From Blepharisma stoltei ATCC 30299 (taxonomy: Eukaryota > Protista > Ciliophora), in the NCBI GenBank assembly GCA_965603825.1, contig CBFDEM010000008.1, positions 1 to 64,000 on the forward strand: a stretch of DNA of 64,000 bases, in the 5' to 3' direction. Under the pieces are notes generated by a model, which was not told the DNA's origin, searched no databases, and saw only the letters and a program-made list of their open reading frames with translations. The position numbers and the translations under genes were made by a program. Shown one piece after another: positions 1 through 64,000 of this stretch (its first letter is position 1; each line of letters starts with the position of its first letter).

Positions 1-2159
1 CTAACACCCTAACACCCTAACACCACCCTAACACCCTAACACCCTAACACCCTAACACCCTAACACCCTAACACCCTAACACCCTAACACCCTAACACCC
101 TAACACCCTAACACCCTAACACCCTAACACCCTAACACCCTAACACCCTAACACCCTAACACCCTAACACCCTAACACCCTAACACCCTAACACCCTAAC
201 ACCCTAACACCCTAACACCCTAACACCCTAACACCCTAACACCCTAACACCCTAACACCCTAACACCCTAACACCCTAACACCCTAACACCCTAACACCC
301 TAACACCCTAACACCCTAACACCCTAACACCCTAACCACACCCTAACACCCTAACACCCTAACACCCTAACACCCTAACACCCTAACACCCTAACACCCT
401 AACACCCTAACACCCTAACACCCTAACACCCTAACACCCTAACACCCTAACACCCTAACACCCTAACACCCTAACACCCTAACCCTAACACCCTAACACC
501 CTAACACCCTAACACCCTAACACCCTAACACCCTAACACACCCTAACACCCTAACACCCTAACACCCTAACACCCTAACACCCTAACACCCTAACACCCT
601 AACACCCTAACACCCTAACACCCTAACACCCTAACACCCTAACACCCTAACACCCTAACACCCTAACACCCTAACACCCTAACACCCTAACACCCTAACA
701 CCCTAACACCCTAACACCCTAACACCCTAACACCCTAACACCCTAACACCCTAACACCCTAACACCCTAACACCCTAACACCCTAACACCCTAACACCCT
801 AACACCCTAACACCCTAACACCTACACCTAACACCCTAACACCCTAACACCCTAACACCCTAACACCCTAACACCCTAACACCCTAACACCCTAACACCC
901 TAACACCCTAACACCCTAACACCCTAACACCCTAACACCCTAACACCCTAACACCCTAACACCCTAACACCTAACACCCTAACACCCTAACACCCTAACA
1001 CCCTAACACCCTAACACCTAACACCCTAACACCCTAACACCCTAACACCCTAACACCCTAACACCCTAACACCCTAACACCCTAACACCCTAACACCCTA
1101 ACACCCTAACACCCTAACACCCTAACACCCTAACACCCTAACACCCTAACACCCTAACACCCTAACACCCTAACACCCTAACACCCTAACACCCTAACAC
1201 CCTAACACCCTAACACCCTAACACCCTAACACCCTAACACCCTAACACCCTAACACCCTAACACCCTAACACCCTAACACCCTAACACCCTAACACCCTA
1301 ACACCCTAACACCCTAACACCCTAACACCCTAACACCCTAACACCCTAACACCCTAACACCCTAACACCCTAACACCCTAACACCCTAACACCCTAACAC
1401 CCTACACCCTAACACCCTAACACCCTAACACCCTAACACCCTAACACCCTAACACCCTAACACCCTAACACCCTAACACCCTAACACCCTAACACCCTAA
1501 CACCCTAACACCCTAACACCCTAACACCCTAACACCCTAACACCCTAACACCCTAACACCCTAACACCCTAACACCCTAACACCCTAACACCCTAACACC
1601 CTAACACCCTAACACCCTAACACCCTAACACCCTAACACCCTAACACCCTAACACCCTAACACCCTAACACCCTAACACCTAACACCCTAACACCCTAAC
1701 ACCCTAACACCCTAACACCCTAACACCCTAACACCCTAACACCCTAACACCCTAACACCTAACACCCTAACACCCTAACACCCTAACACCTAACACCCTA
1801 ACACCCTAACACCCTAACACCCTAACACCCTAACACCCTAACACCCTAACACCCTAACACCCTAACACCCTAACACCCTAACACCCTAACACCCTAACAC
1901 CCTAACACCCTAACACCCTAACACCCTAACACCCTAACACCCTAACACCCTAACACCCTAACACCCTAACACCCTAACACCCTAACACCCTAACACCCTA
2001 ACACCCTAACACCCTAACACCCTAACACCCTAACACCCTAACACCCTAACACCCTAACACCCTAACACCCTAACACCCTAACACCCTAACACCCTAACAC
2101 CCTAACACCCTAACACCCTAACACCCTAACACCCTAACACCCTAACACCCTAACACCCT
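1..2159. repeat. Telomeric repeat tract (CCCTAACA)n, ~270 units, C-rich strand on +; left chromosome end
   Basis: Near-perfect 8-mer array from base 1 to CCCT at 2156-2159, with occasional variant units (CCTAACA, CCCTAA, CCCTACA). CCCTAACA is the heterotrich (Stentor/Blepharisma) telomere unit. Confidence 0.98.
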
Positions 2160-2582
2160 TACAGCGAATACAAATTAAACCAAATGGAGCTAAGGGCAAA
2201 ACTTGTCTGTGCAGTTACCATCTATTGTGGGCTTTATTATTTAATGGGATCATTAAGCACTCCAGCAAGTATCTTTTTCTTTATAGTGATTGCTATAGCA
2301 AATATTTATTTTTTAGTTTATTGGGCATATTATTTACTAAAATCTCTATTTTCTGCGATATTTAAGAAGGTAGGCAATTTAAGAACTAGAAGAAAAGTTC
2401 AAAGTCAGTCTGCAGTTAGAAGTCTAAGAAGCAGCCTTGAAGAATCAAGATTAGTATCAAGGAGTGTTAATCTGTCGATTATATCTAATGATAATCTATT
2501 GAGTGAAAGTCAAGCCCCTGTTAGCACTGCTAAAAATGATAAAGAAAACTTTGAAGAAAGCTCTAAAATTATCAGTGTTTAG
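2157..2582 (+). pseudogene. 3' fragment (last two TM helices plus tail) of a subfamily-B receptor gene, truncated by the telomere
   Basis: The frame runs from the junction as PYSEYKLNQMELRAKLVCAVTIYCGLYYLMGS. This aligns with NNPYNEPNLNQMELRAKCVCAITIYCGLYYLMGS (48181 gene) and NNPYTEHKLNQMKLRSKLVCVVTIYSGLYYLMGS (minus copy). The ATG at 2184 is an internal Met. Stop TAG 2580-2582. Confidence 0.92.
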
Positions 2583-2740
2583 AGAAATGAATTAGCTTAA
2601 TATAAAAAATTTTAAACTTTAGCTATAAAAATATATAAATAATAGTAATAAAAGGGGTTTAGTAATTAGGGTCAACAATACCCATTTTGAAATTGCATTC
2701 TAAATTATTTATAAAATTATTTGTTTATTTCATTGTAAAT

Positions 2741-2903
2741 TGCTAAAAAAGTAACGTATTCAGTCTTAATTATTAAAACCATATGCATAATATTTTTAAA
2801 ATGATAAAGAAAGTCTCGATTGAAGTACTTAATTATTAATTTTATGTAATTTTATTTATAAAAATTAAATTGAAATGTAATTTTTTCGTTTCATTGCATA
2901 ATA
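2741..2903 (+). promoter_or_regulatory. Conserved ~165-bp upstream block of receptor copies A1-A3 (also ~10150-10312 and ~17560-17724), with two CTTAATTATTAA motifs
   Basis: The block is retained before all three copies while the sequence further upstream differs. The motif lies at 2765/2828, 10174/10237 and 17585/17649. A regulatory function is inferred only. Confidence 0.4.
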
Positions 2904-5900
2904 ATGAATTACTTAATAGTCTTCCTTATTTTATTGGCAACTAAGGGTAAAGACCTCGAATGCCATCTATCTGTTTGCCCAGATATTAGAGTAATTTTAA
3001 TTTAGAAAGGGAATCACAAATGTGATCCTGGGTGCATGACTTCATGCTGCAACTTTGACTCAATGCTAAGTACTGATGGAAAAATTAACAAAGAAAATTC
3101 AGACTGCTATGAGACTTGCACAAATTTTGACGGCTGTAGCCCAGAAAAACTTGGAAATGGGATATGTGATGATTCTTGTAATACAGAAAACTGCGGATTT
3201 GATTGAGGAGATTGCACTTGTGCTCCTGGCTGTTTAGACTCTATGCTCGGAGATGGAAACTGTGATGAAGCTTGCAATAATTGAGACTGCGACCTTGATA
3301 ATCACGATTGTGGGCTTTGCGCAGATGGATGCTTTCCAATTATGCTTGGAAATGGAGTTTGCAACCCAGAATGCAATAATGAAGGTTGTTTATATGATTA
3401 CAAAGATTGTCAATGCGCAGAAAATTGCTTATGGACTGATTATGGAAACTGCAAACCCGAATGCATGGTAGCAAGCTGCAACTATGGCAATATGACTCAA
3501 TATCCAGATAATCAATGCCAAAACACCTCTTTAGCTATTTTTTCTTCTTATCAACAGATTATACGTAACAACTTTTCTTATATTGTGCATCTAGAAGACT
3601 GCTATGAAGCGTCAAACCACGAATGCACTCTCGAAAAAGCTTTTGATTTTGAAAATTGTTATCAAGAATGTTATATTTTTGAGTGCAACTATGCAAATGG
3701 AAACTGTGATTATGCCTGATACTCTTCATGATGCAAAGGCGTGCTTCTGAATTCTGAGGATTTTTGATGTATATCTTGTATAAGAGAATGGTTTGATACA
3801 CCTTATACTAACACCTGATTTGATGGTAAATGCGCGTTGGCTCCATCAGCATATACCGTTCCATCACTTTTTCCAGATAACACTTTTGTAGTTGTTTCTT
3901 TTATTGATACTTCTTCAGCGAAAATTCCTCATATTTACTTTGTATGTCCTATTGCAAACTCAGACCCTGATTCTGGAGATGGAAGCTACTACTCCCCCTT
4001 TAGATCCTTTTCCTTTGCTACAAATAGAATTTCACATAAATATTCAATTGTTTATTTATTGGAATGTGATGGATACAATTTAACGATTCCCTATAATGGG
4101 TTTTCAGCTGACTTTCTTGTATTTTATGATGCATATACTTTTGATGGAAAAATTGTAAAGTTTACCCCATTAAATAACTCAAAAATAACTTTAAGAAGAA
4201 ATCTAGATGATAGGGACAGTAATAACAATGACCCTTTTGGATTTTTATTTATAAAACCCTTGAGAATCGAAATAAGTAACATAATTTTCGATTGAAGCAA
4301 TACTGTTTCAACTTGCAATAATGAGAGGTATTGTGATTATTGCCCTTATGTGACATATAATTTAGAATTAAATATTAAATATAGTGATCAAGGCGAAATT
4401 ATTGATGATTTCCTTCCTTCAGACTGATGCAAAAGAGATGAAGCCCTGAATTTTATAGAACTTCGAAATGGCAATCTCATACTTAAAAATGTATCTTTTG
4501 TGAACTTCCGGAATGGCTTTAACTCTATTTTATATATAACAAATGACAGCAATGTCACTTTTAGTGATGTGACCTTTGATAATATAAAAGTAAGCGATAA
4601 TTATAATTCGTGAGCTATATGATGGGATGGGGCAAGTAAAGGAAATTTTAAATTTGAAAATGGAGTGGTAAGTAGGCTTAATAATGGATATGAGCTAAAT
4701 GATCCTATAAATACAAAGGGGTTTATGAATGCGACTAACATTAACTCGATTGTTTTAAGGAATATAGAATTTAGAAATAACGCAGTATTCAAAAACTATA
4801 TAGAAGGTGTGAGAGTTGCCTCACTATTTTTCATAAATTCATTGCAAGTTCTTTGAGTAGAATCTTGCAATTTTATATATAATTATTGTGACTTAGGAAT
4901 ATTTAATATCAAACAGCAATTGGACAATTGACCAATGGAAATTGATGATTCTGGGATTTTTATTTACTCGAAACAAAATCACATACATATTTTCAACTCG
5001 AATTTTTCATCAAATTATGGAATTACTGCTGGAGTTCTATATGCTTTATATGAGTTTGAAGGCCAGAATGTTGTCATTGAAAATTGCTCATTTACTTTAA
5101 ATGGGATTGAAAGTGGAGCTTTAATACACATTGAGAGCAATTATGCTGATGAAAGCTATTTAATAGATCGAAAAGTTAGTGTATCTATGTCTGATGGAAG
5201 CATTATTGAAGGAGACTACTTAGCGAAAAGAGTAAAGCTTTCAAATTTAAATTTTACAAAAAACTATTCTGGAGAAAACGGAGTAATCGAAATTTTAAAA
5301 ATGGTGAATATCGAATGAGTTAATATCAGGATAGAGTCAAATGGGCTCATTTTATCGGAGGCGATGAATGCCAACTCAATCCTATTAAAATATTATATAG
5401 ATAATCCAAATATGTATGCTAAACACAATGTCAGTAATCCTACTGATTTGAACTGTCAGTCCCTTTCAATGGTATCAGATTCTATTCATTTCACCATTGA
5501 GAAAGTAAACATTATTAATAACGTTTGCATGTACTCTTCTCCAAGTATCATTGTTTCTAATACAACCAAGAGTACAGTTAGGTCCACATCTTTTTATGAT
5601 AATAAAGGAGCAGGAAATTATGGCATTTGTTTAGCATTTCTTGGAGACTCACTTTACGAAATTATGAATTCTGAGTTTTATACAAACATTAATTATCAAT
5701 CAGGGAGTCCTGGAGTGATTAGTTGCCTCTCTAGCTTGTCAATAAAAAATTGCACATTTTCAAATAATATTGGCACTTTATATTTTGGAGGCCAAAATCT
5801 TAGCATTTTTTCTTCCAATTTTGATTCTAATAGTTCTCCTACATCAAATGGTGGCGCTATTTCTCTCTCAAGCGCCCAAGACAGCATATATAATTCGATG

Positions 5901-8900
5901 CTTTTTATTTCAAATACAACTTTTGCAAATAATTCTTGCTCTTTTAGTGGAGGTGCGATTTATATTGACAGAACCATTTATTTGGATTTGCTATTAGCTT
6001 TAAATATTGAAGACACAACTTTTTATCATAATAAAGCCATCGATGGCTCTTGCATCTATATAGATAATATCGTGGCACTTACTTTAGATTCTTCAATTAA
6101 GAATTGCTCTTTTTGAGCAAATGAAGCAAGCTTTTCAGGCACTATTTCTGCCTCTTATATATATGGAATATTGATTTTTGACACTTGCAATTTTGTTAGA
6201 AACTCAGGAGTTGATAGTTCAGGATTTAATATAGCTATAGGTGAAAATAAAGAAGAAAACCCTTCAAAATTAATTCTAAATTCCTGTATTTTCCAGTTTA
6301 ATTCTGGAAATAGAACTATTTCTATGGATGATGGCAATATAAACTCTACCTTAGAGGTTAATGATTGCTTGTTTGAATATAATATTGGCTCGATATTTAC
6401 ACTTGATAATGACTATGCAATTGTCGAAAACTCGAAAATTCAGCACAATTATTCTCCTAATTCTGGTTTATTCTCCTAATTCTGGTGGGGTTTTAAGTCT
6501 TAAAAACTTAGGAATTTTTATTTCTAAAGGTACGACTTATTTAAATTGTAGCAGTGATGTGAATGGAGGAGTTGCTTCCATAAGTCTGAAATCTCAATTT
6601 TTTTGTTTTTCATGTTTTTTTAGTTATAATTATGCTAGTTTGTCAGGAGGTGTAATTTATGCCGACTCGGATGCTCGGTTTTATATAGATGATTCCATTA
6701 TTAGCCAAAATTCATGCAAAAATAAAGGATCAGCCATATTTATGGCCAGTTCTTTAACTAATTCGTCAATAAACAACACAGAAATATTTGAAAATCATGC
6801 ATTTAGTGATGGAACGATATTTATTTTATCTTCCTTATTGTCTATATTTTCCTCAAAAGTTTATAAAAATAAAGCTGATGAAAAAAATCCAGGATTATAT
6901 ATTGAGGATTCAATTGCTATAATAACTGATACTCATTTTTATCAGCAAAGTGGAAATGAAGGATGCTTTATTTATCTGGGTTCAAGCTACCTAAAAATTA
7001 CTGGCTCAGCCTTTTATGAAGGTTTTTCTAACAATTCTGGAATAGCGATTCATGCAACTTCTAGTAGTGTGGAAATTTCTTCCTCAGCATTTTCTAATTT
7101 ATTTTCTAATAATGAAGGCGGAACAATTTATTTATATGAAGATAGCACTCTTTCTATCTATGACTCAGAGTTTTTAAATTCTGGATCATCAATTGATTCA
7201 TATTCAAGCTCAATTTTAATAGAAAGTACTCTATTTAAGAATCATTCAAATACTGCTATATATGCAAACCAAATTGAAGGTCTGCAAATATTAAGCTCAG
7301 AATTTTCAGACAATTATGGAAGCAATGGTGGAGCTGTATACTGCACCCAATGTCATATTATTTTAGTGACTTCGTCAACTTTTGCTAGCAACAATGGAAA
7401 AAATGGAGGAGCAATTTACGTTTCAAACTTATCAGATCATCCTGAAACCTCCCAAATTATTATTGCTTCTTCAAATTTTAATTCAAATGTAGCTGACAAT
7501 GGCGGAGCAGTCTGAACGAACAATATTAATTTAATAGTTTCCTCATCAATTTTTATAGAAAACAGAGCTGAGTTATTTCAATCAAAGAGCCTTAAAGAAA
7601 TATCAGACGGTCTAGGGGGTGCGATTAAAATAAGCTGTCAAGACTCAAATACTATTTGCAATTTTAATTTTTCATCCAATTCATTTATAAATAATAGTGC
7701 TACTTATAATGGCGGGGCCATTAACTGAGACGATTCAAAACCAACTATTGAAAATAATATTTTTGAAAATAACAAAGCATCATACGGCCCTGATATTGCA
7801 TCTTTTCCTATAATGATGATTTCTCTAAGTAATAATTCAAGAAATTTAGAAAGAAAAGTTGCTTCAGAAGATAGCAATCTAACATTAAATAATATTGCTT
7901 CAGGCCAGAATAATAATCCTCCTTTGGCTTTTATTTTAGTTGACGATCTTAACCAAATAGTTACAACAGATACTACAAGCCAAGCGCAGATAAATGCAGG
8001 AAATATTGATACAATTATATCTGGCACAACAATGGTTTATGCAAAAAATGGGATTTATTATTTTGATGACTATATAATTTCAGCTAAGCCAGGCTCTTCT
8101 GTATATATTGATATAGTTTCTTCAGCAATAGATATCCGAAAAATGAATACATCAAGAGAGAACCTCCCCATGTCATCGAGTTTTTCTTTTAATGTGAATT
8201 TGCGTTTATGCGAAGTAGGAGAAGCCACTGTTGGCTTAATTTGTGAAATTTGTCCAGAATATTATTATAATATTGATGTTAAAGTGTCTAAGTGTTTAGA
8301 CTGCCCGTCCTCTGCGATTTGCTATGGAAATTCTACAATGGTTCCAAAATCAGGATATTGAAGAGACAATAAGTTCACAGACAAGTTTTGGAAATGCCCT
8401 TATCCTCCTGCTTGCTTAGGATCTCCTAATATTTCAGATCTGGCTTTAACTGGTGTATGCAAAAAAGGATATGAAAATAACATGTGCCACTCGTGTGAAA
8501 ATGGATACTCAAGGTTATACACAGATGAATGCCAAGCTTGTCCTGATACAGTGAGCAATATTTTTAGATGAATCGGAATTTCTGCTTTTTTGATTTTTAT
8601 CTTAGTATTTATTTTAAAAACAACAAGAGACTCATGATATAAGCAAAAGTCTTTTTCTGCAGTTTATCTAAAAATCTTTTGGAATTATTTGCAAATCATG
8701 CTCATATTAGCAACTTATAACTTAAATTGGCCATACGAAGTAATTGAATTGTTTTACATTCAGACTTCTATCGATTATATAGGAGGACAGCTCTTTTCTT
8801 TTGATTGCTTTTTACAATTATCGAATTCTAAAAGCAAGATTTATTATCTAAAAATTTTGATCACAAGCTTGACTCCTTTCGTAATGGCATTTTTATGTAT

Positions 8901-9870
8901 GGCTATATGAATTTTAATTTATAAAATCAAATCAAAACGAATTAAAGAAATGAAAGACGATTATATTTCTACTTGCATTGTATTACTATTCTTAATGCAT
9001 CCAAGTATAATAAACACAATGTTCAGCGCTTTTAGTTGCAGAGAAATAAATTCCGGAGAGTTTTGGCTTAATGCAGACCTTGGAATTCGATGCTGAGATG
9101 AAAATCATCTATTTTATAGCTTAATACTCGCTCTGCCTACAATAATTATATGAATTATTGTAGTACCTTTACTTGCCTTTATAAATTTAATAAAATATCA
9201 GGAGCACTTAGAAGAAATATGAATGAAAAAGAGATATTCATTTCTATGCAACGGCTATAACTCAAAACATTATTATTGAGAATTCTTAATTTTATACTAC
9301 AAAGTGATATTAATCAGTTGCTCAGTATTTTTGTCAAATATCTCTGCAAATATTCAAGCGCTTACAGCAGGACTGTTTTTTGTGCTATTTCTTTATTTTC
9401 ATACCAGAAACGAACCATTTAATGAAGCATTTTTCAATAAAACAGAAACATTTTCTAGACTTGCGTCTCTAATATCAATACTTATTGGCCTTTGCTTTTT
9501 AACAAATGATTTGAGGGCTACTGCTAGTTATTTTTTAGTTGCCGTCTTTATAATTGCAAATTTATTATTTATATTTTACATCTTGATAAACTTCTTGCTA
9601 CAATTTGCTATTACAAATATATTTATGGCCATAATAAAAAGAATTTTCAGTTCCAAGGAGGAAAAATATATTATCAGCATTGCTCCTTATGATGAAAGTG
9701 GCCAATCTCAAAGCTACGAAGATGAAAAACATCATACAGGAAAACTTGCCAACACTATAGTATATTCTGGCCAGACACAAATTGAAAATATAAAGATGAT
9801 TAGAGAAGATTTAGGTAGTTCAAATGAAATTGACCCTTTTGCTTCAGAGCAAAGCATATCCGCTTTTTAA
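2904..9870 (+). pseudogene. Receptor copy A1 (SP, LNR repeats, Pmp-like beta-helix, Cys-rich stalk, ~9 TM), frameshifted by a 19-bp tandem duplication
   Basis: ATG 2904 (MNYLIVFLILLATKG signal peptide), intron 2991-3005, colinear with A2/A3. TTATTCTCCTAATTCTGGT is duplicated (6449-6467 and 6468-6486), giving TAA at 6477-6479 and a 1186-aa TM-less product. The shifted frame stays open (UGA=Trp) to TAA 9868-9870. Confidence 0.88.
2991..3005 (+). other. 15-nt spliceosomal intron GTAATTTTAATTTAG (phase 0)
   Basis: GTA..TAG with A at position 10, and the TAG is an in-frame stop. Removal restores the LNR spacing C-x5-G-x3-CD (CPDIRKGNHKCD). Confidence 0.93.
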
Positions 9871-10312
9871 TTAATTCTTATATTATTACAGTAATTAAAG
9901 GTGCATAAAAATAAGCATTTTATCTGTAATAGAATCTAATATTGAAATATAATAAATTAATTAAAATTAGTTAAATATTAAATAGCATTCGCTATTATAA
10001 AATAATTTTATTTCTTAGTAGAATTCCATTATTTGGGCTGAGGATTAAGAGAATAGAATGCAAAAAATAGTAAGAGTCAAAGAATTCACAAACTCGCCCC
10101 TTACAATATTTTAAATTATTCGTAATATTAAATAATTTTTTAATTTAATTGCTAAAAAAGTAACGTATTCAGTCTTAATTATTAAAACCATATGCATAAT
10201 ATTTTTAAAATCATAAAGAATGTCTGGATTGAAGTGCTTAATTATTAATTTCATGTAATTTTACTTATAAAAATTAAATTTAATCTTAATTGTTTAATTT
10301 CATTGCATAATA

Positions 10313-13300
10313 ATGAATTACTTAATAGTCTTCTTTACCTTACTGGTAGCTAAGGGTAAAGACCTCGAATGCCATCTATCTGTTTGCCCAGATATTAGAG
10401 TAATTTTAATTTAGAAAGGGAATCACAAATGTGATCCTGGGTGCATGATTTCATACTGCAACTTTGACACAATGCTAAGTATTGATGGAAAAATTAACAA
10501 AGAAAATTCAGACTGCTATGAGATTTGCGCAAATTTTGACGGCTGTAGCCCAGAAAAACTTGGAAATGGGATATGTGATGATTCTTGTAATACAGAAAAC
10601 TGCGGATTTGATTGAGGAGATTGCACTTGTGCTCCTGGCTGTTTAGACTCTATGCTCGGAGATGGAAACTGTGATGAAGCTTGCAATAATTGAGACTGCG
10701 ACCTTGATAATCACGATTGTGGGCTTTGCGCAGATGGATGCTTTCCAATTATGCTTGGAAATGGAGCTTGTAACCCAGAATGCAATAATGAAGGTTGTTT
10801 ATATGATTACAAAGATTGTCAATGCGCAGAAAATTGCTTATGGACTGATTATGGAAGCTGCAAGCCCGAATGCATGGTAGCAAGCTGCAACTATGGCAAT
10901 ATGACTCAATATCCAGATAATCAATGCCAAAACACCTCTTTAGCTATTTTTTCTTCTTATCAACAGATTATACGTAACAACTTTTCTTATATTGTGCATC
11001 TAGAAGACTGCTATGAAGCGTCAAACCACGAATGCACTCTCGAAAAAGCTTTTAATTTTGAAAATTGTTATCAAGAATGCCACATTCTTGAGTGCAACTA
11101 TGCAAATGGAAACTGTGATTATGCTTGATACTCCCCATGATGCAAAGGCGTGTTTCCGGATTCTGAGGATTTTTGATGTATATCTTGTATAAGAAAATGG
11201 TTTGATACTCCTTATACTAAGACCTGAATGAATGGCAAATGCGCCTTAGCGCCATCAGTACATATCATCCCATCACTTTTTCCAGACGACACTTTTGCAG
11301 TCGTTCCTTTTATTGATACTTCTTCAGCGAAAATTCCTCATATTTACTTTGTATGTCCTATTGCAAACTCAAGTCCTGATTCTGGAGATGGAAGTTACTA
11401 CTCCCCCTTTAGATCCTTTTCCTTTGCTACAAATAGAATTTCACATAAATATTCAATTGTTTATTTATTGGAATGTGATGGATACAATTTAACGATTCCC
11501 TATAATGGGTTTTCAGCTGACTTTCTTGTATTTTATGATGCATATACTTTTGATGGAAAAAGTGTAAAGTTTACCCCATTAAATAACTCAAAAATAACTT
11601 TAAGAAGAAATCTAGATGATAGGGACAGTAATAACAATGACCCTTTTGGATTTTTATTTATAAAACCCTTGAGAATCGAAATAAGTAACATAATTTTCGA
11701 TTGAAGCAATACTGTTTCAACTTGCAATAATGAGAGGTATTGTGATTATTGCCCTTATGTGACATATAATTTAGAATTAAATATTAAATATAGTGATCAA
11801 GGCGAAATTATTGATGATTTCCTTCCTTCAGACTGATGCAAAAGAGATGAAGCCCTGAATTTTATAGAACTTCGAAATGGCAATCTCATACTTAAAAATG
11901 TATCTTTTGTAAACTTCCGGAATGGCTTTAAAACTATTTTATATATAACAACTGACAGCAATGTCACTTTTAGTGATGTGACCTTTGATAATATAAAAGT
12001 AAGCGATAATTATAATTCGTGAGTTATATGATGGGATGGGGCAAGTAAAGGAAATTTTAAATTTGAAAATGGAGTGGTAAGTAGGCTTAATAATGGATAT
12101 GAGCTAAATGATCCTATAAATACAAAGGGGTTTATGAACGCGACTAACATTAACTCGATCGTTTTAAGGAATGTGGAATTTAGAAATAATGCAATATTCA
12201 AAAACTATGTAGATGGTGTGAGAGTTGCCTCGCTATTTTTCATAAATCCGTTTCAAGTTCTTTGAGTAGAATCTTGCAATTTTATATATAATTATTGCGA
12301 CTTAGGAATATTTAATATCAAACAGCAATTGGACAATTGACCAATGGAAATTGATGATTCTGGGATCTTTATTCACTCGAAACAAAATCACATACATATT
12401 TTCAACTCGAATTTTTCATCAAATTATGGAATTACTGCTGGAGTTCTATATGTTTTATATGAGTTTGAAGGCCAGAATGTTGTCATTGAAAACTGCTCAT
12501 TTACTTTAAATGGGATTGAAAGTGGAGCTTTAATACACATTGAGAGCAATTATGCTGATGAAAGCTATTTAATAGATCGAAAAGTTAGTGTATCTATGTC
12601 TGATGGAAGCATTATTGAAGGAGACTACTTAGCGAAAAGAGTAAAGCTTTCAAATTTAAATTTTACAAAAAACTATTCTGGAGAAAACGGAGTAATCGAA
12701 ATTTTAAAAATGGTGAATATCGAATGAGTTAATATCAGGATAGAGTCAAATGGGCTCATTTTATCGGAGGCGATGAATGTCAATTCAATCCTTTTAAAAT
12801 ATTATATAGATAATCCACAAATGTATGCTAAGCACAATATCAGTAATCCTAATGATTTGAACTGCCAATCCCTTTCAATGGTATCAAATTCTATTCATTT
12901 CAGCATTGAGAAAGTAAATATTATTAATAACGTTTGCATGTACTCTTCTCCAAGTATCATTGTTTCTAATACAACCAAGAGTGCAATAAGGTCTGCATCT
13001 TTTTATGATAATAAAGGAGCTGGAAGTTATGGTATTTGTTTAGCATTTCTTGGAGATATACTTTACGAAATTATGAATTCTGAGTTTTATACAAATATTA
13101 ATTACCAATCAGGGAGTCCTGGAGCTATTAGTTGCCTCTCAAGCTTGTCAATAAAAAATTGCACATTTTCGGATAATATTGGTACTTTATATTTCGGAGG
13201 CCAAAATCTCAGCATTTTTTCTTCCAATTTTGATTCTAATATTTCTCCTTCATCAAATGGTGGCGCTATTTCTCTCTCAATCGCCCAAGACAATATATAT

Positions 13301-16300
13301 AATTCAATGCTTTTTATTTCAAATACAACTTTTGCAAATAACTCTTGCTCTTTTAGTGGAGGTGCGATTTATATTGACAGAACCATTTATTTGAATTTGC
13401 TATTAGCATTAAATATTGAAGACACAAATTTTTATCATAATAAAGCCATTGATGGTTCTTGCATCTATATAGATAATACCGTGGCACTTACTTTAGATTC
13501 TTCAATTAAGAATTGCTCTTTTTGAGCAAATGAAGCAAGCTTTTCAGGCACTATTTCTGCCTCTTATATATATGGAATATTGATTTTTGACACTTGCAAT
13601 TTTGTTAGAAACACAGGAGTTTATAGTTCAGGATTTAATATAGCTATAGGTGAAAATAAAGAAGAAAACCCTTCAAAATTATTTCTAAATTCCTGTATTT
13701 TCCAGTTTAATTCTGGAAATAGAACAATTTCTATGGATGATGGCAATATAAACTCTACCTTAGAGGTTAATGATTGCTTGCTTGAATATAATATTGGCTC
13801 GATATTTACACTTGATAATGACTATGCAGTTGTCGAAAACTCAAAAATTCAGCACAATTATTCCCCTAATTCTGGTGGGGCTTTAAGCCTTAAAAACTTA
13901 GGAATTTTTATATCTAAAGATACGACTTTTTTAAATTGTAGCAGTGATTTGAATGGCGGAGTTGCTTCTATCAGCCTGAAATCTCAATTCTTTTGTTTTT
14001 CATGCTTCTTTAGTTATAATTATGCTAATTTTTCAGGAGGTGTAATTTATGCCGACTCGGATGCTCGGTTTTATATAGATGATTCCATTATTAGTCAAAA
14101 CTCATGCAAAGATAAAGGATCAGCCATATTTATGGCCAGTTCTTTAGCTAATTCGTCAATAAGCAATACAGAAATATTTGAAAATCATGCATATAGTGAT
14201 GGAACGATGTTTATTTTATCGTCATCATTGTCTATATTTTCCTCAAAAGTTTATAAAAATAAAGCTGATGAAAAAAATCCAGGATTATATATTGACGATT
14301 CAATCGCTATAATAACTGATACTCATTTTTATCAGCAAAGTGGAAATGAAGGATGCTTTATTTATATGGGTACAAGCTACGTACAAATTACTGGCTCAGC
14401 CTTTTATGAAGGTTTTTCAAACAATTCTGGAATAGCGATACATGCAACCTCTAGTAGTGTAGAAATTTCTTCTTCGGCATTTTCTAATTTATTTTCTAAT
14501 AATACTGGCGGAACAATTTATTTATATGAAGATAGCACTCTTTCTATAGATAATTCAGAGTTTTTGAATTCTGGTTCATCAATTGATTCATATTCAAGCT
14601 CGATTTTAATAGAAAGTACTCTATTTAAGAATCATTCAAATACGGCTATATATGCAAACCAAATTGAAGTGCTGCAAATATTAAGCTCAGAATTTTTAGA
14701 CAATTATGGAAGCAATGGTGGAGCTGTATACTGCACTCAATGTCATATTATTGCAGTTATTTCATCAAATTTTGCCAGTAACTATGGAAGAAATGGTGGA
14801 GCAATTTATGTTACAAACTTATCAGATCATCCTGAAACCTCCCAACTTATTATTGCATCTTCAAACTTTAATTCAAATGCAGCTAGCAATGGCGGAGCAG
14901 TCTGAACGAACAATATTAATTTAATAGTTTCCTCATCAATTTTTATAGAAAACAGAGCTGAGTTATTTCAATCAAAGAACCTTAAAGAAATATCAGATGG
15001 TCTAGGAGGTGCGATAAAAATAAGCTGTCAAGGCTCAAATGTTATTTGCAATTTTAATTTTTTATCCAATTCGTTTATAAATAATAGTGCAACTCATAAT
15101 GGTGGGGCCATTAACTGAGACGATTCAAAACCAACTATTGAAAATAATATTTTTGAAAATAACAAAGCATCATACGGCCCTGATATTGCATCTTTTCCTA
15201 TAATGATGATTTTTCTAAGTAATAACTCAAGAAATTTAGAAAGAAAAGTTGCTTCAGAAGATAGCAAGCTAACATTAAATAATATTGCTTCAGGCCAGAA
15301 TAATAATCCTCCTTTGGCTTTTATTTTAGTTGACGATCTTAACCAAATAGTTACAACAGATACTACAAGTCAAGCACAGATAAATGCAGCAAATGGTGGC
15401 ACAATTATATCTGGCACAACAATGGTCTACGCAAAAAATGGGATTTATTATTTTGATGACTATATAATTTCAGCTGAGCCAGGCTCTTCTGTGTATATTG
15501 ATATAGTTTCTTCAGGAATAGATACACGAAAAATGAATACATCAAGAGAAAGCCTCCGAATGTCATCGAGCTTTTCTATAAATGTGAATTTGCGTTTATG
15601 TGAAGTAGGAGAAGCTACTGTTGGCTTAATTTGTGAAATTTGTCCAAAATTTTATTATAATATTGATGTCAGAGTGTCTAAGTGTTTAGACTGCCCATCC
15701 TCTGCGATTTGTTATGGAAATTTTACAATGGTTCCAAAATCAGGATATTGAAGAGACAATGAGTTCACAGACAAGTTTTGGAAGTGCCCTTATCCTCCTG
15801 CCTGCTTAGGATCTCCGAATATTTCAGATTTGGCTTTAACTGGTGTTTGCAAAAAAGGATATGAAAATAACATGTGCCACTCGTGTGAAAATGGATACTC
15901 AAGGTTATACACAGATGAATGCCAAGTTTGTCCTGATACAGTGAGCAATGTTTTTAGATGAATCGGAATTTCTGCTTTTTTGATTTTTACCTTAGTATTT
16001 ATTTTAAAAACAACAAGAGACTCATGATATAAGCAAAAGTCTTTTTCTGCAGTTTATTTAAAAATCTTTTGGAATTATTTGCAAATCATGCTCATATTAG
16101 CAACTTATAACTTAAATTGGCCATACGAAGTAATTGAATTGTTTTACATTCAGACTTCTATCGATTATATAGGAGCACAGCTCTTTTCTTTTGATTGTTT
16201 TTTACAATTATCGAATTCAAAAAGCAAGATTTATTATCTAAAAATTTTGATCACGAGCTTGACTCCTTTCGTTATGGCATTTTTATGTATGGCTATATGA

Positions 16301-17263
16301 ATTTTAATTTATAAAATCAAAAAAGAGCGAATTAAAGAAATAAAAGATGATTATATTTCTACTTGCATTGTATTGCTATTCTTAATACATCCAAGTATAA
16401 TAGACACAATGTTCAGCGCTTTTAGTTGCAGAGAAATAAATTCCGGAGAGCTTTGGCTTAATGCAGACCTTGGAATTCGATGCTGAGATGACAACCATCT
16501 TTTCTATGGCTTTATACTTGCTCTGCCTACAATAATTATATGAGTTATTGCAGTGCCATTACTTGCCTTTTTAAATTTAATAAAAAATAAGAAGCACTTA
16601 GAAGAAATATGGATGAAAAAGAGATATTCATTTCTATGCGACGGCTATAATTCAAAACATTATTATTGAGAATTCTTAATTTTATACTACAAAGTGATAT
16701 TAATCAGTTGCTCAGTATTTTTGTCAAATATCTCGACCAATATTCAAGCGCTTACAGCAGCACTGTTTTTTGTGCTATTTCTTTATCTTCATACTAGAAA
16801 CGAACCATTTAGTGAAGCATTTTTCAATAAAACAGAAACATTTTCTAGACTTGCGTCTCTAATATCAATACTTATTGGCCTTTGCTTTTTAACAAATGAT
16901 TTAGGTGCTGCTGCTAATTATTTTTTAGTTGCCGTCTTTATAATTGCAAATGCTTTATTTATATTTTACATCTTGATAAACTTCTTGTTACAATTTGCTA
17001 TTACAAATAGATTTATGACTATAATAAAAAGAATTTTCAATTCAAAGGAGGAAAAATACATTATAAGCATTGTTCCTTGTGATAAAAGTGGCCAATCTCA
17101 AAGCTATGAAGATGAGAAAAATCATACAGGAAAACTTGCCAGCACTATGGTTTATTCTGGTCACACAAAAATTGAAAATATAAAGATGATTAGAGAAGAT
17201 TTAGGTAGTTCAAATGAAATTGACCCTTTTGCTTCAGAACAAAGCATATCCGCTTTTAATTAA
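10313..17263 (+). CDS. Receptor copy A2, 2311 aa after splicing (intron 10400-10414; UGA=Trp)
   Basis: ORF pieces 10751, 11228, 12074, 12344, 12773, 13580, 15203, 16079 and 16694 share one frame with ATG 10313 and end at TGA, except the last (TAA). Motifs: LGNGICDDSCNTENCGFDWGDC (LNR), GDGSYYSPF (beta-helix cap), repeated GGA[IV]/FxxN, CxxCPxxAxC, and YxFLCxGY..YYWE in the TM bundle. Confidence 0.93.
10400..10414 (+). other. 15-nt intron GTAATTTTAATTTAG
   Basis: Same site as in A1 (87 nt after ATG), with an in-frame TAG. Confidence 0.93.
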
Positions 17264-17724
17264 TTCTTATATTCTTGTATTAATTGAAATTGCATAAAAA
17301 TTGGCATTTTATCAGGAATAATCTATATGGAAATATAATTAATTAAAATTAGTTAAATATTAAATAGCATTCTCTATTGAATAATAATTTTATTTCTTAG
17401 AAAAATTATTGAAAATTCTTAAATTAAGAGTTTTTATCTTTTCTTCAAAGAAAATACTATTAATTTTTATATAAAAAAAGATTAAATAAGAGCAAATTCT
17501 GGGGTACAACCCCTTGATTTTACTTGTTTAATACAATTTGAAAATTATTTCCTTTTTAATAGTTAAAAAAGTAAAGTATTCAGTCTTAATTATTAAGACC
17601 ATATGTATACTATTTTTAAAATGATAAAAATAAGTCTCGATTGAAGCGCTTAATTATTAATTTCATGAAATTTTACTTATAAAAATTAAATTGAATCTTA
17701 ACTTTTTTATTTCATTTAATAATA

Positions 17725-20700
17725 ATGAATTACTTAATAGTCTTCTTTACCTTACTGGTAGCTAAGGGTAAAGACCTCGAATGCCATCTATCCGTTTGCC
17801 CAGATATTAGAGTAATTTTAATTTAGAAAGGGAATCACAAATGCGATCCTGGGTGCATGACTTCATACTGCAACTTTGACTCAATGCTAAGCACTGATGG
17901 AAAAATTAACAAAGAAAATTCAGATTGCTATGAGATTTGTACAAATTTTGACGGCTGCAACCCAGAAAAACTTGGAAATGGAATATGTGACGATTCTTGT
18001 AATACGCAAAACTGCGGATTTGATTGAGGAGATTGCACTTGTGCTCCAGGCTGTTTAGACTCGATGCTAGGAGATGGAAATTGTGATGAAGCTTGCGATA
18101 ACTGAGACTGTGACCTTGATAATCACGATTGTGGGCTTTGCGAAGATGGATGCTTTCCAATTATGCTTGGAAATGGAGTTTGCAACCCAGAATGCAACAA
18201 TGAAGGTTGCTTATATGATTACAAAGATTGCCAATGCGCAGAAAATTGCTTATGGACTGATTATGGAAGCTGCAAGCCCGAATGCATGGTAGCAAGCTGC
18301 AACTATGACAATATGACTCAATATCCAAACAATCATTGCCAAAACACCTCTTTAGCTATTTTTTCTTCTTATCAACAGATTATACGTAACAATTTTTCTT
18401 ATATTGTGCATCTAGAAGACTGCTATGAAGCGTCAAACAACGAATGCACTCTCGAAAAAGCTTTAGATTTTGAAAATTGTTATCAAGAATGTCACATTCT
18501 TGAGTGTAACTATGCAAATGGAAACTGTGATGACCCCTGAAGCACCCCTTGATGCAAAGGCGTGAGTCTGGATTCTGGGGTTTTTTTATGCATATCTTGT
18601 ATGAGAAAATGGGCTGATTCATTTTATACTAAGACCTGAATGAATGGCAAATGCGCCATGTTTCCACAAGTAAATATCGTCCCATCTGTTTTTCCAGACA
18701 ATACTTTTGCAGTCGTTCCTTTTATTGATACCTCTTCAGCGAAAATTCCCCATATTTATTTCGTATGCCCTATTGCAAAATCAAACCCTAATTCTGGAGA
18801 AGGAAACTACTACTCCCCCTTTAGATCACTTTCCTTTGCTGCAAATAGAATTTTACATAAATATTCAATCGTTTATTTATTGGAATGCGATGGATATAAT
18901 TTAACAACCTCCTATCCGATGATTTCAGCTGACTTTGTAGTAATTTTTGACGATTATACTTTTGGTGGGAAAAACGTAAAGTTTACCCCATTAAATAAAT
19001 CAAAAATAACTTTAAGAAGAGTTCTAGATGATAGAAAAAAAAATAACTATTCCCCTTTTAGATTTTTATTTATAAATCCTTTGAACATCGAGATAAATAA
19101 CATAATTTTCGATTGAAGCAATACTGTTTCAACGTGTACCAATAAGAATTATTGTGATTATTGCCCTTATTTGACATATGATTCAAAATTAAATATTTAC
19201 TATAGTGACCAAGGCGAAATTATTGATCATTTCCTTTCGTCAGACTGATGCAAAAAAGATGGATCAGTGAATTTTATAGAACTTCGAAATGCCAATCTCA
19301 TACTTAAAAATGTATCTTTTGTAAACTTTCGGAGTGGCTTTAACTCTATTTTATATATAAAAACTGATAGCAATGTCACTTTTAGTGATGTGACCTTTGA
19401 TAATATAAAAGTATATGATAATTATAATTCATGAGTTATATGATGGAATGGGGCAAGTAAAGGAAATTTTAAATTTGAAAATGGAGTGGTAAGTAGGCTT
19501 AATAATGGATATGAGCTAAATGATCCTATAAATACAAAGGGGTTTATGAATGCGACTAACATTAACTCGATCATTTTAAGGAATATAGAATTTAGAAATA
19601 ATGCAGTATTCAAAAACAATAATGATGGCGTAAGAGTTGCCTCATTATTTTTCATAAATTCATTACAAGTTCTTTGAGTAGAATCTTGCACTTTTATATA
19701 TAATTATTGTGACTTAGGAATATTTAATATCAAACAGCAATTGTACAATTGGCCAATGGAAATTGATGATTCTGGGATCTTTATTCACTCGAAACAAAAT
19801 CACATCCATATTTTCAACTCGAATTTTTCATCAAATTATGGAATTACTGCTGGAGTTCTATATGCTTTATATGAGTTTGAAAGCCAGAATGTTTTCATTG
19901 AAAACTGCTCATTTACTTTAAATGGGATTGAAAATGGAGTTTTAATACACATTGAGAGCAATTATGCTGATGAAAGCTATTTAATAGATAGAAAAATCAA
20001 TGTATCTATGCCTGATAGTAGTATCGTTGAAGGAGACTACTTAGCGAAAAGAGTAAAGCTTTCAAATTTAAATTTTACAAAAAACTACTCTGGAGAAAAT
20101 GGGGTAATCGAAATTTTAAAAATGGTGAATATCGAATGAGTTAATATCAGGATAGAGTCAAATGGATTCATTTTATCGGAGGCGATTAATGTCAATTCAA
20201 TCCTTTTAAATTATTATATAGATAATCCAAAAATGTATGCTAAACACAACATCAGTAATCCTATTGATTTGAACTGTCAGTCCCTTTCAATGGTATCAGA
20301 TTCTATTCATTTCAACATTGAGAAAGTAAATATTATTAATAACGTTTGCATGCACTCTTCTCCAAGTATCATTGTTTCTAATACAACCAAGAGTACAATA
20401 AAGTCCGCATCTTTTTATGATAATAAAGGAGCAGGAAGTTATGGCATTTGTTTAGCATTTCTTGGAGACATACTTTACGAAGTTATGAATTCTGAGTTTT
20501 ATACAAATATTAATTACCAATCAGGGATTCCTGGAGCTATTAGTTGTCTCTCAAACTTGTCAATAAAAAATTGCACATTTTCGGATAATATTGGTACTTT
20601 ATATTTCGGAGGCCAAAATCTCAGCATTTTTTCTTCTAACTTTGATTCTAATAGTTCTCCTGCATCAAATGGTGGAGCTATTTCTCTAAGAATCACCCAA

Positions 20701-23700
20701 GACAGTATATATAATTCAATGCTTTTTATTTCAAACACAACTTTCTCAAATAACTCTTGCTCTTTTAGTGGAGGTGCAATTTATATTGATAAAACCATTT
20801 CTTTGAATTTGTTATTAGCATTAAAAATTGAAGACACAAATTTTTATCATAGTCAAGCCATCGATGGTTCTTGTATCTATATAGAAAATAGCGTGGCACT
20901 TACTTTAGATTCTTCAATAAAGCATTCCTCTTTTCAAGCAAATGAAGCAAGCTTTTCAGGAACTATTTCTGCCTCTTACATACACGGAATATTAGTATTT
21001 GACACATGCAATTTTGTTAGAAACACAGGAGTTTATAGTTCAGGATTTAATATAGCTATAGGTGAAAATAATGAAGAAAACCCCTCAAAATTAATTCTAC
21101 GTTCTTGTATTTTCCAGTTTAATTCTGGAAATAGAACGTTTTCTATGGATAATGGCAATATAAACTCTACCTTAGAGGTGAATGATTGCTTGTTTGAATA
21201 TAATGTTGGCTCGATATTTACACTTGATAATGACTATGCAATTGTTGAAAACTCGAAAATTCAACACAATTACTCTCCTAATCCTGGTGGGGCTTTAAGT
21301 CTTAAAAACTTAGGAATTTTTTTATCTAAAGGTACGACTTATTTAAATTGTAGTAGTGATATGAATGGTGGAGTTGCTTCCATCAGCATGAAATCTCAAT
21401 TTTTTTGTTTTTCATGTCTTTTTAGTTATAATTATGCTAGTTTGTCAGGAGGTGTAATTTATGCCGACTCTGATGCTCGGTTCGATATAGATGATTCCAT
21501 CATTAGCAAAAACTCATGCAAAGATAAAGGATCAGCCATATTTATGGCCAGTTCTTTGGCTAATTCGTCAATAAAGAATACAGAAATATTTAAAAATCAT
21601 GCAAATAGAGATGGGACGATATTTATTTTATCGTCATCATTGTCTATATTTTCCTCAAAAGTTTATAAAAATAAAGCTGGTGAAAAAAATCCAGGATTAT
21701 ATATTGACGATTCAATTGCTATAATAACTGATACTCATTTTTATCAGCAAAGTGGAAATGAAGGATGCTTTATTTATATGGGTACAAGCTACGTACAAAT
21801 TACTGGCTCAGCCTTTTATGAAGGATTTTCAAACAATTCTGGAATAGCGATACATGCAACCTCTAGTAGTGTAGAAATTTCTTCTTCGGCATTTTCTAAT
21901 TTATTTTCTAATAATACAGGCGGAGCAATATATTTATATGAAGGTAGCAGTATTTCTATTGATGACTCAGAATTTTTGGATTCTGGCTCATCAATTGATT
22001 CATATTCAAGCTCGATTTTAATAAAAAGCACTCTATTTAAGAATCATTCAAATACTGCTATACATGCAAACCAAATTGAAAAGCTGCAAATATTAAGCTC
22101 AGAGTTTTTAGACAATTATGGAAGCAATGGTGGAGCTGTATACTGCGCTCAATGTCATATTATTTTAGTGACTTCTTCAACTTTTTCCAGTAACTATGGA
22201 AGAAATGGTGGAGCAATTTACGTTACAAACTTATCAGATCATCCTGAAACCTCCCAACTTATTATTGCTTCTTCAAATTTTAATTCAAATGCAGCTAGCA
22301 ATGGCGGAGCAGTCTGAACGAACAATATTAATATAATAGTTTCCTCATCAATTTTTATAAAAAATAGAGCTGAGTTATTTCAATCAAAGAACCTTAAAGA
22401 AATATCAGATGGTCTAGGAGGTGCGATAAAAATAAGCTGTCAAGGCTCAAATGTTATTTGCAATTTTAATTTTTTATCCAATTCGTTTATAAATAATAGC
22501 GCTACTTATAATGGCGGGGCCATTAACTGAGACGATTCAAAACCAACTATTGAAAATAATATTTTTGAAAATAACATAGCATCATATGGCCCTGATATTG
22601 CATCTTTTCCTATAACGATGATTTTTCTAAGTAATAATTCAAGAAATTTAGAAAGAAAAGTTGCTTCCGAAGATAGTAGGCTAACATTAAATAATATTGC
22701 TTCAGGTCAGAATAATAATCCTCCTTTGGCTTTTATTTTAGTTGACGATCTTAACCAAATAGTTACAACAGATACTACAAGTCAAGCGCAGATAAATGCA
22801 GCAAATAGTGACACAATTATATCTGGCACAACAATGGTCTACGCAAAAAATGGGATTTATTATTTTGATGACTATATAATTTCAGCTGAGCCAGGCTCTT
22901 CTGTATATATTGATATAGTTTCTTCAGCAATAGATACCCGAAAAATGAATACATCAAGAGAGAGCCTCCAAATGTCATCGAGTTTTTCTATAAATGTGAA
23001 TTTGCGTTTATGCAAAGTAGGAGAAGCTACTGTTGGCTTAATTTGTGAAATTTGTCCAAAATTTTATTATAATATTGATGTTAGAATGCCTAAGTGTTTA
23101 GACTGCCCATCCTCTGCGATTTGTTATGGAAATTTTACAATGGTTCCAAAATCAGGATATTGAAGAGACAATAAGTTCACAGACAAGTTTTGGAAGTGCC
23201 CTTATCCTCCTGCCTGCTTAGGATCTCCGAATATTTCAGATCTGGCTTTAACTGGTGCTTGCAAAAAAGGATATGAAAATAACATGTGCCACTCGTGTGA
23301 AAATGGCTACTCAAGGTTATACACAGATGAGTGCCAAGCTTGTCCTGATACAGTGAGCAATGTTTTTAGATGAATCGGAATTTCTGCTTTTTTGATTTTT
23401 ATCTTAGTGTTTATTTTAAAAACAACAAGGGACTCATGATATAAGCAAAAGTCTTTTTTTGCAGTTTATCTAAAAGTCTTTTGGAATTATTTACAAATCA
23501 TGCTAATATTAGCAACTTATAACTTAAATTGGCCATACGAAGTAATTGAATTTTTTTACATTCAGACTTCTATCGACTATATAGGAGGACAGCTCTTTTC
23601 TTTTGATTGCTTTTTACAATTATCGAATTCTAAAAGCAAGATTTATTATTTAAAAATTTTGATCACAAGCTTGACTCCTTTCGTTATGGCATTTTTATGT

Positions 23701-24675
23701 ATGGCTATATGAATTTTAATTTATAAAATCAAATCCAAACGAATTACAGAAATAAAAGATGATTATATTTCTACTTGCATTGTATTGCTATTCTTAATAC
23801 ATCCAAGTATAATAAACACAATGTTCAGCGCTTTTAGTTGCAGGGAAATAAATTCCGGAGAGCGTTGGCTTAATGCAGACCTTGGAATTCGATGCTGAGA
23901 TGAGAATCATCTTTTTTATGGTTTTATACTTGCTCTGCCTACAATAATTATATGATTTATTGCAGTGCCTTTACTTGCTTTTATAAATTTAATAAAAAAT
24001 AGGAAGCACTTAGAAGAATTGTGGATGAAAAAGAGATATTCATTTCTATGCAACGGCTATAACTCAAAGCATTATTATTGAGAATTCTTGATTTTATTCT
24101 ACAAAGTGATATTAATCAGCTGCTCAGTATTTTTGTCAAATATCTCGGCAAATATTCAAGCGCTTACAGCAGCATTGTTTTTTGTGCTATTTCTTTATCT
24201 TCATACAAAAAACGAGCCATTTAGTGAAGCATTTTTCAATAAAACAGAAACGTTTTCTAGACTTGCATCTCTAATATCAATACTTATTGGCCTTTGCTTT
24301 TTAACAAACGATTTAGGCACTGCTGCAAATTATTTTTTAGTTGCCGTCTTTATAATTGCAAATTTATTATTTATATTTTACATCTTGATAAACTTCTTGC
24401 TACATTTTGCTATTACAAATAGATTTATGTCCATAATAAGAAGAATTTTCAGTTCAAAGGAGGAAAAATATATTATCGGCATTGCTCCTTGTGATGAAAG
24501 TGGCCAATCACAAAGCTACGATGATGAGAAAAATCATACAGGAAAACTTGCCAGCACTATGGTTTATTCTGGTCATACAAAAATTGAAAATATAAAGATG
24601 TTTAGAGAAGATTTAGGTAGTTCAAATGAAATTGACCCTTTTGCTTCAGAACAAAGCATATCCGCTTTTAATTAA
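17725..24675 (+). CDS. Receptor copy A3, 2311 aa after splicing (intron 17812-17826; UGA=Trp)
   Basis: ORF pieces 18163, 18640, 19486, 19741, 20233, 22618, 23500 and 24088 are all in frame with ATG 17725. Same 6951-nt span as A2. Confidence 0.93.
17812..17826 (+). other. 15-nt intron GTAATTTTAATTTAG
   Basis: Same site as in A1/A2, with an in-frame TAG. Confidence 0.93.
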
Positions 24676-25048
24676 TTTTATAGGGTTCTTATATTCTTTC
24701 ATTAATTAAGATTGCATAAAAATAGGCATTTTATCTGTAATAGAATCTAATATCGAAATATAATTAATAAATTAAAATTAGTTAAATATTGAATAACATT
24801 CATGATTGAATAATAATTTATTTCTTAGAAAATTTTTGAAATTAAGAGTTGTTAAATGTTTGTCTATTAAGAAACAGAACATTTAAAGATAGGTATATTA
24901 TTTAATATTTTCCCTAGCCAACAAATTCTTCTATATATAATAACTAAGGCTTAAAATATATTAAGGAAGTTGGTTTTAAAACCTATAATTATAATTCACT
25001 AATAAAATTAATTTTATTGTATTTATGAAGAGATAAATATTTTTAAGT

Positions 25049-28000
25049 TTATTTTTCATTGTTTTCTGCTTCTCTTGCTATCTCCTGATAACTGGCATCT
25101 TTGTCTGAATTTAAAGCTTGATTTTCAATTAATAAATTTTCATTTGACGCTATTGAAGAATTTATATTCTGTAGATTTTGGCTATCAGCATACTTTCTAT
25201 CTGGATCTTCTCCTTCAATTTCACTTCTAACCTTATTTTTATTTCGCCAGCTGCTAAATTTTTTTTTAACGGCAGTCAAAATTAATTTAAGAAGATAAAA
25301 TGCCCAGTATATTAAAAAATAGAGATTTGCGATAATAATAATAATAACATAGAAAAAAATACTTGCTCCAGAGCTTAAAGAGCCCATTAAATAATAAAGC
25401 CCACTATATATTGTAACAACACAAACTAGCTTTGAGCGCAATTTCATTTGGTTTAATTTATGCTCTGTATAAGGATTATTTGAATATTGCAAACGCAAAT
25501 AAATTGAGTAAATAATAGCTACTATAAGTGCTTGGAGCTTCAAAGATATTTTTGTTAAAAAAACTGAGAAGCAAATCAAGATGATTTTGCTATAAAGAAT
25601 AATAAATTCCCAATAAAAATGTTCAGTTTTGAATCCATTGAAAAGAAATCCATAAGTAAGGCGGACATTTATATTGTCAAGTTTTTTGCGATTTCTAATA
25701 ATATTCACCAAACAAATAGTTGGCAAAATGATACCCCATAAAATAATAGTTGGTAGAGAAAAGGTCAACATATAAAAAATATGCTCATAATTTCAGCACT
25801 TGATGTCAAGATCTTCTTCAAGCCAATATTCGCCAGAATTAATTTCTGTACAATTCATTGATGCAAACATCTTTTTCACAATGCTTGGGTGAATCAAAAA
25901 TAATAAGATAATGCATGTTGAAATAAAATCATCGCGAAAAGTTTGGTATGAGGATTTAGCTAGCTTAATAGTATACCAAAATAGGAAAGATAAAAGTAGC
26001 ATCAAAAAGGGAATAGAAGCAATCATAGTAAGAGTCCTAAAATAAATCAAACTTGTGGAATCTTCGTATTTGAAGAGACACTGAAATGAATAAATTTGTT
26101 GGTAAACATAGTCAGCGTTATTTTGGATACTGAAAAATTCTACAACTTCTGATGATCAATTCAATTTGAAGCTAGAGGCTAAAATAACTGTTTTGATATA
26201 ATTCAAAAATATTTTTATATAGATTGAAACATGTGATTTTGATTTAAAAGCAGATTTTCTTGTTATATTTACCATAATAGATAATAATATAATAAGAAAA
26301 AGTGTAATTCCTAATAATATCAAGATATTTTCTTTAGTAGCAGGACATTCTTCACATTTATTACTAGATGTATGAGAATATCCAACTTTGCAAGATTGGC
26401 ATTTATTGCCCTTATATGCAATCCCGCATTGCCCTGTATAAGAAATATTAATTATATCAGGTGAGCCCAGGCAAGCTTCAGCATGCGGACATTTCCAAAA
26501 TTTATCCGTATACATATTGTCCCTTCAATATCCAGGCTTTGGAACCATTGTATAATTTCCATAGCATACCACATTATCTGGACAAGCCAGACATGAAATT
26601 AAATTTGGGTTTAGACTATAAAATTCTGCAGGGCAAACCTCACAGTTTTTCCCTGATTTGACTTCTCCTATTTCACACTCTCTCATTTTTATGTCCAAAG
26701 CCAAGTTTTCGCTGTAAAAAGACTCCCCTGATTTTTTTATTTTATCTATAGCGATTGCTGGAGAATTAACCATTATTTGTATAGAAAATCCAGGCTCTTC
26801 TGATATAGTGAATTTGGAAAAATTAAAAATTCCTCTTAAAGCAGTAACTTTGGTTGTTCCTGAAATTTGGGTTGATGAATTAACAGCTCGTAGGCTGGCT
26901 TCACTTGAATTGTCAGTTCTTACGATATTATTCAAATTGTCAACTAAAGCAATAAGTAATGGAACTTTTATTGTTTGTCCAGAAGCTACTTCAGTTGCGT
27001 TTAAGAATGATATTGGAATATCTAAATTTCTTCTTTTATAGTCAATTAAGCTACCGTCTTCTTTTACTTGCATCAGCTTGACAGGGAAAGAAGCAATGCT
27101 CTGCCCATACTCAGCAATATTGTTTTTGTAGCAATTATTGGAGAGTTCAGGTATTCTGTCATCTCAGCTAATGGCTCCTCCATTAAATGTTGCAATATTT
27201 TCAGTAAAATTAGTATTTTTTATAATAAAATTGCATTTTCTTGTCTCAGGGCAACTCATTCGAATTCCTCCGCCACTTCCGTATTCTGCTTTATTATTTT
27301 TGCTCAGAGTTGCTTTATTCTTTTCAAAAGTAGATAAATGAATATTTATACCTACGCTGCTTATTCAGATTGCACCTCCATTTTGAGCACTATTAGTATC
27401 AAATATACACTTAGAAACATTATAGGCATCACTGATTTCATTACTAGTTGTAAAAAATAGCGCACCTCCATTTAAAGATGCCCCATTACTCGTGAAAACG
27501 CTCGATTCAATACTAATTACGCTGCACGGGTCGCAATATATAGCTCCGCCATTAATCCCAGTGCCACTGCTAAATATTGCATTTATTATTTCCAAACTTT
27601 TTAGTTGTGTCCCATATATACCAGATAAAGCAAAGCTCGAAAAGAACGAATTCTCAATCAAAATATCTGACTGATCAGCATTTATGACACCTCCTGCAGA
27701 ATTGCCACTTAAATCATGAAATTCAGAGTTATTTATACTTACTATACTTTCAAAAGTTGCATAAATTGCACCTCCTTTAGAGGAAGACAATTGACGAAAC
27801 TCCGAAGAATTTATTAAAAGTGTACTAGAGCTTAAGTATATTGCCCCTCCACTTTCAGAGGAACTGCCTTTATAAAATGTCGTATTTTGTATGTTTACAA
27901 AACTCTGGGAAAATAAATATATAAAGCTTCCAGAAACACTTTGCTGGTTTTCAAAGGTCAAATTACTGATATCCGCTATAGAAAATGTTAATTTGATTCC

Positions 28001-31000
28001 AGAAGCATACCCTTTTGCAAAATTCTCATTAATAGTTAATGACAATAGTGAGATTTTAGAGCTAACCAAGGTAATTAATCCAGATCCATCAGCATGGTTA
28101 TTTATAAATTCTGTAAACTCTATATATGAAGTCGTTGTGTTACAATTAAACACAGAAATGGCAGATCCATCTTTTCCGCATGAATTTTGAGAGAATCTTG
28201 AATTTGATATGAAAAATTGTGATTCTTGCTCGGAGTCTAGTACACCACCTTTACCATTCGCTGCTCTATTTTGTGTAAAAATGCAGTTATCACAATGAAA
28301 AACTGATTTAAAGCTGATTGCTATAACTCCACCATATTTTTCGCTTGTATTATTAAGAAATTGTGAACTAGCATATAGAATAGCTGAGTTCTGAAGGAAA
28401 AAGCAGGACCCAAAACTAGCAGATTGTATTGAAATACTGATCCGCTATCAGAAAAATAGTCAAAATTTAAAGAAGCTATGATCCCTTTGTTGAATTCAAA
28501 TAAACAATTTTTTGTCACAACTGTTGAGTTCCTGTTCTGGTTGTCTAAATTAATAATAGAGCTCCCAGTGTTGTTTCTGAAAGTAGATAACTCAATAATT
28601 GCTTTTGAGTGAAGCTCATCGGTATCATCATTTATATCAATGTGAAAAACTGCTCCAAAATTAGAAGAATTCTCGCTGAACTCACATGATTTAAATGATA
28701 AAATTCCACTATAAAAATATAATGCAATAGTTCCTGATTTGTGAGAGTTATTTTCTTTAAATTTTGAAGTAATTATAGTTGAGCTTTGAGATAAAGAAAC
28801 AGAGCGATCCAAATATAAAGCTGATCCATAGTCCGCATAGTTCTCAGTAAAATTAGTCTGGGAAATGATTAAATCAAGCCCTAAAGGTACTGTTGATTTT
28901 GCTTCTATATAAATTCCTCCACCATTCGTTTGAGCAGAATTATTGCGAAAACTGCTTGAGGAAATGATTATTGCTCCTTTATTATTTGCAGAGCCCAAAA
29001 TAAAATAAATTGCTCCCCCACTGCCTAGTTTTGATTCATTTGATTCGAATTTAGAGGAATCAACATAAAGATTTTTACCTTTAAAATAAATTGCAGGAGC
29101 AAAGTCAGCAGAGTTATCTAAAAATGAGCAATTTCTGACATACAAATTATTTTCACTTTCTATTTGGATTGCTCCATTTCCAGAGATGTGATAATTTTTA
29201 TTCCCTATAAATGTTGAATCCTTTATACTTCTATCATAATACCCTGTAAAATAAAAGCATGCTGGTAAAGGTCCATTTCCTGTATTCTCTATGCAGCTAA
29301 TTGGCGATAAATCAGGAATATCTAAATTATAAACAATATAAGTTGGTGAAGAGTGCCTACACGTATTATTAACAAGTGTAAAAGGAATGATATCCAAATT
29401 ATAAGAGCCTGACAAAGACACCATATAATTGCAGCCTATCGTGTGTGTATTATTTTTTCTCTTGCTGATGTATAAATTCTCAATATCTCGATTTTCAATA
29501 AAATAATCCAAGAGCAAGCTATTAATATTTTTATCTTCTTCAAAAGACCCATTGGAGTCAATGACTAAATCCTTCAAATCAAAATTGACTAAATTATTTG
29601 TAGTTATCATGGCTTTAGCATGGTTGGTTTTAAAAGTAATATTCGTCATTTTGCATCATCTTGGCAATAAATATGCAGTAAATATGTTACCATTTGGCGT
29701 TGAAATACTGCTTGTTGTTTGAATTTTATATTCATCTAATATTTTCGGATTACTAATAAATATTAAAGAGTCGTTTTCTGCTCTATTTGATTCAAAAGTC
29801 AAATTTTGAAAATAAATGTTTAAAAGTTTTCCTAGAAAATTGATATGGATTAATCCTTGATTTCCATAATTTGATGTAAAGATATATGTGCAAGCTTTAA
29901 ATAAGATAAAAAGGAAGATTCATTACGACTAGTCCCATAGGTCGTAATATCAATTTGTGTATAAAATAAACCTGTTTGGAAATAATTATACATAAAAGTG
30001 CAATTTTGTATTTCAATATTTTGCATTTTGCTGATGTATATTAATGAAGCACTTGATAGAGAGCTTTGCTGTTTTAGATAAACTAAATTGTATTTAAAAT
30101 CCACATTTTTTATTACGATGGATAGCGAATTTTCAGAATACAAAAACCCTCTAAAATAAAAAGAATCGCCAAACTCATACCCATTGTTTAACCTTTTTAC
30201 AAAGCCTTGGTTGCAAAAAATATCTAATCCAGTGCTTCTTATGACTGCATTTTTTCTTGGCCTTTTAGCCTGATATTATCAAAGTTAACATTAATTAGTT
30301 TCAAAGACCCTGAGCCAGTTATAATTGAGTCATAATTAAATCTCAAGTTTTTTATTTCCACATTTTTCAAAATTAAATTAGAATTTTCCTATTTAAAAAG
30401 ACTTTGATCAGTAGTTTGATCAGTTCTGCAATAATCATTTGGCAAATTTTGCGAAATAGGCTCATTCCTATCACTGTAATAGTATCCGTCTGTTTCATTA
30501 TAAGTATTGTATGCACAATATTCGCAATATTCTTCATGATCGCATGCAATATATTGCTCTTTGCCATCAAAAATCACATTTTCAAATTTAACTGAGCCAT
30601 TAATTATAAAAGATCCCATTGACCATCCATTGATCTTTATTGTTATTTTATTTTCATCATATACCATAAGCGTTAAGCCTCTAAAAGATAAAGATAAATT
30701 CGGATTAGATAAGTTATAATTCCATCGTTTGCCAAAATCAAAAAAATAATTTTACTCGATAAATTTCCAATGGACTGCAGAGCATATTCAAGGGTTTCAA
30801 AAGGAGAGTCAAAGCTCCCATCTCCAGATGGAGAAGTATCTTTTTGAGTCGAAATTACATGATATATATAGAAATCTGAATCCTTATAGCTGTTAGTGTA
30901 GCCTATTTGAATTCCAAATATATCTGCCTTCATTTGATAATTATTATCACTGTAATATGAGCACGATTTATTAAAAATGCAGTACCTGCAATAATTTCAG

Positions 31001-32162
31001 GAAGGCAAAGAGCAAGTTGTCTCAGTAACATTGCATAAGCCCCAATTACAATTCTCAATATAGCACCCAGGATAGCATTCGCTATTGCTAAGAGACATTT
31101 CTAAAGTACAAGTATTATTAGAATCTAAAAAGCAATTTTCAAAATCAACCGAATGATTCAACTCTGTTATTATGACTTGGTGAAAAAGGGTATATAAAAA
31201 TAAATCTCTGTTCTTGCATTTTTTTTCAGGATTGATACTTATTTGATCCCATTTGCAGTCAGCTATTAAGCATTCTGGTTTGCAGTTTCCATAGTCTTCA
31301 GCTTTGCAATCATTAGAGCATCCACATACATAATAGTCATATTGGCAATCAAAATTATTGCAGGCTTCGTCACATTTATCATTTCAAAGCATTTCTAAGC
31401 ATTTCTAAGCATTTCTAAGAAGCAGCCACTTGCGCAATATCCACAGTACCCTTCGTCAAAATTGCAAGCTTTATTATTGCAAGCTTGATCGCATATTTGG
31501 TTTTCTAATAAAGAATCGGAGCATCCAGGAGCACAATCGCAGTCATTTCCATCAAAATTGCATTCCTCCACATAGCACGCTTCATCACATATAGAGTTAT
31601 TAACCATTCAGGTATTACAATTAGGAGCACAAGTGGAATTTAAACAGTCAAAATTGTCAAATTTGCATTCTGGGTTATCACTTTCTTTATTGCATATACC
31701 ATCTCCTCATATGGTAGAATTGCATCCAAGCACTGAGCAAGCTTCACACAATCAAGGACGATAAAAGCATGAATACCAGTTGCATTCTTGATTACAAAAG
31801 CTATAGCCTCATTTTACATAATCGCCTGAATATTAAATACATGATGGAGCACAATATGGACATAATCCGAAAGCGAACCCACAAATTGGAATATAGCAAT
31901 CATCAAAGCAATAAGTAGGAATTCAGAGCATGCAGTTAGTGCTTGTTTAGCATGGCTCATAGCAATCTGATTTTAGACGATCATCAAAGCTTTGAAAAAC
32001 ACTTCCTGAGTCATAATTGCAATAAGGACTCATGCAGTTTAAATCGCAATTACCATCACCTTGCTGCTTAGAAGTTACAATCACTGGAGGGCATTCGTGC
32101 AAATTGCAAGCAATATCTGCGCCAAAAGCCTGAATAATAAAGAATAATGATAAATAAATCAT
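25049..32162 (-). pseudogene. Inverted subfamily-B receptor pseudogene (B2)
   Basis: ATG 32162 (MIYLSLFFIIQAFG), colinear with the 48181 gene. Lesions: in-frame TAA at 31947-31949 and 31833-31835, a 10-bp unit triplicated at 31389-31418 (+20 nt), and further frame changes near 30.7, 30.2-30.4, 29.9 and 28.4 kb. The 3' ~3.3 kb is in one frame to TAA 25049. Confidence 0.9.
32064..32078 (-). other. 15-nt intron GTAACTTCTAAGCAG (stop-free, CAG acceptor)
   Basis: 84 nt after the ATG, the same position as the intron of the 48181 gene. A at position 10. Confidence 0.8.
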
Positions 32163-33391
32163 TTATAAGAACAAAGTAAAAATCCTTCTTTTTGGAAAAT
32201 GAGCCTTAAAAACATTTCAGATAAAATAAATTTAATTATTTTAATTTAAGCGTTTTTGGAATATATTCTTTATAAAAATAAATCAGCTATTTACTAATTT
32301 TATGGACAATTACCTTTTATTTGAGCTATATTCATATCACTATTTCTGCATAGCTAATTTTGTAATTACTTATAGGAAAAATCTAACCAAATTGAAATCT
32401 TTCAAAGTTTGCTTTTTGATGTAGTTTTTTGCAGATTCTATCTAGCTATAATTTGGAAGACTTTCAACGGTAAAACTGTGTGTTTTCTTGGAATGATCTG
32501 GGAAAATTATATATTTTAACATATTTACTGATTAAAATAATTTGAAAAGTCGAAGTTGAATTTTATATAAAATTAAGGGCATAGAGAAATAGAATAAAAT
32601 TATGAATTATTAAGAAGATTCAAATAAGAGTCAAAGAACAGGAATAAATAATAATGGTATCTTGAAGATGCTTCAGTTGAAGAAAAACTGTATTTAAAAT
32701 ATGAAGATGAAGGTGTATAGCTGGAAATTTAGAGTTAAACTAAATAAAAATCAATGAGAAATGTTTTAATTTGGCAAATTATTTTGAAGTTTTAAAATTA
32801 TTTTAATAGTCATTATTTTTTGGGCTGTCTAGAGAAATATACAATCAAATATATTTATTTTGGAGAACTAAGATACTTTCCAGCAAGAAATTCTGGAATA
32901 TTTACTATAAATAATGATAAGCTATATAAATCTAGATTTATTTATATTATATTTCCTTATGATATTAATTCTACGCATGAAGTAATTCTTGGCAAGCAAT
33001 TAATTTTAATGAAGATAAGCCATTTATAGGATTGGCTTATTACTCCAAATTTTTTATAAAGTAATATTAATAAATTCAAAGATATTATTTCACGTCAATT
33101 TACGCTGATTTCAGGCATTATCTCTTTAATACATAAGTAAAATCTTTATTAAATTGCCAATTTCCATCTACCTTTCCTTTTTGCTCATCTTATATCTAAC
33201 TCTATAATTTTTCTGTATAAAGAAGAATTTTATGGGTCCTTAACTATATAAAATTACAACTTTTTCGATTCCTCTTATAATTTTTGATCATTGATATAAG
33301 TTGGTTCGTTTAGAAAATCTTAAATTAAAGCTTTTCTAAAATTAACCTCCAATTTGCTATAATGCTGGATAGCAGTAAAATCATAAAATAA

Positions 33392-36300
33392 ATGAATTAC
33401 ATGGTGATTTTATTATCTCTATGGCTTGCTAAAGGCATAGACCCTATATGCAGTGCATCACAGTGCCCAGACATAAGAGTAATTTTAAAATAGAAAGGGA
33501 ATCATAAATGTGATCCTGAATGCATGACCTCATACTGCAATTATGACAGCTTGCTTATATTTGATGGACAAACTGTCAAAGAAAGCTCTGATTGTTATGA
33601 GAATTGCCTTAATTTTGGCAGCTGTGACCCAAAAAAGCTTGGAAATGGGATATGCGACGATTCTTGTAATACTCAAAACTGTGGGTTTGATTGAGGAGAT
33701 TGCACTTGCGCTCCAGGCTGTTTAAATTCTATGCTGGGAGATGATAAATGTGATGAAGCCTGCGATAATTGAGACTGTGATCTCGATAATCATGATTGCG
33801 GAGCATGTGCTGATGGATGCTTTCCAACTATGCTTGGAAATGGCATATGTGATCCTGAGTGTGATAATGAGGACTGTCTTTATGACTATAAGGACTGTCA
33901 ATGTGCAGAAGATTGCTTATGGGAAGATTATGGAAAATGTAAGCCAGAATGCATGATAGCAAACTGCAACTATGATAATCTAGCCCAATATCCAAATAAT
34001 CAATGCCAAAATATTTCTTTGGCAATATTTTCTTCTTATCAACAAATTATTCGTCAAAATTTTTCATATGTCGTTCATCTTGAAGACTGTTATGAAGCTT
34101 CAAATTACGAATGCACTTTAGAAAAAGCATTAAAATTTAGTTATGAAAATTGATATGAAGAATGTAATTATCTTGAATGCAATTATGGAAATGGATATCA
34201 AGGCGAATATTTCGATTATTGTGCTCGCTTCTACAATGATCCATATCACACCGGATGCTTATCTTGCCCCAATTTTATTGAGGTCCCATATCTTGCTTTA
34301 TTAGATTGAAGTTGCCAAAGTAGAGTACTTTTAGAATGAAGCCCATCTGTATTTCCAGACACATCTTATGTAATTGTGCCTTTCAATGATACCTCCACAT
34401 CTAAAAATCCTCACATTTATTTCATATGCCCAAATGCACACTCAAATCCTGAAAGTGGGGATGGAACTTATTCTTCTCCTTTTCAATCTCTTTTTTATGC
34501 TCTATACAATATTAAATACAAAAACTCAATTGTCTATTTATTAGATTGCGATGGTTATAACTTAACATCATATCTAACGATGATATCAAATGCAAATATA
34601 TATGTCAATAGAGAAGTCGCATTTGCGGGGAAACATGTTAAATTTACCACCCTGAATAACTCAAAAATAACTATACAAAGAGTAATAAATGATCTAGATA
34701 GCGTAGATCACTGGGGTTTTGGTTTTCTTTTTGAAAATGCTTTAAGCATTGAGATAAATAATGTAATTTTTGATTGAAAAAATACTGTTAGCGCTTGCAA
34801 GGATGACACTTATTGTGATTATTGCCCTTTTGTGAGATATGAATTAAAAGAGAATTATTACTTTAATGACAGAGGAGAAATTATAAATGATTTTCTGTCA
34901 CCTAACTGATGCGAGCTTAATAAAGATCAGATATTTATGCAAATCACATCAAGTAATTTATTACTGAGAAATGTCACTTTTGCTAACTTTAGGACTGACT
35001 TTGACTCTATTTTCTTTATAAATGGAGATTCAAATGTAACATTTTATGATGTTACTTTTGACAATATTAAGGTTAATGATGATTATGAGTCCTGGGTAAT
35101 AAGATGGGATGGCAATAGCTATGGGAATTTTAAATTTGAAAATGGAAAGGTAAGCAGACTAAATAATGGGTTTGAACTATATGATCCTATTAATACTAAG
35201 GGTTTTTTAAATGCTACTGGCATCAACTCAATAGTTTTTAGAAATGTTGAATTTCGAAACAATGCTGTATTTAAGCAATCTGTAAGTGGACATAATATTG
35301 CCTCATTGATTTTTTTAAACTTATTTCAAGCCTTTTGAATTGACTCTTGCAGCTTTTTATATAATTTGTGCGATTATGGAATAATATATATTCAGGAGCA
35401 ATTAAGCAACTTTCCAATAGAAATTGACAATGACAGGTGGCTAAGCATAAATGACACCTAGATATTTCTAACTCCAATTTTACATCAAATTATGGAAGAA
35501 CTGGTGGAGTTCTTTATGCTTTATATGAATATGAAAGTCAAAATTTTCTTATTGAGAATTCATCATTTACTCTAAATGGGATTGAAAGTGGTTCTTTAAT
35601 ACATATAGAAAGCAATTATGTACATGAAAATTACTTAGTAGATACCATATTAAATATAACTTTATCTGATGGAAGTATCGTAGGAGGAAAATATTTAGCT
35701 AAATGAATGAAGTTTCAAAATTCAAATTTTACAAGAAATTATTCAGGAGGCGCTGGGATAATTGAAATTATAAAAATTGCTAACCTTCAATGAGAGGGCT
35801 TGGAATTAGACTCAAATGGCTTAATTATATCTGAATCCATGAACATAAACACAATGTTTATGAAACATTATATAGAAAACCCTTTAATTTATGCTAGATC
35901 CAGCATAAATAATCCTAAGGATTTGAATTGTGAATCCCTATCAATTATATCAAACTCAAATAATTTCAATATAAAATCAATAAATGTTTACAATAATTAT
36001 TGCAAGTATTCTTCTCCTAGTATCATAATTTCAAATACAACTAGTGTCGTAAAATCAGCTTATTTTAATAATAACAAAGGAGCAGGAAGTTATGGCATTT
36101 GCTTAGCGTTTCTTTGAGACTCACATTCTGAAATTATGAATTCTAGCTTTTATTCTAATATCAACTATAAATATGGTAACCCTGCAGCTATAAGTAGCTA
36201 TTCAAGTTTACTAATACAAAACTGTACGTTCTCTAATAATACTGGTACTTTTTATTTTGGAGGGCAAAATCTGACTATTTTTTCCTCTCATTTTGATTCC

Positions 36301-39300
36301 AACAGCTCACCTGAATCAAATGGTGGAGCTATTTCTGTTTCAATATCATCAGGCAATATAGAATCATCTATAATTTTTATATCTAGCACGATTTTTGAAA
36401 ATAATTCCTGCTCTTTTAGTGGAGGAGCTATATATATTGAAAAAGCTACTCCTCTAGATTTACTTTTGACATTAAAAATAGATAATACAGATTTTTTTTA
36501 TAATCAAGCTTTAGACGGTTCTTGCATTTATATAGATCAAAATTTGGAGCTTAGTTCTGATTCTTCAGTTAGTGACTGCTCTTTTCAAGAAAACATAGCA
36601 GGCTTTTCAGGCACTATTTTGGTTTATTATCTCTATGGAATATTGGCTTTTGACCATTGCAATTTTATAAAAAATAAAGGAATTTATAGCTCTACATTGA
36701 ATATAGCTACAGGTGAAAATACTAAAGAAAGGCCTTCAAAAATAATTTTAAATTATTGTGTTTTTCAATATAACTCTGGAAATATAACAGTTTCGATGGA
36801 CAATACAAATATAAACTCTAACTTAGAAGTTTATGAATCTTTATTTGAATATAACATTGGCTCAATATTTGGGCTTGATTATGATTATGCAGTAGTAAAA
36901 AACACGAGGATTCAGCATAATATATCTCCTATTTCTGGTGGGGCGTTGAATCTTAAGAATTCAGCAATTTTTGAATCCACAAATACAAGCTATTTAAATT
37001 GCAGCAGCAAAAATAATGGTGGAGCTGCTTCTCTTAGTTTGAAATCCCAGTTTATCTGTTTTTCATGTCTTTTTAGCACTAACTATGCCTATTCTTCAGG
37101 AGGCGCTATTTATGCTGACTCAGATGCTCAGTTTTACATTTTTAATTCCACAATTAATAAAAACTCATGTAAAAGTAAAGGATCAGCTATATTTATGGCA
37201 AGCTCATTAGATTTTTCGTCAATATATAGTAGTGAAATATCTGAAAACTTCGCTTATAATGACGGTACAATTTTCATTTTATCATCACAGATTTCAATAT
37301 TTTCGTCAATGATTTATAAAAATTCAGCTTATGGAAAAAATCCAGGTTTATATATTGATGACTCAAATGCTATAATTGATGATACTAAATTTTTTAGCCA
37401 GCATGGAAACCAAGGATGTTTTATTTATATGAGCACAAGCTATGCAAATGTAACTAACTCAGCCTTTTATGATGGATTTTCTAATAGTTCAGGTATAGCA
37501 ATACATGCAACATCTAGTCTTGTAGAAATTTCTTCATCAAAATTTTCTGATCTTTTTTCGAATGATACAGGAGGATCAATTTACCTTTATGAAGGCAGCA
37601 ATCTATTTATCAAAGGAACGAAGTTCTTGAACTCTGCCACATCAATAGACTCATATTCTAGCTCTGTTTTTATAGAAAGCTCATTGTTTAAAAATCACAC
37701 AAGAGCAGCTATATTTTCAAGCCAAGTCGATGAGCTTCAAATTTCAAGGTCAACATTTATTAATGGTGTCGGAGCTGTATACTGTATACAATGCAATATT
37801 ATTTCAATCACTGAATCTTGATTTGTCGGTAATTTAGGAGAATATGGAGGAGCAATTAATATTGTAAATGAAGCTGAGCATCTAGAAACATCCCAAATTA
37901 CTATTTATTCTTCTGTATTTAAATTGAACGTAGCTAGAAATGGTGGAGCAATTTGAACAAATAATATTAACTTGCAGATTCTGTCATCAATTTTTATTGA
38001 AAATAAGGCTGAAGCATTGCTTGCAAATAATTCTCAAAATATAGAAGACGGAGTCGGAGGTGCATTAAAAATAAGTTGCAAAGACTCAATGTTTCTTTGT
38101 AATTTTAATATTACATCAAACTCTTTTAGTAATAATAGCGCAACCTACAACGGTGGAGCTGTGAGCTGAGATGACTCAAAACCATATTTTCATAATAATT
38201 ACTTTGAAAATAATTCAGCATTTTATGGGCCTGACATAGCTTCTTTTCCTACAATGATGATTTTTCTAAATAACGAAACTAGAAGACTACAAAGTAAAGC
38301 TATATTTAAGGATAGAAGTATCTTAGTATTAAACAATGTTGCATCAGGTCAACGAAATAACCCTTTATTAGCTTTTGCGCTTGTTGATGACCTTTATCAA
38401 ATAGTTACTACAGATACTACAAGCCAAGCACAGATGAAAGCAATAGTAGCTAGTACAGTTATATCAGGCTCAACAATTGTTTATGCAAAAAATGGAATTT
38501 ATTACTTTGATAATTACATAATTTCTGCAAAGCCAGGCTCTTCCATTTATATTGATATAGTTTCTTCAGCAATAAATACACAAAAATCTAACACATCAAG
38601 CGAAATTTTGCCAATGTCATCAAATTTCTCTATGCAAATTGATTTGCGTTTATGCGAAATGGGGGAAGCTACAGTTGGACTTATTTGTGAGATTTGCCCT
38701 AAAGGCTATTATAATATTGATGCCAACAATTCTAAGTGCTTGGAGTGCCCATCAAATGCAATTTGCTATGGAAATTTTTCAATAGTTCCAAAATCAGGGT
38801 ACTGAAGGGATAGCAAGTTCACAAATAATTTTTGAAAATGCCCTTATTCGTCAGCTTGCTTGGGCTCTCCCGATAACTCTAGTTTATCTTTAACTGGGAC
38901 TTGCAATAAAGGCTATGAAAATAATATGTGTCACTCGTGCGAATATGGCTATTCAAGGTTATATAGAAATGAGTGTCAAATTTGCCCTGACTCTGCTACT
39001 AATATTTTTAGGTGGCTGGGAATTTCTGCCTTACTTATTTTTATCACAATAATTATTTTAAAAACAACAAGACATTCTTGATACAAGCCAAACTCTTTCT
39101 CATCAATTTACATAAGAATATTTTGGAATTATTTACAGATTATTATCATAATAGCGACTTATAATTTAAATTGGCCATTTGAAGTAACCGAATTTTTCTT
39201 TGTCCAGACATCTATGGATTATATTGGAGGACAGCTATTTTCTTTTGATTGCTTCTTACAATCATCGTACTCTAAAAGCAACATTTATTATATAAAAATT

Positions 39301-40308
39301 TTGGTAACAAGTCTGACTCCATTTCTTATAGGTCTGCTTTGTCTATTATTTTGAATTTTAGTGTGTATTATTAAAAAGAAACATATAAAAGAAATAAAAG
39401 ATGACTTTATATCAACATCTGTGGTTTTGTTATTTTTAATCCATCCAAGTATTATTGACACCATGTTTAATGCATTTAGCTGCAAAGAAATTAATTCTGG
39501 AGAATATTGGCTTAACGTAGACTTGGGAATCAGGTGTTGGAACCATGATCATCTTTTTTATGCATTTTTGTTTGCTATGCCTACAATAATTATATGAGTT
39601 GTGGCAATACCTTTGATTTGTCTTATAAATTTAATTAAGAATAAAAGTTATTTAGGAGAATTGTGAATGAAAAAGAGATATGGGTTTCTCTGTAATGGAT
39701 ATAGAGTAGACTTCTACTATTGGGAATTTGCTGTTTTATTTTATAAACTATTTTTAATTGGCTGCTCCGCTTTCCTATCAAATATCTCTGCCAATATTCA
39801 GGCCCTTACAGCAACTCTTTTCTTAGTGCTATTTCTTCATCTTCATTCAAGGAATCAGCCATTTAATGAAACATTTTTTAATCAGGCTGAAATTTTTTCA
39901 AGATTAGCATCATTGATCACAATTCTATCTGGCCTTTGCTTTTTAACTAGCAGTTTAGGCACTGTTGCTACATATATTTTACTTGTCATCTTAATATTTA
40001 TAAATGCTGTATTTATCGCTTACATTTTAACTAAGTTTTTATTGCAATTTGCAATAATACACAGCATAATTATGAGGGTTTGAAAAATGCTATATTTCAG
40101 AGGGAAAAAATATGCAGCAGAGATTGCTCCTGCCAGCGAAAATGAACTTGATAAGAATTCTATAGAGGTTCAAAAAGAGAGCACAAAAATAGGAAGCACT
40201 GCAGTACTGTCTGATAATACAAAAATTGGAATTTTTGTGGAGGATTTGAGCAATTCAGTAGAATTAGACCCTTTTTCATCAATGAAAAGTATATATGCTT
40301 CGAACTAA
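33392..40308 (+). pseudogene. Receptor copy A4 with a single frameshift at ~35435-35463 (intron 33479-33493)
   Basis: ATG 33392 (MNYMVILLSLWLAKG). 29 nt of unrelated sequence replaces the 36 nt seen in A5, giving an in-frame TAG at 35459-35461 (684-aa product). All pieces from 35800 to TAA 40308 lie in a second single frame. Confidence 0.87.
33479..33493 (+). other. 15-nt intron GTAATTTTAAAATAG
   Basis: 87 nt after ATG, in-frame TAG, A at position 10. Confidence 0.92.
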
Positions 40309-41057
40309 GTTTAAAGGTTTTTATATATTTGGTGCCATAATTTTCCAAGACTTTTTACCTTTAAGATCAGAACAATTTTATTTTATAATTCTAGGTTAAA
40401 AGAAATCTAATATATTTTATAGGTCACAATCCCAAGTAATACCTAAAACAATAGCTCGCTATTCGATATAGGTAGTAAAATAAAAAAAATAAACACTTCA
40501 AAAATCTGTAAATAATTTTAATTTAAATTTTTGAAGATCTATTTATTTCAAATATCAATTTTTTAAGACTGAAGTAATTTTAAATCATATATCTCTGAGT
40601 ATATAGTAAAAAATTTATCACATTAGTTACAAGCCATTAAATATAACATCAGATTTGATGATTAAATTTTTATTGCATATAAAACAATAAGCTAATTTAA
40701 TAATTTATTCAATTTAAGAATTGATATGATCATATTCAGAAACTCATATTTATATAAATGATTTAATATCATTTATTGTTTTTGAGTAATTTTGCTGCAT
40801 ATTAGATTGAGGTTGTGATATATTTTAATTATTTTTCAGTAATTTTTTGTAATAAAAAGATTTTATTAATTTGATTCTTAAACTAGAATATTAATTCTCT
40901 CATCATATCAATTAAATAGTGATAAAAAACTATTGAAAAGTTAATCAGATAAAATTAAATAATGCATATCTCCTTCATAAAAAATCAGTTTTTGTTGATC
41001 AATTAATTTTTTTCAAAAAACATATATTATCATAATAATTTTAAAATTTATTAATAA

Positions 41058-44000
41058 ATGAACTATATGATGATTTTATTAAAACTTTGGTTGGTAGAGA
41101 GCATAGACCTTATATGCAGTGCGTCACAATGTCCGGATATTTGAGTAATTTTAATTTAGAAAGGAAACCGCAAATGTGACCCTGAATGCATGACTCCATA
41201 TTGCAACTACGACACTTTACTTACTCTTGATGGACAAGCCCTCAAAGAAAGCTCTGATTGCTATAGTTCTTGTATTAATTTCAGCGGGTGTGACCCGAAA
41301 AACCTTGGAAATGGAGTATGTGATGATTCTTGTAATACTCAAAATTGCGGTTTTGACTGAGGAGATTGTACTTGCGCTCCAGGATGTCTGAATTCAATGC
41401 TAGGAGATGGAAACTGTGATGAATCTTGCAACAATTGAGACTGCGACCTTGACAATCATGATTGTGGAGCATGTGCTGATGGATGCTTTCCGGCTATGCT
41501 TGGAAATGGCATATGCGATCAAGAATGCAATAATGAAGACTGCTTATATGATTATAAAGACTGCCAATGCTCAGAAGGTTGCTTATGGGAAGATTATGGG
41601 TCATGCAAGCCAGAATGCATGGTAGCGAACTGCAATTATGATAACATAACTCAATACCCAAATAATCAATGCCAAAATACCTCTTTAGCACTCTTTTCTT
41701 CTTATCAACAAATCATCCGCAAAGATTTTTTATATGTGACTCATCTTGAGGATTGTTATAAAGCCTCAAATTATGAATGCACTCTAGAAAAAGCATTAAA
41801 TTTTGATTCATACAGTGAACAAGAAGAATGCAATTATCTTGAGTGCAACTATGGAAATGGGCATCTTGGAACATCATCTGATGATTGCTGACGATTTTAC
41901 AATGGTACAAGATGCTTATCTTGCCAGAAAATCTGGCTTTGAATTTACCTTGCTTTGGCAGATGAAAAATGCGTTGATTATTCATATTTATCTTCAAGCC
42001 CATCGGTATTTCCAGATGGATCTGTTGTAGTTGTCCCAGTAAATGATACTTCTTCATCTAAAAATCCTCATATTTATTTCATATGCCCAGAAGCAGCTTG
42101 GGATCCTGAAAGCGGGGAAGGAACTTATTTTTCTCCTTTTCAGTCTCTTACTTATGCTCTTCGTAATATTAATTACAAGTACTCAATTATTTATTTATTA
42201 GATTGTGATGGATATAACTTAACAACATATCATTCAAGTTTGAATCCTGGGATTGAAATGACTCAAGATGTTGCATTTGCAGGAAAACATGTTATAATTA
42301 CCCCGCTCTACAGCTCAAAAATAACGATAGAAAGAGCTATGAATGATGCATATGAAGAAAATTATAGTTTTAGATTGTACTTCAAAGATACTCTAAGTAT
42401 TGAGATAAGGAATGTGATTTTCGATTGAAAAAATACTGCTCCCACTTGCAATGATGATGCTTATTGTGATTATTGCCCTTATGTAGTTTATGATTCAAAA
42501 GATAATACTCCCTATAACGACAGAGGAGATATCTTAAGTGATTTTTTATCATCTGAATGATGTGAGTATGATAAAAATCTGATTTTTATAGAAATCAAAT
42601 CAAGCAATTTATTGCTAAAAAATGTCAGTTTTATTAACTTTAGGACAGGCTTTAACTCCCTATTCATGATAAGAAATGATACAAATGTAACATTTTATGA
42701 TGTTACTTTTGAGAATATTAAGGTTAGTGACGATTATGAATCCTGGGTTATCCGATGAAATGGAAATGGCTATGGGAATTTTAAGTTTGAAAATGGAGTG
42801 GTAAGCAGACTTAACAATGGATATGAACTATATGATCCTATTAATACTAAAGGATTCTTGAATGCTACTGGAATTAATGCAGTAGTTTTTAGAAATGTTG
42901 AGTTTCGAGATAATGTTGTATTTAAGCAGTCTGTAGCCGGACTAAATGTTGCCTCATTGATATATTTGAATTTATTTCAAGCTCTTTGAATTGAGACTTG
43001 CACATTTTTGCATAATTTATGTGATTTTGCAATAATTAATATTCAGCAGCAGTCTAGCAACTTTCCAGTAGAAATTGACGATGATGGGATTATTCTTTAC
43101 TCGAAACTCAACAATATTTATATTTTTAACTCCATTTTTGAATCAAATTATGGAAGAATTGGTGGAGTGCTCCATGCTTTATATGAGTATGAAAGTCAGA
43201 ATTTTCTGATTGAGAACTCATCATTTACTTTAAATGGGGTAGAAAGAGGCTCTTTAATACACATTGAGAGTGATTATATAAATAATGATTACTTAGTCGA
43301 TAGTACATTGAGTGTAATATCGCCTGATGGAAATACTGTAATAGGGAAATATTTAGCTAAGTGAGGGAGATTTCAAAATTCAAATTTTACAAGAAATTAC
43401 TCAGGAGGAGCTGGAATAATTGAAACAATAAGAATGATTAACATTAAATGAGAGAAATTGAATATAGACTCAAATGGTTTACTTTTATCTGAAGCTATGA
43501 ACATAAACTCAATTTTTATGAAATTATATATAGAAAATCCTTTGGTTTATGCTAAATTCAATATAACTAATCCTACTGATCTAAATTGCAAATCTCTATC
43601 AATAGTATCAGACTCAGTCAATTTCAATATAGAAGCATCAAGTATAGAAAAAAATTACTGTATGCACTCCTCTCCTAGTATTATTATTTCAAACGCACTT
43701 AGTATATTAAAATCAGTTTATTTCGACGATAATAAAGGAACAGGAAGTAATGGTATTTGTTTAGCATTTCTTGAAGATGCACATTCTGAAATTCTAGATT
43801 CTGAATTTAATTCTAATATAAACTATCAATCTGGTAGTCCCGGAGGTATAAGTAGCCTATCGAGCGTACTTATACAAAACTGCTCATTTTTTAACAACAT
43901 AGGCACACTTTTGTTTAAAGGCAAAAATCTTAGTATTTTTTCCTCTAATTTTGATTCCAATAGCTCACCCAGGTCAAATGGGGGTGCTATTTCTGTTTCA

Positions 44001-47000
44001 TCATCAATAGATAGCATAGAATCCTCTACATTTTTTATTTCAAATGCAACTTTCACAAATAATTCCTGCTCTTTTAGCGGAGGAGCAATTTATATAGAAA
44101 AAGTAAGTCCATTAGATTCGCCGTTGAAACTGCAAATATATAGCACTAATTTTTTGAATAATCAAGCTTTAGATGGCTCTTGTATTTATATAGATAACAG
44201 CTTAGGGCTTTATTCTAATTCTTCAGTTAGTGATTGCTCTTTTCAAGAAAATATAGCAAGCTTCTCAGGCACTATTTTGGCTTATTATCTCTATGGAATC
44301 CTGGTTTTTGATAACTGCGAATTTGTTAAAAATAAAGCAATTTATAGCTCCGGACTTAATATAGCTATAGGGGAAAATACTGATATAAAAAACTCAAAAA
44401 TAATTCTAAATTCTTGTACTTTTCGGTATAATTCTGGACATACAACAGTTTTTATGGATAATTCCAATATAAACTCTACCTTAGAAGTTTATGAGTCTTT
44501 ATTTGAATATAATTACGGCTCAACATTTTTACTTGACAATGACTATGCAGTTGTAAAGGACTCCAAGGTTCAGCACAATTTTTCTCCTAGCTCTGGTGGG
44601 GCATTAAATCTTAAGAACTCAGCAATATTTGAATCAAAAAGTACGATTTATTTAAACTGCAGTAGCAGCGTTAATGGCGGAGTTGCTTCTATTAGTTTAA
44701 ACTCTAAATTTATCTGTTTTTCATGTGTTTTTAGCACAAACAATGCTGATTCTTCAGGAGGTGCTATATATGCTGACTCAGATGCTGAATTTTACATTTC
44801 AGATTCCATCATTAATAAAAATTCATGTAAAAATAAAGGATCAGCCATATTTATGGCTAGCTCATCAGCTGGTTCAACAATATACAATACTGAAATTTCA
44901 GAAAACTACGCATATAATGACGGAGCTATATTTATATTATCATCATATATTTATATGCTTTCATCAAAAATTTACAAAAATACTGCCTATGGAAAAAATC
45001 CAGGCTTATATATTGATGACTCAAGTGCTATGATTTCTAATACATCGTTTTTTGACCAAAGTGGAAACCAAGGGTGTTTTATTTATATGAGCACGAGCTA
45101 TGCTAATATAATTAACTCAGCCTTTTATGAAGGTTTTTCTAATAGTTCTGGTATTGCAATACATGCGACATCTAGCAGTATCGAAATTTCTTCTTCAGGA
45201 TTTTCTAATCTTTTTTCTAATGATACTGGAGGATCAATTTACTTGTATGGAGGCAATATTCTTTCTATCAAAGACTCAGAGTTCTTGAACTCGAGCTCAT
45301 CAATAGACTCGTATTCAAGCTCTGTTTTTATAGAAAATACATTATTTAAGAATCATACAAATACAGCTATATATTTAAGCCAAATTGAGGAACTAAAAAT
45401 ATCAGGCTCGAAATTTATTAATGGTTTTGGAATTAATGGTGGGGCTGTATATTGCACACAATGCAATATTATTTTAGTCGTGGAGTCTTTATTTAATAGC
45501 AATTTAGGGATAGATGGAGGAGCAATTTATGTTGAAAATGAAGCTGATCATTCAGAAATATCTCAAATCACTATTAATTCTTCTAATTTTCAGCATAATT
45601 CAGCTAGTAATGGAGGTGCAATTTGAGCAAATAACATTAATTTGCAAATTTTATTATCAGTTTTCAACGGAAACAAAGTTGAAACATTGCTTCAATATAG
45701 CCTACAAGACATAGAAGATGGGATTGGAGGAGCAATAAAGATAGGCTGCAAAGAATCAAACTCTGTCTGCCACTTTAATATTTCATCAAGCACTTTTAAT
45801 AATAATAGTGCAAGCTATAAAGGTGGAGCAATAAGTTGGGATGATTCGAAGCCATTTTTTTACAATAATTACTTTGAAAATAATTCAGCACAGTATGGAC
45901 CAGATATCTCTTCTTTTCCAACAATGATGATTTTTCTAAACAATGAAACAAGAAACCTTCAAAGCAAAACTATATCAAATAATGGAAGCATTATAACAAT
46001 TAACAATGTTGCATCAGGCCAAACAAATAACCCTTTATTAGCTTTTGCTCTGGTTGATGATCTTTATCAAATAATTACTACAGATACTTCAAGTCAAGCA
46101 CAGATTCAAGCAATAACTGCTGATACAGTTATATCAGGCTCTACACTTACTTATGCAAAAAATGGGATTTATTATTTTGATGACTATATAATTTCAGCAA
46201 AGCCAGGCTCTTCAACTTATATTAATATAGTTTCTTCAGCAATTGATACACAAAAAATAGGCACATCGAGTGAAATTCTTGAAATGTCATCAAATTTCTC
46301 TATAGGAGTTAATTTGCGCTTATGTGAAATGGGGGAAGCTACAGTTGGACTTATTTGTGAAATTTGTCCTAAGCACTACTATAATATTGATGCTAGTAAT
46401 TCTAAGTGTTTAGAATGCCCATCGAATGCAATTTGCTATGGAAATTTTTCAATAGTCCCCAAATCAGGCTACTGAAGGGATAATATTTTGACAGATAAAT
46501 TTTGGAAATGCCCGCATCCACCAGCGTGTTTGGGCTCCCCTAGTGCTTCTAATTTATCTTTAACTGGAATTTGTGATAAAGGCTATGAAAATAATATGTG
46601 CCATTCGTGCGAATATGGTTATTCACGATTATATAGAAATGAATGTCAAATTTGCCCTGACTATGCTACTAATATTTTTAGATGGATAGGGATTTCTTTA
46701 TTTTTAGTATTTATCACAATTGTTATCTTTAAAACAACAAGAAATTCCTGATTCGAGCCGAAACATTTCTCTTCAATTTACATAAAAATATTTTGAAATT
46801 ATTCACAGATAATCATCATTATAGCAACTTATAATTTAAATTGGCCACAAGAAGTAACAGAATTTTTTTATGCCCAGACATCTTTAGATTATATTAGTCG
46901 GCAGCTGTTTTCATTTGATTGTTTCTTACAATTATCAAATTCAAAAAGCAATATTTATTATATAAAAATTTTGATAACTAGTATAACTCCATTTGCTGTA

Positions 47001-47975
47001 GGTTTGCTCTGTCTGGGATTTTGAGTTATAATATATATCATAAAAAAGAAAAGCATAAAAGAAGTTAAAGATGAGTTTATATCTACTTCAATCATTTTGC
47101 TATTTTTAATACAGCCAAGTATAATTGATACCATTTTAAATGCTTTTAGCTGTAAAGAAATTAATTCTGGAGAATATTGGCTTAATGTAGATTTAGGAAT
47201 TAGATGTTGGGATCATAATCATCTTTTTTATACTCTTTTAGTGGCTTTACCTACAATATCTATATGAGTTTTTATAGTACCTTTGCTTTGCCTTATAAAT
47301 TTGATAAAAAATAAAAATCACTTAGGAGAAACATGGATGAAAAAGAGATATGGATTTTTTTGCATTGGTTATAAGCTAAAATATTATTATTGGGAATTCG
47401 TTATTTTATTTTATAAAGTCATTTTAATTGGTATTTCCGTATTTCTATCAAATATTTCAGCAAATATTCAAGCCCTAACAGCAGTTCTTTTCTTTGCACT
47501 ATTTCTCCATATTCACTATAGGAATGAACCATTCAATGAAACATTTTTTAATAAAGCAGAAACTTTATCAAGATTAGTCTTATTAATAACAATTCTGGGT
47601 GGCCTTTGTTTTTTAACTAGTGATTGGGGTACTGCGATTACATATTTTTTACTTGTCCTTTTAATATTTCTCAATTCACTATTTATCGCATACATTTTAG
47701 CTAAGTTTTTTTTGCAATTTGAAATATTTGGCCTTATAATGATGAGGATATGGAGATTTTTCTATTCTAGAGGGAAAAAATATATAGTTGGGGTTGACTC
47801 TGCTGATGAAAGCGAGCTAGATCAGTGCCAATCTCAAAAAGATAGCGGAAAAATAGGAAACGCTTCGACAATTTCAGATAACACAAAAATTGGAATAGTT
47901 TTCAAGGAAGATTTAAGAAATTCAATAGAATTAGACCCTTTTTGCTCAATGGAAAGCATCTATACCTCAAAATAA
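41058..47975 (+). CDS. Receptor copy A5, ~2300 aa after splicing (intron 41145-41159; UGA=Trp)
   Basis: Pieces 41496, 41955, 42798, 43008, 43458, 45642, 46488 and 47283 are all in frame with ATG 41058. Same domain order. Most similar to A4. Confidence 0.9.
41145..41159 (+). other. 15-nt intron GTAATTTTAATTTAG
   Basis: 87 nt after ATG, with an in-frame TAG. Confidence 0.92.
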
Positions 47976-48180
47976 ATTTAAAAATTATCATAATAAAATT
48001 ATTTCTTCATCAATAAATATAATAAAATAACATAAAACAGTGCATATTGACATTAGAGCAAGCAACTTTTAGTTAAATATTAATGATTAATTTGTTAATC
48101 CCCAATTACTTCAGAGCTAATTTAATTTAATTTTGTTTTAAATATAAAAGATAAACAATTTTTATGATATAATTCTTTTT

Positions 48181-51100
48181 ATGAGGCTCATAGCATTCCT
48201 CTTTTTATTTCAAGTTTTAGGAATCAACATAACTTGTAACATGAATGAATGCTCCCCAATCTTCGTAGATCCTAAATAGAGAGGTGATGGCTCATGTGAT
48301 ACCCGCTGCATGCTCCCATATTGTAATTTCGACTCAAAAGAATATTACCATTCAGATCCTGAAAAATCTGATTGCATTGAAACCTGCAAATCTTTTTGCT
48401 TTTACGATCAGCCTGGTGATGGAATTTGCAAGGAAGAATGCAATAAACCATCATGTGGGTTTGATTTTGGTAATTGTGGGTATTGCGCTCCATCATGTAA
48501 TCAATATTTAGGCTTTCAGTGACAATTAGGAGGAACCTGCGATCCTGAGTGTAATACAACTTCGTGCTATTATGATTATGGAGCTTGCTTAGATTGTGCA
48601 ATTGATTGTAAGTCAAATATATGAGGAGATGGAAATTGTGATGAGGAATGCAATAACAAGGAATGCAATTTTGACAATGGAGACTGTTTAAATGTGACTT
48701 GTGCTGCTGGATGTTATAAGTGGATGATAGGAAACTCAATTTGTGATGAAGCATGCTATGTGGAAGAGTGCAATTTTGATGATTATGATTGTGATTGCTC
48801 TCCAGGCTGTGATTCTTCATTATTAGAAAATGGGGAATGTAATGAAGTTTGTAATAATGATGCCTGCGATTATGATAAAGGAGACTGTGGATACTGTGCA
48901 CGTGGTTGCTTTTTAGATATGCTAATGAATGATGTTTGTGATGATATTTGCAATACTTTTCGATGCAAATATGATTATTATGCTTGCAAATGCACAGATG
49001 GCTGTTTAGCGGAAGACTATGGAAAATGCAAACCAGAATGTTTAGTGGTTGATTGTAAGTACGACCAAATAAGCAAAGATACCCAAAAGTGATGCAATAA
49101 TACAGAACTCGTCAAGTATTCCTTTTATCAACAAATTATGACTATAGATTTTGATAGTCCAGTTAGTTTTGATCGCTGCTTAGAAGCATCTTCCCAATGC
49201 AGCTTAGCTATGTCTTTAGATTCAGAATCATGCTACCCTGAGTGCTATTATAAAGAATGCAATTTTGGCTTATGCAATTTTACATATGAATGCATGGAAC
49301 GTAATAATCCAGATTTTTGAGAATTATGCATGCCTTGCGAAGGCTATATATGGGAGGGTGAATGCTATACATTAGGCAAAACTCAATCTGTATTTATATT
49401 TGGCATTGGAGTTAGATACCCAAGCAAATTATTAGCTGCAGGGTATCCAGATTTCAGCATATTCTATGCCACTTCTACACAAGCTGGAGACCAGTCTTCT
49501 GGGGATGGAAGTGCTGATTATCCTTACGAAACCTTAGACTATGCTCTGTCATCTATGTATAAATTACAAAAAAGAACAAGTTTTTTATATTTAGCTGATG
49601 ATGGAGATTATTACTTAAACGATTGCAGTGCTTTTAGAGATGGCGGTATACATTTTGTAATAAAGGGATATGAAGGTGGCAAAGCAACTATTAAAGTAAA
49701 TGGCTGAAGTAAATTTACTTGTTTTATTATGGGAGGAGCTACTTTTGAAAATATAATTTTTGATGGGTCAAGGCAATATATTACATGCAGCGACTCAGAG
49801 TATTGCGAATATTGCTCTTATAGTACCTATAATGAAAGTGACGGTAATTACTATAATGATAGAAATCAAAATATTTCTCAGAATTTACCTATTCAGGATT
49901 GTATCAATAATCAAGGTTCTTCCCTTAGTCTTTTTTTAATGAGCCAATGCACTCTAACTCTAAAAAATGTTGAAATAAAAAATTTCCGATATAATTATGA
50001 TCACATTATAAGTGGTGATAAACTTTTGAGATTATTAAATGTTAGCTTTGACAATATACAGCTAAATGGGATGGAGAGTAGTGCAGTTATATATATGGAT
50101 ATTCCTGAACCAGATGGATTTCTTCAGATAACTTACAAAGAAGGCTCTGTAACAAGGCTAAATAATGGATATGAAATTGATGACCCAATTGACTTTAGGG
50201 GATTTTTATATGTATCCCATTCTATTTCAGTCTTGATAAAAGACGTGGAGTTCAAGTACAATTTAGTCTCTAGAAAGCCAAAAAGCACTTTAGCAAGCGC
50301 TTCATTAATTTACCTCAAAACTATAAAAGACATTGAAATAGACAATTGCACTTTTATATATAACTATTGTGAAACTGGCATTTTCTATGCTAAATTAGAA
50401 GTTAGTGAATATGAAACTATTTTTAACGAAACAAACTACTTGACATTCTTAACTTTACCTCATATCAATATTCATGATTCTAGATTTATCTCAAATTTTG
50501 GAATTTTTGGGATTATTCATATAGAGTTTTTATATAAGCTACTCAATATCAATTTAATCAATACCACATTTGAATCAAATGGTGCAGAGAGTGATTCTTT
50601 GCTTTATATATACAATCCTGCAATTATTGACGAATATAAAAATGAGACTACTATCAATATAATAAACTCTGGCCAAGGAGAACAGCTTATAATCCTATTG
50701 CCAAGATGATGCAAAATGACCAGTCTTACATTTTTGGATAATCATGCATTGAGCCTTATTAATACTACTAATTTAGTGAATTTAGATATAGAAGGCTTAA
50801 ATATTGAGTTCAATGGGTCTCCGACAGATGATAAAAATGCTAACACTTTGCTATTTAATTATTTTATTGAAAATCGAGATATTAATAAATTATATATCAG
50901 TAGCATGAAGCCCGACCCTAATCCTATTGATTGCAATTTCATGGTTTTGATAGAAAGTCCTTACAATTTTAAATTGAGGGAAATTACATTGGTGAATAAT
51001 ATATGTAGAAATTCATCTCCAACCTTTAAAATTGTTAATTCAAATATCAGAGATTTGGATTTAATTAACTGCTCTGGCAATATTGGGCATGGACAGCTGC

Positions 51101-54100
51101 CTGTATGCTTATATTTTATAGGACTTTTTGATAGAAACATTAAAAATTCGAATTTTAGTGAAAATATAAATTATCATGCATCCGGAAATGGAGTAATAAA
51201 AATAGAAGGCGAAAATAATTTATATATAACCAATTGCTTATTTTTCAACAATTCTGCAAGTTTAGCACCTTTATATTTATCAGGCAAAAGTCTTTATATT
51301 GAATTTTCGACATTTGAATCCAATGAATCAATTTATGGGAAAGGAGCAGGCTTATATTTTATTTTGGTTGATGAAGAGACATCAGCGTCAGTAATAATTT
51401 CGTCAAGCTATTTTAATAGCAATTCGGCCAACTCAAATGGAGGAGGTATATACATAGAGCAAAAGTCAACTTCTGCTATGAAGCTAGCGCTAATGATTTT
51501 TCAAACTATTTTTACCGGAAATAAAGCAAAATATGGCTCAGCCATGCATATTGATAGCTCAATTATATTAACCAAAGACTCTGCGATAGTTAGCTCTAAG
51601 TTCATAGAAAATGAGTCTACGATATCAGGAGCTATATCTTTGTATTATTATAGTGGCATTTTATCATTTCTATCATGCGATTTTATTGAAAATACTTCAC
51701 TTAAGATGGGAGCTGCTTTTCACATTGATATCTCACAAGATACTCAAAATTCCCGCTCAAAGGTTATTATTGAATCATCGATTTTCAGAAATAATATTGG
51801 AAAATATATCATTTATGCTGATAGCCAGAACAGAAACTCGTCAATTGAAACCAAAAATTGCTTATATGAATACAATAGTGGCGTTTTAGTATCACTAGAC
51901 AATGATTTTTTTATTGATAATGGCTCTGTTTTTCAATATAACTCTGCCCCTTTTGGTTCTTGCTTTAATCTTCAAAACTCAGCTATTTTATATGCAAGCT
52001 CACAGTTTTTAAATAATACCAGTTATAAATATGGAGGGGTTATTACTATGAGCTTTAAATCAATTTTTAATTGTGATAGCTGCATTTTTAGCCAGAACTC
52101 AGCTATTGGAGGTAAAGGTGGAGTTTTAGTCTCTGAGCAAGATTCTGAGTTTTTTATATCAAATTCAAGCTTTGATGAAAATTTTAGTGGCAATGATGGC
52201 TCAACTATTTTTACTTTTAACTGCAATTCTGCAACTTCTTCGATAGTAAACTCAATTTTTTTTCGAAATCGTGCATCAGGTGCAGGCGTAGTTACATTCA
52301 TAAACTCTAAAATATCTATTGTGGATTCTACATTTAAAGAAAATTCAAATGATGGACTAACATCAGGAATTAAATTAACATCCACAAATGCCAAAATTTC
52401 TAATTCAAAGTTTTTAAACCAGTCAAGCATTTCAGGGAACTTCATTTATGCTATTGCTGATAGTAATGTGGAAATACAAAATACCAGCTTTTCTAATGGA
52501 AATTCAGAAGATAGTGGAGGAGCAATTTTCTCAAGCGCGAGTCTTATGTCTATAAATTCTTCAGTTTTTACTAATTTGTCATCTCAAAAAGGAGGTGCTA
52601 TTTATTCTGTATTTGAAAGTACACTGATTATAAATAACTCTGAGTTTTCTGACCTAAAAGCTTCAGTTATAGGAGGCATTATCAATGCTAACCAAGCTTC
52701 TTTGATTATAGAAAACTCGAACTTTGATGAATTTTCTTTGACAGGAATATATGGGAAAGAGATGAAAAAATTAAATATCGCGAATTCAGGGTTTAGCAAT
52801 GGCTTTGGATCCAATGGCGGGGCAGTATATTGTGAATCTTGCAATAAAATTACTATAAATCAATCCAAATTTAATAATAACAGTGCAGCTTTATATGGTG
52901 GTGCGCTATTTTTTACAACAATAAATGAAATAAAACAAGTTCAAAATATATCTTCATGCAAATTTTCTAATAATAGTGCACAAAATGGAGGAGCAATAAA
53001 CTCAATCGATGTAAATTTACATGTTAGCTTATCAGGTTTTGAACAAAATAAAGCTGCTTCTAAGCAAGAGAATTTAAATTATGGAAATGGAGGGGGAATC
53101 TGAATTAGCTGTCCAAATATTCAGACATGCAAGTTTAAAATTCATTCAAATAACTTTGTTGAAAATACTGCAAAATACAATGGTGGAGCTATCAGTTGGG
53201 ATAATACTTTGCCTGAATTTATAAATAATTCATATAAAAATAATGCTGCTGAGTATGGAGAAAATATTGCTTCTTATCCTATTAAGCTAATGCAAGCCAA
53301 TAAAGATGGATCATTAGAAGGCTATAAAAGCAGAATACTAGCTGATTTTACATCTAATTCTAGCTTGACAGAAATAGCATCTGGACAAAATATCAAAAAT
53401 AAATTATTAGTAGCCCTAGTAGACAATATGAATAATATCATACGAACTGATAATACAAGTGAAGCAGAGCTGAAATCAACCAATTTAACTGCCCAAGTGT
53501 CAGGGAAAATTAAAGCGATAGCCAACAAAGGAATTTTTAATTTTTCTGATTTTGTTATTTCAGAAGAGCCTGGTACTGATATTCAAATTATTGTTACCTC
53601 ATCTGCAATTGATATAAATAAAATAAAAAAATCTGGAGAAACTATTTTTAGCAAAAGCTTAATTTTTGATGTGAAAATTCGAGAATGCGAAATAGGAGAG
53701 GTTAAATCAGGAAAAAATTGCGAAGTATGTCCTATAGGATTTTATAGCTTAAACCCTGAATTAATTTCATGCTTATCTTGCCCTGATGTAGCTGAATGCT
53801 ATGGAAATTATACAATAGTTCCTAAACCTGGCTATTGGAGAGACAATATGTATACAGACAAATTTTGGAAATGCCCACATTCTCCTGCTTGTCTAGGCTC
53901 TCCTGATAAAAATAATATTTCCTTAACAGGAGAATGCGAGAAAGCTTACAAAGGCAATAAATGTCAATCATGCCTAATTGGATATGTGCATACTGTGGAA
54001 AACAAGTGTGAGGAATGCCCAGATACAGCATATAATATTTTGACTATAACAGGCATAACTTTTGGACTTATGATAATTTCATTTGCAATTGTAAAAACTA

Positions 54101-55335
54101 CCAGGGAAGCTGCTTTTAGGCCAAAGTCAGTGATTTCAATATACTTAAAAATATTTTTTAATTACACACAAATGATCATTTTGGCCTCTAACTTTAAGAT
54201 GAGCTGACCAGAAGAAGTTATAAAGCTCTTTTTAGTCCAATTAAAATCAGACTATGTCTATCAGGAAATTTATTCTCTTAGTTGTCTTTTTCAAGGCGAA
54301 AATTCGCAAGATTTAGCATATTTCAGAACTCTTATCGTTGTAGCAGTAATTCCAGTTTCAATGATAATTTTATCGCTTAGCTTTTGGGCTATTTTTAAAT
54401 GGATTAAAAAAGCATATAAAAATTTTTGGGATGATTTTATATCGACGTGCATAATATTGCTGTTTTTAATACATCCAAACATAGTAAAAACTATGTTTGC
54501 ATCTATGAATTGTACAGAAATAAATGATGGAGAATACTGATTGGAAATAGATCTTGATATTATGTGTTGGGACTATGATCATATTTTTTATGTGCTTGCA
54601 GTTTCTTTGCCTTCTATTATTTTATGGGGAATTCTTTTGCCTACAATTTGTTTGATAAATCTTACGAAGAATAAAAAAAAATTAGATAACATTAGCCTTC
54701 GTCTGAGATATGGATTTCTTTTTAATGGATACAAAGAAAAGCATTTTTACTGGGAGTTTATAATTTTATACAGTAAAATCATTCTAATTTGCTGCTCAGT
54801 ATTTTTAACTAGAATCTCTTTAATACTTCAAGCCCTTATTGTATCTATTTTATACTCAATTTATCTGCATCTACAATATTTCAATAATCCTTATAATGAA
54901 CCCAACTTAAATCAGATGGAATTAAGAGCAAAGTGCGTTTGTGCAATTACTATATATTGTGGGCTTTATTATTTAATGGGCTCTGTGGGCTATATAACAA
55001 GGTATATTTTATTTATATTAATAGTCTCAGCAAATTTGTATTTTTTAATTTACTGGGCTTGGTATCTCTTAAAAGAAGTTTTAGCAAAAATAAATAAATT
55101 TATTAGGAGTTGGATAAATAAAAGCAGAATAAGCAGTCAAGGAAAAGAAAGTCACTTAAATAATAAAGACCTAGAAGACTCGAAAAATATTTTTAGCCAA
55201 AGAGAAAATATATCAATTTCATCAAATGATAACTTTTTATGGGAAAACCAAATTTTGAGTAAAGATCCGGTTGAATACAGTCAAATTGAAACAAGAAAAA
55301 ATTTCGAGCTAGTTTCTGAGGAGCTAAGTAGCTAA
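48181..55335 (+). CDS. Receptor copy B3 (subfamily B, about 7 canonical plus 2 degenerate LNR repeats), ~2379 aa after splicing (intron 48265-48279; UGA=Trp)
   Basis: ATG 48181 (MRLIAFLFLFQVLG). Pieces 48310, 48694, 49138, 49330, 49729, 50716, 53209 and 54541 are in one frame. Motifs GDGSADYPY, GGAI/FxxN and RYGFLFNGYKEKHFYWE. Stop TAA 55333-55335. Confidence 0.91.
48265..48279 (+). other. 15-nt intron GTAGATCCTAAATAG
   Basis: Homologous position, in-frame TAG, A at position 10. Removal gives CSPIFRGDGSCD. Confidence 0.88.
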
Positions 55336-55373
55336 GTATTAAAATAAAATTGATTTTTTATTAGAAATAAAAA

Positions 55374-55514
55374 TTAATCTGATTTTGGCTGAGGATTTCT
55401 CAAAATTAGTTGAGGAGGTTTAAGAATTTGATGGATTGGTGTTACTTGAGATTTCGATTTTTTAATAGGATTTGCAGAATCGCTTTTTGCACGTTTAATT
55501 GGCAGATTTTCCAT
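55374..55514 (-). CDS. 46-aa basic, Pro/Gln-rich microprotein, copy 1 (MENLPIKRAKSDSANPIKKSKSQVTPIHQILKPPQLILRNPQPKSD)
   Basis: Paralogue at 62199-62342 has the same start context (AATAATAAAA.. before ATG) and a 22-aa block identical in protein but differing at 6 synonymous sites. Confidence 0.72.
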   Translation of the reverse strand: MENLPIKRAKSDSANPIKKSKSQVTPIHQILKPPQLILRNPQPKSD

Positions 55515-56489
55515 GATTTTTATTATTCTTGCCTCATTTCTCAATGCTGAAAACATATTCCTATTAAAAAATAATTTAGAATCTGCAATTTTTACTTATG
55601 CTTGTTGCTTCTTTATATAAAGCTAGATGCTGGGCTGTCTTAGGAGCTTTTGTACCAATATTTTAGACTTTATAAATTTGCATAGTCATAGCTCAAGACT
55701 TGGAAATTTAGTTAATTTCAAGCTAATTGAAGTAAGCAAATTTAATACTGATCTTGTTTGTGTATAATCCATAAATTCAAAATCTCTCGAAGTTATGTCA
55801 TTTGTGGAAATAAAATTCAATATAAAATTAAATATAAGTTCATCTGGACAATATCTTTTGATTCTGCATATCATCTAAGCAATTGCTAATTATTTTGAAT
55901 TGTTGCAATGTGTATAATAGCCACTTTTCTCTAAAACTATTTGCCTAGATTTTCAATTTAAAATATTAAATAAGTAAAATTCACAAATTCAGATAAATTT
56001 AATAGCTGGAATAGAGTCAAATAAGAAGTCAGAAGAAAAGCTTCGGCAAAAATGTGTTCAATATAAGATGCTACTGAGTGCTGCAAACAAAATTTAAATT
56101 TTTAAATGATTTTAGTAATAAGCGAAATAATTGCTGATTGAGCTAAAAAAAACAAATTCATTTAAATAGCAGCAATTTAAATTAATAACATATTTTATTT
56201 TACCACACAGATGTATGATTTCATATTTTTCCTAATTCTCAATCAATTCTCTGCAAATATTATAATTTTGGCATTTTTCAATTTTGATGAAAGAAAAACG
56301 ATGAAAATATTTTTTACTCTGGCCGTCAATCAGAAAAGTTATTTTAACTATGACAATGGCCAAGCTAATTAAAATTTCAATAAATTAAGAAATGTTAATG
56401 AAATTATTTCAGCTAAATTTTTTCAATTAAAACGTGCAGTTCATCCTCCCCAACTATATTTTAATATTAAATTTTGCTAAGGGCTTTTT

Positions 56490-56786
56490 AGAATAGCCTT
56501 CCTTCTTCAAGCTGTTTGCCTGCAAAAATTAAGTCTTTGTGATCTGGTGGAATCCTTTATGTCTTTCTTGGGTTTTGGCTTTAACGTTGTACGTGGTGTC
56601 TGAGGATTCATCAAAGGCCAATTATTTTTCCAGTTTAGGTCTTAAAAAAATTGCATGCCTCCTCAAAGTCTGATGATCAAGTGGAGGATTGATTCTTTTT
56701 TAATGCTGTAGTCAGCAAGAGTTCTTTCATCTTCCAATTATTTGCTTCCGAAAATGAGTCTTTGCTGGTTTTGAGGAATTTCTTCC
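56490..56786 (-). pseudogene. Degenerate polyubiquitin fragment (end of one unit fused head-to-tail to most of the next)
   Basis: The minus strand reads [39 protein letters not shown](tga)GG-MQFF.., then frameshifted pieces ..SSDTTYNVKAK.. and ..LIFAGKQLEEGR. Contains stops and indels. Confidence 0.9.
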
Positions 56787-57587
56787 ACGTGTCTTGTTTC
56801 TCCTCTCGTTTTGACCCAGCTTTCAAAATTGCCCGTAAAGAGCAACCTCAATCAGCCTTACCTCTCTCCTGTTGCAATTGCAGCTTCTAGTACCAGAACG
56901 AACAAGCTATAGACATGATTCTTATCTTATCTTTAAGTTTAAAGCGGAAGATTCCGCACTTCTCTCGTTTAAAATCAAAAAATCTAAAACTTCAAACACT
57001 TCAAAAACAACAAAACAACAAAACTCTAACTTCTGTGATAAAAACCTTAATAGAATTTCAGAAACAGCGCCAGCAACATCAGTTGAAGCATCAATGATGA
57101 ACCACCCACTCGATCCTCCGATGTGAGCCACCAAACAATGCAGACTCTACCACACCAAGTCCTCCAGTTCCCACAAACTCCATAAGCTTCATCAAATTTC
57201 CTCAAACTCTCACAAAACTCCTTCAAACTTTTGGCACGAAAATGCGCCCTGCTAAAAATTTAATTATTAGACATGATTCTTAAGCTCATTCCTCTCTTTC
57301 TCTGTTCCTCCTCTCACAATTTTCGAAATGTAGAATTTCAGCGTCTGATCCATTAGCTCGCTTCTTCAAAAACAGGCAGATGCTGAGTTCTTCCATCTAT
57401 ATAGCCATTTATTTCTCTATTGATCAAGGAGTGGAGGTAGATTGCACAATGCGGACTTATTTGAGGAGTATCATTGCGTGTTTAAGAGACAATAGAACCA
57501 TCACTTTTTAAATTAAGCAAATTTACAATTTAAGTTTAGTTCTTCTAATTATTTTTATCTATTTTAGTTGAATTTAAGTAGCTTCAA

Positions 57588-59479
57588 TTAGTTTTCCAAT
57601 CTCATCTTTCCTTCTTTCCAAACGCCTTTGCACGCTTCTCCTTGCTCATTATAAAGTGTTCCTTCTCCATGCTGTTTCCCATTCACCCAATGTCCTTCAT
57701 ATCTCTATCCATTAGTCCAAACAAAAATACCATATCCTTCTTTTTTGTCATCTGCATAATCTCCTTCATAATGTCTTCCATCTGGTCATGCAAACTTTCC
57801 TTTTCCATGCATTTTGCAGGATTTCCATTCCCCTTTATATTTATTTCCATTAGGCCACACGTATTCGCCTATGCCTTCAATTTCGCTATTCACGAGCCCG
57901 CCTTCATAGTGGCTCCCATCAGCCCATACGAATTTTCCTTGTCCATTTCTGGCACCATCTTTGTAGTTTCCTTCGAACTTTGACCCATCTGGCCATTTGT
58001 CAGAGCCAAAACCTTCCTGTTTGCCATTAATCCATTCTCCTTCGTAGATGTGATTATCTACAGAGTATTCCATACGTCCGCTGCCATTCATTTTCCCCTC
58101 AACCCAGTCTCCTAAGTACATATCTCCCACTGAATTGATCCTTCTGCCTTTACCATGAAGTTTTCCAGTTTTTCAACTGCCTTCACAAATTCCTCCATCT
58201 GCACAATACATCATGCCTCTTCCTTCAGGTTGGCCTCTATCGTTCCATTCTCCTACATATAAACTGCCATCTGGCAGCTTTCTTGGACCTCTCCAAGTAA
58301 CCTCAACCAGCTGATCAGCATCAAATTCATAAGGGCCCACTCTTTCATAGACTTCTTTTACCTTAGTGGTTAAGATGTTTGCAGGAACTTCATTTAATTC
58401 TTGATAATTCATTGAAGTTTGAGCTGCTTCTGAAGGATTAAGAGCGATAGCAGGTTCAATTAATGCTATTTTAGGAGAAGATGAAAGCTCTGCAGCTTCT
58501 ACGTTTGCATTTATTATGCTGTTTAAGCGAGCTATTTCTTCTTTAAGCGACTCAATTTCCTGATTTTGGATCATATTTTCTTTTCTGTATTCAGATATTT
58601 TTTTTTTCAAGCAGTTCATTTCTTTCCATTTATTTATCAAGTAGAATTTGGCAAATAGCTGTATAGCAGATATTTGTGGAATTGAAATGCCTAACTTAGA
58701 GTTTTTTCGACTATAAACTCATGAGTTAAGATATCAACTAGTGTTGGCCTTTCTGTTTACTGCTGTTTTAGGCACCAATCAATGAAATTCCTCAGTTCAA
58801 TCGAGTATTCGCTTCTTATTGGCATATGAGGCATATCTTTAATTTTATTCTCATTATCGCCAAAAGGATGCTCAAGGTTGCAGAGATATATAAAATGCAG
58901 CCGACTGCCCAAACATTACTTTCTTTAGCTTGTATTTCTCCACTATGAGTCCTAGGAGACTGGTAACTGGCAACTCCTTGAATTGTATTTGTCGGTAAAG
59001 AGCAACCAAAATCAGCTATTTTAATATCTTTATTTTCGTCTAAAAGGATATTTTGTGGAAGAAGCTCTCGATGAATAAATCCGTTGCAGTGCAAAGACTC
59101 AAGCCCAAAGCAGATCTGGAAAAAATATTTTCAGATTTCGCCTTAGTTCATGGCCTTCAAATTTGTCAAATATAGCTTTAAGAAAATCGCCATTTCCACA
59201 ATAATCTATGACGATGAAGAAAGTATTGTCGCTCACAAAAAAGGAGTCTAAGCGAAGCTTATATGGATTGGCATATAAGAGTATTTGCACCTCAGCTGCA
59301 ATGTCCTTTCAGCTTAACCCTGTGCTAGTTCTGGCTACAGCCTTTATTGCGTGCATTTTTCCGTTGCCTGGATAAAAATTACTCCTCTTTATGGCTCGAT
59401 AGATAGTTCCATAAGCTTCACCATTGAAGTGATCTTTAACTTGAAAAACGTTTGTTAACTCTTCAGGAAACAGTGCCAT
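57588..59479 (-). pseudogene. Ser/Thr kinase (NEK-like), coiled coil and MORN-repeat gene, disrupted
   Basis: ATG 59479. Kinase motifs AIK, IDYCGNGD, IHRELLPQNILL (catalytic D replaced by E), IADFG, VWAVGCILY, HPF and KRPT are spread across at least 3 frameshifts. A heptad-rich stretch follows, then ~9 YxGxWxxG..GxG MORN repeats with an in-frame TAG at 57705-57707. Terminal TAA 57588-57590. Confidence 0.85.
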
Positions 59480-59899
59480 CCTTATTATAGAAATTATGGT
59501 TCTAGCTAATTTACATTTTTCTAGTCTTAGTTTATACAATACTTTATGTTATTTTATTCATACTTTCAATTTGTATCAGTGAACAGATGCAGAGATAGAG
59601 CTTTCTATTATAAAGTAAAATGCGATATGCATTGCTTAGGAAGGTATTATACTTATTAGAGTATTTAATTTTCCTTTGCAAAAGCATAAGGAACTGAATA
59701 TGCTGATCTCAATTGAATATTGAAAAAGATTTCAATTTCAAGTCCAGAAATTAATATATTTCCATTAAAGACCACAATTTTTCAATCAATTTTTGTTATT
59801 GGAATAAATTTATTCACCAATTACATCTAAATCAAAACTTTTAGAAAAGGCTAGAATATTTAAACACTTATTAATAATAATATTAATAAAATTATTTTA

Positions 59900-61355
59900 G
59901 CGCTGCATAGCAGCATTTCTCCCTCTTTTCATCATAACTCTATAGGTAAAAGATTTTATTTCGTTATCTACTCCTTCAAATCCTCCGCATGTTCCCCCTT
60001 CATCCAATAACAAATTTCTCCGCATATAGCACAACCTCATGTAGCATGAATTTTCTTCTGATCACCCACCCCCTCTAGTCCTCCATTTTTCTCTAACCCC
60101 ATAGTTCTTTCATCTTCATGCAAAAAACAATCATTAATCAAATGAATTTCATCCTCATTTATTCAATTACTTTCTCACATTTGGTACTCTGTCTCAAATG
60201 CCTTAAATTCTGTGAATACAACGTTGCATTAAAACCAGCCTTAACTTGAAGATACCCATAATATTTTGTCTTCTATGCGAGTTCAAATATATATATTGGC
60301 TCTCCTCAGTTACATTTTTCCCTTCATTTAATGCCATAAATAATCGTGTCGTTTGTTCTCACTTCGGTTTCATTTCTCCCTCGATACTGACCCCATGCAT
60401 GTGTTCTAATCTTGGATTCAATCTCTCCTGTGGATTCCCTTCAATTCTATTATCTAAGACCGCTAAAATTTACAAGATCAGTCCATCTAGAGCAGGTCCT
60501 TACCCACGTCAGTCCTTTCTGCTTGTTCATTAAATACAAATTACCCAGCATCGTCCCCTTTTTGGCCTCTCCCTCTAGTTTTAGCCGATAGTTTAGGGAT
60601 CTTAAAGCTAGCTGGTGTTCTAAGCCCAGCATACCGCTATCCATATAGAGTTTCTCATTTGCAATCCCCTGTGGCGCACCCAACAGCCATCTCATCTATC
60701 TCCTCTGAACTCTCTTTAATTGCTCCACAAGTTATCTTGCGCCTTCAGTGAAGCAAGTTGCCTCTATTCCATATAGTCCTACTGAGTTAGCGCATGCCTT
60801 CAAGATCATCATCTTTTTCTGCAATTGCAAGTATTTCAAGGGTTGTAGTCTGCCTAGAGTCGATCCCAGCGCCAACTTCATCTTTTTCACTCTCTCCTTT
60901 AAATGCCCAGAACTTCTAATCCTCTTCCCTAGTCATATCCAAGGTGTCTATATCCCTTCACAATGCTGAGCATTTTTCTATTAATCCTAATTTTTAAATT
61001 TCTTTCTGCTTTTCCAAAAACTACTATTTCAGACTTCTCATGATTTATTTCTATTTTGTATTTTTCTGATTACTTTTATGCAACACCAACCAACTCCTTT
61101 AGATTTTCGCATTTTCTGCTATCAAAACAATATCATCAGCATAAAGCAGCACTCCAACTCTTATGCCCTCTCCAATATCTGTACCTAGGCCTAGCTCTTC
61201 AATCTCCCAGGCGAGTTCATTCGGGATAAAATTGAATCATACTGGTGAAGAACAACCACCTTGGATGAGTCAAAGGCCTTTCTGAGATCCATGAATGCGC
61301 AGTACGCTCTTTTATTCTCCCTTTCCCTACTTTCTATGATGGTCCTTAGAATGAA
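59900..61355 (-). mobile_element. Degenerate, 5'-truncated non-LTR (LINE-like) retrotransposon: RT domain plus C-terminal region
   Basis: The minus strand reads FILRTIIE..AYCAFMDLRKAFDS / QGGCSSPVWFN / LLYADDIVLIAE (YADD 61132-61143) / INHEKSEIVVFG / YRHLG / GLYGIEA, then a degenerate EDEIHLINDC knuckle near 60130-60160. Many stops and frameshifts. Boundaries are approximate. Confidence 0.9.
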
Positions 61356-62198
61356 TCAAAACAAACTTAATAATCGATTTTTCCATCAGAGATCTCAAAA
61401 AATACAATCATTGATGTTGAGTTAATTCAGATTTGTCATTGCTCGCTCTTTTGAATCCATCGATTCATAAAATAAAAAGTGCTTGATATATTATCAATTT
61501 ATTATTATTAAAAATCAAAACGTCTAAATAATGCATAATTTCTTAGACTCTTCATGCTTCCTTTTATAATTTAAATAATCACGCTTTTTTTAATAAATAA
61601 TTTCATAGAAATGCCAGATTTTATAGGTTCTTTCATAATAAATTTCTTTAATAATTCTAATACTTAAGATCAACCTTGGGCATTTATTAATTTTTTGTGT
61701 CAGCGCTTCACTTTAATACAAGGCTAGCAGCAGGGCATTGATTGAGACATGGGAAAGGACTGGAGGCTAGAGATGATGAATGGAGGTCTGCTGATGCTAC
61801 GGAGTTCAAGGTGGAGGAAGTTTCAGGAAAAATACTTTTTTCTTCTGCTATATCAGATGAGTTCAAGATAAATTATAAGGCCATAAGCATATCAACCTCT
61901 AGCTTGCCTATCCGGCGTATATAAATTTATAAATTTTGGCCTAGCTTCCTACACATAGCCGCTGGTTAATTTTTATCGAAAAATCCTTTCTCAGATAGGC
62001 AAATCGGTTAGCTTGTCCATGAGTATTCAAGCTCTTAAAAAATTTTTGTTAATTGTATATGCTCACATATTTTTTATATAAAATAGCAAAGTATTTAAGA
62101 ACAAAAATTTTTTTTGTCACTTTCAAATGCAAAAAGCAATTAAGTAATCTTAGACTTCATCCAAGTTAAATCTATATTAAATAACAACATATATAGTA

Positions 62199-62342
62199 TT
62201 AATTATCCAATTTTGGCTGAGGATTTCTCAAAATTAGTTGAGGAGGCTTGAGGATTTGATGAATAGGTGTAACTTGATTTTTTGCTCTTTTAACAGCATT
62301 GCCAGACTCATTCTTTCCGCGCTTAACAGGCAAGTTATCCAT
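62199..62342 (-). CDS. 47-aa microprotein, copy 2 (MDNLPVKRGKNESGNAVKRAKNQVTPIHQILKPPQLILRNPQPKLDN)
   Basis: Below the ORF-track cutoff. An in-frame TAG 5 codons upstream fixes the start. Differs from copy 1 by conservative and synonymous changes. Confidence 0.72.
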   Translation of the reverse strand: MDNLPVKRGKNESGNAVKRAKNQVTPIHQILKPPQLILRNPQPKLDN

Positions 62343-62810
62343 AGTTTTATTATTCTAGGCCTATTATTTAATTAGCACAATCTCTTGATATGTCCAAATA
62401 ATCAGCTTTATCCTCGATTGCATTGCTTCTTCCTATGAGCTTTACTATTACAGTTTTTATGATTTTTCTATGCTAATAGCTCTTCAAATATCATTTGTTT
62501 GCACAATCTGATTTAAGATTCTATAAATTTTTTATCCTTAAAATTATTTGCATTAATTATTTTTACTTACTGCAAGCTACCTATAATTTTATTATTCTAA
62601 GTCTATTACTTAATAAACGCAATCTCTTGCAATATGTCCGAATAATTGACAGATTTGGCATCTCTGTCCACGAGTGCATTGCTTCTTCATATGTAGCTTG
62701 CTGTTGCAGTTTTCGCATGATTTTTCTACCCTAACACCTCTTCCAATATTCCCAGTTTCTCCAATATGGCTTAAAGTCTTATAAATTTCTATTAAAATAT
62801 GTGCATCTAA
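62320..62810. repeat. Old ~242-bp tandem duplication spanning the microprotein start and the exonuclease 3' end
   Basis: 62341-62555 aligns with 62581-62808, e.g. TTATTATTCTAGGCCTATTATTTAATTAGCACAATCTCTTG vs TTATTATTCTAAGTCTATTACTTAATAAACGCAATCTCTTG. CATTGCTTCTTC and ATGATTTTTCTA occur in both. Confidence 0.8.
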
Positions 62811-64000
62811 GGCAGCATAATGCATTTGTGATAATTTCAAAGGTCTTCTTTCCCAATTCGACATTTGTTCTCCTTTACATAAGCTTCTCCCTAAAACTAG
62901 CTCACATAGCCCTGCTAATCCTCCAGCACTTTCTCCATAAATATTCATATAAAGATCAAGCAGCTCTACATAAGGTCTAAATTCTACTTTAAAACTTGTC
63001 AAATTTGGGTAGCTTTTCAGAACATTTTTAATGTCCCCTGAAAAGCTGATCCCTAATTTCACAATTTCTTCATTTAAAAATAATTCCTCCAGCTTAGCAT
63101 TCAGCAATTCACTTGTATTCAGCTTAATCATATCAATTAAATACACAACATCTTCAAAAGCGATTTGTAATAAGGCGACTTTATTTTCAGAAAACTTTAC
63201 CATTGAAGGCTTCCATTCACAGTCCAAGCCTACAAATCTTCCGGCCCATACTAATTCTTGGACTTGATCTTCATTTTCAATGAATTTTATTTGTTCTTGA
63301 GGTAAATTAATAGAAATGCTGAATTCAGGCTGCAATGGTCCAAACCTATCTGAGCTATTTTTTGCTCTGGGAGGAATTTTCCTCAGTCTTTCTACAGTTT
63401 CTGGCCTTATTTGGCTTGCAACTCCAGGATAGCATAGGAATAATTCTGCAGCGAGTGGGCCCATCCACTCGATATTTTTTTTCATAAATTTGAATTCTAA
63501 ATCTTCAATTAAAATTGATAATAATTCTAAATCATTGGAAACTATATCAGCCAAATTATAAACACCAATTTCTCCTGACTGAATGTGATATCTCATAGCA
63601 ACTTTTTTCAGTCTGCTCATCATATCAGGAAACTCAGTCGGATCCATGCCTGCTTTTTGTACTAATTTTCCGGCATATTTTATATGTTTGTTTGTGCACA
63701 TCAATTCAACAGCTTGTCTAACTAAATCATGGTCAGTTCCAACTAAAATGTTTATTAGCTCGATATCACTCTTTTGGACTAAGGTAGGGATTGCTTTTTC
63801 TATTTGATCAAGTTCTCTCTATATAGAATTTACGGAAATTCCTAATTCACGGCTCATTTTTACAGCTTTTTGGAAATTTTTTTGTTTCCATAGCTGACTG
63901 GCATAACTTATCAGTCTAATTTTGAGTTACTCTTCTTTTTGAACAGAAACGCTAGAAATTTCAAATAAAAGTGATAAGCACTCGGGGTCAAATTCTCGCC
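62610..64000 (-). CDS. Mut-7/EXD3/Nibbler-like DEDDy 3'-5' exonuclease with two C-terminal CCHC zinc knuckles (5' end lies outside the window; introns 63819-63833 and 63916-63930)
   Basis: ExoI VGLDCEWKP, VALLQIA, ExoII GISFSGD, EQMSNWERRPL, ExoIII YAALDA. CENCNSKLHMKKQC and CQICQLFGHIARDC fit CX2CX4HX4C. The frame stays open to the window edge after removing two introns. Confidence 0.9.
63819..63833 (-). other. 15-nt intron GTAAATTCTATATAG
   Basis: In-frame TAG, A at position 10. Removal joins ..ELGIS|RELDQ.. Confidence 0.88.
63916..63930 (-). other. 15-nt intron GTAACTCAAAATTAG (phase 2)
   Basis: Retention gives an in-frame TAA. A at position 10. Removal joins ..VQKE|ELISY.. Confidence 0.85.

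What the first reader, a model, noticed from the sequence alone, without database searches (positions are those of the whole stretch)
2157..55335. Subtelomeric array of eight giant LNR, Pmp-beta-helix, 9TM receptor genes evolving by birth and death
Seen: eight paralogues in two subfamilies fill 53 kb next to the telomere (A: 2904, 10313, 17725, 33392, 41058; B: 2157 fragment, 32162 inverted, 48181). Four look intact and four are broken. Subfamilies differ in LNR number (about 4+2 versus 7+2 degenerate). Established: LNR repeats are disulfide-bonded, Ca-binding modules of Notch; GGA[ILV]/FxxN repeats mark the right-handed beta-helix of chlamydial Pmp adhesins; large Pmp-like/Cys-rich/multi-TM proteins occur in protists but are mostly uncharacterised. 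Inference: a diversified surface recognition or signalling receptor repertoire (prey, mate, pathogen or self sensing), organised like subtelomeric variant-surface families. I do not know of a described function for this domain combination.
Basis: partly seen in the sequence, partly recalled or inferred. Interest (0 to 1): 0.85.

Follow-up and report, generated by a model that had tools for sequence, protein, structure and literature searches.

The report
Notch-repeat CRMP receptor cluster in Blepharisma
The window holds one of about 28 gene clusters that encode roughly 70 giant cell-surface proteins in the ciliate Blepharisma; they are Notch-repeat-tipped relatives of the CRMP sensors that trigger secretory-organelle discharge in Toxoplasma and Tetrahymena, and the cluster is not really 'subtelomeric'.

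Summary
The genes are real: seven full-length paralogues (four intact, three frameshifted) and a 3' fragment cut by telomere addition, in the Blepharisma stoltei macronuclear genome. Architecture: signal peptide, LNR array (4+2 or 7+2), variable furin-like segment, long beta-helix, Ig domain, Eph/TNFR-like Cys repeats, nine TM helices. The Cys+9TM core is that of the CRMP family (TgCRMPa/b, PCRMP1-4, Paramecium and Dictyostelium members; Tetrahymena CRMP knockouts block mucocyst discharge). That match was made motif by motif by eye, with no E-value. 'Subtelomeric' is not supported: about 73 genes lie in 28 clusters on 18 contigs, about 70% far from ends, and contig ends here are alternative telomere-addition sites. 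Birth-and-death is supported (dN/dS 0.16-0.38, mosaic A1-A3, pseudogenes, relics). The LNR architecture also occurs in Stentor and many metagenomes; the expansion is Blepharisma-specific. I found no paper on LNR-bearing CRMPs. Best guess: diversified contact sensors coupled to extrusome release; no expression data were obtained. The scan noted this family on other contigs of this genome, without the CRMP link.

The parts
1..2159 (.). Telomere, 8-bp CCCTAACA repeat, about 270 copies; a contig end made at an alternative telomere-addition site
2157..2582 (+). 3' end of a B-type gene (TM8, TM9, tail; 141 codons, open to its stop), cut by telomere addition; no identical continuation elsewhere in the MAC assembly
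2904..9870 (+). A1: intron 2991-3005; frameshift from a 19-bp tandem duplication at 6449-6486
10313..17263 (+). A2, intact, 2311 aa (CAG9312596.1); intron 10400-10414
10370..11137 (+). A2 LNR array (3 canonical Ca-type repeats, 1 with an insertion, 2 degenerate)
11138..11335 (+). A2 degenerate furin-like, hypervariable segment (dN/dS 0.6-1.3 in the A and B clades)
11336..15190 (+). A2 right-handed parallel beta-helix with N-cap and Pmp-type GGA[ILV]/FxxN repeats
15191..15601 (+). A2 Ig-like domain, with a basic R-x-L loop at its start
15599..15934 (+). A2 Eph/TNFR-like Cys repeat and DUF7630/EGF-like module (first half of the CRMP core)
15938..17014 (+). A2 nine-TM bundle (CRMP / PF06011-like); cytosolic tail follows to 17263
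17725..24675 (+). A3, intact, 2311 aa (CAG9312597.1); intron 17812-17826
25049..32162 (-). Binv, B-type pseudogene: stops at 31949 and 30391; frameshifts near 31407, 30720, 30254, 29884 and 28423; C-terminal 1124 codons still open; 11 germline inserts
33392..40308 (+). A4: one frameshift (net 7-bp deletion near 35438-35455; not an intron, not an IES junction)
41058..47975 (+). A5, intact, 2300 aa; intron 41145-41159
48181..55335 (+). B, intact; introns 48265-48279 and 48497-48511; 7+2 LNR
54673..54777 (+). B, TM5-TM6 loop and TM6: 15 of 35 residues identical, without gaps, to TgCRMPA (GFLxNG...YWE signature); counted by eye

Best explanation
These are CRMP-family (cysteine repeat modular protein) cell-surface receptors of a heterotrich subtype with an LNR tip, expanded to about 70 copies in Blepharisma by local tandem duplication, gene conversion and pseudogenisation. 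Shown here: signal peptide, extracellular LNR array, furin-like segment, about 1,300-residue beta-helix rod, Ig domain, Cys-rich CRMP core, nine TM helices, short cytosolic tail; purifying selection; a variable patch at the LNR/furin-like/helix-cap tip. Inferred: the rod holds the Ca2+/disulfide-stabilised tip away from the membrane; the tip and helix groove bind surface glycans or proteins of other cells (predators, prey, conspecifics), each paralogue with its own specificity; binding is passed through the 9TM core, probably as a TM heterodimer as in TgCRMPa/b, to the cortical exocytosis machinery, and releases extrusomes (blepharismin pigment granules) or starts a related cortical response.
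For: Domains. CRMP core motifs of our consensus match TgCRMPA, PbCRMP1/2 and the Paramecium CRMP XP_001426280 in order, by eye. Our profile scores Tetrahymena and Paramecium proteins of that type at E 1e-51 to 1e-90. CRMP definition, 9 TM, beta-helix and Ig members, expansion in free-living alveolates and TM heterodimers: PMC9815656. TtCRMP1/2 knockouts impair mucocyst discharge: PMC9670195. A profile that includes Tetrahymena and Paramecium rows finds essentially only this family in the genome. Heterotrichs discharge extrusomes on predator-prey contact: PMC9774955. Selection pattern.
Against: The link to TgCRMPA has no computed E-value. TtCRMP1/2 are reported with five TMs and may be a different branch from the expanded beta-helix families. 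Singer et al. suggest that expanded free-living CRMPs serve various sensing roles, not only exocytosis. Tails (85-150 aa) are much shorter than in TgCRMPs (478 and 565 aa). The variable segment is not significantly above dN/dS 1, so relaxed constraint explains it as well.
Confidence: 0.5

Rival explanations
1. Mating-related recognition: some paralogues are the unidentified gamone 1 receptor or pair-formation proteins, like the furin-like/TM proteins MTA/MTB.
For: Gamone 1 is a glycoprotein whose receptor is still putative (PMC10892320). Blepharisma-specific expansion and a variable tip.
Against: Two mating types do not need 70 receptors. Single-copy homologues sit among housekeeping genes in Stentor and metagenome contigs. 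No mating-type or stage expression data.
Confidence: 0.12
2. The 9TM domain is itself a Ca2+-permeable or mechanosensitive channel or transporter of the fungal Pkd2/Flc (PF06011) kind, gated by the rod.
For: PF06011 hits in 15 of 86 members, best E 6e-7; Atlas neighbours carry PF06011.
Against: All hits lie below or near the curated cut-off; no match to solved TRP channels; no pore was tested. This may be how the best explanation works rather than an alternative.
Confidence: 0.15
3. Non-signalling adhesin, coat protein or membrane-anchored glycan-cleaving enzyme for prey capture.
For: The N-terminal helix superposes on polysaccharide lyases, tailspikes and adhesins at Z 20-24.
Against: The fold is shared by all beta-helices, with 8-17% identity. 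The TM core is among the most conserved parts (dN/dS 0.18, invariant W/E/P/C), more than a plain anchor needs.
Confidence: 0.13
4. Subtelomeric variant-surface-antigen family with mutually exclusive expression.
For: Array at a contig end; weak end bias; variable tip.
Against: About 70% of genes are internal; contig ends are curated telomere-addition sites; the telomere cuts a gene; strong purifying selection.
Confidence: 0.05
5. A1-A3 are mis-assembled alleles of one locus.
For: 92-95% nucleotide identity, tandem 7.4-kb units.
Against: The strain's heterozygosity is 3e-5. Copies differ at 5-8% of sites with dN/dS 0.3. They carry different germline IES sets: A1 and A2 share two diverged IESs (79-84% alike) that A3 lacks.
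Confidence: 0.02

Closest known systems
CRMP family (TgCRMPa TGGT1_261080, TgCRMPb, Plasmodium CRMP1-4; PMC9815656, PMC9670195)
   Same: Eph-receptor-like and EGF-like Cys modules directly before nine TM helices; same motif order through the core, closer to the CRMPA clade by eye; N out, C in; large modular ectodomain.
   Different: One Eph-like repeat rather than many; no Kringle or MAR domain; LNR array plus long beta-helix instead; short tail; about 70 paralogues rather than 2-4.
Beta-helix CRMP-like proteins of free-living protists (Dictyostelium Q86I19, Paramecium XP_001426280, large Tetrahymena/Paramecium 'transmembrane protein, putative' families)
   Same: Beta-helix + Ig + Cys + TM core; lineage-specific expansions in tandem; HMM matches at E 1e-51 to 1e-90 for the Tetrahymena examples scored.
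   Different: They start with beta-propeller, EGF or furin-like regions; no LNR in the Tetrahymena example scanned.
Tetrahymena TtCRMP1/2 (TTHERM_00442310, TTHERM_00637180)
   Same: Ciliate Cys-rich multipass proteins named as CRMPs; needed for extrusome discharge.
   Different: Five predicted TMs and a GAIN-like domain reported; orthology to this family not tested.
Notch negative regulatory region (also LNRs of pappalysin and GNPTAB)
   Same: LNR repeats with G[DN]GxC[DN]..C and [FYW]DxxDC motifs; PDB hits E 1e-8 to 1e-11.
   Different: No HD/SEA domain, EGF array, single TM or ankyrin tail; LNRs are at the distal tip, not next to the membrane.
Chlamydial Pmp adhesins
   Same: GGA[ILV]/FxxN beta-helix repeats (PF02415).
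   Different: No autotransporter barrel; eukaryotic 9TM anchor.
Fungal Pkd2/Flc TRP-like proteins (PF06011)
   Same: Weak family hits on the TM domain; nine helices.
   Different: No ML-like domain; giant ectodomain; scores below the cut-off in window proteins.

Membership tests
CRMP (Singer et al. 2023 conserved core) | Eph-like / EGF-like Cys modules directly before the TM domain | tested here: met
   PF07699 above cut-off in B and A5; DUF7630 in 41 of 86 relatives; EphA2 hit
CRMP (Singer et al. 2023 conserved core) | Nine TM helices | tested here: met
   AF2 model, mean pLDDT 93.5, nine long helices plus a luminal disulfide hairpin
CRMP (Singer et al. 2023 conserved core) | Sequence homology of the core to named CRMPs | tested here: met
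   By eye only: ordered motif match to TgCRMPA, PbCRMP1/2 and XP_001426280; 15 of 35 identical in one ungapped block. No E-value, because those sequences had no tool reference.
CRMP (Singer et al. 2023 conserved core) | TM-mediated A/B heterodimer | not testable with these tools
   No multimer prediction. The local A and B clades are sister groups inside Blepharisma, not the apicomplexan A/B split.
CRMP (Sparvoli et al. 2022) | Required for regulated organelle discharge | not testable with these tools
   Needs knockdown
Apicomplexan CRMPA clade (strict) | Kringle/MAR domain and multiple Eph-like repeats | tested here: not met
   None in Pfam scans; paper domain table
Notch receptors | LNR followed by HD domain, single TM, ankyrin repeats | tested here: not met
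Chlamydial Pmp autotransporters | C-terminal beta-barrel | tested here: not met
   C-terminus is helical 9TM
PF06011 TRP-like (Pkd2/Flc) | Score above the Pfam gathering cut-off | tested here: inconclusive
   B piece 13.9 bits against 28.5; 15 of 86 relatives hit at E<0.01
Subtelomeric variant-surface families | Members concentrated at true chromosome ends | tested here: not met
   about 21 of 73 genes in clusters within 60 kb of a contig end, P about 0.06 by cluster; ends are telomere-addition sites
Subtelomeric variant-surface families | Mutually exclusive, switching expression | not testable with these tools

The most novel reading that the evidence does not exclude
Blepharisma uses about 70 LNR-tipped CRMPs as a combinatorial recognition repertoire: linked A- and B-clade paralogues pair through their 9TM cores, and the LNR cap gates the receptor in a Ca2+- or force-dependent way, so that contact with specific predators, prey or mates (possibly gamone 1) triggers extrusome release. 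This would be an innate 'immune-like' receptor system in a single cell and a free-living model for how the Toxoplasma/Plasmodium invasion trigger senses its ligand.
Probability: 0.12. Interest if true: 0.85.

Novelty: new variant of a known kind. Interest (0 to 1): 0.52.

Why it matters
How CRMPs sense contact and signal is open: no ligand, no solved structure and no downstream partner are known. A heterotrich branch with a compact core that models well, a Notch-type tip and dozens of natural variants gives material for mapping the specificity-bearing part. It also gives named candidates for two old Blepharisma questions: what triggers pigment-granule discharge, and what the gamone 1 receptor is. 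The subtelomeric claim should be dropped.

Tried and rejected
A telomere pattern search did not give contig lengths; several right-end distances are estimates from the MAC+IES contig lengths times 0.76, and six contigs stay unknown. CRMP sequences in the paper's supplement have no tool reference; I did not type them, so that alignment step is left out and the match is by eye. Three homologue searches did not return a named apicomplexan CRMP. Spliced models were built only in local scripts; searches used exon pieces or database proteins. The 9TM bundle has no PDB match, but it was searched within a 680-residue model, not alone. Rejected: frameshifts as hidden 16-nt introns; A1 and A4 frameshifts as IES-excision errors (no IES at either site); a universal furin site (the basic loop is missing in the C30 clade); positive selection (pooled dN/dS 0.62 in the variable segment). 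Paper searches for ciliate + LNR + Pmp, Stentor + LNR domain and CRMP + extrusome found nothing; the genome papers do not mention Notch or LNR.

Full report
Source. The window is G000:C8:1-64000 of a 41,464,486-bp, 64-contig assembly with CCCTAACA telomeres, TGA read as Trp and 15/16-nt introns. Database copies of the proteins are labelled Blepharisma stoltei. This is the ATCC 30299 macronuclear genome.

Observation. A2, A3, A5 and B are intact. A1 has a 19-bp tandem duplication at 6449-6486. A4 has a net 7-bp deletion near 35438. Binv has two nonsense codons and about five frameshifts. None of these is a hidden intron. The A1 and A4 breaks do not lie at IES junctions in the MAC+IES assembly; two Binv breaks lie 10-12 bp from one. 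The fragment at 2157-2582 is an open reading frame for TM8, TM9 and the tail, joined to the telomere at a CCT microhomology, so it was cut, not decayed. No identical continuation exists in the MAC assembly.

Not subtelomeric. The genome paper states that chromosome ends are meaningless here: telomeres are added at about 46,700 alternative sites, molecules average 130 kb, and contig ends were trimmed and capped by hand (10.1101/2021.12.14.471607). Searches with three parts of B and with a profile find about 73 genes plus at least six relics, in 28 clusters on 18 contigs. The largest are internal: C30:77-154 kb of 636 kb, C36:123-181 kb of 1,052 kb, C51 about 85-125 kb from its end (estimate). 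Left ends alone show some excess (7 of 28 clusters within 60 kb, P 0.012). With both ends, as far as known, it is 9 of 28 against 18.5% expected (P 0.06). Tandem arrays also break assemblies, so this weak bias is not evidence of chromosome-end biology.

Architecture. Pfam gives LNR (PF00066), Beta_helix, Chlam_PMP, Ephrin_rec_like, DUF7630 and a weak PF06011. The N-terminal profile hits Notch NRR, GNPTAB and pappalysin LNRs, and the R-spondin furin-like repeat just after them. AF2 of the N-terminal 744 residues of an A-type paralogue (pLDDT 79, pTM 0.76) shows a beta-helix from about residue 313 that superposes on lyases, tailspikes and adhesins (Z up to 24, identity 8-17%); this shows the fold only. 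AF2 of the C-terminal 680 residues of Binv (pLDDT 93.5) shows the helix end, an Ig-like domain (Z 8.7), two Cys-rich modules and nine TM helices with a luminal disulfide hairpin. There is no solved relative of the TM bundle. Atlas models with TM-score about 0.6 come from chlorophytes, haptophytes, cnidarians, sponges and ciliates, with other ectodomains.

Family. The order Eph-like Cys repeat, EGF-like module, nine TMs is the 'conserved core' that defines CRMPs (PMC9815656). That paper's set includes a beta-helix member from Dictyostelium and a Paramecium member, and notes large expansions in Chromera and Paramecium. Reading the published cores against our consensus, the motifs match in order: the CP..ACL and C..C..GY cysteine pattern, S..I..KI..NY in TM2, S.DC, W..G.P in TM5, GFL.NG...YWE before TM6, and P[FY]...L..E before TM8. 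One ungapped 35-residue block of B (54673-54777) is identical to TgCRMPA at 15 positions by my count. This step is by eye. The computed part of the chain is that our profile scores Tetrahymena proteins of that type at E 1e-51 to 1e-76 and an environmental one at 1e-90, and a Tetrahymena member retrieves many Paramecium ones. TgCRMPa/b are needed for rhoptry discharge, and knockouts of two Tetrahymena CRMPs impair mucocyst discharge (PMC9670195).

Range and history. 3,193 clusters match the C-terminal module at E<=1e-3, 208 at 1e-30. Many full-length ones carry LNRs, including Stentor coeruleus SteCoe_7231. The Stentor and metagenome copies I looked at stand alone among housekeeping genes. All 40 Blepharisma rows form one branch with one environmental row (SH-aLRT 99, quick tree), so the expansion is lineage-specific. 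A and B are sister clades within it and share contigs repeatedly (C8, C36, C53, C39 and a contig that is probably C23); two other clades form pure arrays (C30; C51 and part of C39). Co-duplication of neighbours explains this without any pairing, but it fits the CRMP heterodimer idea.

Birth and death. Outside the window, three or four of 19 loci read are broken, against three of seven inside. Pooled dN/dS over four independent close pairs: LNR 0.22, furin-like segment 0.62, helix N-half 0.38, C-half 0.28, Ig 0.29, Cys 0.16, TM 0.18, tail 0.35. The furin-like segment reaches 0.6-1.3 in A and B pairs but 0.1-0.3 in C30 pairs. A1-A3 are mosaic: in one 300-bp block A1 and A2 differ at 1 site and both differ from A3 at 44, while elsewhere A2 is closest to A3, as expected from gene conversion or unequal crossing-over. 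They are paralogues, not alleles: the strain is nearly homozygous and the copies carry different IES sets.

Mechanism. Shown: domain order, predicted topology, constraint on the core, variability at the tip. From known families: LNRs bind Ca2+; CRMPs act at the surface upstream of organelle discharge and dimerise through their TMs; heterotrichs release extrusomes on predator-prey contact (PMC9774955). Inferred: each paralogue is a rod-shaped contact sensor with its own tip specificity, coupled to cortical exocytosis. I put membership in the broad CRMP family at about 0.9 and this functional reading at about 0.5. Rivals are a channel role for the TM domain, a plain adhesin or enzyme, and mating recognition (the gamone 1 receptor is still putative).

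Limits. No computed alignment to named CRMPs. Gene counts are lower bounds.

Verdict. A real, well-conserved receptor family; a new variant (LNR-tipped, heterotrich-type, expanded in Blepharisma) of the known CRMP kind; not subtelomeric. Interest 0.52.

Noticed in passing
window 26314, 27288, 28368, 29043, 30632, 30729 (L025); also 3899 (L030) and 33974 (L031): Germline inserts of 382-690 bp, GC 0.38-0.54, bounded by 6-13-bp direct repeats; the six in Binv are unlike each other and several start AATAAAATGG. Eight lie in the three broken genes and at most one (54154) in the four intact ones (P about 0.007, post hoc). They may be a class of insert that is poorly excised and tolerated only in dead genes.
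   Followed up: partly
window 9209/16599 and 9322/16712: A1 and A2 share two IESs at homologous sites (79% and 84% alike) that A3 lacks; this orders the germline duplications.
   Followed up: yes
window 15200-15230 (A2) and equivalents: Basic R-x-L loop at the beta-helix/Ig junction in the A and B clades, absent in the C30 clade; a possible convertase site.
   Followed up: partly
window 60000-61400 (-): Decayed non-LTR retrotransposon reverse transcriptase: DLRKAFD at 61289 and YADD at 61143; fits the MAC retroelement relics described in PMC9942856.
   Followed up: partly
window 56500-56900 (-): Two decayed ubiquitin repeats.
   Followed up: partly
window 57590-59480 (-): Kinase + coiled coil + MORN-repeat gene that looks broken in the kinase part.
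   Followed up: partly
window 62613-64000 (-): 3'-5' exonuclease (PF01612) with a CCHC zinc knuckle, EXD3/Mut-7-like; its 3' end is partly duplicated at 62330-62491.
   Followed up: partly
window 55374-55556 and 62199-62342 (-): Two similar short ORFs (80% DNA identity over 158 bp); also noted by the first stage.
   Followed up: no
G000 C57:380-385 kb, C20:304/410/696 kb, C48:295-297 kb, C41:399 kb, C18:8.5 kb: Other LNR-array proteins without the CRMP core nearby.
   Followed up: no
L017 and neighbours (C30:118.5-126.8 kb); L009 (C36:162-167 kb): Unrelated tandem gene families (about 800 aa and 610-770 aa) sit inside the CRMP clusters.
   Followed up: no
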